DNA of 64,000 nt from Clostridia bacterium (GTDB lineage Bacteria; Bacillota; Clostridia; Christensenellales; UBA1242), in NCBI GenBank assembly GCA_045588915.1, contig JAZNFA010000002.1, positions 12,878 to 76,877 on the forward strand. The letters run 5' to 3'. The translations under genes and the position numbers were made by a program. A model generated the notes under the pieces. The model did no database searches. It was given only the letters and a program-made list of their open reading frames with translations, and was not told the DNA's origin. Below, piece by piece: positions 1 to 64,000 of this stretch; the stretch's first letter is position 1, and the number at the start of each line of letters is the position of its first letter.

Positions 1-177
1 ATAAAATTTCAATTCGGAGTTTTTTGTGAAGTCAGCGACTTTGTAGGTGGTTTTTTCGACGCCGACAATTTTATATGTATCTTTTGCAAAAAAGTTAAAG
101 TAAACATATATAATAACACACGCAAGTATAAGGGCAATTGCACCACAAATTAAACCTATTTTAACGCCGCGTTTCAT
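1..177 (-). CDS. Hypothetical N-terminally membrane-anchored protein, 5' part only (continues past left edge)
   Basis: Not in the ORF track because it is partial. Reverse strand has ATG at 177-175 and reads MKRGVKIGLICGAIALILACVIIYVYFNFFAKDTYKIVGVEK... open to position 1. AGGAGG (190-185) lies 7 nt upstream. ATGA start/stop overlap with the upstream 170-aa gene. Same basic-TM-beta-rich layout as that neighbour. Confidence 0.5.
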   Translation of the reverse strand, partial: MKRGVKIGLICGAIALILACVIIYVYFNFFAKDTYKIVGVEKTTYKVADFTKNSELKFY

Positions 178-686
178 TTTGCGACCTCCTTATTGAAAAT
201 TAAAATAATAACTTCGTAGGTTAGTTCCTTAATGTCGGTTGGATTTTGTGTAATAATGTCTTGGACACTGTGTCTTTCGTTACTCTTGATGTAAATGCAT
301 TCTTCTGTGCTGACGGCTTTTAGATGTTCAATGATGGTTTCATCACCTTTGTTAATAATATATTCAAATTCAATCACTGTTTCTTTCGGGCCTTCTTTGT
401 AACTTGTGACAATAAAAGCAATTGGTTTATCGGTAGCTGTAAAGCCTGCCAAATAAAGATTACCAGTTTTTTTGTCGTGTTTAATTTCAAAGTAGCTTGA
501 CTTATTTACTGTTGCACCTTCAAATCGTTCAGTTTCGCGAATTTCACTTAAGTAGTATTTTGTGCCGAATTCAATTTGGCCAACGACTTTTCCTTTATTG
601 ACAAGAAAGTACACAACAAAGCCACCAGCTATGATGGTGGCTATCAAGACACATATAAGAATAATTTTAATTGCTTTGCGATTCAT
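174..686 (-). CDS. Hypothetical N-terminally membrane-anchored protein (170 aa)
   Basis: ORF track. One N-terminal TM helix (IKIILICVLIATIIAGGFVVYFL). The start lies 20 nt inside the end of the 897-aa gene. No recognisable motif. Confidence 0.6.
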   Translation of the reverse strand: MNRKAIKIILICVLIATIIAGGFVVYFLVNKGKVVGQIEFGTKYYLSEIRETERFEGATVNKSSYFEIKHDKKTGNLYLAGFTATDKPIAFIVTSYKEGPKETVIEFEYIINKGDETIIEHLKAVSTEECIYIKSNERHSVQDIITQNPTDIKELTYEVIILIFNKEVAK

Positions 687-3339
687 CTGTTATATTATCT
701 ACTTTTGTCGCCTTTTGAGCAACAAGTTTATTGCGTTGATTTTTTAATCGCATATCACGTGCGTAAGAAGTATGTTTTTTAGTGATATGTTTATCAAATT
801 TAATTTTACGCCACAAGAAAGCAATGACACCTAAAAATAAAGCAATTGCTGTAATCAATGATGGAAGTAAGTACCACCAGTTTTCACCGAAGAAATTACC
901 ATCCTCCTTATAGTTATCTTCTGAATTGTTTTCTTCTGTTTCATTTTCATCAAGAACAGATAAGACTTTCATACGTTCGTCATTAACTGCATTTTCTTTT
1001 GCAAAATTAAATTCGTCTTCTGTAATTTCTTTAACTTGAATATTTTCGATAAATATTTTGCCTTCTTTTTGTGTGTTGTCATCTTCGTTAACATTACCTA
1101 AGGTAATTTGCAAATTGATTGAGGTTGCACCGTCTTTGGCTTGTAAATACAATTTGTAGGTGTAGGTAAGGTCTGGGTCAATTTCGTCGGTAGTTACTTC
1201 AAGTAAGCCGTTATAAGCAGTTAAACTTAAATGTGCGTTTTTGCCGTATGCTTCGATTGATAATTCGTAATAATTGTCTAAGGTTAAGTTATAACCAAAA
1301 GTGTTTTTAACTGTTGTTTTTTTACTGTCGATATTTTCTAAAGTTAAGCCTGTTGGGGTAGCATTGCAAGCGAATTGCTCGTCACTTTGCCAAGCTGTGT
1401 TAAGGCTTAAGGTATTAGTTAGGTCAATTGCAGTTGTGATAGCAGAGTTTGAAGCTTCTTTGTTTGTACGTACGTTATCAATATAAGCATAACCTGTGCC
1501 AGTCATAAAGAAACGTAAATAGTAATTGCGTGAACTTGCAAATTCATTTTCAGTAATTGCAAATTCATAATGTTGCCAAGCACCGTCATTGATTTCGATT
1601 GTTTCGTTGAAAACGATTTCTTGAGTAAGATTGCCGTCGTTATCAGTTTCAGCTGTTAAAATGTATGCTTTTGTATTTGTTTCATTATTACTGTAAGCGT
1701 CAAAAGAAATATATGTAGTGGAACCAACAGTTGTTGTTAAAATTGGACTAGTTAACATATTGTTGGTCGGAGTAGTGTTGTGCATCATATAAACGTGGTT
1801 GTTTTCGTTACTATTTTTTGGTAAGCCTGGGTGATTTGTGCCGAATCGTTCGTCCCACAATGTAGGATGTAAGTTAACAATTCCATTATCGTCGCTGTTT
1901 GTTTTCCAGCTGTCTGCAACTAATGGATATGGATAGCTGCTGTTTTCGATATTAACAGTGTTAGCAGCGCTGCCTAAATCAAAATTACTGTTCGCAATGT
2001 CTAAGGTTGGTGCTTCAGCATTTTGGTCATAAGTGCCGTGTACACCAAGTGCACTAGCGTTGTCGGTTGCATAACTGCCATTGACTTTGTAAATTTTAAA
2101 ATCATCAAGACATACCCAGCCAGTAACTTGTGTCGTGTTGCTGTCACTGAGTGTAAATTCTAAGTCATATTCAGCGTTAAGTTCTTGTCCGGCAATAAAG
2201 AAGACGGTATTCAATTGCCAACCATTATAATATGGGTAATCAGTTAAGTTTGTGATTTGTTGTGGTGTGTCACCAATTTTAAAATAAAAACTAGTAAAGT
2301 CTGATGCTGTAGTTGCAATTGAATAAAATTGGAACATATAAACTTCGTGTGGTTTTGGTTGGAAACTATAATTATTCAATGTTAATGTTGCGTTTGAATT
2401 AACGGCTCTCATTAACATTACGCCATTGCTATTGCCATCTTTGTTGTGAAAATAATCTTGTGTGTTTTTGAAATTTAATTCAGTTGGAATATCGGTGCTG
2501 AAGATTTCTTCATAACTAGCTGCGTTGTTAGATGGTTCAGATGGTGTGAATTCTGTGTTTGAAAATGTATCAACAATGACGTAATCGTTTGTTCGTGTAA
2601 AGTCATATACTTCACTGGTGCTAAAATCTCGTTCGTCTTTCAATTTATTAAATTCTTTTTGGTTAACTGCTGAGACGGTGAATTTATCAAAATAGATACC
2701 ACCTAAAGCATTTCCGTCACGTGAACGTGAACCAAAATATAATTCCGGAGTAACGCTAGCTTCTTCTAATTTATCAGTTGTTACATAAAAAGTTGCCGTA
2801 GCCCATTTGTTTTGTTCAAGTAAATCAATTTTTATATCATTTAAATAGAAAGTACCAAATGCATAACTTTTGCTGTTGGTATCTTTATTTTTTTGTTCAA
2901 TTAGGTAATATTTAACAGAAATGATATAGTAAGCATTTTGTGATAATGAAATTGCACTGGTGGTGTAGCAGCCTCTAGTTGAAACGTTAGGAATATCATT
3001 GATAATAACATAAGGTGCATAACCTTCTGGAATTTGAGCGTCGGTAATTGTATTGTCTTTGTGTTTTTCGTGGAATTTGGTATTTGTACCTGTTGTTCCA
3101 GTTGTTACTTGTTGTGATACTAATCCATTATTATTTGGCTTAGTCCATGTAGACAAGTCATAAGTCTCTGAGTCGAACTCAAAGATAGCTTTCTTTTGGC
3201 TTGGTGCTTCATGTTGGAAAGCGTTAGTGCCCATTGGTGCTAATTTTAATAGGCCATTGCCGACCATAGTTACTCCTGGTGTAAGCATAATGAAAGCCAT
3301 AATTAAGATGATTGTTAATACTTTACAAATTTTTTTCAT
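667..3339 (-). CDS. Large surface protein (about 890 aa) with signal peptide and C-terminal TM anchor plus basic tail
   Basis: ORF track gives 667..3360. I moved the start to ATG 3339 (MKKICKVLTIILIMAFIML...) because GGAGAA lies 7 nt upstream. The C-terminus has an acidic linker (ENETEENNSEDNYKED), a TM helix (WWYLLPSLITAIALFLGVIAFLW) and a Lys/Arg-rich tail. No LPXTG seen. Repeated Tyr-rich beta-strand signatures suggest several jelly-roll or CBM-like modules; that is inference only. Confidence 0.75.
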   Translation of the reverse strand: MKKICKVLTIILIMAFIMLTPGVTMVGNGLLKLAPMGTNAFQHEAPSQKKAIFEFDSETYDLSTWTKPNNNGLVSQQVTTGTTGTNTKFHEKHKDNTITDAQIPEGYAPYVIINDIPNVSTRGCYTTSAISLSQNAYYIISVKYYLIEQKNKDTNSKSYAFGTFYLNDIKIDLLEQNKWATATFYVTTDKLEEASVTPELYFGSRSRDGNALGGIYFDKFTVSAVNQKEFNKLKDERDFSTSEVYDFTRTNDYVIVDTFSNTEFTPSEPSNNAASYEEIFSTDIPTELNFKNTQDYFHNKDGNSNGVMLMRAVNSNATLTLNNYSFQPKPHEVYMFQFYSIATTASDFTSFYFKIGDTPQQITNLTDYPYYNGWQLNTVFFIAGQELNAEYDLEFTLSDSNTTQVTGWVCLDDFKIYKVNGSYATDNASALGVHGTYDQNAEAPTLDIANSNFDLGSAANTVNIENSSYPYPLVADSWKTNSDDNGIVNLHPTLWDERFGTNHPGLPKNSNENNHVYMMHNTTPTNNMLTSPILTTTVGSTTYISFDAYSNNETNTKAYILTAETDNDGNLTQEIVFNETIEINDGAWQHYEFAITENEFASSRNYYLRFFMTGTGYAYIDNVRTNKEASNSAITTAIDLTNTLSLNTAWQSDEQFACNATPTGLTLENIDSKKTTVKNTFGYNLTLDNYYELSIEAYGKNAHLSLTAYNGLLEVTTDEIDPDLTYTYKLYLQAKDGATSINLQITLGNVNEDDNTQKEGKIFIENIQVKEITEDEFNFAKENAVNDERMKVLSVLDENETEENNSEDNYKEDGNFFGENWWYLLPSLITAIALFLGVIAFLWRKIKFDKHITKKHTSYARDMRLKNQRNKLVAQKATKVDNITDESQSN

Positions 3340-3424
3340 TTTGATTTTCTCCATATACAATATATGGGGTTAGTTTACACTAAAAACCCCCTTTTTAGCA
3401 AGGAAAAAACTTTTGTGTAAGCCC

Positions 3425-3453
3425 TATACAAAAATAAAAATTTATGTTAATAT
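3425..3453 (+). promoter_or_regulatory. Putative sigma-70-type promoter for ppx, with -10 only 6 nt from the ATG
   Basis: TATACA (3425-3430), 17-nt spacer, TAATAT (3448-3453), then cgcatt and ATG at 3460. No SD. Confidence 0.35.
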
Positions 3454-3459
3454 CGCATT

Positions 3460-4959
3460 ATGTTGAAAGTTGCAATTATGGAACTGGGCACAAATCAAAT
3501 TAAATTGTCGATTGTGCGCATTGAAGAAAATAAATATTTTGAAGTGGAAAAGGAGTATGCAGAAAGCGTACGAATTGAACAACATTTACAAGAAAATAGT
3601 GAGTTAGTTAAGACAGTAAAAATTAAAGAATGTATTAACATCTTGCAAATGTATAAACAGATTGCCATTGCCAATGGTGTGACAAAATATCACTGTGTGG
3701 CTTCAGCCAATATAACTAAAGCAAAAAACTATGTTTCTTTCTTGGAAGAGATTAACTCAGATTTGGATTTGGAATTTAAATTGTTAACTGAGGAAGAGGA
3801 AATCAATACACTATATACAGCAGTTGTTAATACAATTGATATTGCTAAAGGGTTAATCGTTTCAGTCGCTTCTTCAAGTACTCGTTTGGTTTATTATTGT
3901 CGTCGTGTTGTGTTAAATAGTGCGACTGTTCCGATGGGGGCAGCAAACTTTACCTCGCTTGATGAGTTTAATAATCTTTTAAAAAGTGCAGGGGAATCAT
4001 TCGAACAAATTGATCCGGAAATTCCAGTGATTGGTTCCAGTGAAATCTTTACTGGATTTGCACGCTTGTCACGTAAGAAAACTAAATACCCTTTTGATTT
4101 TGATCATAATTATAATAGCGATAAAAATCACTTTAATGAAATCTTAAATTTCTTAAAAGGTTTAGATGTTGAACGTGGGGCAAAGTTAAAAGGAATTACA
4201 GCAAATGGAATTGGCTATTTGATGAATGGTATGTCTATTGCTTTGGCTGTAATGGATTATGTAAATTTAAGTAAAATTGTCATTAATCGTTATGGACGTA
4301 ATGTTGGAATTGCTTATCGTTTGACAATGCAAGAAGATGAACGTCCAGTGAATGATGTTTGTATGAGTAGTTTAGAGAACTTAATTTGGGCAAATAATTT
4401 GGATTTGGAAAATGCTAAGTATCAATATCTTTTAGCAAGTACTTTATACTCACAATTAAAAGTCTTACATAAATTGCCTCGTGTTTATACTCGTGTTTTG
4501 AAAGCGGCGACACTCTTGTTTAATTTGGGTGCAAACATCAATAAACAAAATTTTGGTAAAATTACATATTATGCAATCTTGAATTCAAATCTGTATGGTT
4601 TAAGTCATAAGGAAATTGTGATGGCGGCTTTTGTGGCAAGTTGCCGTAACTGGGATGATTTTATGTTGTCAGAGTGGGTTAAGTATAAAGACTTAATGAG
4701 CGATGAAGATTTGATGATTGTTCGTAAATTAGCAGTGATTGAATCAATGGCCTATATAATTAATTTACGCAACCAAAAAGTCGTTAAAGATATTTCCTGT
4801 GATGTTTTGGGTGATAGCGTTATTATTAAGTTAATTACTGATACTGATATGAAAAATTTAAAAGTGGATATTGACGCTGCAAAAACTGAAATTTTCCAAT
4901 TGCAAAAAATCAGTAAGGAATTTACTCGTATTTACCAAAAAAACGTGGAAATTTTGTAA
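3460..4959 (+). CDS. ppx: Ppx/GppA-family phosphatase (exopolyphosphatase / pppGpp phosphohydrolase-like)
   Basis: 499 aa. N-terminal sugar-kinase-fold signature (AIMELGTNQIKLSIVRI, compare IDxGSNSxRL). Length fits a Ppx-GppA domain plus a C-terminal helical/HD-like domain. Confidence 0.7.
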   Translation: MLKVAIMELGTNQIKLSIVRIEENKYFEVEKEYAESVRIEQHLQENSELVKTVKIKECINILQMYKQIAIANGVTKYHCVASANITKAKNYVSFLEEINSDLDLEFKLLTEEEEINTLYTAVVNTIDIAKGLIVSVASSSTRLVYYCRRVVLNSATVPMGAANFTSLDEFNNLLKSAGESFEQIDPEIPVIGSSEIFTGFARLSRKKTKYPFDFDHNYNSDKNHFNEILNFLKGLDVERGAKLKGITANGIGYLMNGMSIALAVMDYVNLSKIVINRYGRNVGIAYRLTMQEDERPVNDVCMSSLENLIWANNLDLENAKYQYLLASTLYSQLKVLHKLPRVYTRVLKAATLLFNLGANINKQNFGKITYYAILNSNLYGLSHKEIVMAAFVASCRNWDDFMLSEWVKYKDLMSDEDLMIVRKLAVIESMAYIINLRNQKVVKDISCDVLGDSVIIKLITDTDMKNLKVDIDAAKTEIFQLQKISKEFTRIYQKNVEIL

Positions 4960-5759
4960 TGGAACAAACACCACCAATTTTAGAATTTTTTGACGATGAG
5001 CCAGTGATTAGCCCGTTGACGATGCAGGATAAGCCTGTGATTTTAGCACCACAGATTAAAACTGCTATTTGCACATTCCTTTGTGAAAATATTGATCATA
5101 CAATTTTAGAACCTATATTGGCGAATTCGCACTTGTTATTTTATGTTTATGGACGTACTGGAAAAATACCTGTTTTCCAATATAAGGATGAATGCTTAAT
5201 TGTTTTAATGACTGTGGGAAGCCCTGTGGCTGTTGCTGTGGTGGAGTATTTAAAATGTATTGGAATAGAAAATATTATTGCTTACGGAACGGCAGGTTTG
5301 TTGGATGAGCGTGTGCCAGATACGGCGTGTGTTTTAATAGAAAAAGCAATTCGTGATGATGGTGCTAGTTATCATTATTTACCAGCCTCTGTCTATGTGG
5401 AAACTGATAAGCATTTGACAGATTGGCTGGAGTGTTTTTTGTGCAATCGCGAAATGCAAGTTGTGCGTGGAATTACTTGGACAACAGATGCAATGTTTCG
5501 TGAGACTTCGGCACAGGTAGCAAGGCGGCGTCAGCAGGGGGCAATAACAGTGGAAATGGAATGTGCAGGTTTCGCAGCAGCTTGTCTGCGTTTAAAAATG
5601 CGTTTTGCTGAATTTGTATTTTTTAGTGATACGTTGGTTGATGTTAAGAATTGGCATATGTTTGGCGATAAAGAACAACATAATGAACGTCGCTCGTTAA
5701 AAGTGGTATTATTACAATCTTTATTAAATGATGTACAAAAAATAGACTTGCCTAATTGA
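4959..5759 (+). CDS. Nucleoside phosphorylase family protein (PNP/UDP-like)
   Basis: 266 aa. Motifs YGTAGLL, DDGASYHY and VEMECAGFAA are typical of PNP_UDP_1 enzymes. TAATG stop/start overlap with ppx. Confidence 0.65.
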   Translation: MEQTPPILEFFDDEPVISPLTMQDKPVILAPQIKTAICTFLCENIDHTILEPILANSHLLFYVYGRTGKIPVFQYKDECLIVLMTVGSPVAVAVVEYLKCIGIENIIAYGTAGLLDERVPDTACVLIEKAIRDDGASYHYLPASVYVETDKHLTDWLECFLCNREMQVVRGITWTTDAMFRETSAQVARRRQQGAITVEMECAGFAAACLRLKMRFAEFVFFSDTLVDVKNWHMFGDKEQHNERRSLKVVLLQSLLNDVQKIDLPN

Positions 5760-5784
5760 GTTAATTCCAATTATTATATAATGT

Positions 5785-7773
5785 ATGCAAAAATTGGGGA
5801 AGTGGTTGTTTATTATCTTCGGTGGTTTAATTCTGACTGCCGTTGTGATGTTGGCACTTGCTAATATTCTGGCAGGTCGCGATGCTTTTAATACATTGGG
5901 ATTTAGCGATAGCATTTTTAAAATGGGAATGTTGCTTGGCCCTTTGGCAATGCTTGCGTTTATCTTATTTAAATATTTGGATGCCGACGGTAAAAAGAAA
6001 AAGAAAGGTATTTCACAATACTATTCGAACCGTTGGATGACAAACGAGGAACGTGATAAAATTTACATCTACACCAAAGCTTCACAATTAGCATCTTTAA
6101 AAAAGACTGGACCTTTGGCGCGCTTTGAATTGATTGGTAGTGATATTCATATCAATATGGTTTCCAAAGATTTTCACTCGATTATCTTAGGAACAACGGG
6201 TGCTGCTAAAACACAAGGTTATGTTTTCCCTTTCTTATATACATTAGGTTTTTCAAATCAAAAGCCAAATTTGGTTATTACAGACCCTAAGGGTGAAATT
6301 TATCACACCTTGGCTGAGAGCTTGCGCCACCAAGGTTATGATGTTCAGATATTCAACTTAAATGACCCGATTCGTAGTTCGCGTTGGAATCCGTTTGAAA
6401 AACCTTGGGATATGTTTCAACGTGCACAACGCTTAGAGCAAGAAATTCAACGTTACGAAAGCGCTGATCCTGTTAAGATGGGTTTGCGTGTGATTGCTAG
6501 TTCTTATCCACCTGTTTGGTATGCTTTTAACGGTATTGCTTTCCCAACCAAGGAAATGGCTGAAAATGAAATGCGTACTTTACGTCAACAATTGATTTCG
6601 GATTCTGAAGCTGATATTAAAGATATTTGTTCTGCAATCTGTCCAATTGAAAACGAAAAAGATCCTAGTTGGGAGCAGGGTGCACGTGATTTGATTCAAG
6701 GTACTGCGATGGCAATGCTTGAAGATAGTTTGAATCCGAATCTAGGTATGACACGTGATAAATTTAATTTCTATAATATTTTTAAAATTCTCTCAATTCG
6801 TGATAACGATCCACAAGCTGTATTCAAAACGATTAAGAATTATTTTGAAGGTCGTGATAAGTTGTCTGTTGCTGCTGCTTTAGCGCAAACAGTTACATCC
6901 AATGCTGAAAATACGATGCGTAACTTCTTTGGTGTTGTAACTCAAAAATTATCAATGTTTAATGATAAAGGTATTTGTTATATTACCAGTGGTACTGACA
7001 TTAAATTTAAAGATTTTGCGAAAAAGCCAACAGCATTCTTCTTGATTATTCCGGATCAAATTAAAGTTCGTCACCCATTAGCTACTTTGTGTATTTCGCA
7101 GTTATACAAATCATTAGTTGCCAGCGCAAACGAACGTGGGGGAAAATTGCCATGGCCAACGTACTTTGTGCTTGATGAATTTGGTAATATGCCAAAGATC
7201 AATGACTTTGCAACTGTGATTACGGTTTCTCGTTCGCGTGGTATTTTCTTTACACTTGTGTTGCAAGATTATAAACAGCTAGAAACGACGTATGGTCAAG
7301 AAACTGCCGTTACGGTGCGTAATAACTGTAACCACCAAGTTTTTGTTGGTGTTAATGATACCGATACACGTAAAATGTTCTCTGATTTAATGGGTGATAT
7401 GGAGATTACAACGGAAAGTACTACGGTTAGTACGAATACGGGTAAAGCAGCTAAGGAAGATCCAAAGGGTGGTAGTAAGTCAACTGCAACTAATACGGCA
7501 AGTCGTCCTTTGTTACCACCGAATGAATTGTTGGATATTGTGCCTGGAAATATCTTTGTTTATTGTTTTACTTTCCATCCGTTACGCAGTAAAGTTACTT
7601 TGTTCTATGAATGTTTAAACAAAGGTGTGATTAGATTGATTCCAACACCAGATGCTTATGTCCCAGGTAAATATTTTGATGAAGCAGCTATTTATTACGA
7701 TATTCGTCGACGCAATGATATTGTTATTCGTCGTGTTAATAATGCTGAACGCAAAGATTTGTTTGAATGGTAA
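5785..7773 (+). CDS. Type IV coupling protein (VirD4/TraG/TraD family ATPase)
   Basis: 662 aa. Two N-terminal TM helices. P-loop ILGTTGAAKT. Walker B YFVLDEFGNM. SRSRGIFFTLVLQDYKQLETTYG matches the conserved T4CP block. Confidence 0.8.
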   Translation: MQKLGKWLFIIFGGLILTAVVMLALANILAGRDAFNTLGFSDSIFKMGMLLGPLAMLAFILFKYLDADGKKKKKGISQYYSNRWMTNEERDKIYIYTKASQLASLKKTGPLARFELIGSDIHINMVSKDFHSIILGTTGAAKTQGYVFPFLYTLGFSNQKPNLVITDPKGEIYHTLAESLRHQGYDVQIFNLNDPIRSSRWNPFEKPWDMFQRAQRLEQEIQRYESADPVKMGLRVIASSYPPVWYAFNGIAFPTKEMAENEMRTLRQQLISDSEADIKDICSAICPIENEKDPSWEQGARDLIQGTAMAMLEDSLNPNLGMTRDKFNFYNIFKILSIRDNDPQAVFKTIKNYFEGRDKLSVAAALAQTVTSNAENTMRNFFGVVTQKLSMFNDKGICYITSGTDIKFKDFAKKPTAFFLIIPDQIKVRHPLATLCISQLYKSLVASANERGGKLPWPTYFVLDEFGNMPKINDFATVITVSRSRGIFFTLVLQDYKQLETTYGQETAVTVRNNCNHQVFVGVNDTDTRKMFSDLMGDMEITTESTTVSTNTGKAAKEDPKGGSKSTATNTASRPLLPPNELLDIVPGNIFVYCFTFHPLRSKVTLFYECLNKGVIRLIPTPDAYVPGKYFDEAAIYYDIRRRNDIVIRRVNNAERKDLFEW

Positions 7774-7788
7774 GCATTGTGATTTGAT

Positions 7789-7817
7789 TTGACGATATCA
7801 AATATTAAAATTATAAT
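7789..7817 (+). promoter_or_regulatory. Canonical promoter of the 2,622-aa gene
   Basis: TTGACG (7789-7794), 17 nt, TATAAT (7812-7817). This is followed by TTAACCATACTA and the SD block GTTGGGGGAAT (7831-7841), then ATG 7846. The same blocks recur at 20148-20214. Confidence 0.65.
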
Positions 7818-7845
7818 TTAACCATACTATGTTGGGGGAATACAA

Positions 7846-10800
7846 ATGAAGTATGGCCGTGGTAGAGTTATTGCGCTAACTGTTTTGAGCATAGCGATGG
7901 CTTTAGCTTTGTTTTGTACTGGCTATATTATCGATTTAAGAAATTTTACTTCACGAGCTGTGAATAATGAATTGTTTATCGATAATCCAAATTATGTTCC
8001 AACTTTTGATGACTTGTATGAACGTGTTCCTTTTTCGGTTGTTGATACGGGCTCAGTTACTTTGGGGCAAAGTACTAATTTAACTTTGTTAGAAGAGCGT
8101 TATTCTCGTGGTGTTTTGACCGAGTTCTTAAATGCAAGTTCTAAACTTTCTTACCAAGAACTGCAAAAAAAACGCAACGAAGGTTATCCTCGTCCAATTT
8201 TTGATGCGAGTGAAATGCGTACAATTGCCAATGGTAAGGGTAATACGAATGAGATACCAGTAGTAATGTTAGATCCATATAATTATGACGATATTGTCTT
8301 GTTTGAATTAACTAACCTAGTTGATGTGCCAACAAATTTATCAATTACACGTGATGGTGTTTCTTTAGAAAATTTAATTTGTACTGTAGATGCGACTTTG
8401 GCGGCTGACCAAGTATATGCTGGAATTCCAGATCATTCTTTAGTGGGAATGAGTTCAATATTATCGGACGCAGATGGCAATGACTTATTGAGTATTGTTT
8501 TTAAACCAAGTACAAAGGTTGCTGCTGGTTATGTTGTTGAAATTAAAGATTTAGAAAGTAACTTCTTTTATCGAATCAACGAAACAATGCAGTTAGAAGA
8601 AATTAGAACGATTGAAAATGGAACGACCGAGCTTTACAATGATAATGGTGTTTTAGTTTATCGTGTGGAAAGAAATAATAATGAAGTAAAAGTATATATA
8701 AAGAATACAGCTGATTTGTTGGGTGCAGTAACTTATAAAGAAGAAGAAAATCAACTCATCAATTATGGAATCGGAGCAGTTGCCTACAATAGTAATGCTT
8801 TGCGTGGTATGTTCCAGGAAGAAGGTTTTTACCAGATTACGTTTAAGCAAAAAATTCCAACTGGTGATGGTATTTTAACCGAAATCGACGTAGCTTTTGC
8901 TTTTGTGATTGCTAATAAAATGAATTATATGGACTTTCCACGTTTTAATACAGAAAATCGCGTTCGTGGAAATGCAGAAATTTACAACTATTCTTATGAA
9001 GGTGATTTTCCTGTCGTAGAATATTCATCTTATTATTTCGATGTCCAAATTCAATCAACAGAAAAGTATGGTCAAAATGATCCAACGTATGGTGAACGTG
9101 AATTGCGTTTTTACAATATCGGTGAATACCAAATGGTTTCTCAGTTGCAATGCTATAATGCGTACCTTGCAGGTCGTGACCAAGAATTTAACAACCGTGG
9201 AGTTAGTAAAGGGTTTATTTCTTTAAAACGTTATTTGCCATATTCAAGTGTTTTAAATATTTTGGGTTTTCAAGCTTATTACGGTGGTCAACATACTAAT
9301 AGCCAATATAATGGTCCATTACCATTTTACGACGATGAAGATATAAATAAAAGCAGTGATATTTCCACAGTGGTGCGCAATGCTGGTATGCTGGCGATTG
9401 ATGCTGGTTTCGATGTGACGAGTATGACAGAAAGTGACGCATTAAATTATTCAAATCAATTAGCAAATTATCTAACTTCAAAAGAAATTAAACCAGTCAA
9501 AACAAATTTCCCACCCGTTAAAATGTATGGAAATGTACCACACGCAACTGGCCCAGGTTCTAATGGCGAAGCGGCTGTTGTTTTATCCAGTGTTGCTTAT
9601 AAAGCTGCGTATGGTAAAAATGCAAATGAATGGCAAAGTTCTTTAATGGAAGTTGGTGCTCCCTTTGAAGCAGCAGGACAATATGTAGTAACAGCTTATT
9701 TCAAAGTTAATAATCAAATTTGTCAGCAAATTTTCTTTTTTGAAATTGTTAATTCTGTAAATATTGTTTTTGACGTAACTGATGCTCTTGGTAATACAAA
9801 AACTTATTATGCCGGGGAATTAGAATTAAATCACGTTGAAGGAAATAAAGTTGCTATCAGTTATGATGGAAACCATAAATTAGGACAATTTGAAGTACCT
9901 CCAACAATTACCTTGGCTTATGCGCCTTTTGGTGAATTAGTTTTTGTCGAACAAAGTATTCCAACACAAGAGGGTGGTGCTTTTAATTTTGATTTAAATC
10001 CTGGTCAGTATCGTTTAACGGTTAAATATGGCGCACACAGTAAATCGGTAACAGTATTTAGTATTATTGTTGATGACACGTTGGCGACTGGCATAAAGGC
10101 AAATACGAGTGCAAAATGTTTAACTGGGTTGCCAGAAAATATTGCAGTGGTAGGGGCAGGTAAGGTTAATTTAACTTGGGATCATAAAACAAGTGGCGTT
10201 AATTTTACTAACGTGCTTTATGAATTTTACGAAATAAATTTAGAAAATGTCGGAATTGATCCAAATGATGATCGCAATTATTTTACTGCAACTAACGAAA
10301 TTAATTTAATGAAAATTTCTAATTTGTATTCGGCATATGCATTTTCGGAAATTGCTTCAAAACCAAATAATGGTTTTGTTCCTGTGAAGACAAATGATGG
10401 TTGGACGATTGAAGAAACTTTTGATGCTGCTGGTCTTCATCGCTTTACATTCATAGATGATGTTGGAAATGAAACTGAATTTATTTTAATCATTGATGAT
10501 AGTACACCAACTTTTGTCCAAAGTGGGAATAAACCTGGCATCAATAGTAATGTTGTTAATTTTGATTCTGATGTTGGTGTTTATGTTGGTTTTGGTCGAA
10601 AGAAATTGATTCCTGGTCAAGATATGTTTAATGATTTGGGTAATGATATTAAAAATCATTTTACCAATGCAAATGTTTTGACAGTTGATAGTCGATATAT
10701 AATGGGTGTTTATCGCAATATAACTTCGCTAGGTATTGGCATTGAACGTGTTGAATGGAGTGTGTCGGGTGATCTTTATCAAGATATCAGCAGTGAAGAT

Positions 10801-13800
10801 TTTAATAATGGTTATGTGCTTTTGAAAGAAGAGGGTACTTATTTCTTCCGTGTAACTGATGCATTAGGTAACGTGGGTGAATACTACATTATGGCTACTC
10901 ACGATGGATGTTTGGGTAGGGTTTATGCTGAAAAGGCAAGACCAAAAATTTCAACCGAAAATAATCTCAATGGACGTGGTATAACGACGGAACAACCAGA
11001 AATTTACACCAGCCTAGTTACAAGTAGTGGTGGTATGACAAATCGTCCATTTGTTACTTTTTCGTTTGAGCAAAAGGATTATAATGAACCTTTCTGTGTT
11101 GATAAAGTTTATTTACAATATTATCCGATGACTTATCAAACGATGTCCAGTATTGATCCAACAGAACCAAACCCAAATTATCCTTTTTCGGACAAGCAAT
11201 TAAACAATCCTATTGAAAAAGGTATACATGTTTTTGCTCATCAAGATAATGAAGATGGGTTAATCTATACTTATGAAGATTCAGATGCTGATAATACAAT
11301 TCGTTTAGTTTTATTTAACAACAGCACAACGACACCGTCTGGTATGTATATTATTACGCGCTTGTATCAAAGTACACAAGGTGAAGATCCAGTAGCTCGT
11401 GACTATTATTTTATCGTTGATAATCAAAAAATGCTTTATTATGCAGAAGGAGATAATCCTTATCAAACAACAATGAAAGTTGATTTTGCGAATGCGCAAA
11501 ATGATCCCAAAGCTAAAAAAGCTGACGCAAAATACTTTTATCAAAATAATAATGAAATTAACAGTGATCGTACTGCTTGGGTAACAGGTTTCAAGAGTAA
11601 ATATTCGTATAAACACGACAGCACTGTTTATAGTTTTGAAAAAGATAAAGCTAATTTCAACTTTATCGCAGATAGCTTAATTCCGAATGTTTCAACTTGT
11701 GACTTTGTTTTCCCATCGGTAACACCACGTTTTAGTTATATATATGACAATCAAACATTCGATTTAGGCGCAGGGGAAGGTACTTGGGGTGTTGGTGATC
11801 CAGCAATGCACGGCGACAGTTCGCTTTATAAACTGGTGATTACAGATGATGCACGCAATATTTCGTGTATGTTGACAAATGGTAATGTTACAGAGTTAAA
11901 GGATGATGAAAGTGCTCCGACAAGTGCAAACTTTGATTATTTGTTATTAAATTTAGATTTAGGTCGTGGGACAAGGGCTGAAATACAAATTAGCGATGAT
12001 AAAATAATTACCAATTCAAAAATGCAATATGATGGTCAAAATTATTTTTATGTTATTGATCCTATGGAAATCGAACAATTAAAATTTAGTTTTGTCAGTG
12101 ATCCAGAAAGTATGTTTGTTGACGTAAATATAGCTGAAACTGTATCAAGTTGGACTTCAAGTGGTTTTATGCAACCAGTTAGTTTTAGAATTCCAACACC
12201 AATTGATAATCGTTATACTTTTGATATCTTGAATGATTATTTAAGTGGTAGAGTAATTGAAAATGGTGCAAGTTTGTCAGTAACCTTGAAAACAACAGAA
12301 GATCCTACAAAAGATCCTACAAAAAATAAATATGCAACCACTAAATATATGATTTTATTTGATACGGAAAAACCAAACTATAATTTAAGTCATATTAAAG
12401 ATGGTGATAACTTGGCATGTACAATGAAGGATTCTGAGTTGCCAGGTGACTATGTATATGGGTTAAGTAACACTTATGTTTTTGCTTCGGAACAAGGTTC
12501 TAATCGTTATTTAGACACGAAAACAATTACTTATCGTGAAGTTGATTACAGTGGAGATGGAACGCAATCGGCTGTGCCATTCAAATTATACACGGGTGCA
12601 AAAAACGAAAAACCAATTCCATTTGCAACTTTGGTTGGTTTGCATGATAACGAAATGAAATATTTTATTATTACTGAGATTGACTATACAGGACACACTG
12701 TAGATTATATGGTTCAAGTTCAAGGTGATAATTATGTCAATAATATTTCTTTTATTGGTGCAATTACTGACGAAAATGCAGAAGTCCAGATTGGTAGTGA
12801 AATGCACGCTTCGGAATCTAGTGTCCATCAGTTCTTTTTAAATAATAATTCATTTAAATTTGTTAATGGCGACGATTATTATAGTGTTTTAGGAAGTACA
12901 GCAAGTTGGCATATTGGTAGTGATATTGGGACAGGGGCAAAGAGTGAAGCAAATTTAATTAAGGCTTTAAATAATTGGATCAATATTGCAACCGAGAATG
13001 GTACGAAATGTTCGTATACTCTATATGACCGTATTGGTGAAGTAGAGGTTTTTGAGTTTTACAATATTCGTGAAAACGCAGCACAAATTCAACTTGATTG
13101 TTTTCAAGCTGGTGCAAGTAGTACAGTAATCACGGCAACGGTAACAAACTATAATAGTTTGCCAAAAATTTTATTCGATGAAGGGTTGTCTTCCTTGTTT
13201 AAAATGACCGTACAAGACATTACAACACCTGAAGTTTCTTCTGATGTTTATTTCTCGTTAGATGGTACATCTATTCAGGGATTTGACGTTTCTCACGATT
13301 TAATCATTACGCTTACTGACCCATTTGGTCGTGTCAGCATCACGGAATATCACCAACAAACGAAGAGTACGATTAACTTCAAAGTTTATGGTAATACAGT
13401 AAATCAAGATAATGTAATATATCTTGGTGATGAACGTGGTGTTGAATTTAGTTATTTACGTACAGCATATAGTGTTTTGATTTATAATGCTGGAACAGGC
13501 GAATTGTTATCTGATTTACAATCCTTTATTAGTAACGATATGATTAGCTATCATTTTGTTCCAACTAAAGGTTCGACAACAATTGAACAATATCGTATTG
13601 TCGCAACTGGGCGTGCAAGTGGTGCAATTTTGTTTGACCAAACATTTGTGTTTGATACACGCTTACCAATTGTTGATTGGAAAAATGCAAGTGACCAATC
13701 TATTGATGTAGAAGGACAAACTTTTGTTAGTGATGTCTGTTTAGATATTACCAATAGTTTAGTGGCGACAACTTTCCCAGTTACCATCTCTTATACACGT

Positions 13801-15714
13801 ACCTTTGATGATAAAATTGAGTATGTTACATTAAAACCTGGTACGACTAAATATACTTTCAAAGAACCTGGTAAATATGTTGTCACGTTACGTAATATTG
13901 TTTGGGCAAAACAGGTTATTGAATTTGAAATTGCACAAATTGATGATACTTTGATTTTAGTTTATGATGACGGCGAGCAAGTTAGTGCTAGTTTAAGTGA
14001 TTATAAATTTACGCCGGATAATACGCATCCAGAAGAGTATATCAATATTACGCGTTATATCTTTACGACAAGCAACAATGGTAATTTAATCACAGAATAT
14101 CAATCTCACGGCTTAGATATCCGTGTAGGACAAACTAATCGTATTTTGGCAGGTTTTGATGCGAATACAGCTTATTATTATTTTGATAATAAGAACAATA
14201 CGTTGGTTTGGCGTTTGGCTTTCTTACTTGGTGTCGATAAAGATGGTAAAGCGATTTACGATAATCCAATTTATTTTGCGACAACAGGTGTAGCCGAAGG
14301 TGAGTTAAACAATTCTCCAATATCTTTACAATTAAATGGTAATCCTAGTGGTATTGTTTCAGGTAATATGAATTACGTTGTTCCTGCAGCACAAACTACT
14401 TATCACATTATTGATGATAATTTTATGAAAGCACATGATAATAAATTAGAAGTTAGGTTATCGTGTGGTTCGGGTGTTTTGCGTGATGAGAATGGTTTAC
14501 CATATTATATGGTAGCTGGTAATGTGATTGTTGTTGATTGTTATTATAATGGTACATTAGTTAAAACATTGTATGGTGATGCTGCTACTGAAGTATTTAC
14601 TATTGGTCGTTATGATGCTGGGTATTATGAATTTGTGGTACATGATTTAGTTGGAAACTATTTATATTTTGGCTATAGTGATGACGAAAACAATATTGCT
14701 TATAAACAAAATCGTTATATGTTGATGGTAATAACGAAACCTATGGTTTTAATCAATGATAAACAACCTATCAACGGAATGATTTATAACGATGAAGTAC
14801 AACTAAAATTAGTTGATTATGGTAATCAATTCTTATCTAAGTTGTATGCGAATGAACTTGCAAAAGATAAGGATTTCTTTACGAAACGTTTCTGTATTAG
14901 TAAAATTGAAGGAACATATAATGGTGCAAATGGTACAGTGCCAATTGAAATGAATGTTAATGGAATGCAATCATCATTCTATTGGAACCAAAGTGGTACT
15001 TATCGTATTAAAGTAACTTATCGTATTAGTGATAATGTTTTGGAAGATTTGCAAGCCGAATATCAATTCCAAATTATTCCATCTTACACAATTAGAGAAT
15101 CGTTTAGTATGTCAATTTACCCAGACGTTCAAGTTGAATCTGTGACTCGTGATGGTTATAAAATTCATGATTTTGATGATGTCAAAGTCAATGATTATAT
15201 GGAATTTAATGCAGATAGTAATCCAGGTAGTTATGTCGTTACTTTGAAAACTTACAATACAATCTTACAAGATTATGTTTTACACGAAGTAAAATTTAAC
15301 ATACAACATAAGGCTAATAGTGCAAGTAACTATTTTGTTTTGAGTAGTGGTAGTGGTACTGAAACAACAAATGCTGTAACATTATATTACAATCCATATT
15401 GGTTATATTATTCACAAGGTAAGGTGACGATTATTTTGTATAAAAACTTTGTTGAACAACAAAAAATAGTTGTAGACCATAATGTTTTGAATAGTGAAAA
15501 TTTCAACCCTCAGGCTTTGTTTACGGTTTCAGATGCAGGTTTATACAGTGTTGTGGTTAAGGACAGTGATGAAGACCCTGTGTATATGGATAGCTGGACT
15601 ATTAAACAAAAAGAAAGTACCTTTGGCTATGTAATTTTATCAGTAGTTTTAGGTATTGCTGGTGTTGCTGTGTTAATCTTCTTACGTATGCGTAATAAAA
15701 TGACAACAAAATAA
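7846..15714 (+). CDS. Giant surface protein (2,622 aa) with an N-terminal signal-anchor and a C-terminal TM anchor
   Basis: Uninterrupted 7.9-kb ORF with strong SD GGGGGA. N-terminal TM is VIALTVLSIAMALALFCTGYII. C-terminal TM is FGYVILSVVLGIAGVAVLIFL followed by RMRNKMTTK. Recurrent beta-sandwich signatures of the D-x-x-G-N type (VTDALGNTKTYY, FIDDVGNETEFIL, FRVTDALGNVGEYYI, FVVHDLVGNYLYF) resemble Ig/HYR-like adhesin domains. Confidence 0.85.
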   Translation: MKYGRGRVIALTVLSIAMALALFCTGYIIDLRNFTSRAVNNELFIDNPNYVPTFDDLYERVPFSVVDTGSVTLGQSTNLTLLEERYSRGVLTEFLNASSKLSYQELQKKRNEGYPRPIFDASEMRTIANGKGNTNEIPVVMLDPYNYDDIVLFELTNLVDVPTNLSITRDGVSLENLICTVDATLAADQVYAGIPDHSLVGMSSILSDADGNDLLSIVFKPSTKVAAGYVVEIKDLESNFFYRINETMQLEEIRTIENGTTELYNDNGVLVYRVERNNNEVKVYIKNTADLLGAVTYKEEENQLINYGIGAVAYNSNALRGMFQEEGFYQITFKQKIPTGDGILTEIDVAFAFVIANKMNYMDFPRFNTENRVRGNAEIYNYSYEGDFPVVEYSSYYFDVQIQSTEKYGQNDPTYGERELRFYNIGEYQMVSQLQCYNAYLAGRDQEFNNRGVSKGFISLKRYLPYSSVLNILGFQAYYGGQHTNSQYNGPLPFYDDEDINKSSDISTVVRNAGMLAIDAGFDVTSMTESDALNYSNQLANYLTSKEIKPVKTNFPPVKMYGNVPHATGPGSNGEAAVVLSSVAYKAAYGKNANEWQSSLMEVGAPFEAAGQYVVTAYFKVNNQICQQIFFFEIVNSVNIVFDVTDALGNTKTYYAGELELNHVEGNKVAISYDGNHKLGQFEVPPTITLAYAPFGELVFVEQSIPTQEGGAFNFDLNPGQYRLTVKYGAHSKSVTVFSIIVDDTLATGIKANTSAKCLTGLPENIAVVGAGKVNLTWDHKTSGVNFTNVLYEFYEINLENVGIDPNDDRNYFTATNEINLMKISNLYSAYAFSEIASKPNNGFVPVKTNDGWTIEETFDAAGLHRFTFIDDVGNETEFILIIDDSTPTFVQSGNKPGINSNVVNFDSDVGVYVGFGRKKLIPGQDMFNDLGNDIKNHFTNANVLTVDSRYIMGVYRNITSLGIGIERVEWSVSGDLYQDISSEDFNNGYVLLKEEGTYFFRVTDALGNVGEYYIMATHDGCLGRVYAEKARPKISTENNLNGRGITTEQPEIYTSLVTSSGGMTNRPFVTFSFEQKDYNEPFCVDKVYLQYYPMTYQTMSSIDPTEPNPNYPFSDKQLNNPIEKGIHVFAHQDNEDGLIYTYEDSDADNTIRLVLFNNSTTTPSGMYIITRLYQSTQGEDPVARDYYFIVDNQKMLYYAEGDNPYQTTMKVDFANAQNDPKAKKADAKYFYQNNNEINSDRTAWVTGFKSKYSYKHDSTVYSFEKDKANFNFIADSLIPNVSTCDFVFPSVTPRFSYIYDNQTFDLGAGEGTWGVGDPAMHGDSSLYKLVITDDARNISCMLTNGNVTELKDDESAPTSANFDYLLLNLDLGRGTRAEIQISDDKIITNSKMQYDGQNYFYVIDPMEIEQLKFSFVSDPESMFVDVNIAETVSSWTSSGFMQPVSFRIPTPIDNRYTFDILNDYLSGRVIENGASLSVTLKTTEDPTKDPTKNKYATTKYMILFDTEKPNYNLSHIKDGDNLACTMKDSELPGDYVYGLSNTYVFASEQGSNRYLDTKTITYREVDYSGDGTQSAVPFKLYTGAKNEKPIPFATLVGLHDNEMKYFIITEIDYTGHTVDYMVQVQGDNYVNNISFIGAITDENAEVQIGSEMHASESSVHQFFLNNNSFKFVNGDDYYSVLGSTASWHIGSDIGTGAKSEANLIKALNNWINIATENGTKCSYTLYDRIGEVEVFEFYNIRENAAQIQLDCFQAGASSTVITATVTNYNSLPKILFDEGLSSLFKMTVQDITTPEVSSDVYFSLDGTSIQGFDVSHDLIITLTDPFGRVSITEYHQQTKSTINFKVYGNTVNQDNVIYLGDERGVEFSYLRTAYSVLIYNAGTGELLSDLQSFISNDMISYHFVPTKGSTTIEQYRIVATGRASGAILFDQTFVFDTRLPIVDWKNASDQSIDVEGQTFVSDVCLDITNSLVATTFPVTISYTRTFDDKIEYVTLKPGTTKYTFKEPGKYVVTLRNIVWAKQVIEFEIAQIDDTLILVYDDGEQVSASLSDYKFTPDNTHPEEYINITRYIFTTSNNGNLITEYQSHGLDIRVGQTNRILAGFDANTAYYYFDNKNNTLVWRLAFLLGVDKDGKAIYDNPIYFATTGVAEGELNNSPISLQLNGNPSGIVSGNMNYVVPAAQTTYHIIDDNFMKAHDNKLEVRLSCGSGVLRDENGLPYYMVAGNVIVVDCYYNGTLVKTLYGDAATEVFTIGRYDAGYYEFVVHDLVGNYLYFGYSDDENNIAYKQNRYMLMVITKPMVLINDKQPINGMIYNDEVQLKLVDYGNQFLSKLYANELAKDKDFFTKRFCISKIEGTYNGANGTVPIEMNVNGMQSSFYWNQSGTYRIKVTYRISDNVLEDLQAEYQFQIIPSYTIRESFSMSIYPDVQVESVTRDGYKIHDFDDVKVNDYMEFNADSNPGSYVVTLKTYNTILQDYVLHEVKFNIQHKANSASNYFVLSSGSGTETTNAVTLYYNPYWLYYSQGKVTIILYKNFVEQQKIVVDHNVLNSENFNPQALFTVSDAGLYSVVVKDSDEDPVYMDSWTIKQKESTFGYVILSVVLGIAGVAVLIFLRMRNKMTTK

Positions 15715-16503
15715 TTATTCAATACAGTAACAGTTACCGATTTGACTTTGGAGAGCAACATCAATAAAGATGTCTTTACCTTCAATAATATTTTGTGTTT
15801 GTAGGTATTGCTTTACTGTCTGATAAGCAAGTGTTGGTGTATTATTCTTTTCACTTAAGTGTGCAAGAATAACTTGTGAAACATTCGCTTGGTAAAGCTT
15901 TGCAATTGTACGGCCACAATCTAAGTTGGAAAGGTGTCCACGATTGCCAAGAATGCGACGCTTTAACCAATCTGGGTATTTGGGATTTGCAATTAATTTT
16001 TGAATGTCGTGATTGCTTTCAAGTATAACAATTTGACATGTCGCCAGATGAGAAATAATTATATCAGTCATCTGACCAATGTCGGTGGCAATGCCGACAC
16101 TTGCGTCGCCACATTGAAATGTATAACCTAAACAGAAATTACTATCGTGAGGAACAGGAAAACAATTAACTGTAATATCACCAATCAGGAAAGTATTTTC
16201 GGTTTCGATAAAGTGGTGTGGGGGAATTTTTAAACTACGCTTCAATGTTTTCGTGCTCGTATGATGACAATAGATAGGTACATTGTATTGAGTTACGAAA
16301 TCGGCAACGCCCTTAAGGTGGTCACTGTGTTCGTGGGTGATGACAAGCCCCGTAATGGAGTTTGGTGATATATTAGCTTGGCTCATTAGTTTTAATATCA
16401 TTGATAAAGGTAATCCAGCATCAATCAAAATGCCTGTTGTGGAATTTCCAACATAGGTTACATTTCCTGCGCTACCACTACTTAACGTTTGGATTTTTAG
16501 CAT
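15715..16503 (-). CDS. MBL-fold metallo-hydrolase (YycJ/WalJ-like)
   Basis: 262 aa. HEHSDH (HxHxDH) motif. N-terminus MLKIQTLSSGSAGNVTYV is typical of this subgroup. Confidence 0.8.
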   Translation of the reverse strand: MLKIQTLSSGSAGNVTYVGNSTTGILIDAGLPLSMILKLMSQANISPNSITGLVITHEHSDHLKGVADFVTQYNVPIYCHHTSTKTLKRSLKIPPHHFIETENTFLIGDITVNCFPVPHDSNFCLGYTFQCGDASVGIATDIGQMTDIIISHLATCQIVILESNHDIQKLIANPKYPDWLKRRILGNRGHLSNLDCGRTIAKLYQANVSQVILAHLSEKNNTPTLAYQTVKQYLQTQNIIEGKDIFIDVALQSQIGNCYCIE

Positions 16504-16524
16504 TTTAATAATATACTAGAAAAC

Positions 16525-17100
16525 ATGCTAAAAGTTAAGGATAATTTACGTACTTTATTGTTTTGTGTAGTCATTACTTTTGGCTGCCTGTTTGGTTATT
16601 TATTATTACAGAATTTAAGCGTTGAGTTATTCGTGCGTTTGGGGTGGGAAACCCGTGCAGACAGTGATTTGTTTGCTAATGGTTTTTGGTTAACATTTTT
16701 TGTGGTTGGTTTAATTGTTCCAGTATGTGAAGAGTTAATATTTCGTTTTGTAATTTGTCGTTTGTTAAAATTGACCAAAATGCCGGAATGGTGGATTATT
16801 GTATTAAGTGCGTTTGTTTTTATGATTTATCATACGTCGTGGTCGCAAACTATATATCAGTTTTTAATGGGAATTTGGTTTGCGTGGATTTTTTTAAAAA
16901 CAAACAAAATTGGCTGGACAGTTTTGATGCACATCATCAATAATATTTTTATTCTAGCATATACATCGTTGGTAGGTAATGAGGTTAGTGTTTTTGCCTT
17001 GACACCTTGGAATATAACGCTGTCGCTCGGCTTGGCAATAATAACCACGATCATAGTTAGTTTATTAATTAAAAAAGGAATTCCAAAGTATGAAAAATAA
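16525..17100 (+). CDS. CPBP (CAAX/Abi) family intramembrane glutamic protease
   Basis: 191 aa, polytopic. Motifs CEELIFR (EExxxR) and MHIINN (HxxxN). Confidence 0.8.
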   Translation: MLKVKDNLRTLLFCVVITFGCLFGYLLLQNLSVELFVRLGWETRADSDLFANGFWLTFFVVGLIVPVCEELIFRFVICRLLKLTKMPEWWIIVLSAFVFMIYHTSWSQTIYQFLMGIWFAWIFLKTNKIGWTVLMHIINNIFILAYTSLVGNEVSVFALTPWNITLSLGLAIITTIIVSLLIKKGIPKYEK

Positions 17101-18166
17101 TCGTTATTTAGCAACTTTAATTATTTATGGATTAGCAATTTTATTGTTAATGTTAGTACAAATTTTAGGGTCACTTGGTTGTTTTAATAGCTTATCAGAT
17201 GAAGCGATGGAAGTTGTTGGCAGTGTGCTTCCTCAAGTTATTATAATGTTTGGGATTCCATTCCTTTTGTTATTGGTAACGCAAAAAATTAATCATCAAC
17301 CTGTTTCTTTAAAGCAAGTCTGTTGTGATGTTGGCTGGCGTCGCTTATCGTGGGGTAACGTTATGAAGTGTTTTGTTTTAGGTATTTGCCTCTATGTTTT
17401 TAATATTTTTATTGCTAGTTTGTTCGCTTCGATTTTGCAATATTTAGGGTATCAGTATCCAACTAACGATAATGTTTTTGGTGGGTATTGGGGTTTGTTG
17501 ATTAGTCTTGTGTTGACTGCTGTTTTGCCTGGGATTTGTGAAGAATTTTTACATCGTGGGGTTTTGTTAAATGGAATGACAAAACAGCTTGGTATTAAAA
17601 AGGCTTTAGTGTGGAGCAGTTTATTGTTTGGTTTAATGCATATGAATGCAGGTCAGTTCTTCTATGCAACGATTCTAGGGTGGTTTATGGGCGTGATAGC
17701 GCTATCGTCAGGTTCATTGTGGGGCAGTGTCATTGTTCATTTTACCAACAATGCATTATCAACTTATTTGAGTTATGCTGAAGAATTAAACTTACCAGGT
17801 GCAAATATATTCTCTTATTTATTCAGTAATGTTTTTACTTTAGGTTTAACTGTTTTAGTTGTTGTAATCGTGATTGGAGAGATTGTTCGTCATATGGCAC
17901 GTGATAAATTTAAACGTAATATTGATGCATATACTGTGCGCTATTTAGCTTCACAAAAACAATTTGGTGTTGAAGATTTTGACCGATTGAAAGTAGCCCT
18001 GACACAGGCAATACAAACCTTGCCGACCTGGAAAGCAACAGCTGCCTATATTGAAACTTTTGATAAACCACAAGAGTTGCGTCCGATTGAAAAAGCTTTC
18101 TTATGTGTTATCTTTTTGATGGGTTCTGTAATGACAATTCTTTCGTTTATTTGGGGGACTTGGTAA
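17090..18166 (+). CDS. CPBP (CAAX/Abi) family intramembrane protease with C-terminal extension
   Basis: 358 aa, polytopic. Motifs CEEFLHR, FGLMH and VHFTNN. Overlaps the upstream CPBP gene by 11 nt. Confidence 0.8.
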   Translation: MKNNRYLATLIIYGLAILLLMLVQILGSLGCFNSLSDEAMEVVGSVLPQVIIMFGIPFLLLLVTQKINHQPVSLKQVCCDVGWRRLSWGNVMKCFVLGICLYVFNIFIASLFASILQYLGYQYPTNDNVFGGYWGLLISLVLTAVLPGICEEFLHRGVLLNGMTKQLGIKKALVWSSLLFGLMHMNAGQFFYATILGWFMGVIALSSGSLWGSVIVHFTNNALSTYLSYAEELNLPGANIFSYLFSNVFTLGLTVLVVVIVIGEIVRHMARDKFKRNIDAYTVRYLASQKQFGVEDFDRLKVALTQAIQTLPTWKATAAYIETFDKPQELRPIEKAFLCVIFLMGSVMTILSFIWGTW

Positions 18167-18558
18167 TGGATTTTATGCAGGAGGCGATTAAGCAAGCTCG
18201 TATTGCTGGGCGACGTGGCGAAGTTCCGATTGGCTGTGTTATTGTGAAAGATGGTAAGATTATCGCCAAAGGTTATAATCAGCGTGAACGCAAACGTAAC
18301 TGCTTATGGCATGCTGAGGTGGTAGCACTAAATCGCGCGTGTCGTAAATTAAAATCTTGGCGTTTGAATGGTTGTGATATGTATGTGACTTTAGAACCGT
18401 GTCAAATGTGTATGGGGGCAATTTTGAATGCACGTTTGCAAAAAGTGTATTTTGCCGCACAATCGACAACCAACTTAAATTGGCAGACTCCTGTCGAGTT
18501 ACACTTCAACCAGGAGGCACAAAACATTTTAGTGGATTTTTTTCAAAAAAAACGTTAG
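18166..18558 (+). CDS. tadA: tRNA-specific adenosine deaminase
   Basis: Start set to ATG 18166 (TAATG overlap with the upstream stop), giving MDFMQEAIKQA.... Zinc motifs WHAEVVAL (HAE) and LEPCQMCMGA (PCxxC). Confidence 0.9.
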   Translation: MDFMQEAIKQARIAGRRGEVPIGCVIVKDGKIIAKGYNQRERKRNCLWHAEVVALNRACRKLKSWRLNGCDMYVTLEPCQMCMGAILNARLQKVYFAAQSTTNLNWQTPVELHFNQEAQNILVDFFQKKR

Positions 18559-18567
18559 ACTTAAAAT

Positions 18568-20133
18568 ATGAAACGCGAATTATTAAATTTTATCGCTGCA
18601 GTCGGTTTTGTGTTGTTGGGTGGTGCGCTAGTTTTAATCGTTTTAGTAACAACGCTGTTTATTTTTCCTGATTTAACAATCTTTGGTGCGAAAGCCGTTA
18701 AAGAGCGTGATACACAAATTGTTTATCGCGATCCTGATTTAACAGAGGCTTTTGCTAATGGTAAATTTATTATCGAAAGTACAGGAACGCAGATTGAAGT
18801 TAAAATGTCAAATGATGGTTATAAAGGTGCGGGAACAATTGTTGTTAATGAGTCGGCAAGTGGGATTGCTTTTAATAGTTTAAGTCGTACTTTGGTGGAA
18901 TGGCGCCAAACATTATATAATGATGAAATTTATTATCGAATAAAAATCTTAGAGCCATCGGGTATAGTTTTTAAAGATAAACCAACGACCGTAACAATCA
19001 ATTTACCTCATCGCGCTCAATCGGATGAATTTCGTCATGATTTTGTTTTAGAAAATAATTACAGTACAGTAAATTTTTCCTTTGTGGATAATACAGTGGG
19101 GCAGGTTGATGCTTTAAAAATTGATAACTTAGTTGTGAAAAGCGCAACCAGTGTTAATATACCGGCAAATGAAAATATTTCTTTGAACAATATTGAAATC
19201 AAAAGTAATAAAACTAAGTTTATTTGTCATTCGAATGTATTGGGAAATGTAAATGTATCTGGTTCGAATGGCGCACAAACCTTTAATTGTAAAATTGGTG
19301 GCGACGTTAATGTTACTGGTAATTATAATGATTTCCGTGGTGATGAAGCTGGCAATGTTACCTATAAAAATAATAAAGGTCGTTTGACAATGAACGAGAT
19401 TGGTAAATTAAACGTTGAGACATCTGATGCGACAGTCTCAATTGGGACAGTTGGGAATGGGGTTACAATGACAACTGTTAACGGTAATTTAAATGTTTCC
19501 GAAATTACAAGTGGTGGTTTGAACTTTACGGTTGGTGGTATTACTCAACCAAATGCCAAAGCAAATGTTGACGTCGATAGTATTGTGGGTGATGTTTTGG
19601 TTAGAAATTACGGTTTAGGTAGTATTCAGTTGTTAGATATTGTCGGTAATGTTGATGTTAAGAGTTCGGAAGTTGGTGCAGGTAAAATACGAATTGGTTT
19701 TAGCGATGAGGCAAGTAATTGCAGTGTTAAAGTTCTTGGTTATGACGGAAACATCATTGTGACAGGAATCAATGGTCAAGCAGACATTACTGTGCGTAAC
19801 TGGGAAAATGGGGCAGGAGCAGCTAATATTGAAGCTCAATTTAACAAGGTTGTTGGGACTGAAAATGTGATTAGGGCTGGTGGTTATTTAAGTGGACATC
19901 ACAATTGGGGAAATGTGGATGTCAAGGTTGATAATGATTGCAATAACTTTGATTTGTTTGTTTTTGGCGCAAATTCAGCCAATAGTAGTGCTAAATATGG
20001 TTTTGATGAAGAAAATATGCATATTATCGGCGAAGGGGAACAAGAAAAGGCAAATAAAATTGCAATAACGCAAGGTGATGCAAGCAGTGGGGCAGTGCGA
20101 GTTTATACTAAGCAACGCTTTTATCTAAGCTAG
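18568..20133 (+). CDS. Membrane-anchored beta-helix repeat protein (DUF4097/LiaG-like putative adhesin)
   Basis: 521 aa. N-terminal TM helix. Repeated short turns (GNVNVSGSNG, GDVNVTGNYN, GNLNVSEITSGG, GDVLVRN, GNVDVKS) are typical of a parallel beta-helix. Starts 9 nt after tadA. Confidence 0.6.
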   Translation: MKRELLNFIAAVGFVLLGGALVLIVLVTTLFIFPDLTIFGAKAVKERDTQIVYRDPDLTEAFANGKFIIESTGTQIEVKMSNDGYKGAGTIVVNESASGIAFNSLSRTLVEWRQTLYNDEIYYRIKILEPSGIVFKDKPTTVTINLPHRAQSDEFRHDFVLENNYSTVNFSFVDNTVGQVDALKIDNLVVKSATSVNIPANENISLNNIEIKSNKTKFICHSNVLGNVNVSGSNGAQTFNCKIGGDVNVTGNYNDFRGDEAGNVTYKNNKGRLTMNEIGKLNVETSDATVSIGTVGNGVTMTTVNGNLNVSEITSGGLNFTVGGITQPNAKANVDVDSIVGDVLVRNYGLGSIQLLDIVGNVDVKSSEVGAGKIRIGFSDEASNCSVKVLGYDGNIIVTGINGQADITVRNWENGAGAANIEAQFNKVVGTENVIRAGGYLSGHHNWGNVDVKVDNDCNNFDLFVFGANSANSSAKYGFDEENMHIIGEGEQEKANKIAITQGDASSGAVRVYTKQRFYLS

Positions 20134-20147
20134 GAACTGTTTTTTGC

Positions 20148-20176
20148 TTGACGGTTAGTCATATAAAAAATATAAT
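20148..20176 (+). promoter_or_regulatory. Canonical promoter of the 6.7-k-aa gene, paralogous to the 7789 promoter
   Basis: TTGACG (20148-20153), 17 nt, TATAAT (20171-20176). Followed by TTAGACATACTA, a 16-nt purine-rich insert, and GTTGGGGGAAT (20204-20214). Confidence 0.65.
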
Positions 20177-20219
20177 TTAGACATACTAGAAGAGAAGAAA
20201 AACGTTGGGGGAATCACAT

Positions 20220-23200
20220 TTGAAAAAACGCGGTCTTGCAAGTTTGTTGATTGTTAGCATCATTGCGATTGCAGCTGTTTTTGGTGTGGTTTTTGCATTT
20301 CAAAACTCTGGTCGTGATAAAGATGTTTACGGAAGTGCGACCATTACTGTTGATAAACCCAATATTGAATTGGAAATTGAGTTAAAGAAAGATGAGACTG
20401 CTGATAAGAAATTTACAATAGTTGAAACTGATATGTCTTCGGCATATTTTACAATTACTGTTGGTGGTTTGCCGGAATCAGCAGACCGTGGTGTTGAATT
20501 AAACGAAAGTTCAATTAGTAGTGGTGTTGTTACTGTTTCTCGAGTTACTCCACGTGACGAGTCAGGTAAAACTGGAATTAACCAATTTAAAGTTACTGGG
20601 CAAAACGGTGGTGCGCCTGTAACAATGGTTTTTACGGCTGTTGGTGGGCGTACAATCAATGTTAATGTAAATGTAAAGTTAGTTGCTCAAGATATGAAAA
20701 TTGCACCAAAATCTCATTTTGGCTTACGTCAAGGTGGTGACGGTTTAAACTTAATGTCTGCTGATGTTTTAAACAAATTCATTTTCTTCGCGCATCCTGA
20801 TGACGATGAACGTGTTTTCACTCCTAATAATTTTCCGATTGAATATAAATTAAAAGAACAATATCCTGGTGTGATTTTACAACAAGGATCAATTGCCGTC
20901 AGCAGTCAAGCTACACATACAAACCAATATATTTACGTACAAGCAAAATTGCCAGGAATGACAGAATGGTTAGACATTCCTTTTTATGTTTTTCCTGAAG
21001 TAAAAAATATTCTTATAGATACTAATGCTACAGAAACCACACGCGATAAAGTGTGGGATTTAATTGCGAATCGCACTGAGTTCTCAGCTGCGAATTTTTC
21101 GTTTGCTTTGGATTGTGTAACAACAGAAACATCGGATTATGGCTTTATTATTGAAAGTTCGGATACTCAAGTTGTTCGTGTTGATTATATTGATCAATAT
21201 CAACGTTCATTGTCGACGGTAAAAAATCTTGGTGAAGTAGCGATTAAAATAACTGCTTATCCAATCATTAAAGTTAATAATAATGAAATTGCTTTCTCAG
21301 GTAGTGGGGATGCTAATGTGCAAGTCAAAGATGTTATTTACGTTCGTGTTCGTAATGAATTTTATCTTGAAAGTGAAGCAGATATTTACGGAAAAGAATC
21401 TTTTGTTTTGGCGACTGACAAAGAATCGGTTAATGCTTTCTATTACGAAGGAAAATTCTATGATGGTGTCTCTTTTGATACCTTTACGTTGGATACTGCT
21501 AATGGTAAATTAGTTAATGTTGATAATGATGTTGAATTTGAGTTAGAAGTTGTTGATGATATTGGTGATAGAACAGGTGTATATGGCTGGAATGCTGACA
21601 ACAATCCTGGTAAGGTTGGTTTGTATAGTATTTTGCAAATTGGTTATTGGTCAGATGAAGTTAATGATTGGGTAATGTTGTCTGGGACACCGGAAAATTA
21701 TTATGCTAATTATCACAACCGTTTTTGCATTGCTTTTATGCAAACAGGAGATGCGGAAAATTTCTTGTCTGATAATATGACGTTGACTTTACGTATTAAG
21801 AGTGTGAGTGAATTAACAGTTGGTGGTTATGCGTCTTGTTCAGTTAATTTAGATGTTACCAGTGCAATTGATAAATTCCAAGTTGAAAATTTAGCACAAT
21901 TCGATGATGGTTCTTTGGGCGTTGCTTTGGTTTATGATGTTAAGCATCAAGATTTTAGTGTTGAAGAAGTAGATGTTTTTGGTATGTTCGCGAATGCGAA
22001 TCCAAATGGGGAAGTAGTTTATTCATATAGTAAAAAATGGAATACAGCTAAAGTTACCGATAATAGTAAAGATTTGCCGTTTGTAATATCTGCATCTGAT
22101 TATAATTCTGATGAGTTAAAGTCTCACTTTGTGCGTTACACAATTACAGCGAATGATGTTAGTCCAATTGAATATTATAAAGATTATCCTTTGACCATTG
22201 GATATCCAAACGGTAAGTCATACACTTTAAATATTCGTGTTTATCCAACGGTTGAATCATTATCTTTATCGGTAATTAGTAATAGTAAGGGTAAGATTTA
22301 CCATTCTATTATGGATTCGGAAGATACTGCTTATGACTATGTACGTACTGCATATGTACGTAAGGGTTATACTTATGAATTTGCAGTTGACACACAGGGT
22401 GTAAGTGTTGGCGCGTATGCTGTTTTCGAACAAATCACTGATGCTAGTGGTAAAATTATTGCTAACACCACAACATCTATGTTTGATGCACGTAGATTGC
22501 AAGAAGGTTTGTATGAATGTCTTGTAAGTTTACATGCTTACAGTGATTCTGTGTTTGCTGAAAATGAAACTGAAATTACTGTTTATTTAATTGTTGTTGA
22601 ATCAGTTGGTAACGTCATTTTACCATCTGAGATTGAATTGGAAGGTATTACAGATAGTGCAGAAATTGCTCTTGGTTTAACCACAATGAATAGTGAAACA
22701 ATTACTGATTTTAATTATTTACGTATTGAAGTCGCTGAGCCTGTAAATAAAAATGTAATTGTAGAACAAGGTACTGGTGAAAAATATAACAGTTTCAATA
22801 TTACTGCACAGTATTTAGTGGAAAATACTTTTAAAGTTGGATTTAAAATTTACAAAAGTTATAATTTCCCTGCTAAGTATGATTTAGATGGTTTGTCTTG
22901 GACAGAAAATCTTCCGTTTGAATTATATTATATTGGTGGAAATTTAGTTACCGTTGATGTAAAGATTAAAAATGAGAATCCAAATAAAATTGAATTGGTT
23001 TCTGAAAAAATAAAAAACATTGACGGGGTCGGCAATTACTTAGAGTTAATTTCAGAAAACGGTAAAATAGTTGAACAGGAAATTGATGTTAAAGTTGATA
23101 GTAAAGCAAACTATCAAGATTTTGGTATCGGTTTTGCAGAATGGAAAAATGGTCAATTTGTCATATCAGCATTCTCTGTAAATAATAATGAAATAGCAAT

Positions 23201-26200
23201 TGCTAATTGTGCTGTTGCGCGTTTCGATGCTGAAAAAAGCAAAGTGTATATCAAAGCAGTTGAAGGTGCAACAAGTCTTGGTGCGTATGCTTTGGTTGTT
23301 TATGCGAGTGATAGCTTGCGTTATGTGGATGTAAATCTTGATGGTGATGATTTAGTTTTACCTGATGTATATCAAATGGTTTCATTGTACATTGGCAGCA
23401 AGGAAACTGTTGAGGAGACAGTTGAAGAGTTAGTCAGTGAAAATATTCACGATGCAAATAGTGGAAATTTAAATACGCGTGGCAGCTATAACTGGATCTT
23501 GCCAAGTACAGAACCTACTGATTTATATGCTGCTTTATTTTATACAGATGGTCAGGATGTTTACGGATCATCAATCAAGGCTAACGTTTATTATATCGAT
23601 GATTTGTATACAGTTCTTGGTTGGAATGCATTAGCAAAGCCGGAAAGAATGATAATTACTAAATATGTTAACAATGTAGCGATTGGCTCGTTAACTAAGA
23701 CTGATAGCGAACGTTTAAATCTTGACTTGAATTACGTCTTTAATAAAGACACAAACGATGATGACAATTTTTACAGCAGAAATGGAACTACTGTACATTA
23801 TACAATAAGTGCTGCTGGTCGTGTAATGACTTTCTATATTGTTGAAAGTATCGCAGCTTTTGATGTTAGTGTTAAGAGCGCAAGTGGTAGTGGTTTGGTT
23901 TCACGTAAAGTATTAACGCCATCTCAAAATACAAACCGAATTGATTCAGTAACAATGCAACGTGGTAATGAATTTTCATTTACTTCTAACTTGAGTGTTT
24001 ATTCCGGTTGGAAAATGCAAAATAAAGACTTTGATTCAAGTAGTACTGCTTATGTATCTTATGCTGGTGGTTTGTATTCATTCTATCCATATATTGAATT
24101 TACAACAACCAATGGAACAACTCACTGTTTTAATTTAGATGCTTTAACATCAAAGGTACAAGTTAAAGTTAAGGGTGGTGTTAGCTATTTAAATATTGCG
24201 CAAGATTCAATTGTGTTGGATGGCGTTACGACAGCAATTTATGATTTAACAATGCGCGTGGATCAAGAAAATTGGTCACCAAGTATTTTGAATTACAGCT
24301 TCTTATATGATGGTATTTATTATAATTTATTTGAAGATAATCAAACAATTTCATATGTCAATATGGAAGGTGGCAAATCAAAATTAGAATTCAAATTAAC
24401 TTGTTTGAATGCTGATAGTCCAGTGTATTCAAACTTGTATTATACCTATTATTTGAAGATTGAAGTTGCTGTTGTAATTTTAGTCCCAGATGTTAATCCT
24501 TTCTATAACATTTCAGGTGCGCGCTTAATTATTACTGAAAACTTGAATAATTCACCTTTGTTAGATATTAAAACACCAGCAAGCGATTTTTCAGCATTAA
24601 GTTTAACCAAACAGGGGATTAACAATGTTACAATGGCGCATTTTGCTGATACTGAACCAGTTGCTGCTAATCGTAGTGCTGTTACTTTGGTTAGTGGACA
24701 AAGTGACGCTGGTATCATTTATTTAGATGAAAAATCTGTTGGTGGAATTTTGGTAGTTTATCCAACTCTATATTACATTAACGTTTCTAATATAAATTTA
24801 TGGACTTCACAACCTCACACTGAAAAAGTTTTAATTGGAACTGATTTATCAGGAAAACCAATTTATGATACTGTGGTTTATACAATTGGTTTTACTCAAA
24901 TGATTTATAACCAAGATGATAAATTCTATCAGCCTTATGTAAGTGGTAGCTCAATGCCTAAGATGGTATCTTCTTGGTCGAAAGCTGAGGGTTATAAATG
25001 GGATGGTAAATATTATTTTAAAACTTCAATTATAAGTAACTCTCAATTTTCACACCGTTTGCCTGACGGTACATCTTTTGGTATTAGTGTTTCAATTCAA
25101 GGTGAAAGCAATGCGAAAGCGATTGTTGAGAATATGAACTTAGTGGCAAAATACCGTGACAGTTTTGTTGTTACTCCAGATGACAATGTTGGTGATTATG
25201 CAGTTTGTACAATGACACAAACACAACATCAAGCAATTGGTACGACAGGTGTTTATGATATTGCTTTCCCATCTGATTGTATTCCAAATTATGCTGATTT
25301 CACATTTAATGGAATTAGTTCTACTAATAAAACGATAGATTCAAAATATGCAACAATAACAATTGACTCGGTTGCGCGTACTTTATCGGTTTATTTAAAA
25401 GGTGACGTTTCAGCAATTGGTGAATCTTTAGAAGTAAGGATTCCATATAAACGTCCGGGCGATTATGTTAATCCGTATTTAAGTGTAGTAATTGTTCCTG
25501 TATATTTTGAATTTGATGAAATTGAGGTTATCAATCATTATGAAACTTGTTTACAAATTACACGTGATGAATTAACTCAATTAAAATATCGTGCTTTATT
25601 TGAATACGACACTTCAATGTTAAGTAGTAGTATGTCAGAAAAAATGGCTGCTTTTAATTACAGCTTACAAACTTCTGATTTAGTTCGTTATAATTATGAG
25701 ACTGTTGGAAAAGTAACAATTGAAATTGCATACAGTTATGTTAATGGTGTACCCGTAATAACAAAAAATGGTGCTTACCGTTATGCGCGTACCTATAACT
25801 ATGAATTTAAACAAAATGCTTTAATTAAACGTACCGAATATTTGGCTGTTGGTACTGCTGCGACGTATACTTTTGAAAATTGGAATCCATTACATATCAA
25901 CAATTTGTACTTAGAAGATGCACTAACAAACAGTAAAAATATTGAAAATTATTGGGACAAAAATTTAAAAACTCAAAATCGCAACACAGTTCTTATTACA
26001 ATTAGTTTGGAAAATAAATCTAGTGATGAAAATAGTTTGGCATACGAAGAATTAGTTAAGGCAGGTAAAATTGTTATTAATGTGTTCTCAAATGTTGACG
26101 TAAGAGCTCCACAATTAGAGTTAACAATTATTCCAGTTTGGTTTACTTTTGATGAATTTAAATTACAAAAAAATCCAGTAAACCCATTGGTTGCTTTGTC

Positions 26201-29200
26201 GACTCCAACTGTTTTAACTGTTGAGGCAGGTAATATTGTTTGTGTTGAAGATAGTAATGTAACTAAAGCTTTAAATGCTTTTAATGTTGAATTAACAAAT
26301 GCTCAAAACTATTTATCTGACAATAATGCTTTGTCTTTCAGCCGTGTTGCAAATGAAGATGGTATTTTGAATTTTAGTTTCAATTCTAATACTCGTGCAA
26401 TTACTCGTACTGATGCGGCAAATCCAGTTACAGCAACCAGTTATTTGTTGGTTTCTGCCGGTATTTCCTATGTAAATGGTGTTCCTACTTTAGATCGTAA
26501 TGGAACACAAATTTCGACATATTTCCCAGTTCGTACTTTTGGTAATGATGTTGGCGAGAGTGATAATTTACTGCCTGATTTAGAAGTAGCACCAAATGGA
26601 CGTACTCGTACCGTTGCTCAAGCAATTGGAACTTCTGTTCGTTATAATATTTCACTTTCAGGTGTTGCATATGATTCTTTATTAGATAAATATGAAATCC
26701 GTGCAGATGGAAACTATGTATGGTCGAAAGATTTTGCATGGGATGTTGTTTTCAGTTTTAAAGAAAACATTATCACTGTTAATTTAGACAAAAATACAGA
26801 ATTATTCGATAAGCTTCTATCAATTAGGGCTTATGACCGTAATGGTGCATTAGTCTATGTTTTAAATATTATTCCAGCTTATTATACTGTAGAACAGATT
26901 TTATTGGCTGACCATATTGATGAAAATCCAATAATGATTAAAAATACTGATAACTGGTTAATGGATTTGAGTTTGGATTTTGCATCAAGTCATAGCAGTG
27001 AAAGTTTCCCTGGTTTTGATTTAGAAAGGTCGAAAAGAGAATTCTTGCTAACTTTAAATAGCTCAAGTTTAGTTTCAAGACTTGATGATGCTGGTTTTGT
27101 AACTGTTTTTGCTGGTGTTACTTATGAAGGTGGTATTCCTAGTTTAGTTAATTTAGTTAATGCAAAAACTGTTGTACAAAATACTTATCGTTATTTATTA
27201 GTTGATGGTGTACCGGAAAATACCAAAGCACAAGCATTAGGACAAGAAGTAATTTATAATGTAAATCGTACTGTTACTGTGGGTGCGATTAAAATTAGCA
27301 CGGGTAAAGATAGTGAAGGTAACGACATTTGGGAAGTTTATGATTCAGGTAATTATCAAAATTGGTGGATTGAAAATGATACCAACCCACGCCGTATTAA
27401 AGTTGGTTTGAATGAATCGACTGATTTGATCGGAAATTTAATTCGTATTGGTATTTGGGGGAATGTTAATGACGATGAACCATCATATATTTTGAACATT
27501 ATCCCGGCATACTTTACAGTTGATGATTTGACGGTAGTGGGACAATCTACCGAAGATCGTGATATTCATTTATATTATGGTGAAGAAAAAGATTCACCAA
27601 GTGATGTTGTTTTTGATGCAGTATATGGCAAATACTCAATGAGTTCAGCATTAAACGTACCTGCATTGTTAAGTAGTTTTGTGCAAGAATTACAAGATAC
27701 AAAATCAAATTTAATTGAACGTCAGTATGATACGAGTTTAGCTTCAGGCGATTTACACATTGTTGTTTATTTAGATTATCAAAATGGAAAACCGACACTG
27801 GTCGATTCAGCAACCGAAAGTGAGTTTATTATCCGTATTGATGTTGATTTTACATATACAATCTATGGTAAACCTGCACCAGAAGGTGACTTACCACCAA
27901 TGCCATCTGAACCACGTTCACGTACAGAAGTGCAAGCAATTGGTACAAAAGCAACTTATATTATTGACCTTGATCAAGATGTTAGTTTGGATGTTTCAGA
28001 TTTAAGGTATGATGATGCAAAATTACAAGAACGTGGTTGGAAAGTAACTTTAGAAGACAATATTGTAACAGTAGAATTACTTGCTGATGCAGCAGAAACG
28101 TTATTAAAAAATGACATTGTTTTGAATTTCTACTCAAGTTATGAAAGCATATTTATTTTAACAATTCAACCAGTTTTGTTTGAAGTTATTGGTGTTGAAA
28201 CAATATACCCAGAACAACCTATTGATTTAACTGACCGTAATGTTAACGATATTTATTATCGTGCAGTTGCTAAATATAATGACGCAGTTGAATATAATGG
28301 TGACAAAGTAATTGAGTTTATTAAAGCTTTTAATACGAAATTGAACTCAGAACGCAATGGTTTGCTTGAAGTTGAAACGGTTGATCAATATTTGAAAATC
28401 AATATTGCTCTTGATTATGGTGTAACTGGTTCTAATTATCGCAGAGTGCCATCTTTATTAGAAGTTGAAAGTTATCCATTAAATGTTGTTGAAAGTTATG
28501 TTGAGTTTAGTGTAGCTACTGAACGCAGTAACGTTGCATCTCGCTATCAAGCTGTTGGTACGACAGAATTCTATTATTTAGGTGTAGAGTTTGACGACAT
28601 TTCAGAGCTTTTCGTTAGTGTTGGTGGTTCTATTGTTACTGATGGTTCTGTTGTTGCTCAAGTTATACCTTATGGTAATAGTTTTGCGTTGAAGGTATCA
28701 ATTGCTCCAAGTGCAAATTTGGTCGGACAAAATATTATTGTCGCAATCAGTGGTTCACGCAATTTTACTATGACAATTAAGCCGGTTTGGTTTGTAGTTG
28801 AAGGTTTTGATGTCATCAACCATCCAGAAAGACATTTGTGGTTAATTACATCTGATACATTTGCAGAAAAAATTGATAATTTAACTTTCCGTGTTCGTGC
28901 AAGATATTCATTTGATGGTGATGCAGATTTCCAAACTGCGTTGCGTGCTCAAATCGATTCATTTAATCAACAATTAGTAGAAAAAATTTCAGATTTGGAA
29001 ACATATACTGTTGGTGCAGAATATCTAGTTGTTCGTGCTGGAATTGATTATCAAAATGGTGTTGCAAGTATCATTAATATTGAAAAAGCAAAACCAACTC
29101 AAGTAGTGCGTGATGTATTTAAATATGTTCGTTATTCAGATAAGATTGCTGGTACAAATATGGCACGTCCAAATATTCCACGCAGTCGTACAGTAGAAGT

Positions 29201-32200
29201 TGCAATTGGTAAAAGTGCTACTTATACGGTGGATTTCCCAGACTTGGCTCAGGGATTCACCGACAAAATGATTTCTTTGTACGAAAATACTGATAAAGAA
29301 AAAGCCGATGACGACAGTGCATTGGTAAAATATGAAAATGGTACAAATGGTTGGTCAGTAAAGGTTGTTGATAATCAATTGCAAATAATCTTAGAACCAA
29401 ATGCAGATTTAGTAGAACGCGAATTGAAAGTTTTCATTTATTATGACAAGAATCACGTTAAAGATGCGCCAAATAGTTTTGATAATGAAAATGTTGCCTT
29501 TATTTTGACGATTCATCCTGTATGGTTTAAGGTAGTAGATTTTGCATTAAATGGTTATGTTGATGACGTTATTAACGTAGATTCTATCGACGACTTTATG
29601 GAAGAGTTAGCTCAATTTAATACTAATACCTATTTCATGCCTGTTTATGAATACTCGAATGATGTTTTGAACGATTCGGAAAGTGGTGCAATCTTGCAAG
29701 AAAAAATGCATGCATTTACTAAAGATTTTAAACAATCTACTTTCGTATCAAGAACACGTGTTAGAGAATCTGCAACTATCTATCATTTCCAAGTTTCAGC
29801 TTCGGTAAATTACCAAGCTTATGAAGGTACTGCAAAATTATCATCTGATTTTACGACACATCTTTCAAGATCATTTAAAGTAGTTGTGGGTGACACTGCT
29901 GTTGAACAACGTGTTGAATCACAAGCAATTGGCACAAAGAAAACTTATTACATTGATAGTTCAATTATGGACGCAATTACAAGTATTCCTGATGGTTCGA
30001 ATTACAGAGTAACTTGGAATTCAAAAGAAAAAAATTATGTTACTGTTGAGTTAACCAATACAGCAAGTGTCGATGTTCCAGTAAACGTTGTCATTAGCAA
30101 CAACTTTACATTGAAGATTAATCCTGTTTATTATGAGATACTTGGATTTGAAACAGTTGATCATCCAGAACGTGCTGTTTGGGTAATTTCTCCATTAACG
30201 ACTAAAGATTTACGTTATCGTGCGATTACTACTGAGATTGAACAATCATTGAGTAATGAAGTTAAAAACGAAATTAAAAACAAAATTGAAGAATTGAATT
30301 TAAGTTTGAATAGTGGTAGTGCTCCAATTTCAATAAATGTTGATAGCAATGAAAACATTGTAATTGATGCTGCTGTTAATTATGTGGATGGTTATCCGGA
30401 AATTGTAGAAATTACTAAAGATAAACGCAATGTTGTAGAAAGTATAATTCCTTATCGTATTTGGTCAGTAAATATTAGACCAATTCCAGATCGTCCAACG
30501 GTTGTTGGTTCTACTGCGGCTAACCAAATTATTGGTGGAACAAAAAAATACACTTTAAAGAATATTCGTGGTCAAGTTTTCTATCAATTCTTGTGGGTTG
30601 AGAATGCCGGTGATATCGTTACTTCATTTAGTAATTCAATCAACGGAACTTTACAAACTTATGAAAACTTAAGCATTTTGGTAGATCCAGTAAAAGGAAC
30701 TTTAGAAGTTCAATTAGTTGCAAATACTGATTGCTTAAAAAATAATATTCGTATTTGCATTCCTTATTTAACTACGGTTAATGGTAAAGATGTTTGGTAC
30801 AGTCATTGTATCGAAATTACTCCTTTATTGTTTGAATTAAAAGGTTGGACAATTCAAGCAGCCGATGAAGGTGTTGCGGCTTCACAATTGATTCAAAATG
30901 AAAATAACGAAGATTATTTGTTATTAACGAATACCAGTAACTCAATTACGGTTATTAAATATGTTGCAAAAATCAAGGCAAGTGAAACAACTGACCCGAG
31001 TGTTTTACGTTCAATCAATTTAGCAAAACAAAACATTGAAAATGCTGCTGCGCAATACATTACACCAACAGTAACAAGCGAAAATATTGGTTTTGGTAAT
31101 ATGACATTGCGTCGTAATGTGGCTGCTAATGTGAAAACAGATAATGTTGTTGGATTGTCAACCTATATTGTATACGAAAATGGTGTACCTAGATTGGTTG
31201 AAAAGAGTAAAACATTAGTATCAAATCAAATTTTGATTTCAACTGGTTACGGAAAAGACGAATGGAATGAAAAAGTTGGCGATACAATTTTAAGTTCTGG
31301 TTTTGCAAATGCAGTACAAGTAATTGGTACTTCAGCCGCTTATGTAGTAGAAATTGCAGATGCTGGTAAAATCTTTGCTGACCAAATTACTGTTGTTGAT
31401 CAGATTACACAAGAGAAAATTGTTATTGATGGAGAACAATCTGATTTAGTTACAGTTAAAACTGAAGTTTCTGATGATAATTCAAATATTGTTTTATATG
31501 TAGATTTAGCACCAGTAATTGCTTTACGTAATTATAATGTGGAAATTAAAATTCCGTATGCTGATGAAGAAGACGCAACCAAAGCAAATTATGTTTATTC
31601 ATATTGTGTTACTCCAGTATTATATACAATTGACGGTTTCTATCTCGATTATGCTGAAAATAATTATATCGACTTGGCAAATAAAGATATCCCATTAGTT
31701 TTACACGTTCAAGCAACTTATTCGGATGATGTTAAAGTCCGTAATATGGTAAATTTATTATTACAAGATTTCGAGTTGGCACTTAACAGGTCAATTGTTA
31801 ATGGCCAAATTGAATTTGTTGTTGAAAATATTAATGGTGGAAAGAATGTTCGTATAGAATCATTTGGTGGTAATGTTTGGATTCAAAAAATTGCAGATAA
31901 AGATGTTGATACCTTAGATTACATTAAGAGTTCAATTGAAATTGGATACAACGGTGGTGTACCACAAATTGGTAGTGTTAATCCATTAACAGATTCTGTT
32001 GTAAACATTACCTTGCAAGCAGGTACACAATTTAGTCAGGCGAGTGGTTTCCCTGGTTGGGAGTATATTGAATCTCAAGATAAAGGTTCTCAACATTTAC
32101 AATCAATTGGTACTTCACGTAATTATCCAATTGATGTTACAGCTGATAATAATATTACTTTATATTACGAATATATTGAAGTCTTTGATGGTGGTTTGAA

Positions 32201-35200
32201 TAGTGGTGAAAATGAATATGAGTTCTTTGCTGTTAATGTTGTAAATCCTGGTCGTCAAAACTTGATGTTAGGTTTCACTCTACGCAGTAGTGCAAGAATA
32301 TTGACACAATGGATTGATGTACGTATTCCATACACACAAGATGTTGATGGTAAAATTGAATGGGGTTATTATTCATTAAAAATTAAGCCAGTATTGTTTG
32401 AAATTAAGAGCTGGAAACTTAAAGTTGATGGTGAATTGGTAGATTCAGTAACTTTGGATGATGCTGCTGTTGAATTGTATTTTTCACCTGAAATTGTGAG
32501 TGGTCCATTGGATCAAATCCATTATACGTTAGATGAATTGAATTATATCAATAATGCAATTAGGCGTTTGGAATTAGAAATCAATACTTATGATCCACGT
32601 ATTAGTGATGGTTATACTTATATGGTAATTAACAACACTGCACAAGAAGGTCATCAAGTTAACTATACAATTTTCCGTGAAAATAGTACTAATACATCGT
32701 ATTTCTTACGTGACAGTTCGGATGAATCAACAACTGTAATGCAACTTTCTGCGAATATTGCTTATGGCGTAAATGATTTCAGTAAAGAGTTTGTTGAAGG
32801 TGCGCAAGCAGTAACTTCATACTCGAATAGTGAAAATGCAAAACGCGTAACTGGTCAAATTTCGGTTTATACCACCAAACAAAGTAATTCGACTACGGCT
32901 AGTGACCGTTCGACTGTGTTTATCACGCAAGATAATGCGTCACTTTTGATGAAATTAAATGAAAATGTTGACTACATATTGATGAGTGATATTTACTTGT
33001 TTAAAATTCCTGGATTAACTAATGGTAAATGGAAACCTGTTGATTTCCCAAGTAACGCAACTCTTGATGGTAATAACCATAAAATTTATTTCAATAATAT
33101 TGGTTTTGATTTGAGCGATAATCCAAATGAAATTGGTTTGTTTAAAATAATTCCAACCGATTCAGTAATTAAAAATGTTCAGATTGTTTTAGAACACGGT
33201 GTTGATGATCCAAATACTGCAAGTATTAACGAGGGGATAACTGTTTTAGAAGCTAATTTGGAAAACTATGGTGCAGGTGCTGTCAATGTTGGTCTTTTAG
33301 CTGGTATCAATAATGGTATTATTACGAACTGTGCGATATTGTCAGAATGGCAATTTACTATGCGTGATTTATCTAAGATTGTTAATCCAACACTTGGAAA
33401 TAATGAAAAATTCAAGAGTGATTTACCATTTAACAAAGATGGTTATATGTTCGATGACAAGTATTTCTATAAATTAAACGCAGATCATACGGCAGTTGAA
33501 CAAGTTTATAATGAATTTGGTTATGGAATTACTAAAAATGAGACAACTGGTGTTTGGGAAATTGAGTATGACCAATGGCATAATGTTAAAAATTGGATTA
33601 CTCCAGATCGTACTGTTGTTGCCCATTATGATGATTACAGTCCAATTATGCAAAAATTCAACCCATTAGAAAATAATCAAAGTGAAGGGGATACGACTAA
33701 TAAATTTGCAATTATTGATAGTGTTTCAGCAGCTAAATTCTATGTGTATGCTAATAATAAAGAATTGAGTGTTACTCTTGGTGGTTTAGTTGGTACAAAC
33801 TCTTATATGATTACCAATAGTCGTGTTTTGATTGACGTTGAATTATATGGTCCAAAAGATACGACTAATTCAAGCGCAATGGATGAAGTTAACGTCCTTG
33901 ATTCAATTGTTGGTGGTATAGTTGGGGTAAATATGGGTACAATCACGACAAGTTATTATCGTGACGGTACTGTTACTAACAACGCAAATGCAGATACATT
34001 ACAAGGGCATACAAGCTTGTTGGGTGGTTTTGTTGGTCAGAATAATGGTATCATTCAACAATCTTACGCAATGGGACGTTCAACTGAACGTGAACGTTCA
34101 ATTAACCATATTTCAACTGCTGGTGCTGTTAAAACAATTCGTAACTCGCTTGGTGGTTTTGTCCACCTTAACAGTGGTACAATTACTGATTGTTTGGTTA
34201 ATATGGTTATTTACAAAACTGGTACAGAAGGTTCAGCTGGTGGTTTTGTTTATCAAAACACATCAAAGGGTGTAATTAGTAATTGTATTGAAAATAACAA
34301 CATCATTTTACAAAGTGGTGGTACTTTCGATTACTATTCACCGTTTGTTGTTATCAATGGCGATAAAGATCCTGGTAAAATCGTAACCACAAACTTATCG
34401 AATTTGATTTATGCAGGTAATGCAGAAAGTATTAGTTTTAGTGCTGACTGGGATGGTGTTTTAAAACATTTGTCGAACAATAGCACATTAAAATATGACC
34501 ATATAGCAAACTATGAAGGTTTCTCAATGGGAATGGATAACAGTGATGTCATTTCAGCAGATAATACAATTTGGGAAATGACAGAACTTGGACCTGTTTT
34601 ACGTGCAGCAAATGAAATTGCGATTAGTTATCGTAAGTACACATGGAACTCTTCACCTTATCTTTACAATCCAGGAACAGAAAAAAATCCTTACCTTGTT
34701 TGGACAGAAGACCAATTTAATGATTATGTTTATGGTGCAACACCACAAGCAACACAAGCAGATAAAGAAACAAGAGTCACAAATATTGAAAAAAATCGTC
34801 AAAATAACCATTTACGTTTGGTTGATAATGTTACATTGAATGGTATTAAAGATACATATAAAATTATTTATACTGGTACTTTTGAAGGTAATGGCTTGAC
34901 GATGGATGGTATAGGTTTGGATACCGTTACCAATGATTTAGCTGTAATGGGCTTGTTCGGTAAGACAGAATATGCGACAATTCGTAACATTAACTTTGGT
35001 ATAGGTAATATCAATTCAACGGCTCGTTATGTTGGTGGTATTGCAGGTATTGCTATCAATACAGACTTTGTTGATGTTAAAGTTTCAAGTTCAAAATCTA
35101 ATGAAGTAATTAAAGGTGCAAATATTGTTGGCGGTTTTGTTGGTTTGAACGTTGTTAATGACTCCGAAGTTGAAAATTATAATCTTTATGGTTCAGTTTC

Positions 35201-38200
35201 GGTAACTGCTAATTTCCACAACCAACAAACTGATGTTGGCGCAAATCTCTTTGGTTCAGGTAAAGAATATTGTCAACAAACATTGTATGCTAAAGTCGAA
35301 GGTGCAGATATTTATTATGAACAAGGTTTTGGTACAGCAGGTGCAATTTTCGGGTTTGTTACATCTAATCCAAATAATTACCGTATAGTTAATTCAAATG
35401 GTACTGAAGAAATTGTAGCTCGTAAATTTGAAAAAGAAATTATTAAACAATCAGCAGATGGTGAGATTTATTACCAAGACAAGCCACATAGCTATAATAC
35501 AGAAAAAACATGGTTCTTAAAAGATCGTATGGGTAAGGAAATTAATGATACCAATGTTTATTACAGAGATATCATAGTCTTACAAAATGTCGGTGGTGCA
35601 GTTAAAGATGTTTCGGCTAATGTTGCTGGTGGTTTAATCGGTATTATGGATGAAACCATTCACTTGCAAAAACCAAATCTAGTTAGCTTGAATAGTTTGA
35701 GTGGTAAATATTACTTAGGTGGTATCGTTGGTATTAACCTTGGTAAAATTTCTGGTGAGGTTGCTAAGAATAATGAAGGTGTTGTAACAAGTACGTATTC
35801 GACGGCAGATTTAGGCTCAAAATGGACAGTTTTAAGTTCATCAGGTGAATCATATGTTTACCGTGATAATAACTCAGTTGAAAATGCAAATAAAGTTTGG
35901 GGTATGACAGTTGGTGCAATTGCAGGTTCTAACGATGGTTTCTATGGAAATATTAACAGTGGTGTCATTGAAAATATTCACGTCAATGTTAATGTTTTAG
36001 GCGCAAGCAGTAGTACTAAACAATATGTAATTGGTGGTGTTGTTGGTGCTAATGGTAACTATGGTTTAATTGATAATGCAATTAACACCAATAATACGGT
36101 AGCCTTAAACACAGTTCGCGTTAACGCATCGCAAGTACAAAAAATTGGTTATTACTTTGGTCAAATTGTTGGTTACAGTAGTGTTACAAACAGTTCATTT
36201 ACTGGTACTAACACAACTCGTATGACATTGTTACAAGTTTTAGTTCCAGAAAATTTAGGTAAATCTTATGTTAATGCTGAAGATTTCTCAACAAAAAATT
36301 ACAAAGGCGAGATTTCAAATGCTTTTGGTATTGTTGATGGTGAAACCTTAAAAATGCAAACAATGACTTTGGAAGAATATAAAAAATATTTATTAACAAC
36401 CATCACAAGTAAAGATTTGGCTACACGCGTGGAAATGTTAGAACCATGGTTACGTAGCCTACCAACAGTAGTAACTAAACGTTATATGTCAGATGGTCAA
36501 GAAGTTCGCGTAGAGTTGTTTGACGAAAGTGCTAAACAAGAATTATTAAATTGGATTACTGAAAATCAAATCTTCGAAAAATGGGATTTCCAACATCAAA
36601 ATCTAACAGGTAAAGCAATGTCGAATTATAAGAGTTACATTGCTTACAGCTCTGTCAGTGACAAATTATCAACAGTTGAGAGTGAAAATGACTTTATTGA
36701 TAACATCAATAAATATCGTCAACAACGTTATAACAATGCTTATGAGTTCTTCACATATCAATACCGTGTCAGTGGTGGTATTTCAAGCGCACATAATATT
36801 GATTTCACATGGGATCAATATGAAAAATATTTATTATTCAAAAAATATGCAACTTCAACAGATGTTGCAACAGGCAGTGATTTATATATAAAATTGAGAG
36901 ACACGTATAATGAAGATTTTGCTAATATGGTTTATCCATATAATGTCTGGGCTGAATATGCAACGGTTAAAGATAAAAATGGTAACGATACAAACCAAAA
37001 ACAAGTGGTCATTATTAACAACAATAAGATTTTCTGTGAAATGGTTGCTGGTTTAGAGAAAGATAATAGCCTTAAATTTACGAACAAAGACCCATTGCAA
37101 ATTTACATTAACTATACTGTTCAATCAAGATTGGAAGAAAACCCTTTTGCTCAAATGCAATTAGCACAATATTATTATTATATGGGTAACTTGTATGGTC
37201 AAAGATATGAAGATTATGGTTACTCTGTTCCTGGTAATTTCGAAGCAACAGGTGGCAAAGGTTACAGTTCATACTTGTCTTTGAATGCATTGTTTGAAGG
37301 AAACACGGCAGCATTATTAACCGTTTCAGAATTTATTTATATGATGGATCACGAAGAAGAAATCGTTGTATCGAACGAATTGGCATGGGTTAAAACAGGA
37401 CACTTAGGTGGTGGTAACGCTCGTATCAGCAGTATTGGTGCGTTAGAACTTGGTTGGGTAAGCCAAACAGGTTCTTACAATAACTCTGAATTGAATTGGA
37501 AAGATAATTATCAAGATATTCAAAACGCAATTACAGAAAAAGATGGCGTAATTTCATATACAAATAACAGCAATACTACGTATGAATGGAAGGCTTTGAA
37601 TAATTATATAACTGCAAAAGTTAGTGCTGGTTTGACAATTGCCAAATATAAAGAAATTATTACTTTGGGTGGTACTTTGTATGACTTGATCAATAGTTAT
37701 CAAAATGACGGTACAAATGCTACAGACGAATATATTTTTGCTTTGAAAGCTGAACAATATAATTGGACACAACAACAAGCTAGTTTTGTTAAAAATAATT
37801 ATGCTGTTTCAAATGGTACAAATGTTACCTATGATATGCAATATGCCTTGTCGGCAACCACTTATGGTAATGTCATCACAACATTGGCAAATGGTAACGT
37901 CCGTGCTGTGTACAAAACTGATGCTCAACATCTTGATGTTAATAATAATTGGTTTACTGATAACAATGGCGACGGCATCCAACAAGCTGGTGAGCCAGTT
38001 GGTATTTATGCGTTCCCACCTTATGACGGCAACACACAATTTGTCAATGGTGATGGTCAAGTCTACTATTTCTTCAGAGCAGAATCTTATGTTTTGGGCG
38101 CGCATGGCAATATCGGTGCAGCAATATATATCGACACAGACGGTAATAAATTATTCGGTGAAGTTGTTGTTGATGAAGGAGCATCGCTTTCTACAGGAAC

Positions 38201-40412
38201 ATTCAAAGCTGGTAAAGACATATTGATTTTGTATAAAGTGGAAGACAGTGCAGGTGCAGATTTCAGCCGTCGAGAAAAAGTTAATGATATCGAAAAAACC
38301 GTATACTACAAAATTGCACGTCAAGTGACCCAATGTGAGCGCGTTGTTACATCAGATGGTGTTGAAGCGACAGATAATAATTCCGATTATTTGGAAGAAG
38401 CGCTTTGGTGGAAAAATGAAGGCTTCAGCGCGACAGAATTTGATAAGATTAAAGCACACGCGATGACAAAATCTGTACCAGTGAGTGGTCGAGTTGATTC
38501 AACATACACGAATCGTGCTGCTGGTTACACATTGGCAGATGACTGGAAATATGGTAGTTTTGGGTTCAAATCGGACAAATTCACCACGGCAGAATATGTG
38601 GAAATTGTTTTGGGCGCACAATACCAAGGCGAAACGTGGAACAGTACCTACGCCGACTATTTGATTTTTGTTCAATTGTACAATGCGCCATCCAATGGTG
38701 TTAAAACGATTGATACGTCATTTGGTGGTAAAAAACCGAGCACAAGTCATTATGTTAACCCATTTAGTATGTATGGTGATGGTGAAAGTGATTATTCTCC
38801 AACTTTCATTGGTCAACTTGCTACCGAAAATGATTTAGCCGAAGCCATTGAATTTGCTTCAGACCGTGCGGCATTCTTGGCGTTGTTCCGTGCAAAGCAT
38901 ACAGCAGCAGATTATATTCATTGGGCACATGACTTTAAATATCAAGTATGGGATAATAAGGATAAATTATATTTAAATAAATTCTTCCGTTTGAATCATT
39001 ACATTTATTATGTCCAACAAGGTTTGGATGAAAAATTGGGTACGTACAGTCAAGAAGCATTTGCGCCAGATGACTTCAAATGGGTATTGAACCAAGAAAT
39101 TCGTAGCGATATTTTCTATAATGGCGTTACGCAGGAAGCACGTACCACGGATTTGGTGGAATACCGTATGAATTGGTACAATAACGGCGAACCGTTTATG
39201 ACATACCGTGATTATTGTGAATGGATCAATATCTATGCGTACAATGATGATTACAGTAATGACCGTGGTGATATGCCGGAAGTTGATGTGGGTACTGGTG
39301 AACCCACGGAACAAAAATCAACCGAAGGTTGGTTGACCATTGATGCGTTTGCTGTATGGAAACGTATGGAAAAATACGAAAACAATGTGGAATATTTGGC
39401 AAAAATTGGTGGCACAACCGACCAATCCGAAATTTTTGCACCGATTTTGAAACGTCAAATCAGTACCACAGTTTTCCCAAAAATTAAAAATAGTGGTGAA
39501 CGCGAAAAAGACGAAAAAACATATGTCGAAAAGGGTGATTATGTGTTGAAACAAATCACTGAACCAAAAGTGATTGATAATGTTGATGTAATTGAATATG
39601 AGACTACGGCTGTAAAATATTATGATTGGGATGATAATTTAAGTAAAGATGACTATGATGCTAACCGAATGGATCCTAACCATCAACGTCATTTCCTTGA
39701 TCGATATGAATATAACGAAAGGTATAATATCAGAGAAATCAACCGCGGTTCAATCGGTGATGATTCCAGTACTTCGAATATGTATAGTAATGCTACAAAC
39801 TATATTAATGATGCAAAATTTGCCAAGGTTTGCGATCATGAATGTGGTGGTAAAAGTGGTATTGACCCAATAGAAACTCCAACGCTGTGTACCAATTCGA
39901 CGCACGCAGCGTATCAGGTTATCCAATGGAATACACGATATGGTGTTGGACGTTGGAGTGGAAAAAAACATAACGGTGAAGCTTCGGTTATGTATGTTTT
40001 AAAACTTGATGAGTCTAAAATTACATCAGAAAAAATTGATCAGTATACAACAGGCATATGGTGGTGGAAAGAGACACATGAAATTACTATGAACCATCCA
40101 GAGAAGGAATATGCACAATTGTATATACCATTTGATTACTTCAAACGCGCATGTCAACAAATTAAATCCGTTTATTCGTCAACCAATGGTTATGCAGGGT
40201 ACTTTAATTATATGAAATTCTGGGCAAGAAATGGTGGTTATAATTGGATTTGTGATTTCAGCGAATATGACGGTCCACGTACCGGTGTGCACGAAGTTTC
40301 GAAAACTTATTTGGAAACGGCATTCTGGAATAGTTATGATGGCACAAAAACACCATTGAAAGATCCTAACGCAAATACAAAAGCCATTATATGGCACAAA
40401 GAAGACAAATAA
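20220..40412 (+). CDS. Giant surface protein (about 6,730 aa): N-terminal anchor, Ig-like region, 11-unit novel repeat array, GLUG beta-helix modules, aromatic-rich C-terminal region
   Basis: Single uninterrupted 20.2-kb ORF. The track start is TTG 20205. I prefer in-frame TTG 20220 (MKKRGLASLLIVSIIAIAAVFGVVFAF) because GGGGGA lies 8 nt upstream, matching the 7846 gene. The protein has no C-terminal hydrophobic segment. A strong terminator follows immediately. Confidence 0.85.
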   Translation: MKKRGLASLLIVSIIAIAAVFGVVFAFQNSGRDKDVYGSATITVDKPNIELEIELKKDETADKKFTIVETDMSSAYFTITVGGLPESADRGVELNESSISSGVVTVSRVTPRDESGKTGINQFKVTGQNGGAPVTMVFTAVGGRTINVNVNVKLVAQDMKIAPKSHFGLRQGGDGLNLMSADVLNKFIFFAHPDDDERVFTPNNFPIEYKLKEQYPGVILQQGSIAVSSQATHTNQYIYVQAKLPGMTEWLDIPFYVFPEVKNILIDTNATETTRDKVWDLIANRTEFSAANFSFALDCVTTETSDYGFIIESSDTQVVRVDYIDQYQRSLSTVKNLGEVAIKITAYPIIKVNNNEIAFSGSGDANVQVKDVIYVRVRNEFYLESEADIYGKESFVLATDKESVNAFYYEGKFYDGVSFDTFTLDTANGKLVNVDNDVEFELEVVDDIGDRTGVYGWNADNNPGKVGLYSILQIGYWSDEVNDWVMLSGTPENYYANYHNRFCIAFMQTGDAENFLSDNMTLTLRIKSVSELTVGGYASCSVNLDVTSAIDKFQVENLAQFDDGSLGVALVYDVKHQDFSVEEVDVFGMFANANPNGEVVYSYSKKWNTAKVTDNSKDLPFVISASDYNSDELKSHFVRYTITANDVSPIEYYKDYPLTIGYPNGKSYTLNIRVYPTVESLSLSVISNSKGKIYHSIMDSEDTAYDYVRTAYVRKGYTYEFAVDTQGVSVGAYAVFEQITDASGKIIANTTTSMFDARRLQEGLYECLVSLHAYSDSVFAENETEITVYLIVVESVGNVILPSEIELEGITDSAEIALGLTTMNSETITDFNYLRIEVAEPVNKNVIVEQGTGEKYNSFNITAQYLVENTFKVGFKIYKSYNFPAKYDLDGLSWTENLPFELYYIGGNLVTVDVKIKNENPNKIELVSEKIKNIDGVGNYLELISENGKIVEQEIDVKVDSKANYQDFGIGFAEWKNGQFVISAFSVNNNEIAIANCAVARFDAEKSKVYIKAVEGATSLGAYALVVYASDSLRYVDVNLDGDDLVLPDVYQMVSLYIGSKETVEETVEELVSENIHDANSGNLNTRGSYNWILPSTEPTDLYAALFYTDGQDVYGSSIKANVYYIDDLYTVLGWNALAKPERMIITKYVNNVAIGSLTKTDSERLNLDLNYVFNKDTNDDDNFYSRNGTTVHYTISAAGRVMTFYIVESIAAFDVSVKSASGSGLVSRKVLTPSQNTNRIDSVTMQRGNEFSFTSNLSVYSGWKMQNKDFDSSSTAYVSYAGGLYSFYPYIEFTTTNGTTHCFNLDALTSKVQVKVKGGVSYLNIAQDSIVLDGVTTAIYDLTMRVDQENWSPSILNYSFLYDGIYYNLFEDNQTISYVNMEGGKSKLEFKLTCLNADSPVYSNLYYTYYLKIEVAVVILVPDVNPFYNISGARLIITENLNNSPLLDIKTPASDFSALSLTKQGINNVTMAHFADTEPVAANRSAVTLVSGQSDAGIIYLDEKSVGGILVVYPTLYYINVSNINLWTSQPHTEKVLIGTDLSGKPIYDTVVYTIGFTQMIYNQDDKFYQPYVSGSSMPKMVSSWSKAEGYKWDGKYYFKTSIISNSQFSHRLPDGTSFGISVSIQGESNAKAIVENMNLVAKYRDSFVVTPDDNVGDYAVCTMTQTQHQAIGTTGVYDIAFPSDCIPNYADFTFNGISSTNKTIDSKYATITIDSVARTLSVYLKGDVSAIGESLEVRIPYKRPGDYVNPYLSVVIVPVYFEFDEIEVINHYETCLQITRDELTQLKYRALFEYDTSMLSSSMSEKMAAFNYSLQTSDLVRYNYETVGKVTIEIAYSYVNGVPVITKNGAYRYARTYNYEFKQNALIKRTEYLAVGTAATYTFENWNPLHINNLYLEDALTNSKNIENYWDKNLKTQNRNTVLITISLENKSSDENSLAYEELVKAGKIVINVFSNVDVRAPQLELTIIPVWFTFDEFKLQKNPVNPLVALSTPTVLTVEAGNIVCVEDSNVTKALNAFNVELTNAQNYLSDNNALSFSRVANEDGILNFSFNSNTRAITRTDAANPVTATSYLLVSAGISYVNGVPTLDRNGTQISTYFPVRTFGNDVGESDNLLPDLEVAPNGRTRTVAQAIGTSVRYNISLSGVAYDSLLDKYEIRADGNYVWSKDFAWDVVFSFKENIITVNLDKNTELFDKLLSIRAYDRNGALVYVLNIIPAYYTVEQILLADHIDENPIMIKNTDNWLMDLSLDFASSHSSESFPGFDLERSKREFLLTLNSSSLVSRLDDAGFVTVFAGVTYEGGIPSLVNLVNAKTVVQNTYRYLLVDGVPENTKAQALGQEVIYNVNRTVTVGAIKISTGKDSEGNDIWEVYDSGNYQNWWIENDTNPRRIKVGLNESTDLIGNLIRIGIWGNVNDDEPSYILNIIPAYFTVDDLTVVGQSTEDRDIHLYYGEEKDSPSDVVFDAVYGKYSMSSALNVPALLSSFVQELQDTKSNLIERQYDTSLASGDLHIVVYLDYQNGKPTLVDSATESEFIIRIDVDFTYTIYGKPAPEGDLPPMPSEPRSRTEVQAIGTKATYIIDLDQDVSLDVSDLRYDDAKLQERGWKVTLEDNIVTVELLADAAETLLKNDIVLNFYSSYESIFILTIQPVLFEVIGVETIYPEQPIDLTDRNVNDIYYRAVAKYNDAVEYNGDKVIEFIKAFNTKLNSERNGLLEVETVDQYLKINIALDYGVTGSNYRRVPSLLEVESYPLNVVESYVEFSVATERSNVASRYQAVGTTEFYYLGVEFDDISELFVSVGGSIVTDGSVVAQVIPYGNSFALKVSIAPSANLVGQNIIVAISGSRNFTMTIKPVWFVVEGFDVINHPERHLWLITSDTFAEKIDNLTFRVRARYSFDGDADFQTALRAQIDSFNQQLVEKISDLETYTVGAEYLVVRAGIDYQNGVASIINIEKAKPTQVVRDVFKYVRYSDKIAGTNMARPNIPRSRTVEVAIGKSATYTVDFPDLAQGFTDKMISLYENTDKEKADDDSALVKYENGTNGWSVKVVDNQLQIILEPNADLVERELKVFIYYDKNHVKDAPNSFDNENVAFILTIHPVWFKVVDFALNGYVDDVINVDSIDDFMEELAQFNTNTYFMPVYEYSNDVLNDSESGAILQEKMHAFTKDFKQSTFVSRTRVRESATIYHFQVSASVNYQAYEGTAKLSSDFTTHLSRSFKVVVGDTAVEQRVESQAIGTKKTYYIDSSIMDAITSIPDGSNYRVTWNSKEKNYVTVELTNTASVDVPVNVVISNNFTLKINPVYYEILGFETVDHPERAVWVISPLTTKDLRYRAITTEIEQSLSNEVKNEIKNKIEELNLSLNSGSAPISINVDSNENIVIDAAVNYVDGYPEIVEITKDKRNVVESIIPYRIWSVNIRPIPDRPTVVGSTAANQIIGGTKKYTLKNIRGQVFYQFLWVENAGDIVTSFSNSINGTLQTYENLSILVDPVKGTLEVQLVANTDCLKNNIRICIPYLTTVNGKDVWYSHCIEITPLLFELKGWTIQAADEGVAASQLIQNENNEDYLLLTNTSNSITVIKYVAKIKASETTDPSVLRSINLAKQNIENAAAQYITPTVTSENIGFGNMTLRRNVAANVKTDNVVGLSTYIVYENGVPRLVEKSKTLVSNQILISTGYGKDEWNEKVGDTILSSGFANAVQVIGTSAAYVVEIADAGKIFADQITVVDQITQEKIVIDGEQSDLVTVKTEVSDDNSNIVLYVDLAPVIALRNYNVEIKIPYADEEDATKANYVYSYCVTPVLYTIDGFYLDYAENNYIDLANKDIPLVLHVQATYSDDVKVRNMVNLLLQDFELALNRSIVNGQIEFVVENINGGKNVRIESFGGNVWIQKIADKDVDTLDYIKSSIEIGYNGGVPQIGSVNPLTDSVVNITLQAGTQFSQASGFPGWEYIESQDKGSQHLQSIGTSRNYPIDVTADNNITLYYEYIEVFDGGLNSGENEYEFFAVNVVNPGRQNLMLGFTLRSSARILTQWIDVRIPYTQDVDGKIEWGYYSLKIKPVLFEIKSWKLKVDGELVDSVTLDDAAVELYFSPEIVSGPLDQIHYTLDELNYINNAIRRLELEINTYDPRISDGYTYMVINNTAQEGHQVNYTIFRENSTNTSYFLRDSSDESTTVMQLSANIAYGVNDFSKEFVEGAQAVTSYSNSENAKRVTGQISVYTTKQSNSTTASDRSTVFITQDNASLLMKLNENVDYILMSDIYLFKIPGLTNGKWKPVDFPSNATLDGNNHKIYFNNIGFDLSDNPNEIGLFKIIPTDSVIKNVQIVLEHGVDDPNTASINEGITVLEANLENYGAGAVNVGLLAGINNGIITNCAILSEWQFTMRDLSKIVNPTLGNNEKFKSDLPFNKDGYMFDDKYFYKLNADHTAVEQVYNEFGYGITKNETTGVWEIEYDQWHNVKNWITPDRTVVAHYDDYSPIMQKFNPLENNQSEGDTTNKFAIIDSVSAAKFYVYANNKELSVTLGGLVGTNSYMITNSRVLIDVELYGPKDTTNSSAMDEVNVLDSIVGGIVGVNMGTITTSYYRDGTVTNNANADTLQGHTSLLGGFVGQNNGIIQQSYAMGRSTERERSINHISTAGAVKTIRNSLGGFVHLNSGTITDCLVNMVIYKTGTEGSAGGFVYQNTSKGVISNCIENNNIILQSGGTFDYYSPFVVINGDKDPGKIVTTNLSNLIYAGNAESISFSADWDGVLKHLSNNSTLKYDHIANYEGFSMGMDNSDVISADNTIWEMTELGPVLRAANEIAISYRKYTWNSSPYLYNPGTEKNPYLVWTEDQFNDYVYGATPQATQADKETRVTNIEKNRQNNHLRLVDNVTLNGIKDTYKIIYTGTFEGNGLTMDGIGLDTVTNDLAVMGLFGKTEYATIRNINFGIGNINSTARYVGGIAGIAINTDFVDVKVSSSKSNEVIKGANIVGGFVGLNVVNDSEVENYNLYGSVSVTANFHNQQTDVGANLFGSGKEYCQQTLYAKVEGADIYYEQGFGTAGAIFGFVTSNPNNYRIVNSNGTEEIVARKFEKEIIKQSADGEIYYQDKPHSYNTEKTWFLKDRMGKEINDTNVYYRDIIVLQNVGGAVKDVSANVAGGLIGIMDETIHLQKPNLVSLNSLSGKYYLGGIVGINLGKISGEVAKNNEGVVTSTYSTADLGSKWTVLSSSGESYVYRDNNSVENANKVWGMTVGAIAGSNDGFYGNINSGVIENIHVNVNVLGASSSTKQYVIGGVVGANGNYGLIDNAINTNNTVALNTVRVNASQVQKIGYYFGQIVGYSSVTNSSFTGTNTTRMTLLQVLVPENLGKSYVNAEDFSTKNYKGEISNAFGIVDGETLKMQTMTLEEYKKYLLTTITSKDLATRVEMLEPWLRSLPTVVTKRYMSDGQEVRVELFDESAKQELLNWITENQIFEKWDFQHQNLTGKAMSNYKSYIAYSSVSDKLSTVESENDFIDNINKYRQQRYNNAYEFFTYQYRVSGGISSAHNIDFTWDQYEKYLLFKKYATSTDVATGSDLYIKLRDTYNEDFANMVYPYNVWAEYATVKDKNGNDTNQKQVVIINNNKIFCEMVAGLEKDNSLKFTNKDPLQIYINYTVQSRLEENPFAQMQLAQYYYYMGNLYGQRYEDYGYSVPGNFEATGGKGYSSYLSLNALFEGNTAALLTVSEFIYMMDHEEEIVVSNELAWVKTGHLGGGNARISSIGALELGWVSQTGSYNNSELNWKDNYQDIQNAITEKDGVISYTNNSNTTYEWKALNNYITAKVSAGLTIAKYKEIITLGGTLYDLINSYQNDGTNATDEYIFALKAEQYNWTQQQASFVKNNYAVSNGTNVTYDMQYALSATTYGNVITTLANGNVRAVYKTDAQHLDVNNNWFTDNNGDGIQQAGEPVGIYAFPPYDGNTQFVNGDGQVYYFFRAESYVLGAHGNIGAAIYIDTDGNKLFGEVVVDEGASLSTGTFKAGKDILILYKVEDSAGADFSRREKVNDIEKTVYYKIARQVTQCERVVTSDGVEATDNNSDYLEEALWWKNEGFSATEFDKIKAHAMTKSVPVSGRVDSTYTNRAAGYTLADDWKYGSFGFKSDKFTTAEYVEIVLGAQYQGETWNSTYADYLIFVQLYNAPSNGVKTIDTSFGGKKPSTSHYVNPFSMYGDGESDYSPTFIGQLATENDLAEAIEFASDRAAFLALFRAKHTAADYIHWAHDFKYQVWDNKDKLYLNKFFRLNHYIYYVQQGLDEKLGTYSQEAFAPDDFKWVLNQEIRSDIFYNGVTQEARTTDLVEYRMNWYNNGEPFMTYRDYCEWINIYAYNDDYSNDRGDMPEVDVGTGEPTEQKSTEGWLTIDAFAVWKRMEKYENNVEYLAKIGGTTDQSEIFAPILKRQISTTVFPKIKNSGEREKDEKTYVEKGDYVLKQITEPKVIDNVDVIEYETTAVKYYDWDDNLSKDDYDANRMDPNHQRHFLDRYEYNERYNIREINRGSIGDDSSTSNMYSNATNYINDAKFAKVCDHECGGKSGIDPIETPTLCTNSTHAAYQVIQWNTRYGVGRWSGKKHNGEASVMYVLKLDESKITSEKIDQYTTGIWWWKETHEITMNHPEKEYAQLYIPFDYFKRACQQIKSVYSSTNGYAGYFNYMKFWARNGGYNWICDFSEYDGPRTGVHEVSKTYLETAFWNSYDGTKTPLKDPNANTKAIIWHKEDK
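25150..32950 (+). repeat. Protein-level array of 11 degenerate 202-264-aa units inside the giant gene
   Basis: Anchor motif [IVL]-x-P-[VAL]-[YWL]-[FY]-x-[VFI] has its Pro codon at 25497, 26133, 26874, 27504, 28170, 28782, 29517, 30123, 30822, 31614 and 32388. Each unit also carries Y-x-[NG]-G-[VIK]-P-x-[LI] and [QA]-[AV]-[IL]-G-[TK]-x-x-x-Y (for example QAIGTSVRY, QAIGTKATY, QAIGTKKTY). No DNA-level identity between units. Confidence 0.8.
32900..36250 (+). other. GLUG-motif / right-handed beta-helix modules within the giant protein
   Basis: Two modules open with an F-x-G-x-[LF]-[DE]-G-N-[GN] type turn (ATLDGNNHKIYFNNIGF; YTGTFEGNGLTMDGIGL...MGLFGKTEYATIRNINF). These are followed by many GG[FLI]VGxN-x-G-x-I-x-x-[SC] repeats (LGGLVGTNSYMITNS, VGGIVGVNMGTITTSY, LGGFVGQNNGIIQQSY, AGGFVYQNTSKGVISNC, VGGIAGIAINTDF, LGGIVGINLGKISG). 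Confidence 0.65.
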
Positions 40413-40436
40413 AAAAGGCGTCGAAACGCCTTTTTT
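40411..40436. terminator. Bidirectional intrinsic terminator between the giant gene and the convergent lipoprotein gene
   Basis: AAAAAA-GGCG-tcgaaa-CGCC-TTTTTT, starting inside the TAA stop codon (40410-40412). Confidence 0.75.
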
Positions 40437-40453
40437 AATTTAATTGTTTGGTG

Positions 40454-41446
40454 TTATTTTGACATACCTTGTTGTTGTTCGGCTTGATACATTTCACGAG
40501 CAACTTCTTGCATTACTTTTTTTATGTTTATTTCAGCACTGCAAGATGTATGTTTTAAAGCCGAAGTAGAAAGATCATGCATAGCTGCTAAGGAATTTGA
40601 TGTCATGGCAATGTTAATTACTTGTTGAAGATCACGTACGGTAATGTCATTGCCCATGGTTTTGACCGCTTTGTTTAGCAAACGATCCATCTCGTTGGTT
40701 GTTTGTTGACAATTTTGTTGGTCAATGTCTTGGTTTAAATCAAAGGGGTTATTGATAACGCCTGTTGTCCAAGCGTTATTAATATCCTCTCTGACATTTT
40801 CGTATGTGTTCTTTTGGCTACTGGGGACATTTTTATAAGAACCCAAACCGTATCCAAATGCTTCATTACTTAATGTTTCGTAACAACGTCTGAAAAGGTG
40901 ACGTTCGCGGTTATTATCAATATTACGAATAATGTTTTCAAAAATATAAACTGATGGTTGTGCCACACCTTTGATGGTCGAGTCAAAGCTGTATGGATTG
41001 TCTGATGTTTCATTCAAACGTTGGAATTTATTATTTTTTTCTTCGTTAATGAATTGTGCAAAATATGCTTCGGCAGCAGGGCGGTCCTTTAATGAATCAC
41101 TGAATTTATCAACCAAACCTTTCACATAGGTTTCGCCTTTGCCTAAGTAGTGGTTAACGCCTTTTGCCATATTTCCATTGATGCGAAAACTATCTTCACC
41201 AAAGAAGCTGTGCACGGTGTAATTTCCATTGCCCATAGTTTTATCACTTGGAATACCATATTCATCTTGTTCTTTACCTGGTTCTGGTTTTTCAATTCCT
41301 GGTTTGTCTGGATAATCAGGATTTTGTGGTCCATTTGGATTTGGACATCCTGTAAACATCATGGTGCTGGCAGCCAATGCTGTTCCCATGACACCGATTT
41401 TTACGCCTTTTTTCATGACGTTTTTCAATTTGTTTAATTTTTCCAT
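40454..41446 (-). CDS. Lipoprotein of unknown function (paralog A)
   Basis: 330 aa. Lipobox STMMFTG-C. Shares GNGNY-x-VH-x-F-x-G-[EK] and the overall layout with the next gene. Gln-rich C-terminus. Confidence 0.7.
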   Translation of the reverse strand: MEKLNKLKNVMKKGVKIGVMGTALAASTMMFTGCPNPNGPQNPDYPDKPGIEKPEPGKEQDEYGIPSDKTMGNGNYTVHSFFGEDSFRINGNMAKGVNHYLGKGETYVKGLVDKFSDSLKDRPAAEAYFAQFINEEKNNKFQRLNETSDNPYSFDSTIKGVAQPSVYIFENIIRNIDNNRERHLFRRCYETLSNEAFGYGLGSYKNVPSSQKNTYENVREDINNAWTTGVINNPFDLNQDIDQQNCQQTTNEMDRLLNKAVKTMGNDITVRDLQQVINIAMTSNSLAAMHDLSTSALKHTSCSAEINIKKVMQEVAREMYQAEQQQGMSK

Positions 41447-41451
41447 ACTAT

Positions 41452-41481
41452 ATTATAAAAAATTTACACACCAAAAGTCAA
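41452..41481 (-). promoter_or_regulatory. Promoter with -10 only 5 nt from the start codon (leaderless candidate)
   Basis: Reverse strand: TTGACT (41481-41476), 18 nt, TATAAT (41457-41452), atagt, ATG (41446). Confidence 0.45.
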
Positions 41482-41527
41482 TAAATTATCATAAATTCTT
41501 TAATAATTTTAAAAAAATTAAACAAGT

Positions 41528-42496
41528 TTAACGTTCAAAACCTTGTTGCCTTTGTTCCATCATCGTTTTTTGACGGTGTGCCGTTTCCATCATTTGTTGA
41601 ATTTTATTTTCAATATTGCAATCACTATGTTTAAGTTCTTTGGCAGTGTAGTTGTCCATTGCGTTCCATGAATAAGTAAGTAAAGCAATATTGATAAGAT
41701 TACGTAAGTCACTGATAAACACGTCAATATTTGACTCCGAATACATTTTGTGGCTGGCGAGGTCGAGCAACCCATCCAAATGACTGGTGGTGCGACGGCA
41801 ATTACGCTCATCAACGTCTTGTGCATAATTGGTGCTGTTTAGTCTTTCGTTGCGATACCAAGCATTTTGAATACGGTTACGTTCTCGGTAATATTGACCC
41901 ATTGCAGAAGTGGAATGATTTTTATCACGATTTTTGCTGAGTCCTTCAAGGTAAGCTTCGTTAGCAAGGGTAGCGAAACACAACATAAAAGCTTCACGGT
42001 CGGTTGTTGTATCTAAGTGACGGATGACATCGGCTAAAGCATAGGCGCAGGGGATTGCAATTTGGTCGTGCATACGGTCGAAGATTGCACCTTTAGTGAT
42101 TTTAACATCGTTGATTTTAAATTTACGCAGAGTAAAGCCGCGGAAAAAATTGGCAACACTGCCACGATTGGAATATGTCTGACGAAATTTATGATAAGCA
42201 TCTTCAATGTATTTTTCACCTATATCATAATAGTTTTGAATATCTTTATCGGCAGTGAAGTGGTCAATCTTTGGTTCTTTGCCGATAAAATTGTGGACAA
42301 AGTAATTTCCATTGCCTAAACGTTTATCGTATGGTTTTGATGCCATATCTTGTGTTTGTTCTTCGAGTGGAATAACAATTTCTTGATTGTTAGGCTGGGT
42401 GCAACTGGTGAAAATAGTATTTGGTGTTACAAGTATAGTGCTTAAGATTCCGGCTTGAAAAATTTTTTTAATAACACTTTTACGTGGGGTTTTCAT
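41528..42496 (-). CDS. Lipoprotein of unknown function (paralog B)
   Basis: 322 aa. Lipobox NTIFTS-C. Paralogous to 40454..41446. Confidence 0.7.
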   Translation of the reverse strand: MKTPRKSVIKKIFQAGILSTILVTPNTIFTSCTQPNNQEIVIPLEEQTQDMASKPYDKRLGNGNYFVHNFIGKEPKIDHFTADKDIQNYYDIGEKYIEDAYHKFRQTYSNRGSVANFFRGFTLRKFKINDVKITKGAIFDRMHDQIAIPCAYALADVIRHLDTTTDREAFMLCFATLANEAYLEGLSKNRDKNHSTSAMGQYYRERNRIQNAWYRNERLNSTNYAQDVDERNCRRTTSHLDGLLDLASHKMYSESNIDVFISDLRNLINIALLTYSWNAMDNYTAKELKHSDCNIENKIQQMMETAHRQKTMMEQRQQGFER

Positions 42497-42501
42497 AATT
42501 T

Positions 42502-42530
42502 AGCATAAATCATTTCATTGCCAATGTCAA
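42502..42530 (-). promoter_or_regulatory. Promoter with -10 only 5 nt from the start codon (leaderless candidate)
   Basis: Reverse strand: TTGACA (42530-42525), 17 nt, TATGCT (42507-42502), aaatt, ATG (42496). Confidence 0.45.
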
Positions 42531-42546
42531 TTTGGGCTTATATAAT
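42518..42546 (+). promoter_or_regulatory. Promoter of recD2 operon with -10 only 8 nt from the ATG (leaderless candidate)
   Basis: TTGCCA (42518-42523), 17 nt, TATAAT (42541-42546), aatctaag, ATG 42555. No SD. Confidence 0.45.
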
Positions 42547-42554
42547 AATCTAAG

Positions 42555-44729
42555 ATGGAAATTCAGGGCACGGTGTCGGCAATTGTTTTTGCAAACGAAG
42601 AAACGGGGTATCACGTCTTGCGTTTAGATAATAATTTAACTGCTGTTGGTGTTGCGCCGATGGTGTCTGTTGGAACGGAATATAAATTTATTGGCGAATT
42701 CGTAAATAATGCAAAACACGGCAAGCAATTTGCTTTTAATGAAATGATTTTAATGCCACCAGATAGTGAAGAAAAGATTCTCGCTTTCTTGGGTGGTGGT
42801 TTATTGCCTGGTGTTGGACCTGCGACAGCACGAAAAATTGTAAAAAAATTTGGCTTAGATACAATAGCTGTGATTGAGACACGTCCTGATGATTTGACGC
42901 AGATTAAAGGTATTTCGCCACAACGTGCACAAAAAATTGCGACCAGTTATATGGCTGTACGCGAAATGCAGTCGGTGATGATGTGGTTGTATCGTTTTGA
43001 AATAAGTTTGAATTTGTCTTTGAAAATTTACCAGCAATACGGTAAAGATACGATTGCGACGGTTACAAAAAATCCGTATCTCTTAATTGAGACGATTGAT
43101 GGAATTGGCTTTTTGACCGCCGACAATATGGCTAAAAAATTGGGTGTGAGTTATAATGGCACGTTTCGTGTCCGTGCTGGGGTAGTTCATACTTTAAAGG
43201 TGAGTGCTGAAGCGGACGGCCATACTTATGTAACATTACCGGATTTGATAAGTAAGGTTTGTCATTTGCTCAGAATTAAAATGGAGCAGTTGACCCCGAC
43301 CTTTAATACAATTATTAACGAATTATGTATTGACCGTATTGTTGTTGCTGGGGACGTTGACGGTGTTCAAGGGTTACAGTTGATTCGATTCTTTAATGCA
43401 GAGAAGGCAATTGCTCAAAAGTTGCTTTTGCTAATGCAAGAACCTAAACAACTTCCAAATGTTGATGCTTTGATTGAACATTACGAAAAAATACAAGGAA
43501 TTACCTTTCACGATGCACAAAAAATTGCCATTAAACAAGCCGTATCTGGTGGTGTTACTGTGATAACAGGTGGACCGGGAACGGGAAAAACGACAATTAT
43601 TAAAGCAATTTTGTATATAAATCAAGCAAACGAAATAAGCACTCAAATGTTGGCACCTACGGGGCGTGCCGCTAAACGAATTGAAGAAACAACTGGTCAG
43701 GCTGCAATGACGATTCATCGTTGCTTGGAAAAACTTTCGCATGATGTACACAACGGTTTTATAACTCAAGATATGATTATCGTTGATGAAGTTTCTATGT
43801 GTGATTGTTTGTTGACGGCGTCTTTGTTGAAGAAGGTCTTGGCAGGGACAAAACTTGTTTTTATCGGGGATAGTGATCAATTGCCGTCGGTTGGAGCGGG
43901 GAATGTCTTGGCAGATATTATAGAATCTGGCGTTGTGCCTACGATTAAACTAACTCAGATTTATCGAACGGGTGATAAGGCAACAATTGCGATAAATGCG
44001 CATCGTATAAATCACGGCGAGATGCCTTTTTTGGATAATAAAAGCTCTGATTTCTTTTATAGTTGTGCTGAAACGCCGGAATTGATTAAAAACAATATAT
44101 TGGGGTTATGTTCATCACGAATACCACAATATCTAGATGTAGATAGTAGTAAAGTGCAGGTTTTAGCACCAATGAAATTAGGTGTTGCTGGCGTAATCAA
44201 TTTGAATAAATGCTTACAAGAAATACTTAATCCACCGGCAGAAAATAAGGCTGAATTGTTGTATGGTGAAACTATTTTTCGTGTTGGTGATCGTGTTATG
44301 CATACTGTGAATAACTATAAACAAGAATGGATCAGAAACAGCGAAGAAGGTAAAGGGATTTTTAACGGTGATATTGGTAAAATTGTTGAAATAAATAAGT
44401 TTAGTAAGGAAATTACTGTGGAGCTTGAAGATGGTCGCGTGACAATTTATCCTGCTTCGGAATTTTCAGCGCTAACTTTATCTTATGCAATTACTGTACA
44501 TAAGAGTCAGGGGTGTGAATTTGATGCAGTAATCATTCCTGTGGTGGCTGGTGCATATATGATTATGACACGAAATCTTTTATATACTGCCGTAACACGT
44601 GCAAAGCGATTAGTAATGTTGGTTGGGAAACAAGAAAACGTACAAAAAATGGTTAATAATACTTTTACTAAGAAGCGTAATTCTTGCTTGAATAAATATT
44701 TACAATATTTTAAAGATATGCCATACTAA
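42555..44729 (+). CDS. recD2: RecD2-type SF1B DNA helicase (RecD/TraA family)
   Basis: 724 aa. Walker A VITGGPGTGKTT. DEVSM-type motif II (IIVDEVSMCD). C-terminal LSYAITVHKSQGCEF and TAVTRAK motifs. N-terminal HhH-like region. Confidence 0.85.
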   Translation: MEIQGTVSAIVFANEETGYHVLRLDNNLTAVGVAPMVSVGTEYKFIGEFVNNAKHGKQFAFNEMILMPPDSEEKILAFLGGGLLPGVGPATARKIVKKFGLDTIAVIETRPDDLTQIKGISPQRAQKIATSYMAVREMQSVMMWLYRFEISLNLSLKIYQQYGKDTIATVTKNPYLLIETIDGIGFLTADNMAKKLGVSYNGTFRVRAGVVHTLKVSAEADGHTYVTLPDLISKVCHLLRIKMEQLTPTFNTIINELCIDRIVVAGDVDGVQGLQLIRFFNAEKAIAQKLLLLMQEPKQLPNVDALIEHYEKIQGITFHDAQKIAIKQAVSGGVTVITGGPGTGKTTIIKAILYINQANEISTQMLAPTGRAAKRIEETTGQAAMTIHRCLEKLSHDVHNGFITQDMIIVDEVSMCDCLLTASLLKKVLAGTKLVFIGDSDQLPSVGAGNVLADIIESGVVPTIKLTQIYRTGDKATIAINAHRINHGEMPFLDNKSSDFFYSCAETPELIKNNILGLCSSRIPQYLDVDSSKVQVLAPMKLGVAGVINLNKCLQEILNPPAENKAELLYGETIFRVGDRVMHTVNNYKQEWIRNSEEGKGIFNGDIGKIVEINKFSKEITVELEDGRVTIYPASEFSALTLSYAITVHKSQGCEFDAVIIPVVAGAYMIMTRNLLYTAVTRAKRLVMLVGKQENVQKMVNNTFTKKRNSCLNKYLQYFKDMPY

Positions 44730-44736
44730 AATTTAT

Positions 44737-45741
44737 ATGGACGACATAGAAAAAGAGTTAGAGCAAATTCAAACTGAGGCTGATTTGGCTGTTTTCCACA
44801 AAAATTATCTTTCAAAAGCTGGAAAATTGACACAAATGATGGCAAGTTTGAAAGATTTATCGCCGGAAGAACGCGCAGAAGCAGGGAAACGTTATAATGA
44901 ACTGAAGCGTACGATTGAGATAAAGTTTTTCCAAAAACAAGCTGCTTTGCGAGCTGCTGCTGTAAATGAAAAGTTGAAAAATGACCCGTTAATTGATATT
45001 ACCGTACCTGCGATGAATCAATTACAGGGAAGTTTGCATCCGATTACTTATTTAACTCGTCGTATCTCTGAAATTTGCAGATCAATGGGTTTTTTAGTTG
45101 TTGATGGGAATGAAGTTGTTACCGAATTTGAAAATTTTGATGCTGTAAATATTCCATCTGACCATCCTGCACGTGATATGCAAGATACTTTTTGGCTGAC
45201 GAATGGTAAATTATTAAAGACACAGACTTCGGCAATGCAGAATGAAATTTTGAAAAAATATGGTCCTGTTGTGTCGGCAATTTTTCCAGGGCGTTGTTAT
45301 CGTAACGAAGCAACTGATGCTAGTCATGAATTTTCTTTCTTTCAATGTGAAGGTATGATGGTCGGTGAAAATGTATCAATTGCTAACTTGATTTATGTAA
45401 TGAAGACAATTTTGTCTGAAATTTATGGCCGTGAAATTGAAGTACGATTACGTCCAGGATATTTCCCTTTTGTTGAGCCAGGTTTTGAATTAGATGCAAG
45501 TTGTCCTTTTTGTGGGGGCAAAGGATGTAGTGTTTGTAAACAATCTGGTTGGATCGAATTTTGTGGTTGTGGAATGATACATGCTAACGTTTTGCAAAAA
45601 GCAGGGGTAGACCCTCAAAAATATCAAGGTTTTGCGTTTGGTTTTGGATTGACTCGTATGGCAATGACGCAATATGCAGTAAATGACGTTCGCTTGTTTA
45701 ATTCAGGAAATTTAGAATTTTTAAGAGGGTTAAAACGATGA
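44737..45741 (+). CDS. pheS: Phenylalanine--tRNA ligase alpha subunit
   Basis: 334 aa. Class II motifs (HPARDMQDTFW, FPGRCYRNE, GFAFGFGLTRMAM). Confidence 0.95.
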   Translation: MDDIEKELEQIQTEADLAVFHKNYLSKAGKLTQMMASLKDLSPEERAEAGKRYNELKRTIEIKFFQKQAALRAAAVNEKLKNDPLIDITVPAMNQLQGSLHPITYLTRRISEICRSMGFLVVDGNEVVTEFENFDAVNIPSDHPARDMQDTFWLTNGKLLKTQTSAMQNEILKKYGPVVSAIFPGRCYRNEATDASHEFSFFQCEGMMVGENVSIANLIYVMKTILSEIYGREIEVRLRPGYFPFVEPGFELDASCPFCGGKGCSVCKQSGWIEFCGCGMIHANVLQKAGVDPQKYQGFAFGFGLTRMAMTQYAVNDVRLFNSGNLEFLRGLKR

Positions 45742-48044
45742 AAATTTCAGTAGATTGGTTAAAGGAATACGTTGATTTGCAAGGAATAACTGCACAAGAA
45801 ATTGCAGACAAGTTAACACAAATTACTTGCGAAGTTGAGGAAGTTGTTAAAGTTGGTTATGGGCTGGATACAGTTGTTGTTGGTAAAATTTTAACTTGTG
45901 ATGCTCACCCACAAAGTGACCATTTGCATTTATTAACTGTTGATATTGGTAAAAAAGAACCTTTAAATATTGTTTGTGGTGCTCCTAATGCTAGGGCAGG
46001 TATTGTGGTTGCTGTTGCGACTGTTGGAACTGTTATGCCGGATGGAATGGAAATCGTACCTGCAAAAATTCGTAGTTGCGAAAGTTTCGGTATGTGTTGT
46101 TCTTATGCTGAACTTGGCTATAAGGCTGATAATGAAGGAATTATTGAGTTGTCTAGTGATACTAAATTAGGTGTATCGATTACTCAAGTTTTACCCGGTT
46201 TGCAAGATGAAATTATTGATATTGATAACAAGAGTATTACGAATCGTCCGGATTTATGGGGACATTATGGTATCGCTCGCGAATTATCGGTAATTTTTGA
46301 TCGTCCTTTAAAGAAGATAGATACGGCTATTGTTCATAAATATGATGATTTAGAACCTTTAAAAATTAAAATCGAAAATGATCATTGTTTATCTTATGGA
46401 GCAATTAAGATTGCTAATCTTGGTGGGGTAATTTCGCCAGATGTTATTCAAAATCGTTTGTATAAATTAGGTCATAATAGTCACGGCTTTTTGGTTGATT
46501 TGACTAATTATGTAATGTTTGCTTACGGAAATCCATTACATGCTTTTGATGCTGGAAAGGTTAATGATATTTCTATTGGTAATGTTAAGGCCGGTACTGA
46601 GTTTGAAACTTTAAAAGACAACAAAATTACAGCGAATGACGATATGTTGTTTATTAAGAGCAATGGAAAACCGATTGCTTTAGCCGGGGTAATGGGTGGC
46701 AAGAACAGTGAAATAACTGAAACGACTACTGAAACAGTCTTGGAAGTTGCAACTTTTGATGCTGCAAATATTCGTCATACTTCGGTTGCTGTTGGTATTC
46801 GTAGTGATGCAAGTATGCGTTACGAGAAGTCTTTGGACCCAGAATTGAATTGGTTGGCAGTGGCTGAATTTTTACGTTTAACCAACAAATTTGCGCCACA
46901 GGCCCAAATAAAGTCTTCATTTACACGTATGGTAAGTAAAAAGGGACAACAACCTGTGCGTGAAATTGTTGTAACTAAACAAAAGTTAAATAGTTATACT
47001 GGTGTTGATTTTAGTGGATTGGACGCAATGATAAGTCAAAAATTAACTGGCTTAGGTTTTCAACCAAAGATAGACGATGAAAAAATTGTGGTAACTGTAC
47101 CTTCGTGGCGTAGCTGGAAGGATGTAACAATGCCGGCTGATGTAATTGAAGAAATTATTCGAAATTATGGTTATCAAAATATTAAGCCTGTTGCTCCTGT
47201 TGTTAATGTTGTGCCTGTTCCTTTTGCGCCGATTTCTAAGATTAAAGATACGTTAAAAGATATGTTGGCGTGGAAATATGCTTTCAGTGAAGTCCATACG
47301 AATATTTGGTATGATACAAAAACATTAAAACATTTGAAATTGGAAGTTCCGTCATATGCAACAGTACAAAATCCATTTAACAAAGATGATAATCGTATTC
47401 GTAGTATGATGTTGCCGAGTATGTTAACTGTTGCTTCAAACAATAAGATGCAATCAAATGTTCGTGTATTTGAAATCGGTCGAGTAATTAACGAAGATGG
47501 TAGTGAGACTGAAAATTTGGCTGGTGTAGCAGTGGGTATGGGTTATAAAGCTTTGAGTGAAATGATTACATCGATATTTACTCATATTGGTATGCCTGTT
47601 TCGTTCCGTTTAGAGCAGTCTGCTTTGGGTGTGTGGCATCCAAAAAACAATGCACAAATTCTTCAAGGTGATAAAGTTGTGGGGACGATTGGAATTATTC
47701 ATCCACAAGTAATGGCTGATGCTGTTGGTTTTGAATTGAATTTGTCTGCTTTTAATTTTGAGTCAATTGCTCAAGAAGTAGCTCCTATTTTATCAAAATT
47801 CCCAAAAACTGAATTAGATTTCACATTTATTTGGAATGGGGTATTTGCTGATTTAGATGCGATTTGGCGTAAGTATCATAATCCATTAGTGACTAAGTAT
47901 TGTTTGTCGGGAGTGTATGAAAATAAATTTACTTTAACGTTTACATTGTCAAGTATGGAAAAAACGCTGGATAAGGCCGAAATTAACAAAATTCATCAAG
48001 AAATTCTTGACTTTGCAACGCAAAATAGTGTACATCTAGGATAG
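45738..48044 (+). CDS. pheT: Phenylalanine--tRNA ligase beta subunit
   Basis: 768 aa. MKISVDWLKEYV N-terminus, tRNA-binding domain, B3/4 and B5 regions. ATGA overlap with pheS. Confidence 0.95.
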   Translation: MKISVDWLKEYVDLQGITAQEIADKLTQITCEVEEVVKVGYGLDTVVVGKILTCDAHPQSDHLHLLTVDIGKKEPLNIVCGAPNARAGIVVAVATVGTVMPDGMEIVPAKIRSCESFGMCCSYAELGYKADNEGIIELSSDTKLGVSITQVLPGLQDEIIDIDNKSITNRPDLWGHYGIARELSVIFDRPLKKIDTAIVHKYDDLEPLKIKIENDHCLSYGAIKIANLGGVISPDVIQNRLYKLGHNSHGFLVDLTNYVMFAYGNPLHAFDAGKVNDISIGNVKAGTEFETLKDNKITANDDMLFIKSNGKPIALAGVMGGKNSEITETTTETVLEVATFDAANIRHTSVAVGIRSDASMRYEKSLDPELNWLAVAEFLRLTNKFAPQAQIKSSFTRMVSKKGQQPVREIVVTKQKLNSYTGVDFSGLDAMISQKLTGLGFQPKIDDEKIVVTVPSWRSWKDVTMPADVIEEIIRNYGYQNIKPVAPVVNVVPVPFAPISKIKDTLKDMLAWKYAFSEVHTNIWYDTKTLKHLKLEVPSYATVQNPFNKDDNRIRSMMLPSMLTVASNNKMQSNVRVFEIGRVINEDGSETENLAGVAVGMGYKALSEMITSIFTHIGMPVSFRLEQSALGVWHPKNNAQILQGDKVVGTIGIIHPQVMADAVGFELNLSAFNFESIAQEVAPILSKFPKTELDFTFIWNGVFADLDAIWRKYHNPLVTKYCLSGVYENKFTLTFTLSSMEKTLDKAEINKIHQEILDFATQNSVHLG

Positions 48045-49087
48045 TGAACGAGAATATATTTTACATTGACGCTAAGACGAAAATTGTTGATTTTTTAACA
48101 ACAGAATTTTCGGGCACTTTCCCTTTAAAGTTACAGAATCGCTTCTTGAATTTCTTCCCACAAATTGCGAATTATGAAGAAGAAGGTCATAAATTTAAAC
48201 CATCGATTTTTTTTACAAATAATATTGACTCTGTGGTAAGGTGTATTCCTAACGCGTCAAAGATTGTTTTATTTAATGATGATAACGAAAATATGTTTGC
48301 TTCTCGTTTGAAAAGTTTGATTCCTTTTTGCAATTTGAACTGGTGTATTTATATTTCGATTTCTGATGAAAATATTGAGTATGGAATTTTCCGTATTATC
48401 AATAGTATTAAAGATGAAAATTTGGAAACGGTTTTGTTTAAATCCGAAGCTTTGCAAGAGAAGAGTAATAAATTGTTTGGAATTTTAGTTTACGCAGAGA
48501 ATACCTGGACGATAACAATGCGTAGTTTGAAAGGGCGAGTGGTTAATGTTAACTTTGCCTTAGATATTCGTGTTGTTAATAACTGGGAAGATGAAATTAA
48601 AGAATTTGTTGATGCTAGTTTTTCTAAGTTGCGTACCAGTGCAAAAAAGTTGCAAGAAATTAAAAATATGTACCGTAACATCTTCCGTAATGTATCACGT
48701 TCTGTTGAAGGAACAATTTGCGTCGTGGTGGACTCTGATTATGAACCAGATGCATTTTTTGAAGACGGTATTTGGTTGGAAGAGCCAATTAACTTTTCCA
48801 AATTATTTGCGCAAACCAATCAATATAATGAACAAAAATTAGCAACAATGTCTAATGTTTTTGTTGCGATGTTGAATTTTGATGGTATTACTGTTGTTGA
48901 TAATAAAGGTCAGATTAGGGCATACAATGTTTTTATTGAAACAAATATGAAAGTGGCTGGTAATATTATCGGTGGTGCACGTAAAAGAGCGGCGTATACG
49001 ATTATCAATAGTAAACGTCCCAACATAATCGGTGTTTATTTCCAAAGTCACGAAGGTGAAATGTTCTATTCGCCAGTTAAAAAATAA
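48044..49087 (+). CDS. Divergent DisA_N (diadenylate-cyclase, DAC)-like domain protein with unknown N-terminal domain
   Basis: 347 aa. GTG start overlaps the pheT stop (TAGTG). The C-terminal 130 aa align by eye to the DAC fold: EGTICVVVDSDY, LNFDGITVVDNKGQIRAYNVFI, GGARKRAAYTIINS, IIGVYFQSHEGEMFY. The catalytic DGA/RHR motifs are replaced by DGI/RKR. Confidence 0.55.
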   Translation: MNENIFYIDAKTKIVDFLTTEFSGTFPLKLQNRFLNFFPQIANYEEEGHKFKPSIFFTNNIDSVVRCIPNASKIVLFNDDNENMFASRLKSLIPFCNLNWCIYISISDENIEYGIFRIINSIKDENLETVLFKSEALQEKSNKLFGILVYAENTWTITMRSLKGRVVNVNFALDIRVVNNWEDEIKEFVDASFSKLRTSAKKLQEIKNMYRNIFRNVSRSVEGTICVVVDSDYEPDAFFEDGIWLEEPINFSKLFAQTNQYNEQKLATMSNVFVAMLNFDGITVVDNKGQIRAYNVFIETNMKVAGNIIGGARKRAAYTIINSKRPNIIGVYFQSHEGEMFYSPVKK

Positions 49088-50643
49088 TCAATTATTTTTG
49101 TTAAAGTTGATGTTATTTGTGGTAATTGTTCTTCGGTAATGGGATGCGTGAGACTGTCATCGCCGAGTTCGATTGTAAGGGATGGAATTTTGTAGCGTAA
49201 CGCAAGGTAGTCGGTTAAACCACCGAATGAATTTATGGAAAGAATTGCTGGAAAGTTTGTTATTTTTGAAATTTTATTAGCAATTTGCGCGTCGGCAATA
49301 CGACTGTAATAGATTAAATTGCCTTTTGTGTGAAGGGCGATGCTTTGGTTTGGCTTGGTTTGTTTAATTAGGCGAAGCAGTGCACGTGTTTCGGGTTCAC
49401 TGTGTGGCTCGGGTCCGATATAATTAGCAGGTGCTGGTGTAAAAATATTGGATTTTCCATGTCCCCAACCGATATCGAAATTGACGTTAAGATCAACAGC
49501 ATGAATATTGGCTTTCCATAATTTGAAGTTGGTAGATTTGTGATTGATGCGATAAAGAAAGTTTTGACGATGTTTTGTAAATGATTCGTAACCTGTGGTT
49601 GCAAGTTTAACTCCGTCTGGATTACAGCAAGGTACAGCAATGATGCAATAATTATTGGGGATTGTGTTTGTTTGTTCTAACCATTTTGTTAATGCGATGG
49701 ATGTAATCCATTCACGTGCGTGCATACTTGCTGTAATTAGTAGGCGTTGTGGTGCAGTAATATTGCCGATTTGATAAGCAATTATTGGCAGTTTTGCTAC
49801 GGAATATCCAATGATTTGTGTATTAAGTAAGTGTTTGATGTCTTGGTAGTTTGAAATCCCTTGTGGAAGCTTGTTTGTGCCGTAAAAATCTGTTCCAAAT
49901 AAGATTTTTGTTGAATTAAAATGCCTTTTAAAGTATGCAATATGGTTTATTACGTCATAAATACCACAATATGTAGTATTTTGCGTTAAAAACTTTGGTA
50001 CAAGTGCTAAACCAATGAAACCACCTGATTTAATAATAGTTTTAATTTGTTTATTGGTTAAATTGCGTGGATGATGACAAATTGCATCAAGTGCAGTATG
50101 TGTACAAATAATTGGACGTGTGGTAATTTTAAAAAATTGCCAAAAACTGCGTCGGTTAAGGTGAGCAGTGTCAATTTGAATGTCGGCGTTTTCTAATTGT
50201 TTAATAATTTTGTAACCTAGTGGTGTAATCCCTGTTTTGCTATGTGCGCCGCCTGCCAAGTTATTGGGATTGTTCCATGTTAAACTAACACTATATGGTT
50301 TTAAATAGATTAATCGTTGGATGTTTTTTTGAGTTAAAAACCAAACATCTTCAATGTGTAAACGACATATAGGGTATTGTGGGTCACCATTAATTTTATC
50401 AAGTAGTTTTCTTTTGCGTGCAATTACAGAGAATGGATTTTTGAGTTCGGTTGTCCAAACGGATAACCAAATTTCATTAACACCTTGTTTTTTTGCATTT
50501 TTTAGGTATGGTAGTAATTTTTTCGGTGGTAATGCTAAAAGAGCATCATTGTGTAAATCTATCACGGTTATATTTATGCAGTCGTTTGTTGCAATGTTTT
50601 TAGAAATTTGATACACTAAATAGTGGACTGTGAAGTCTAACAC
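49066..50643 (-). CDS. Fusion of M19 dipeptidase and M14 gamma-D-glutamyl-meso-DAP-type carboxypeptidase
   Basis: The track ORF runs to 50706, but codons 1-21 are antisense to the tmRNA 5' end, so I placed the start at GTG 50643. M19 motifs: VIDLHNDAL, SLTWNNPNN, IQIDTAHL, PIICTHTAL, GTDFYG. M14 motifs: SMHAREWIT, IALHTKGNLIYY. Confidence 0.7.
   Translation of the reverse strand: MLDFTVHYLVYQISKNIATNDCINITVIDLHNDALLALPPKKLLPYLKNAKKQGVNEIWLSVWTTELKNPFSVIARKRKLLDKINGDPQYPICRLHIEDVWFLTQKNIQRLIYLKPYSVSLTWNNPNNLAGGAHSKTGITPLGYKIIKQLENADIQIDTAHLNRRSFWQFFKITTRPIICTHTALDAICHHPRNLTNKQIKTIIKSGGFIGLALVPKFLTQNTTYCGIYDVINHIAYFKRHFNSTKILFGTDFYGTNKLPQGISNYQDIKHLLNTQIIGYSVAKLPIIAYQIGNITAPQRLLITASMHAREWITSIALTKWLEQTNTIPNNYCIIAVPCCNPDGVKLATTGYESFTKHRQNFLYRINHKSTNFKLWKANIHAVDLNVNFDIGWGHGKSNIFTPAPANYIGPEPHSEPETRALLRLIKQTKPNQSIALHTKGNLIYYSRIADAQIANKISKITNFPAILSINSFGGLTDYLALRYKIPSLTIELGDDSLTHPITEEQLPQITSTLTKIIDYFLTGE
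50589..50617 (+). promoter_or_regulatory. Putative ssrA promoter
   Basis: TTGCAA (50589-50594), 17 nt, TACACT (50612-50617), about 28 nt upstream of the mature tmRNA 5' end. Confidence 0.4.
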
Positions 50644-50645
50644 GT

Positions 50646-51013
50646 GGGGGCGATTGGCTTCGACGGGTGGCGGACGGTTCGTTAAGCATACCGGTGGGGT
50701 AACCATACGTTAATTGGTTGCAAAAAATTAAATGCAGATAAAAATGCAAACACCTTTGCTTTAGCTGCTTAAGTGCAACTAAGTGCATCGGCCGACGACA
50801 CGTTTTCACTCTTTCTAACGATCGTCTGCAAACAAAGAGTCAACGGTTTATCATAACCACGGCATGACGGTGATGGTAAACGGCTGCAAAAGTCGGCTTT
50901 GAACGTCGCAACCTGTCGTTAGGTTAGCGTTCAATTTTAAATAACGACTGTGTATGGAGAAGTACGAACAAGATTCCATTCGGACCCGGGTTCAATCCCC
51001 GGCGTCTCCACCA
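50646..51013 (+). ncRNA. ssrA: tmRNA (SsrA), one-piece
   Basis: 5' GGGGGCGATTGGCTTCGACGGG pairs with 3' ...GGACCCGGGTTCAATCCCCGGCGTCTCCACCA. The acceptor stem is 7 bp with G.U at position 3, followed by a T-arm and CCA. Tag reading frame is 50734-50772: GCA GAT AAA AAT GCA AAC ACC TTT GCT TTA GCT GCT TAA, giving ADKNANTFALAA. Confidence 0.9.
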
Positions 51014-51061
51014 AAAAATATGCACGGCATTGTTAGTGCATTTTGAAACTAGCGGAATAAA

Positions 51062-51092
51062 AAGAACTCTACTGTTTAGTTGGGTTCTTTTT
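51062..51092 (+). terminator. Intrinsic terminator downstream of ssrA
   Basis: 8-bp stem (AAGAACTC / GGGTTCTT, one G.U), 12-nt loop, T-run. Confidence 0.5.
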
Positions 51093-51166
51093 ATTGTGGG
51101 GTAATATTGACTTTCAATAACTTTATATGTTATCATTACAGTCAAATCAAAAAGGAGAATCATAAA

Positions 51167-51637
51167 ATGTCAAACGAGAAAAAAGGTGAATTGATTACAT
51201 CGGTCAAATCTGGTAATGGATTAAAAATATTATCTGGTTTAGAAGCACGAGCCAAAATGGATAATTTCGGATTTGATAATTTGTATTACTTAGATATTGA
51301 TTATAAAGACCAGGCACAAGCTGATTATATGCAAGAAAAATATGGTAATAAATATAGTTATGGAAACAACGAGTATATGCAATATTGGGGTTGTGTTAAT
51401 GCAGAAACTGATAATCAAAAAACTGGAAGTTTTATAACCACTGATAAAATGTTATTTAAAAATCTTGTTTATCACTTCATTAATGACGAAAAAATGACTG
51501 TATCAGCGTGGACAAAAAAATTTACCAATAGTTATAATCCACAAGAAGATTGGAGCAACCTTCTTGGATGTCTTGTTAAGGATATGGCAGAAAGAAGAAA
51601 TAAAATAAACACGGAATGTGCTAGTATAAACAAGTAA
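51167..51637 (+). CDS. Hypothetical protein (156 aa)
   Basis: ATG 51167 is preceded by AAGGAG. The track ORF 51080 has a spurious N-terminal extension. No recognisable motif. Confidence 0.6.
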   Translation: MSNEKKGELITSVKSGNGLKILSGLEARAKMDNFGFDNLYYLDIDYKDQAQADYMQEKYGNKYSYGNNEYMQYWGCVNAETDNQKTGSFITTDKMLFKNLVYHFINDEKMTVSAWTKKFTNSYNPQEDWSNLLGCLVKDMAERRNKINTECASINK

Positions 51638-51645
51638 TTATATAA

Positions 51646-51677
51646 TAAAAATGACCCGCAGTAATGGGTCATTTTTA
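51646..51677. terminator. Bidirectional terminator between convergent genes
   Basis: AAAA-ATGACCC-gcagtaat-GGGTCAT-TTTT. Confidence 0.7.
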
Positions 51678-51683
51678 TTTGAA

Positions 51684-52460
51684 TTAGTTGTTAATCGCAT
51701 TGACCAAATCGCTATGGATTTTTCCGTTCGTTACTAACATGGTATCGATATTTTCGCGTGGATTGCCTGCTAGATTGGTAACTTTGCCGCCGGCTTCTTG
51801 CACCAACAGTTTGCCTGCCGCCGAACTTAAACCCACACTGGGTTTTACATTCAAAACACCGTCTGTTTTACCCGCAGCACACCAAGCCAATTCAATTGCT
51901 GAAGAAACAATTAAGCGTAAACCACGCACTTTGGGTGCCAGTTTACCTTCAATATTTAATACGTCTTGAATGTGTTTTTCGCTATAATGTGAAGTTAAAC
52001 AAAATGACACAATACTGTCCTTTAATTGGGTAGTGCTAGAAACATGAATTGGTTTTCCATTGCAAAACGCGCCTTGTCTTTTGATACATGTGTAAACATC
52101 GTTTTGACTGTAATCATAAATCACACCTAAAATTGCTTCACCATTTTTACGCAAAGCAACAGTAGTTGAAAACAATGGAATGCCAGCGGCAAAGTTAATC
52201 GTGCCATCAATTGGGTCAATTAACCATTCGTATTCACTGTCATTTTTAATTTGTCCACATTCTTCGGCTAAAATCGAATGGGTTGGAAACCATTGTTTAA
52301 TAGCATCAACAATTTTCTTTTCCATAAAAACATCAACATCGGTAACTATGTCGTTCAATTCTTTGTTCTGGATATTTTTGTTTTTAATTGTTTGTGATTC
52401 TTTATAAGCATTTTTAATCAAATTAGCTAATTTTGTAGTGAGTTTGAAATCAATTTCCAT
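51684..52460 (-). CDS. Inositol monophosphatase family protein (SuhB/IMPase-like)
   Basis: Motifs ILAEECG, WLIDPIDGTINF and a C-terminal GG-K-TNL region. Start placed at the third ATG (52460, MEIDFKLTTKLA), which puts the metal-binding EE about 66 residues in, as in SuhB. The track start is 52493. Confidence 0.8.
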   Translation of the reverse strand: MEIDFKLTTKLANLIKNAYKESQTIKNKNIQNKELNDIVTDVDVFMEKKIVDAIKQWFPTHSILAEECGQIKNDSEYEWLIDPIDGTINFAAGIPLFSTTVALRKNGEAILGVIYDYSQNDVYTCIKRQGAFCNGKPIHVSSTTQLKDSIVSFCLTSHYSEKHIQDVLNIEGKLAPKVRGLRLIVSSAIELAWCAAGKTDGVLNVKPSVGLSSAAGKLLVQEAGGKVTNLAGNPRENIDTMLVTNGKIHSDLVNAINN

Positions 52461-52573
52461 ATTTAATGATATCATGAAATGATTATTAATCATAATAATT
52501 TTTAATTATGGCAGTTAAACGTGTGCTTGTCTATATACAAGTGGCGTCGCTTCGCTCTGCCATAGACAAGCAC

Positions 52574-52613
52574 AAAAAAGTGCGTGCTTCTAAACAAGCG
52601 CACGCACTTTTTT
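52574..52613. terminator. Bidirectional intrinsic terminator in the suhB-like upstream region
   Basis: AAAAAA-GTGCGTGC...GCACGCAC-TTTTTT (8-bp GC-rich stem). Confidence 0.65.
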
Positions 52614-52750
52614 CTATTCTTTGTTTGTTGGTATAAACGGATATTCTTTGTTATCAAGGTTAAAGTGAATGCCAAATATTTATAATATATAATCATCACG
52701 GCAACCTATGACAACGGCAGAAGTATCCGTTTAATTGTTTTGACAAGGGC

Positions 52751-52782
52751 AAAAAAACACCCTAACCAAATTGGTTAGAGTG
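52751..52782 (-). terminator. Intrinsic terminator (reverse strand) downstream of a 37-codon sORF
   Basis: Reverse strand: CACTCTAACCA-att-TGGTTAGGGTG followed by TTTTTTT. Confidence 0.6.
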
Positions 52783-53065
52783 TTGATTATTCCGCTAGTT
52801 TCAAAAGTCAGTGACTATTGCTGTGCTTTTTTATTCCCAATCAAAATCATAATCAAGTCGTGATTGATATTTATTTAGCATTATTAAAACAATATTCTAT
52901 AATCTTTTCTTTGTTTGATAAATTTGTCTTTTTGTAATCAGCACCAAAAATACATCGACGATAAAAGTTTAATATTTTTTTCATCCATATTTCGAATATA
53001 CAGTACTTATTTAATTAAATAAAATAATTTTGTATAAAGTTTCAGAAATTATAAACAATAATGTT

Positions 53066-53551
53066 ATGGCAAATATTAAAGATAAAAATCAAAAAGAAGA
53101 AAAAAACTTACAAAAACAAGATGTGGCTGTTTCTACGGATTATGATTGTGGTAATGCGTATGAAGGTGGATTACTGCAGTCTTTTTGGAATGATTTATTT
53201 TGGGATAGACCTTTTCGTAAAGAAATGAGTAGCCTACAAAATTTAATGCGTACGGATATTGAAGAAACAACGAATGGTTATGAATTTAAAGTCGAAGTAC
53301 CAGGTATGGAACGTAAAGATTTAAATATTGGTTATGAAAACGGTTATTTGACAATTGCTGCTAATAAAATTAGTGGGCTAAGCCAAAGTAAATATTTACG
53401 TCGGGAAAGGGTGGCAAGTGCATATTCACGTAGTTTTTATGTGGGAGATGTTGAACAAGCACAAATCAAGGCAAGTTTGCAGGATGGAATTTTGACGGTT
53501 AGTGTGCCTAAAGAAATTAAAAGCCAGCGTCATCAAATTGAAATTAAATAA
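53066..53551 (+). CDS. Small heat-shock protein (Hsp20/alpha-crystallin family)
   Basis: Alpha-crystallin domain: MRTDIEETTNGYEFKVEVPGMERKDLNIGYENGYLTIAA ... SFYVGDVEQAQIKASLQDGILTVSVPK. Start moved to ATG 53066 (the track uses TTG 53030). Confidence 0.85.
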   Translation: MANIKDKNQKEEKNLQKQDVAVSTDYDCGNAYEGGLLQSFWNDLFWDRPFRKEMSSLQNLMRTDIEETTNGYEFKVEVPGMERKDLNIGYENGYLTIAANKISGLSQSKYLRRERVASAYSRSFYVGDVEQAQIKASLQDGILTVSVPKEIKSQRHQIEIK

Positions 53552-53572
53552 AAGTAAAGGAGTAGTTATAAG

Positions 53573-53601
53573 AAAACCCTGCCGGAGAACAGGGTTTTTT
53601 T
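53573..53601 (+). terminator. Intrinsic terminator after hsp20
   Basis: AAAACCCTG-ccggagaa-CAGGGTTTTTTT. Confidence 0.75.
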
Positions 53602-53606
53602 GATAG

Positions 53607-53683
53607 TGGTGGGAGTTCACGGACTTGAACCGCGGACCGACCGGTTATGAGCCGGTTGCTCTAACCAACTGAGCTAAACTCCC
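53607..53683 (-). tRNA. tRNA with CAT anticodon (elongator Met, or Ile2 if lysidine-modified)
   Basis: Reverse complement: GGGAGTT-TA-GCTCAGTTGGTTAGAGC-A-ACCGG-CTCATAA-CCGGT-CGGTC-CGCGGTTCAAGTCCGTG-AACTCCC-A-CCA. The paired 1-72 position argues against an initiator. Confidence 0.9.
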
Positions 53684-53748
53684 ATAGCTGTTTTGGTTAA
53701 TAATTTTAGATTAACAATTTTGCACAATGTTGTCAATGTGATTTGTCT

Positions 53749-53777
53749 TTGACAAATAAATTTAACTGGTATATAAT
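53749..53777 (+). promoter_or_regulatory. Canonical promoter of tRNA-Leu
   Basis: TTGACA (53749-53754), 17 nt, TATAAT (53772-53777). A second TTGACA on the reverse strand (53736-53731), with TAATCT 17 nt downstream, would serve tRNA-Met. Confidence 0.6.
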
Positions 53778-53790
53778 ATAATTTGTAATC

Positions 53791-53877
53791 GGCCGGGTGG
53801 TGAAATTGGCAGACGCGTCGGACTCAAAATCCGATATCGGCAACGATGTGTGGGTTCAAGTCCCACCCCGGCCACCA
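53791..53877 (+). tRNA. tRNA-Leu (CAA)
   Basis: GGCCGGG acceptor, anticodon loop CT-CAA-AA, long variable arm, T-arm GTGGGTTCAAGTCCCAC, CCCGGCC-A-CCA. Confidence 0.92.
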
Positions 53878-53980
53878 AAATAATACTAAATTTAAATTTT
53901 GTATAATTTAGAATATATCTAGGACAAAAGAAAATTAGAAGTTTAAATTAAAAAAATAATACCAAATTTTACAATTAATA

Positions 53981-54009
53981 TTGACAATTTAATATTAAAA
54001 AAATATTAT
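53981..54009 (+). promoter_or_regulatory. Canonical promoter with -10 only 8 nt from the start of the viperin-like gene (leaderless candidate)
   Basis: TTGACA (53981-53986), 17 nt, TATTAT (54004-54009), taaaacag, ATG 54018. No SD. The surrounding DNA is extremely AT-rich. Confidence 0.5.
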
Positions 54010-54017
54010 TAAAACAG

Positions 54018-54773
54018 ATGAAGTTATCCAAATTAGCTTGGAATATTACCAATAAATGTAATCAAGGCTGTCGTTATTGTTTTCAATTTGATGATAAGAA
54101 TATTCTTGATAAAGAAAGTCATTTTAATGTAATAAAGAATGTTAAAAATCTAGGTGTTAAAGAGCTAACTTATTCTGGTGGAGAATGTTTATTAGTTCCA
54201 CATTTGACTGAGCTTTTAGAGTTTTCACAAGATTTAGGAATCAAAAATTCATTAAATACTAATGGTAAATTGTTGAATGATGAAAAACTTAGTGAGATTA
54301 AAGGATATCTAAAACAAGTAAACCTTTCTCTTGATACTCTAAATGATAATACTAATAATAAGATTGGTCGATTTGGTGATCATCGTGAAACGATTCTTAA
54401 TCGTATAGATTTGTTAAAAAGTCAAAATCTTGACGTCGGAGTGACTACTGTTGTAATGCAATGCAATAAGGATGATATCATTGAATTAGGTCAAGAGTTA
54501 TCTAAGTATAAACTTAAAAGATGGAAATTGTTACAATTTACACCGTCTCGTTTTTTGTCTAAATTACATCAGAAAGAATTTGAAATTTCTGATAATGAGT
54601 TTAATAAAGTCGTGGAGCAAGTAAAACATCTTTTTTCAAATGAATTATTAGCTTCTGTTGAATCTCGTTCTCGTAATTATTTTAATAAAGATTATGGTGT
54701 AATTACACCTGATTGTCGTTTAATAGTAATGGGACAAAATTGTGATCATGATTATGGAGATTTATCAAAATGA
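54018..54773 (+). CDS. Viperin-like radical SAM enzyme (candidate prokaryotic viperin / nucleotide dehydratase)
   Basis: 251 aa. CNQGCRYCF (CxxxCxxC), YSGGECLL, NTNG, then KIGR exactly 32 residues after NG and KRWKLLQ 49 residues after IGR. Those spacings match my recollection of vertebrate viperin (IGR ... VRWKVFQ). FEISDNEFNKVVEQ compares with FVIGDEEFERFLER. The C-terminal tail is shorter than in viperin. Confidence 0.6.
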   Translation: MKLSKLAWNITNKCNQGCRYCFQFDDKNILDKESHFNVIKNVKNLGVKELTYSGGECLLVPHLTELLEFSQDLGIKNSLNTNGKLLNDEKLSEIKGYLKQVNLSLDTLNDNTNNKIGRFGDHRETILNRIDLLKSQNLDVGVTTVVMQCNKDDIIELGQELSKYKLKRWKLLQFTPSRFLSKLHQKEFEISDNEFNKVVEQVKHLFSNELLASVESRSRNYFNKDYGVITPDCRLIVMGQNCDHDYGDLSK

Positions 54774-55201
54774 GTGAGCGTCATTTAACTTTATCGGCAG
54801 CCCAACTTTTTCTTATTGATGGAAATAAAGTCCTTTTACATCGTCGTAAGGGTGGTTGGGGTAACGGCATGTGGGATGCAACAGTAAGTGGTCATGTTGA
54901 AGTTGGCGAAAGTTTAATTGATTGTTTGAAGCGTGAAACTAAGGAAGAAATTGGCGTGCGTATTAATCGCAAAGATATTATATTTATTAATATTTGTCAT
55001 GATAATGGTGGTTTGTCATATTATAATGGTAATTTTTTTGTAAATCGTTGTTCTGGCATTCCGAGAATTTGTGAACCTGATAAATCTAGTGAATTAAAAT
55101 GGTTTAATTTAAAAAGGTTGCCACGTGATTTATTGCCAAATCGCCGACAAGCAATTAAGGATTATATTGCCGGAAAAACTTATAATGAAATCGGATGGTA
55201 A
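54770..55201 (+). CDS. Nudix hydrolase
   Basis: 143 aa. Nudix box GHVEVGESLIDCLKRETKEEIGV (Gx5Ex7REUxEExGU). ATGA overlap with the radical SAM gene. Confidence 0.85.
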   Translation: MSERHLTLSAAQLFLIDGNKVLLHRRKGGWGNGMWDATVSGHVEVGESLIDCLKRETKEEIGVRINRKDIIFINICHDNGGLSYYNGNFFVNRCSGIPRICEPDKSSELKWFNLKRLPRDLLPNRRQAIKDYIAGKTYNEIGW

Positions 55202-55301
55202 ATTTTGATATTTTAGCATTGTTTTTTTGTATGAGTATTAGTGTTTGATATAAGTTGTACTTTTTGTCAAAATATTGTAAAATAAATCTCACGGGGATTT
55301 T

Positions 55302-55760
55302 ATGTTACATAAAGATTTTATGCATGGTAACGTTGGTTTAGTTATTAAAATAATAGTTGAAGTTTTTTTAATTTTGCATTCCGTTTTTACGGCGTTAGCT
55401 TGTTTTTATTGTTTGTTTAATGGTTGGTTTATTTGGATTTTATGGCTTGTGCTTGAATTGATTGGTGCTTGGATTGTGGCATTGTTGGTTTATGGCTTTG
55501 GAACAATTGTGCAAAATACCGAAAAAATTGTTGAAAAAATCGAAAAAGATGGTGAAGCTCATAAAAATGAATTGAATCTTGTTAAGGTCAAAAATGAAAA
55601 AATTAAAGATTCGCAAAAAAAATTAACTCGATGGCAAAATGAGATTCTATCTCTTTCGGATGAAGAATTAGCCAAAAGATTGCAAAATGAAGAAGACTGG
55701 CAAATTGAATATATTGATTTGTGTCGTGCTGAACTTGAATTGCGCCAAAAAAGTAAGTAA
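55302..55760 (+). CDS. Hypothetical membrane protein with C-terminal coiled coil
   Basis: 152 aa. Two TM helices, then a charged heptad-like region (EKIVEKIEKDGEAHKNELNLVKVKNEKIKD...). Confidence 0.55.
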   Translation: MLHKDFMHGNVGLVIKIIVEVFLILHSVFTALACFYCLFNGWFIWILWLVLELIGAWIVALLVYGFGTIVQNTEKIVEKIEKDGEAHKNELNLVKVKNEKIKDSQKKLTRWQNEILSLSDEELAKRLQNEEDWQIEYIDLCRAELELRQKSK

Positions 55761-55846
55761 TTTTATAATAATAGTTAATTGATTGTTAATCGTTTAAATT
55801 AGACTGTTGGTGGTTATAATCGCACTTAGATAAAAGGAGTGTGAAA

Positions 55847-57103
55847 ATGAACCCATTAGAAGTAAAAACAAAAAAAGTAGATGAATACTTTATGAGTTTT
55901 CAAAAGATGTACCCAAAGGCGTATGATAAAAAAACAACAAATCCTTATACGAAAACGCGTGTGATTTTAATGAACGGTACTGAATATGAAAGTGTTTGGT
56001 TTTTGCATCAGTTCGCAAGACATTGTGATGAACAAGAAATTAAAGATGCTTTGGCTGTTGTGCGTAAACAAGAGCAACAACAACAAAAAATGATTGCGTG
56101 TTTGAAACCTTTGGATGAAAGTATTTTGGAAACAACTTTGGCTTATGAGCAATTAGCTATTGATTTAACTGCCACTTTAGCACAAACAGATGTGAGTAAG
56201 AACAATGTTGAAGCATTGAATTTTGCTTTGTTAGAAGACTTTGACCATTTGTATCGTTATAGTAATTTGATGATGTTAGATATGCCGAAGGCTGACCCGG
56301 CGCAATTAGTAGGGGAATTTACCGAAATTATGCCTGGGCGTCCGACTTTAGCACATCACCGTTATCCAAAAGATGATTTACGTAAAGCAATGAATGCCGA
56401 AAAAAGCGACCTTTATTCTAAATTAGTAGCAAATATTATTACGGCTGCTGAACAGCAAACGATGAATTATTATATGAACATTGCGCAATGGTATAAAAAT
56501 GACTTGGGTCGTCAGTTGTATGCTGAAATTGGGATGGTTGAAGAACAACACGTCACGCAATATGAAAGTTTGAAAGATCCAACCTGTACCTGGTTAGAAC
56601 AATGGGTTTTGCACGAATATACCGAAGCTTATCTGTATTGCAGTATGGCAGAACAGGAAGTGGTACCTCATATTAAAGAAATTTGGGAACATTTCTTCGA
56701 AATGGAGTGTGCACACTTACAATTAGCTTGTAAATTGTTGGAAAAATACGAAAAAACTCAGCCAAGTAAAGTGATTGGCACTGGTGAATTTCCACAATTA
56801 TTGCAATTAGGTACCAATAAAGAATACGTACGTGAAGTTTTGGAGCGTACAGTAATGTTAACAACTAACCGTCAACGCTATGTTGATGTGATGAATTTAC
56901 CAGCAAATGCTGATTTCTTCCAGTATCAAGAAAAAGTAATTGAAGATGTAGCAACCACACCTAGTCACGTCGTGATTGCTGAAGCGATTGCGCAAGCTGG
57001 TCAAGATTATCGATATCAAGATAAAACTCATCCAGTTAAGGAATTACAAAATCGTAAAAAAGATAATACTGAATTAGGACGTAGTAACGAGAAAACAAAA
57101 TAA
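55847..57103 (+). CDS. Ferritin-like (diiron four-helix-bundle) superfamily protein, function unknown
   Basis: ATG 55847 lies 7 nt after AAGGAG (the track uses GTG 55841). Paired ExxH motifs (VEEQHVTQYE, FEMECAHLQ) plus upstream Glu-rich helices (LAYEQLA, AAEQQT). Confidence 0.5.
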   Translation: MNPLEVKTKKVDEYFMSFQKMYPKAYDKKTTNPYTKTRVILMNGTEYESVWFLHQFARHCDEQEIKDALAVVRKQEQQQQKMIACLKPLDESILETTLAYEQLAIDLTATLAQTDVSKNNVEALNFALLEDFDHLYRYSNLMMLDMPKADPAQLVGEFTEIMPGRPTLAHHRYPKDDLRKAMNAEKSDLYSKLVANIITAAEQQTMNYYMNIAQWYKNDLGRQLYAEIGMVEEQHVTQYESLKDPTCTWLEQWVLHEYTEAYLYCSMAEQEVVPHIKEIWEHFFEMECAHLQLACKLLEKYEKTQPSKVIGTGEFPQLLQLGTNKEYVREVLERTVMLTTNRQRYVDVMNLPANADFFQYQEKVIEDVATTPSHVVIAEAIAQAGQDYRYQDKTHPVKELQNRKKDNTELGRSNEKTK

Positions 57104-57132
57104 TGGTTGCATTTTATGAAATAAAATGTTAA

Positions 57133-57155
57133 GATAAAGAAGTGGGCCACAAGGT
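57133..57155 (+). terminator. Intrinsic terminator
   Basis: TGGGCC-acaa-GGTCCA followed by TTTTTTT. Confidence 0.6.
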
Positions 57156-57183
57156 CCATTTTTTTAGACCTAAGGAGCGGCGA

Positions 57184-57432
57184 ATGGAAAACAAATTTTA
57201 TGATTTATGCCAAAAAACAGTTACCAAAGCAGGTTATGAGTTGTTACGTGTAACTTGGAAAAATCACGAATTATGTTTTTACATTAAGAAAGAAGGTGGA
57301 ATTGACCATACTGATTGTGAAACCGTGACAAGGTTAATTGACCCAATTGTGGAAGCCAATGACCACGAATTAGGCGATAATTACAGTTTATCGGTAAGTA
57401 GTGAAGGCATTGACGGTAAAGATTGGGAATAA
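57184..57432 (+). CDS. rimP: Ribosome maturation factor RimP, short form (N-terminal domain only, 82 aa)
   Basis: Position directly upstream of nusA. AAGGAG SD. Ends just after the conserved L-x-V-S-S-x-G-[IL]-D motif (LSVSSEGIDGKDWE-stop). Confidence 0.6.
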   Translation: MENKFYDLCQKTVTKAGYELLRVTWKNHELCFYIKKEGGIDHTDCETVTRLIDPIVEANDHELGDNYSLSVSSEGIDGKDWE

Positions 57433-57445
57433 AAGGAGAAATAAA

Positions 57446-58573
57446 ATGACATCAAAAGACTTTTTCGTAGCGTTGAATATGATGGCCACCGAACGTGGTA
57501 TGGAAGTAAGCGAAATTATTAAGGATTTGGAGGATGCGTTGTCTGTAGCTTTCCGTAAAGCACATGGTGAAGCGATGAATGCTCGTGTCGCTTTGAACCC
57601 AGAACGTAACACAATCCGTGTTTATAGTTACAAAACCGTTGTTGCTGATGAAGATGAAAAATTAGATTCAAATGAAGAAGGTTTTGTTCCTTTTGATTAC
57701 GATAAATTCATTACCTTAAGTGAAGCTCGTGAAGTTAAAAAATCAATCAAAGTTGGTGATGTTTTGGAACAAGAAGAAAATCCAAAAGACTTTGGTCGTG
57801 TAGCAGCAGTAGCTGTAAAACAAGTTTTAAATCAAAAAATTAAAGAACGTAATCGCAATGCGGCTTTACAAGAAATGTCAACTCGTGAAGACAAAATTGT
57901 TACTGCTAAAGTTAATCGTTACGAAGGTGGTAAATATTTCTTAGAAATTCCAGGAAGTACTTTAGAAGGAATTTTAGATGAACGTAATAATTTCCCTGGT
58001 CAAACCTTTAAAATTGGTGACTTTGTAAAAGTTTATGTTCCAAAGATTAAAGATATCGGTTATACAAACGATGTTTTTGTAACACGTACTCGTCCTGAAT
58101 TTGTTAAAGTTTTGTTTATGCTTGAAGTGCCAGAAATTGAAAAAGGTGAAATTGAAATTAAAGCAGTTGCTCGTGAAGCAGGTTATCGTACTAAAATTGC
58201 TGTAGCATCAATGATTGCTAATATTGATCCGATTGGTGCTTGTGTTGGGGCAAAGGGTGCACGTATCAATGCTATTTTAGACGAAATTCGTCCAGAAAAA
58301 GTTGATATTATTCCTTGGAGTGAAGACCCACTTGAATTTATTGCATCGGCATTGTCACCAGCAACAGTTTTACGTGTTGAAGCAAACGAAGAAGAAAAAC
58401 GTGCACGTGTTGTCGTTCCAAATGATAAATTGTCTTTGGCGATTGGTAAGGCTGGTATGAACGTTCGTTTAGCAGCTAAATTAACTGGTTGGAAGATTGA
58501 CGTAAAGAGTGAAGAAAAAGCTAATGCTGAAGACGCAGCCTATATTGAAGAATTTACACTTGGTGGCGAATAA
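57446..58573 (+). CDS. nusA: Transcription termination/antitermination factor NusA
   Basis: 375 aa from ATG 57446 (AAGGAG SD). N-terminal domain, S1 (VTAKVNRYEGGKYFLEI) and two KH domains (IGACVGAKGARI, LAIGKAGMNVRLA). Confidence 0.92.
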   Translation: MTSKDFFVALNMMATERGMEVSEIIKDLEDALSVAFRKAHGEAMNARVALNPERNTIRVYSYKTVVADEDEKLDSNEEGFVPFDYDKFITLSEAREVKKSIKVGDVLEQEENPKDFGRVAAVAVKQVLNQKIKERNRNAALQEMSTREDKIVTAKVNRYEGGKYFLEIPGSTLEGILDERNNFPGQTFKIGDFVKVYVPKIKDIGYTNDVFVTRTRPEFVKVLFMLEVPEIEKGEIEIKAVAREAGYRTKIAVASMIANIDPIGACVGAKGARINAILDEIRPEKVDIIPWSEDPLEFIASALSPATVLRVEANEEEKRARVVVPNDKLSLAIGKAGMNVRLAAKLTGWKIDVKSEEKANAEDAAYIEEFTLGGE

Positions 58574-58577
58574 GAAA

Positions 58578-58823
58578 GTGCATACAATTGAACGCATTTG
58601 TTGTGTTTGTCGAAAATTACAACCTATTGCACAAATGACCCGTGTCGTTCGTGTTGATGGTTGTTTTTTCGTGCAAAAAGAACGCCGTCTGAATGGACGT
58701 GGGGCACATATTTGTCCATCTTGTTTAGGTAGTAATAACCTTCAAAAGTGTTTATCGCGTAGTTTTAAAGCGGCGATACCGAATGATGTTTTTGATGAAC
58801 TAAAATCATTAAAGGGAAAATGA
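58578..58823 (+). CDS. ylxR: YlxR/RnpM family RNA-binding protein (DUF448)
   Basis: GTG 58578 lies just after the nusA stop. ERICCVCRK...MTRVVRV and GRGAHICPSC motifs. Conserved position after nusA. Confidence 0.75.
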   Translation: MHTIERICCVCRKLQPIAQMTRVVRVDGCFFVQKERRLNGRGAHICPSCLGSNNLQKCLSRSFKAAIPNDVFDELKSLKGK

Positions 58824-58859
58824 TTGCCGTGCTGGGTAATCTAGTTTATTATTAACTAG

Positions 58860-59957
58860 ATGAGTAAAGTTTTAATTTTAATGGCCGAACGCACTGGTAC
58901 TGGGCATAAGTCGGCGGCGAACGCAATTGAGCGTAATCTCGTTGAGCGTGGCTGTACCGTAAAGCAATTAAATTGTTTTCCACTAATGGGAAAGATTGGT
59001 GTGAAAATGGAAAATTGTTATATTCCATTAACCACGAAACACCCCTTGATTTGGAAAATGGCTCACGGAGCACAACAAATGTTTCCTGGTTTTGTCCATA
59101 ATATGGTTTATTCACGTTTAAAGAAAACTTTACTAAAAGAAATTCAAGAATTCCAACCAGATGTGATTGTTTCAGTTCACTGTATGATTACGAAGGCTGT
59201 TTCAAAATTGTTACGTAAAAACAATTTAAAAATTCCATTTTTTATTAACGTGATTGATTTGGTTAATCCACCTAAAGTATGGCGCGATAAACGTGCTGAT
59301 ATGAGCTTCTTGCCAACTGAGGTTGTTCGTCAACAATACTTACGTTTAGGGTTCAAGCCAGAGCAGTTACTTGTTTCGGGATTTCCTATTCGAGAAGATA
59401 TTGTCATTCCAAATGAACCGAAAAAGGTAACAGAAAAAGTACGTATCTTAATGGTGAATCCGTCGATTAACTTAAAAAAGAATTTGGGCTTTGTTCGTGA
59501 ATTAGTTCACATTGATAATGTTGAAATTAAATTTGTTTGTGGTCGTGATGAACATTTATTTCAGGCTTTAATGGAAGAAAAAAAGAGAAATCCGTTATTA
59601 AGCAAGGTTGAAATTTTTGGCTTTGTGAAAAATATGCCTGAATTACTAAATTGGGCACAAATACTGTTAACTAAGGCAGGTCCAAATATGTTGTTAGAAG
59701 GAACACGCAGTGGAACTGCTGTGGTGGTAACAGGGCACATTCCGGGACAAGAAGCTCACAACTATGAGTATATTACAAGAAACAAATGTGGTGCGCGTTG
59801 TGAAAATCCAAAGAAAATTCGTACTTTAGTGCAAAATTGGATTGATAACGGATTGTTACAAGAATATTTAGCAAATACTTTACAGGCAGGTGGTAATAAC
59901 GGTACGCAAATTATTGCTGATTATATATTTGATATTTGTCAAAAATTCGTGTTATAA
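58860..59957 (+). CDS. MGDG-synthase/UgtP-like diacylglycerol glycosyltransferase (GT28 family)
   Basis: 365 aa. N-terminus KVLILMAERTGTGHKSAANAI resembles UgtP (LILTANYGNGH). Also QPDVIVSVHCM and GFPIRED. Confidence 0.7.
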   Translation: MSKVLILMAERTGTGHKSAANAIERNLVERGCTVKQLNCFPLMGKIGVKMENCYIPLTTKHPLIWKMAHGAQQMFPGFVHNMVYSRLKKTLLKEIQEFQPDVIVSVHCMITKAVSKLLRKNNLKIPFFINVIDLVNPPKVWRDKRADMSFLPTEVVRQQYLRLGFKPEQLLVSGFPIREDIVIPNEPKKVTEKVRILMVNPSINLKKNLGFVRELVHIDNVEIKFVCGRDEHLFQALMEEKKRNPLLSKVEIFGFVKNMPELLNWAQILLTKAGPNMLLEGTRSGTAVVVTGHIPGQEAHNYEYITRNKCGARCENPKKIRTLVQNWIDNGLLQEYLANTLQAGGNNGTQIIADYIFDICQKFVL

Positions 59958-59967
59958 TAAAACGTTT

Positions 59968-60055
59968 GGAAGGGTGTCAGAGTGGTCGAATGAGCTTGTC
60001 TCGAAAACAAGTGTGCCTCACGGTACCGCAGGTTCAAATCCTGTCCCTTCCGCCA
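59968..60055 (+). tRNA. tRNA-Ser (CGA)
   Basis: GGAAGGG acceptor, anticodon loop CT-CGA-AA, long variable arm, GCAGGTTCAAATCCTGT T-arm, CCCTTCC-G-CCA. Confidence 0.9.
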
Positions 60056-60114
60056 CAAAGCGTTTTACTAAACATTAAGTTGGTATTAGTTGCATAAATT
60101 ACAAAGGAGTAAAA

Positions 60115-60633
60115 ATGGTGGAAAATCATCAATTTGTCAATACGGAAAGTGGTGTACATTTTTGTACTTTTTGTGGAGCAAAAATGGAGACAACAGATGA
60201 TATTTGTATGAAGTGTGGTTGTCGTCGTAAAAATTCTCCAAATACACGGATGAATGTGAATAGGGGATTACAAGTTGCGGCAGCTGTTTTTATGGTGTTG
60301 TCTTGTGTTTCTGTTGTTTTGTGTAGTTTGACTTTGTTGGGTGTGTTGCTGGTTGTTAATAATCTCTCGTCGTTGGTTACAGTTATGTTTGTGCCAAATT
60401 ATACTGATATAATATTACCTGGTTATTTTTGGTTGATTGCCTTAATACCTTTAGTTGCTTTACTTTGGGTTGTTCCGATGACGGTCTACTATTTCAAATC
60501 AATGAAGAAAAAAGAACCGGTTGGAATGGCTTTTAAAGTTTGTACTTTAATTTTTGTAAATGTTATTCCAGGTGTTTTAATGTTGTGTGATACTACTAAG
60601 GCAAATATAACTGAAACAAAGGAGTTAAAATGA
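60115..60633 (+). CDS. Zinc-ribbon membrane protein (paralog 1)
   Basis: 172 aa. CTFCG...CMKCGC ribbon, several TM helices, conserved C-terminal block MTVYYFKS...FKVCTLIFVNVIPGVLMLCDT. SD context ACAAAGGAGTAAAAATG. Confidence 0.65.
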   Translation: MVENHQFVNTESGVHFCTFCGAKMETTDDICMKCGCRRKNSPNTRMNVNRGLQVAAAVFMVLSCVSVVLCSLTLLGVLLVVNNLSSLVTVMFVPNYTDIILPGYFWLIALIPLVALLWVVPMTVYYFKSMKKKEPVGMAFKVCTLIFVNVIPGVLMLCDTTKANITETKELK

Positions 60634-61196
60634 AGTATTGTGAATACTGTGGCAAACAATTGATTGATAGTTCGGTAACTTGTTCTGGTTGTGGTTCGCC
60701 TGTTCCTGTAGTTTTGGTAGATGAACAAAACACAGTTCCAACTTCGTTTGTAAAATATTGTGCTTATTGTGGAAATCAGTTATTAAAGGAAGCCGTAATG
60801 TGTCCAAAGTGTGGTAAGGCTGTTGACGACAAAAAGGTTGCTGTTGCGAATGCTGAAAAGGGGCGCATCTTAAAATTGGTTGTTAAAATTTTGATGTTGG
60901 TTGCGATTGGCAGCTGTGTGGTGAATTTATTAGAAACAATGTTTACTACGCCAACGTGGTTTGTTATCAATATTGCACAATTTGAAATTTCATACAAATT
61001 ATTTATATATTCAATCCCTTTGTTTTGGCAGATTCCAATGACTGTTCATTATTTCAAAGTGACCAAGCAAAATCAACCAATTAAAATTGGTTTTAAAGTT
61101 TGTACATTAATTTTTGTTAACTTTGTTGCCGGTATTTTAATGTTGTGTGATACCGACAATCAAACGACTGTGCAAAAAAATAATGAAACGAGATAA
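60630..61196 (+). CDS. Double zinc-ribbon membrane protein (paralog 2)
   Basis: 188 aa. Two CxxC-x-CxxC ribbons, TM helices, block MTVHYFKV...FKVCTLIFVNFVAGILMLCDT. ATGA overlap with paralog 1. SD context ACAAAGGAGTTAAAATG. Confidence 0.65.
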   Translation: MKYCEYCGKQLIDSSVTCSGCGSPVPVVLVDEQNTVPTSFVKYCAYCGNQLLKEAVMCPKCGKAVDDKKVAVANAEKGRILKLVVKILMLVAIGSCVVNLLETMFTTPTWFVINIAQFEISYKLFIYSIPLFWQIPMTVHYFKVTKQNQPIKIGFKVCTLIFVNFVAGILMLCDTDNQTTVQKNNETR

Positions 61197-61211
61197 ATTA
61201 TCTCGTTTTTT
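61186..61211. terminator. Bidirectional terminator between convergent genes
   Basis: AAACGAGATA-aat-TATCTCGTTT followed by a T-run. Includes both stop codons. Confidence 0.7.
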
Positions 61212-61416
61212 AAAGATTATCATTGAGTAATTCATCAACAGTTACGTGGAGTAGTGTACTCAGTTTTCGAAGCATTTCAATGTTAGGCTCGGTGCGACCT
61301 TGTTCCCAGTTTGCGTAGCAACTTTCGACAACCCCCAAGTGTTGGGCAATTTGTTTTTGTGTTAATTCATTTTCTAAACGTACACTCTTTAAATTTTTAC
61401 AAAATTGTAAATCCAT
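61210..61416 (-). CDS. XRE-family helix-turn-helix transcriptional regulator
   Basis: 68 aa from ATG 61416. LTQKQIAQHLGVVESCYANWEQGRTEPNIEMLRKLSTLL is a classic HTH_3 pattern. Confidence 0.8.
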   Translation of the reverse strand: MDLQFCKNLKSVRLENELTQKQIAQHLGVVESCYANWEQGRTEPNIEMLRKLSTLLHVTVDELLNDNL

Positions 61417-61513
61417 AGCATTAGTTTTTGCCAAACTACACAAAATGTCTTGCCACTAGACAAAATATCTAGTACACTGTGTGTGTTTCTTTTACAAAAG
61501 AAGAGGAGGAGTA

Positions 61514-62173
61514 ATGTCTGAGAAAAAAAGAATTGTATTTTATAGAATTATATTTTTAACTATAATTTTAGTGTCATTTTTTTTACCAAGTATATTAACT
61601 CCTGATGAGTCGGATTTGGAATTGCTTGATAGTAATGTGATAATTGAAGACTACTCGGATTACTTTGATGAATCTACTGTATCAATTGAGCTTGCATTTA
61701 ACTATGAAATTAATTCGGGGTATGTAACTATTGCTTATTATGACCAATTTGAAAATTTATTAGAAATAGAAGAAACTTATTGTTATTCATTGGGGGAATA
61801 TGCAGAAAGTTATGTACTACGTATAAATGGGGCTGTTGATTCTTTTGAGATTATTGACTATGATTTTGATCCGGTTAATTATTTTACATTTATGTATTTG
61901 TTTTTAATTCTTGCAATCCCATTATTTATTGATTCTCTATTTTTATCATATAAAGAGTATTTCTATAATGGAATAAAAATATCTGTTTATGCAGGTTTTT
62001 TCCATCATACTTTACGAATTAATGGTATCAAACAAGATGAACATAGTGCCTTCTTTTTCATCAAAATATTTTTATCTACAAGTTTGGATGGGGAAACACT
62101 AGTTGAAGCGAAGATAACATCTTTTAATAGAATCGTAGTAAAAGTAAATGGTAAGATGATAAGAAGCAATTAA
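61514..62173 (+). CDS. Hypothetical membrane protein, divergent from the XRE regulator
   Basis: ATG 61514 after GGAGGAG. Two or three TM helices. No motif recognised. Confidence 0.6.
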   Translation: MSEKKRIVFYRIIFLTIILVSFFLPSILTPDESDLELLDSNVIIEDYSDYFDESTVSIELAFNYEINSGYVTIAYYDQFENLLEIEETYCYSLGEYAESYVLRINGAVDSFEIIDYDFDPVNYFTFMYLFLILAIPLFIDSLFLSYKEYFYNGIKISVYAGFFHHTLRINGIKQDEHSAFFFIKIFLSTSLDGETLVEAKITSFNRIVVKVNGKMIRSN

Positions 62174-62637
62174 TTGATATAATTGATTTTAGTGTCTAAG
62201 GTATTAAAGTCTTTGTCGAAGACAACTTCGCAATTGAAGTGTTTGCCTTTGAGAATTTCGGGAAACCAGATTTTATCGGCTGAGAACATTTTTTCGTAAG
62301 GTATTTTGTCAATTTCATACCAAAACGGCCGCATCTCCTCAGTTTCGATAATTTTACCTTCGTATTCCGATGCAACAAAAACTGTTGTAACTTCGGTTTC
62401 TTTGCTTTCAAAGCCTCCAAATCTAAAAGTAATTGTTGCCAGGTGTTGGCAGTTCAGTGGGGTAACGCCAATTTCTTCTTGCGTTTCGCGAATCATTGCT
62501 TGTTCAACTGTTTCGCCTTTTTCTAATTTGCCACCGATTCCGTTAATTTTACCAACACCAAAGCCACGTTTTTTTTCGGCTAATAAAATTTTGTTATCTT
62601 GGATAATGTATAATAATGTTGTTTCTTTCGTACTCAT
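62170..62637 (-). CDS. Nudix hydrolase (MutT/8-oxo-dGTPase-like)
   Basis: Start moved to ATG 62637 (MSTKETTLLYII). Nudix box GGKLEKGETVEQAMIRETQEEIGV. Confidence 0.8.
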   Translation of the reverse strand: MSTKETTLLYIIQDNKILLAEKKRGFGVGKINGIGGKLEKGETVEQAMIRETQEEIGVTPLNCQHLATITFRFGGFESKETEVTTVFVASEYEGKIIETEEMRPFWYEIDKIPYEKMFSADKIWFPEILKGKHFNCEVVFDKDFNTLDTKINYIN

Positions 62638-62677
62638 TATTTGAATTGTAAAACAAATTGTCGCAATTGCCAAATGG

Positions 62678-63532
62678 TTAATCATGTTGATGAAATTTTT
62701 GCAAAAGTAATGCTGCTGTAATAGGGCGTGCTTGTAGACGTGATAGTCCGTTAAGTTGATTGGAATTGATGATTAAACCATCTTCTTCGTAGGCGTGTGC
62801 GCCTTTTTCAAGAATATCGACCGCGAATAAATTATTTTTTACTGTTAAAAATTTGCGTAATTTATTTTTTGAAATCCATTCAACGGTGTGTTCGTCACTT
62901 TCTTTGGTAGATAAAACTTCGCTTTGGTTATCGTTAAGATGTCCAAAAACTATATGCAAAGTTGCATGGCGATTAACACCTTTATAATCGGCATAGAATT
63001 CGTTGAGTAACATGATTGGGTATACACTATCAATGGTGACGTGAGTATAGCCGGTTTCTTCGCGTACTTCACGGATGACGGCTTCTTGTGGAGTTTCATT
63101 GTTTTCACGTCCACCAAGAACAAAAGAACGACAAATACGATGTCGTGAGTTAACGCAAAGATATCTGTCTTCTTGCCAATGTTTGATAACAGCGATGACA
63201 CTTTGGCGTTTTTGAATAGGAAGTTCGGGGCGAAATTTTTGTTTACCTGTACCCTGAAAAAGGGGAGTGACGACTTGTTGTATTGGTAAATGATGTTTTA
63301 AGGCAATATCAAAATGGCTTTGAATGTGTGCTGGAATTAAAAAATAAGCATGCTTGATTGATGATAGGATGGTTATGGTCGGTAGTTCTTCGTGAGTTAA
63401 AGGATGCAAAACCTGACCTTGTACAGGAAAAGGGACTATCACAGCGGTAGCCCCATAAATCAACTCTGGATACTTAATTGTACAAGTGAAAGTTTTCCCT
63501 GTCGTTGTTTCTACTTTGATGTTCATTAGCAT
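62678..63532 (-). CDS. Two-domain protein: unknown N-terminal domain plus C-terminal Nudix hydrolase
   Basis: 284 aa. Nudix box LGGRENNETPQEAVIREVREETGY in the C-terminal half. Confidence 0.7.
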   Translation of the reverse strand: MLMNIKVETTTGKTFTCTIKYPELIYGATAVIVPFPVQGQVLHPLTHEELPTITILSSIKHAYFLIPAHIQSHFDIALKHHLPIQQVVTPLFQGTGKQKFRPELPIQKRQSVIAVIKHWQEDRYLCVNSRHRICRSFVLGGRENNETPQEAVIREVREETGYTHVTIDSVYPIMLLNEFYADYKGVNRHATLHIVFGHLNDNQSEVLSTKESDEHTVEWISKNKLRKFLTVKNNLFAVDILEKGAHAYEEDGLIINSNQLNGLSRLQARPITAALLLQKFHQHD

Positions 63533-63568
63533 AATGTAACATGGTTTGTATTAGCAAGGAAACTTTTT

Positions 63569-64000
63569 TTAACTAAACAATGCTTGAAAGGTATTAGGGC
63601 CGGCAATGCCGTCAGCTGGAAGTCCGTTTGCTGTTTGAAATGCACGAACTTGGTTGGCAGTGTTGTTACCAAAAATACTATCGAGTGCTGTTGGAAAGCC
63701 TTTTACGTAAAGTGCCGATTGTAATATCCAAACCAAATTACCACGACTGCCTTGGGCAATATTGCGAATTGCTGATTTGGTGCGTGAGCCAAAAATACCG
63801 TCAATAGTTAATCCTGAACCATAAGTTAAGTTTAATTCAGTTTGTAAAGCTCGGATTAGGGCTTTTTGTGATTGTGGTCCCCAAATTCCATCGACTGTCA
63901 AGCCTGCGCCGTAGCGAGCATTGAGTGTGGATTGAATATTACGAATAGTTTGATTACCGGTATTTGCCGGTGGAGTGTTGTTTTCTGGTGGTGTATTGTC
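63569..64000 (-). CDS. Peptidoglycan-binding (PG_binding_1) repeat protein, 3' part only (continues past right edge)
   Basis: The frame stays open to position 64000 (...DNTPPENNTPPANTGNQTIRNIQSTLNARYGAGLTVDGIWGP...). It holds three repeats of the L-x-V-DG-I-[FW]-G-x-x-T pattern. The track start (TTG 63901) is internal. Confidence 0.75.
   Translation of the reverse strand, partial: DNTPPENNTPPANTGNQTIRNIQSTLNARYGAGLTVDGIWGPQSQKALIRALQTELNLTYGSGLTIDGIFGSRTKSAIRNIAQGSRGNLVWILQSALYVKGFPTALDSIFGNNTANQVRAFQTANGLPADGIAGPNTFQALFS

Follow-up and report, generated by a model that had tools for sequence, protein, structure and literature searches.

The window, by which we mean the whole 64-kb stretch of DNA that was analysed, carries in its first 42 kb a series of genes for anchored surface proteins and lipoproteins, interleaved with enzymes and with a VirD4-type coupling protein (T4CP) of type IV secretion system (T4SS) ancestry. 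The features are collected in Table 1.

Table 1. Genes and regulatory features of the 42-kb locus, in window coordinates.
Feature	Position	Strand	Evidence and remarks
Small N-terminally anchored protein, 5' part, running off the window edge	1..177	-	Begins MKRGVKIGLICGAIALILACVIIYVYF; translation and hydropathy scan
170-aa protein, N-terminal TM helix at residues 8-26	174..686	-	Hydropathy; lineage-specific, close clade only
897-aa surface protein, N-terminal anchor, C-terminal TM and basic cytoplasmic tail of about 45 residues	667..3360	-	TM 14-32, 831-849
Ppx/GppA phosphatase and PNP/UDP-family phosphorylase	3460..5759	+	Pfam; housekeeping, outside the conserved module
VirD4/TraG-type T4CP, two N-terminal TM helices	5785..7773	+	Pfam PF02534, PF12696, PF10412; NCBIfam NF045973
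Promoter TTGACG-N17-TATAAT, CATACTA block and Shine-Dalgarno GTTGGGGGAAT of the 2,622-aa gene	7789..7845	+	
2,622-aa giant, tethered at both ends	7846..15714	+	TM helices, AF2, synteny
MBL-fold metallo-hydrolase, convergent with the 2,622-aa giant gene	15715..16503	-	Pfam
Two tandem CPBP (Rce1-like) intramembrane glutamic proteases	16525..17100, 17090..18166	+	Pfam PF02517
TadA-like tRNA adenosine deaminase	18166..18558	+	Pfam; housekeeping
521-aa protein, N-terminal TM anchor	18568..20133	+	Hydropathy; without known domain
Second promoter/CATACTA/Shine-Dalgarno copy, 14-nt insertion relative to the first	20148..20219	+	Precedes the largest gene
Second giant, about 6,730 aa, N-terminal signal/anchor only	20220..40412	+	ORF from 20205 is 6,735 aa; without known domain
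Two paralogous lipoproteins, 330 and 322 aa	40454..42496	-	Lipoboxes; without known domain

Hydropathy scans agree with the initial annotation that five of the proteins have N-terminal anchors (the partial protein and those of 170, 521, 2,622 and about 6,730 aa), and that two of the large ones, the 2,622-aa and the 897-aa protein (given there as 890 aa), also have a C-terminal TM helix followed by a basic tail. It had seen no LPXTG sorting signal; an LPXTG-like motif ([LIVS]PX[TAS]G) is indeed absent from the last 60 residues of every anchored protein, which places them outside the class of sortase-anchored LPXTG adhesins. Pfam bears out the interleaved T4CP, CPBP pair and MBL hydrolase, and the two lipoproteins are paralogues as proposed, with lipoboxes FTGC and FTSC and 31% identity over 330 aa (E 7e-49). 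The three largest ORFs add up to the reported 30.7 kb (2,694 + 7,869 + 20,208 = 30,771 nt), and the size of about 6,730 aa given for the largest protein fits its likely start, the TTG at 20220 (MKKRGLASLL...).

It is worth adding that the locus contains housekeeping genes for Ppx/GppA, a PNP-family phosphorylase and TadA, which the initial annotation did not mention. TadA most likely starts at 18166, and is called as 130 aa in two close relatives, L088 and L089 (fetched loci are given by L numbers where they need to be told apart). At the left edge, the ORF at 1-177 belongs to a family ('c17') of 137-149 aa in relatives, with a positional orthologue at 1899-2339 in L088; the 170-aa protein matches the same family weakly (1.8e-5), has orthologues in L001, L009-L012, L014 and L015, and shows a dN/dS of 0.036 against L088. 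No credible Pfam or NCBIfam match was found for the 897-aa protein, whose orthologues are confined to loci with a T4CP identity of at least 75%.

The T4CP matches the Pfam models T4SS-DNA_transf (1.7e-49), TrwB_AAD_bind and TraG-D_C with scores of 169.4, 97.1 and 108.9 bits, against curated cut-offs of 20-22, and at 283.6 bits it passes the cut-off of 250 of NCBIfam NF045973, the CD1115 family of coupling proteins. Its TM helices are at residues 8-26 and 44-62. The Walker A (GTTGSGKT) and Walker B (LDEFGN) motifs are intact, and an alignment of 28 family members has G136-T-T-G-x-x-K142 and D464-E465 as invariant or nearly so. Its identity in L089 is 87%, equal to that of Ppx, which is a housekeeping level of conservation. 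The gap between the end of the PNP gene and the T4CP start is 25 nt, and Ppx-PNP and the T4CP are probably co-transcribed.

In the 2,622-aa giant the N-terminal signal/anchor is followed by about 2,550 aa of ectodomain and then by a C-terminal TM helix; the protein ends ...GYVILSVVLGIAGVAVLIFLRMRNKMTTK, with the conserved tail FLRMRNKMTTK. It matches no Pfam or NCBIfam family, including the NCBIfam models for Mycoplasma ICEs (MICE). AF2 models have a pLDDT of 84 for residues 30-1200 and 83 for residues 1500-2622, and both modelled halves are predicted to be all-β arrays of Ig/FN3-like β-sandwiches, followed by the terminal helix. Foldseek matches Ig-array ectodomains, GhpA and alpha-2-macroglobulin; these are generic β-sandwich arrays, among which no adhesin or binding domain was identified.

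An exhaustive profile search with the C-terminal module of the giant gave 142 matches among 1.84 billion representatives, and the full-length proteins that carry it, always as their very last part, have 2,350-3,270 aa. The module is recognisable, although neither Pfam nor NCBIfam has a model for it. Using hhalign, the C-terminal 290 or so columns of two giant groups are linked with 98% probability (E 2e-13), and giant group B is linked to the shorter c5 proteins with 98.2% probability; a match between GIANT_A and c5 was disregarded as a two-column artefact. These profile links suggest that the giants beside T4CPs in different clades share a common origin through the C-terminal module. We define here a family, as yet unnamed, of T4CP-associated, double-anchored giants, which have an N-terminal TM helix, an all-β ectodomain, a C-terminal module of about 300 aa with TM helix and basic tail, and a T4CP neighbour; the 2,622-aa protein has all of these.

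The tails of the giants have the consensus R-x-R-x-K-M-x-x-K at the C-terminus, and this basic motif is kept across clades although ectodomain identity is only 22-30%. T4SS substrates often have positively charged C-terminal signals, and the giant could accordingly be cargo, an effector whose basic tail the T4CP recognises and which is then passed to target cells. However, TM helices at both ends and an all-β Ig-array ectodomain fit a resident membrane protein, Pfam, NCBIfam and Foldseek found no toxin or enzyme domain in it, and it is far larger than known T4SS substrates, making delivery as cargo very unlikely. A basic tail is expected from the positive-inside rule alone, a point that we count against reading the giant as a T4SS arm (see below).

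The duplicated promoter and leader noted earlier for the two largest genes are confirmed. Within the 64 kb there are exactly two occurrences of TTGACG-N17-TATAATTTAnnCATACTA (7789-7829 and 20148-20188), where none is expected (100 shuffles), and both copies are followed by the identical Shine-Dalgarno block GTTGGGGGAAT, at 7831 and 20204. Ahead of the orthologous giant, the first element recurs in L088, L089, L009-L015 and L001, and it is weaker but recognisable in L004, with a -10 box TATTAT; L088 and L089 have also kept the second element in front of their second giant. Rfam and tRNA scans gave no match inside the locus, and the shared leader is therefore not a known RNA element. The idea that the giants are themselves duplicates was rejected: BLASTP and phmmer show no paralogy between them, only the promoters and leaders being duplicated, and among the giants and other large ORFs in relatives they found no paralogues other than the lipoprotein pair.

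Comparison of gene neighbourhoods was suggested in the initial annotation as a check on its module, and the outcome is divided: the T4CP and the 2,622-aa giant do co-occur, while the rest is less constant (see below). A VirD4-type T4CP lies beside or near a giant of about 1,800-2,850 aa in 31 fetched loci, with five further partial copies on cut contigs; all of the genomes involved are MAGs. Taking the window's clade as the loci with a T4CP identity of at least 62%, the giant directly follows the T4CP in all 11 of those for which 8 kb or more of downstream sequence is available, and does so likewise in L088 and L089; the copy in L001 is broken up into fragments. At 31-44% T4CP identity there are 20 further complete cases of a protein of about 1,800-2,800 aa within a few genes, every one of them with the same topology of N-terminal helix, C-terminal helix and short basic tail. 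The pairing spans 31% to 92% T4CP identity with changing flanks: the genes upstream of the pair in the window's clade are Ppx-PNP, scpAB, GT2-YfhO or rpoA-rplQ, and the upstream context in L002, L003/L004 and L007 is unlike that of the window. It is frequent and not obligatory: of the clusters with VirB4, pilin and T4CP at 36-44% identity, roughly every second one lacks a giant next to the T4CP. Judged by gene order across these loci, the T4CP and the 2,622-aa giant are a truly conserved pair. In the window's clade, as in those GIANT_A relatives that were examined, each of the two is transcribed as a unit of its own, with either a promoter for the giant or a terminator-like hairpin between the genes, which counts against the T4SS-arm reading; in L056 and L069 the genes follow each other directly, leaving no space for a separate promoter.

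Alignment with a contig of the same species, L088, shows that the identity of 98-99% drops to 82-92% across 5.8-15.5 kb, that is, over the T4CP and the giant, and drops again from 17.5 kb onward. Divergence between these strains is about 10% in two blocks, one holding the T4CP and giant and the other the second giant, as against about 1.5% in the flanks. The T4CP and giant are co-inherited as an allele block, giving a mosaic, and the loci are hot spots of strain-level diversity, as expected of interaction surfaces. The dN/dS values are 0.015 for the T4CP, 0.079 for the 2,622-aa giant and 0.114 for the second giant, indicating strong purifying selection over 662, 2,612 and 1,828 aligned codons. 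These values also bear on the idea that the genes are neighbours by chance, or the decaying remnant of a mobile element without present function. The absence of VirB4 and pilin genes nearby in the window's clade (64 kb in the window, 10 kb in relatives) and the fragmented giant of L001 would suit such a remnant, but the ATPase motifs are intact, the promoter is conserved, and the idea is largely refuted because the pairing persists across clades and is under purifying selection; we give it next to no credence.

In the distant relatives (31-44% T4CP identity) the pair lies within clusters that also encode a VirB4, a polytopic membrane protein (c1) and one to four pilins. Their VirB4 scores 585.7 bits against NCBIfam NF045975 (the Mbov_0397 family), just below its cut-off of 590, c1 is a membrane protein of the MMCAP2_0566/Mbov_0396 type, and the pilin belongs to the Mbov_0395 family (NCBIfam); L016 and L017 have tandem arrays of PF18895 pilins. 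By gene content the clusters are relaxase-less, chromosomal and of the Mycoplasma-ICE type, and genome-reduced Christensenellales (UBA1242) are among their carriers. Their flanks are housekeeping genes (Tmk, P-type ATPase, Mfd, LeuRS, NrdD), and no relaxase, integrase or transposase was found in the scanned flanks. The nearest plasmid T4CPs are less than 30% identical and lack an adjacent giant, which likewise speaks for domestication. The initial annotation had taken the gene combination for a candidate undescribed assembly or export system, a view that does not survive the finding of the pair in T4SS clusters. Of the T4SS set, only the T4CP stays together with the giant in the window's clade: the 64-kb window matches no VirB4, c1 or pilin profile, and the 10 kb around the T4CP are free of VirB4, VirB6-like and pilin genes throughout the loci of this clade, which counts against the T4SS-arm reading. 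The VirB4 and VirB6-like channel genes that would mark a conjugative element are found only in the loci of relatives.

An ordinary conjugative element, with the T4CP serving DNA transfer, the relaxase and channel encoded elsewhere and the giant as a mating adhesin or surface-exclusion protein, has to be weighed against this. The T4CP does pass the cut-off of a conjugal family, and L074-L077 have, in order, a MobP3-like relaxase, the T4CP, a large C-anchored protein, a pilin, c1 and VirB4, which is presumed to be the ancestral conjugative form. Moreover, surface adhesins are used in Gram-positive conjugation (PMC12102498), and a surface lipoprotein is indispensable to Mycoplasma ICEs (PMC6030558). 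Against it, there is no relaxase, integrase or transposase in the 42-kb locus, in ORFs scanned up to about 60 kb or in the scanned flanks of relatives, the MobP3-like relaxase being confined to the distant L074-L077 and L083. The flanks are housekeeping genes, gene order in the clade is vertically inherited, and the T4CP is apparently co-transcribed with Ppx-PNP and conserved like housekeeping genes. We consider a conventional conjugative element unlikely.

The MBL hydrolase is present in L001, L002, L004, L007, L009-L012, L014, L015, L088 and L089 and absent beside the giants of more distant clades; synteny of the hydrolase and of the CPBP pair is limited to loci whose T4CP is at least 62% identical, and could simply be inherited gene order. 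A second, independent arrangement of CPBP, then T4CP, then C-anchored protein is found in L054, L055 and L065, and outside the window's clade these are the only loci with a CPBP adjacent to the T4CP or its partner. A C-terminal motif, TM helix and basic tail are present in all T4CP-adjacent partners. The CPBPs belong to the general Rce1-like/CPBP family, with weak general similarity to MroQ, MrtS and MrtJ far under the cut-offs (for CPBP2, 27.9 bits for MrtS with a cut-off of 130, and 27.2 for MrtJ with a cut-off of 75). They may process C-terminally anchored proteins.

Most of the other genes were traced no further than close relatives. The second giant has diverged internal repeats of about 200-260 aa between residues 1640 and 3750 or so, and orthologues of 89% identity in L088 (partial) and 54.5% in L089 (7,113 aa). 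Outside these two it has no detectable relative in the fetched loci, most of which stop about 10 kb past the T4CP. A homology search with its first 1,500 aa gave zero matches, a false-negative outcome of the word prefilter in view of the orthologues in L088 and L089; its last 600 aa match no PDB sequence, and Pfam and NCBIfam give nothing credible for it. It is probably a lineage-specific surface or secreted protein. The 521-aa protein, whose gene is always directly upstream of the second giant in close relatives, evolves fast (91% identity in L088, 48% in L089). It has no family or PDB match, a metagenome scan gave 107 pattern matches with zero true relatives, and L088 and L089 have its only orthologues among the fetched loci, again mostly ending about 10 kb past the T4CP. 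Neither lipoprotein matches Pfam or NCBIfam, nor does the one compared with the PDB find a match there; they have no match in the fetched loci, L088 and L089 stopping before the lipoprotein genes. The absence of these genes elsewhere is weak evidence, because most loci are so short.

The interpretation offered initially was that the T4CP, CPBPs, MBL hydrolase and lipoproteins form a dedicated machine which inserts, processes or displays the giants. The conserved adjacency of T4CP and giant, the tripartite C-termini of the giants and of shorter T4CP neighbours, which resemble CPBP-type sorting signals, and the two independent arrangements of CPBP genes near the T4CP speak for it. It is nevertheless unlikely: in relatives, homologous T4CPs are part of ordinary T4SS clusters that include VirB4 and pilins, the MBL hydrolase and the CPBP pair are missing beside the giants of most clades, the lipoproteins, 521-aa protein and second giant were found at most in close relatives, and CPBP2 is far from MrtS and MrtJ. 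Moreover, the N-terminal signals/anchors of the giants are of the standard kind, which suggests export by Sec, and the proposed insertion or display of the giants by the ATPase finds no support here.

We favour, at somewhat better than even odds, the reading that the core of the locus is a T4SS-derived cell-contact module, the arm of a chromosomally domesticated system and not a new export machine. The core would comprise two genes of type IV secretion ancestry, for the VirD4-type ATPase and the fast-evolving 2,622-aa surface protein. The latter would be transcribed from its own strong promoter immediately downstream of the T4CP. Its N-terminal signal/anchor would most probably direct it to Sec for export, and it would display about two dozen Ig/FN3-like β-sandwich modules outside the cell, held in the membrane by the C-terminal helix with its short basic tail in the cytoplasm. 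We propose that it is the long-reach arm for cell contact or adhesion of a T4SS of the Mycoplasma-ICE type, which uncultured gut Clostridia would have domesticated in their chromosomes, with neither a relaxase nor an integrase close by and perhaps with a non-conjugative use. In this apparatus the T4CP would act on the cytoplasmic side, as ATPase and as substrate receptor, and might dock on the conserved tail of the giant. The second giant, the 521-, 897- and 170-aa proteins and the two lipoproteins would form a lineage-specific, rapidly diversifying surface coat, with the second giant co-regulated with the first through the duplicated promoter and leader.

Several known systems resemble parts of this locus. 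The grappling-hook protein GhpA of Aureispira (PDB 9fly/9flw), with its long chains of β-sandwiches, heads the Foldseek matches for the giant's C-terminal half (E 7.8e-15), but with a sequence identity of 8-9% and global TM-scores of 0.09-0.16 this is a generic likeness of repeated folds, not evidence of homology or of a shared function. The MrtS/Synerg-CTERM and MrtJ/JDVT-CTERM systems (NCBIfam) share the C-terminal motif, TM helix and basic cluster with CPBPs encoded nearby; they differ in that CPBP2 is well below their cut-offs and that most giants of other clades have no CPBP neighbour. The pBMB64-type T4SS of Bacillus thuringiensis (MobP3 relaxase, CD1115-family T4CP, TrbL, PrgI, DUF87/VirB4) has the closest plasmid-borne T4CP family, and its relaxase-T4CP order matches that of L074-L077, but the T4CP identity is about 30% over 77% of the protein, and the plasmid gene after the T4CP encodes a 127-aa protein, not a giant.

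PrgB of the Enterococcus plasmid pCF10 is a large surface protein encoded within a T4SS cluster and thought to establish cell-cell contact; it is attached by sortase at an LPXTG motif and is about half as large as the 2,622-aa giant, which has no LPXTG, is TM-anchored at both ends and has no recognised adhesin domain. Coupling proteins are understood as substrate receptors in conjugation and effector secretion. The literature searched describes no dedicated, deeply conserved giant surface partner of coupling proteins, and no prior description of T4SS or giant proteins in Christensenellales/UBA1242 was found. Gram-positive T4SSs do rely on surface adhesins (PMC12102498).

Among the closest known systems are MICE such as ICEA of M. 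agalactiae, which relatives of this locus resemble in having a VirB4 at the Mbov_0397 cut-off, an Mbov_0396/MMCAP2_0566-type membrane protein and an Mbov_0395-type pilin-like protein next to the T4CP. The comparison genes in MICE are CDS5 (T4CP), CDS14 (surface lipoprotein), CDS15/16 (membrane proteins) and CDS17 (VirB4); the membrane-protein cluster from the T4CP to CDS19 is presumed to form the channel, and mating requires a protein exposed on the surface (PMC6030558). Unlike MICE, the window holds only the T4CP of the T4SS set, the locus has no DDE transposase, relaxase or inverted repeat and lies in a chromosomal housekeeping context, and its surface partner is a 2,622-aa double-anchored protein in place of a lipoprotein.

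The pairing marks a family of chromosomal, relaxase-less Mycoplasma-ICE-type clusters in abundant uncultured gut Clostridia and Bacilli. One T4CP relative, L049 (MAG KY236-132), belongs to the genome-reduced family UBA1242 (Christensenellales), which is predicted to be partner-dependent and whose means of cell interaction are an open question (PMC12306168), and the T4CP and giant are concrete candidates for partner contact by such bacteria. The T4SS of Patescibacteria/Saccharimonadia is similar in being monoderm-type, chromosomal and relaxase-less, with tandem PF18895 pilins and a T4CP frequently far from virB4 (PMC12102498), and its hosts are genome-reduced and partner-dependent, as compared with UBA1242/Ca. 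Onthoplasma among the relatives here (PMC12306168). They belong to another phylum, however, and PMC12102498 detected no adhesins and reports no giant T4CP partner. A bolder proposal, which we regard as improbable, is that in the window's clade the T4CP and giant form a stand-alone, two-component device without a VirB4 channel, a contact sensor or tether of about 100 nm, wired through its tail to a hexameric DNA/protein-translocating ATPase and mediating both attachment to other cells and exchange with them in streamlined gut Clostridia. Such a device would be the Firmicutes counterpart of the episymbiosis-linked T4SS of Patescibacteria.

The conserved core of the locus is a pair derived from a type IV secretion system (T4SS), consisting of a VirD4/TraG-type coupling ATPase (T4CP) and a doubly tethered giant Ig-array protein of 2,622 aa (G2622). 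The initial annotation had proposed a new assembly or export system around the giant proteins. This was not borne out, as in relatives the same pair is found in T4SS clusters.

The ORF map (G+C 34%) agrees with the earlier description of the reading frames. Hydropathy scans give N-terminal anchors in the five products for which they had been described (a partial ORF at the left end, and the products of 170, 521, 2,622 and 6,735 aa), and a C-terminal helix and basic tail in the 897- and 2,622-aa products; none of the anchored proteins has an LPXTG-type signal. The N-terminal helices may instead act as signal peptides and be cleaved off; the largest protein would then be released, not tethered. 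Pfam recognises the T4CP, two Rce1-like CPBP proteases and the MBL-fold hydrolase, as expected, together with three housekeeping genes within the locus (Ppx/GppA, a PNP-family phosphorylase and a TadA-like deaminase). Neither Pfam nor NCBIfam gave a match for G2622, the second giant (about 6,730 aa), the 897- and 521-aa proteins or the two lipoproteins. The lipoproteins are indeed paralogous (31% identity, E 7e-49), and no similarity was detected between the two giants. The mechanical start of TadA is probably too far upstream; a start overlapping the stop of CPBP2 is the likely one, and it is the one called in L088 (a contig of the same species) and in L089 (a congener). To the right lie ordinary chromosomal genes (recD2, pheST, tmRNA, nusA, tRNAs). 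One ORF there joins M19 membrane-dipeptidase and M14 carboxypeptidase domains; from its mechanical start it would share about 60 nt with the tmRNA gene (tag ADKNANTFALAA), so that the true start is probably further in.

Coordinates of the features discussed
Feature	Sequence	Positions	Strand
T4CP	window	5785-7773	+
Promoter, first copy	window	7789-7829	
G2622	window	7846-15714	+
G2622 segment in tail conservation set	window	15610-15711	
MBL hydrolase	window	15715-16503	-
CPBP1 and CPBP2	window	16525-18166	+
TadA, mechanical start	window	18103	
TadA, likely start	window	18166	
Promoter, second copy	window	20148-20188	
Second giant, mechanical ORF	window	20205-40412	+
Second giant, probable TTG start	window	20220	
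Second giant, repeats	window	25217-31351	
Second giant, last ~600 aa	window	38600-40412	
Lipoprotein pair	window	40454-42496	-
M19-M14 ORF	window	49066-50706	-
tmRNA gene	window	50646-51013	
Mosaic comparison	window	1-25703	
Mosaic comparison	L088	2163-27843	
Second large ORF	L005	3-3842	-
Second large ORF	L017	1-3908	-
Second large ORF	L020	1-3023	-
Second large ORF	L023	1-3157	-

Many MAGs labelled Clostridia, Christensenellaceae or Firmicutes carry a T4CP homologue, at 58-92% identity. Neighbourhoods were obtained from exact look-ups and one scan of 185,579 species genomes, with ORFs clustered locally; the sequences used were MAGs throughout. In 31 fetched loci, down to a T4CP identity of 31%, a protein of about 1,800-2,850 aa is encoded at most a few genes away from the T4CP, usually as its direct downstream neighbour, and five further partial copies are found on cut contigs. 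These loci include MAGs labelled Acholeplasmatales, Erysipelotrichaceae and Bacillales. All complete partners share one layout, a helix at each end plus a short basic tail, with C-termini such as EPLNxxS-TM-LRKKMKIR and STFGY-TM-RMRNKMTTK, and the same type of C-terminus is seen in shorter T4CP-adjacent proteins (499-701 aa; L054, L055, L065). Profile-profile comparison unites the giant groups over the C-terminal ~290 columns with 98% probability. An exhaustive profile search found this module in only 142 proteins among 1.84 billion representatives, and nearly all complete ones measure 2,350-3,270 aa and carry the module at their extreme C-terminal end. On this profile evidence, the module-bearing giants are a small, coherent, unnamed family.

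It is also seen that the last 8-10 cytoplasmic residues of the T4CP-adjacent proteins are strongly conserved (G2622 with L005, L022, L025-L036 and L054-L077), either as C-terminal R-x-[RK]-M-[KR]-[IV]-[KR] or as RMRNKMTTK, and that a short motif (EPLN, STFGY or Y-x-[LM]-N) lies upstream of the C-terminal helix. The ectodomains of the tail-sharing proteins are only 22-30% identical. The conserved tail and motif could be a sorting or docking signal, and it is plausible, because of adjacency, co-inheritance and the conserved tail, that the T4CP binds the tail of the giant directly.

AlphaFold2, run with 26-sequence alignments, modelled residues 30-1200 and 1500-2622 of G2622 with mean pLDDT of 84 and 83, respectively. 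The modelled halves are almost wholly β-sandwich modules, followed by the C-terminal helix. Foldseek matches are ectodomains built from Ig/FN3 arrays (contactin, gp130/OSM receptors, alpha-2-macroglobulin/TEP, S-layer proteins and the GhpA grappling hook), at 8-10% sequence identity and with low global TM-scores. No enzymatic domain was seen, and the predicted architecture is that of a generic extended stalk.

The comparison of gene neighbourhoods proposed initially supports the pairing of T4CP and giant at depth, and the remainder of the gene order in part. Where T4CP identity is at least 62% (the window's clade), the order is T4CP, a giant of 2,440-2,847 aa, MBL, CPBP, CPBP, and it persists while the upstream genes vary (Ppx-PNP, scpAB, a glycosyltransferase, or rpoA-rplQ). 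Between giant and MBL, L001-L004, L007 and L015 (most of the clade's more divergent members) have a gene, absent from the window, for a ~296-aa protein with a weak ATP-synt_ab/Rho-like ATPase match; in L005 a Rho_RNA_bind protein holds this position. In L088 and L089 the gene order is preserved in full as far as the second giant (7,113 aa in L089), with TadA and the 521-aa gene before it. The 897-, 170- and 521-aa genes and the second giant were found in closer relatives only, and the lipoproteins matched no fetched locus, absences that are weak evidence because most of the fetched loci stop some 10 kb beyond the T4CP. The CPBP proteases can be linked to the module by guilt by association, with modest confidence, because they occur in two independent arrangements. 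The MBL, initially listed among the genes interleaved with the anchored proteins, is syntenic with the pair within this clade and, like Ppx, PNP and TadA, looks like a bystander. It is worth adding that L009 (CAZXAV010000001.1) and P0131 carry a Clostridia-type locus under the label 'uncultured Prevotella sp.', and are probably mis-binned or mislabelled MAGs.

The duplicated promoter and leader reported for the two giant genes proved genuine. TTGACG-N17-TATAATTTAnnCATACTA occurs at two positions only, with a chance expectation of none, and GTTGGGGGAAT comes after both copies, of which the second carries an insertion of 14 nt. The second-giant gene probably starts at a TTG six bases past the Shine-Dalgarno block, the mechanical start being likely too far upstream. 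Relatives have the element ahead of the orthologous genes too, at a coding-DNA identity of only 73-80%, which argues that it is under selection, and its duplication indicates that the second giant is co-regulated with the first.

In L089, identity to the window is 87% for T4CP, 87% for Ppx and 83% for MBL, and 56% for G2622, 54.5% for the second giant and 48% for the 521-aa protein. The dN/dS values against L088 (T4CP 0.015, G2622 0.079, second giant 0.114) indicate that all three are kept by selection. Against L088, dS differs about ten-fold between neighbouring genes, being 0.02-0.09 for Ppx, PNP, the 897- and 170-aa genes, MBL and CPBP1, and 0.33-0.81 for T4CP, giant, CPBP2, TadA, the 521-aa gene and the second giant. 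A sliding-window comparison shows two stretches with nucleotide identity of 98-99% (1-5.7 kb and 15.6-17.5 kb) and two divergent blocks with 82-92%. One block spans 5.8-15.5 kb and corresponds to the T4CP and its giant; the other runs on from 17.5 kb and takes in the 3' half of CPBP2, TadA, the 521-aa gene and the second giant. The simplest reading suggests that diverged alleles have been swapped by recombination at surface-protein loci, T4CP and giant moving jointly.

The second giant has highly diverged internal repeats of ~200-260 aa (residues ~1640-3750) with the hallmark R-T-x-x-Q-A-I-G-T-x-x-T-Y, missed by BLASTP and seen as a 48-nt DNA repeat family. Its last ~600 aa are richer in Trp, Tyr, Cys and His than the rest (local G+C 0.39), have no Pfam or PDB match, and may be a distinct globular head domain. 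A word-indexed protein search with its first 1,500 aa came back empty. This was a prefilter false negative, given orthologues at 89% (L088) and 54.5% (L089), and such results are a caution for low-complexity giant proteins.

At T4CP identities of 31-44%, the pair is frequently clustered with VirB4, a polytopic protein of 700-1,280 aa and one to four pilins in tandem. The VirB4 reaches 585.7 bits with the Mbov_0397 model, against a cut-off of 590, the polytopic protein matches MMCAP2_0566/Mbov_0396 and the pilin Mbov_0395, so that these three fall at or in the NCBIfam families of Mycoplasma ICEs; the window's T4CP passes the CD1115-family cut-off. Several clusters have a second large ORF (at least 1,000-1,300 aa, ending at the locus edge) upstream of VirB4, with no Pfam match in L005 and, by phmmer, unrelated to the window's giants. 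L016 and L017 (also L019-L023, L031 and L035), from Clostridia MAGs, have two to four diverged PF18895/Mbov_0395-type pilin genes in tandem beside the T4CP; Gram-positive T4SS classes are usually described as lacking VirB2-like pilins (PMC12102498). VirB4, VirB6-like and pilin genes were not found within 10 kb of the T4CP in the window's clade, nor in the window from 5.8 kb upstream to 56 kb downstream of it. Relaxase and integrase are absent from most of the clusters, and the relaxase-less ones are flanked by housekeeping genes (Tmk, Mfd, LeuRS, NrdD, P-type ATPase). Four loci (L074-L077) have an additional MobP3-like relaxase upstream of the T4CP, which is the arrangement of the genuine conjugative plasmid pBMB64, although pBMB64 has no giant.

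We propose that the giant would serve cell contact, as the arm of a T4SS of the Mycoplasma-ICE type that has been domesticated in the chromosome, and that the remaining anchored proteins would form a lineage-specific surface coat. UBA1242 is a genome-reduced family predicted to be partner-dependent (PMC12306168), and one of the T4CP relatives, L049, is a MAG of this family. For these Clostridia no T4SS is mentioned in PMC12102498, PMC12306168 or the literature otherwise searched, and no giant partner of a T4CP is mentioned there either. The closest analogue of the locus is found in Patescibacteria, whose chromosomal T4SS lacks a relaxase, has arrays of PF18895 pilins and often has its T4CP far from virB4 (PMC12102498).
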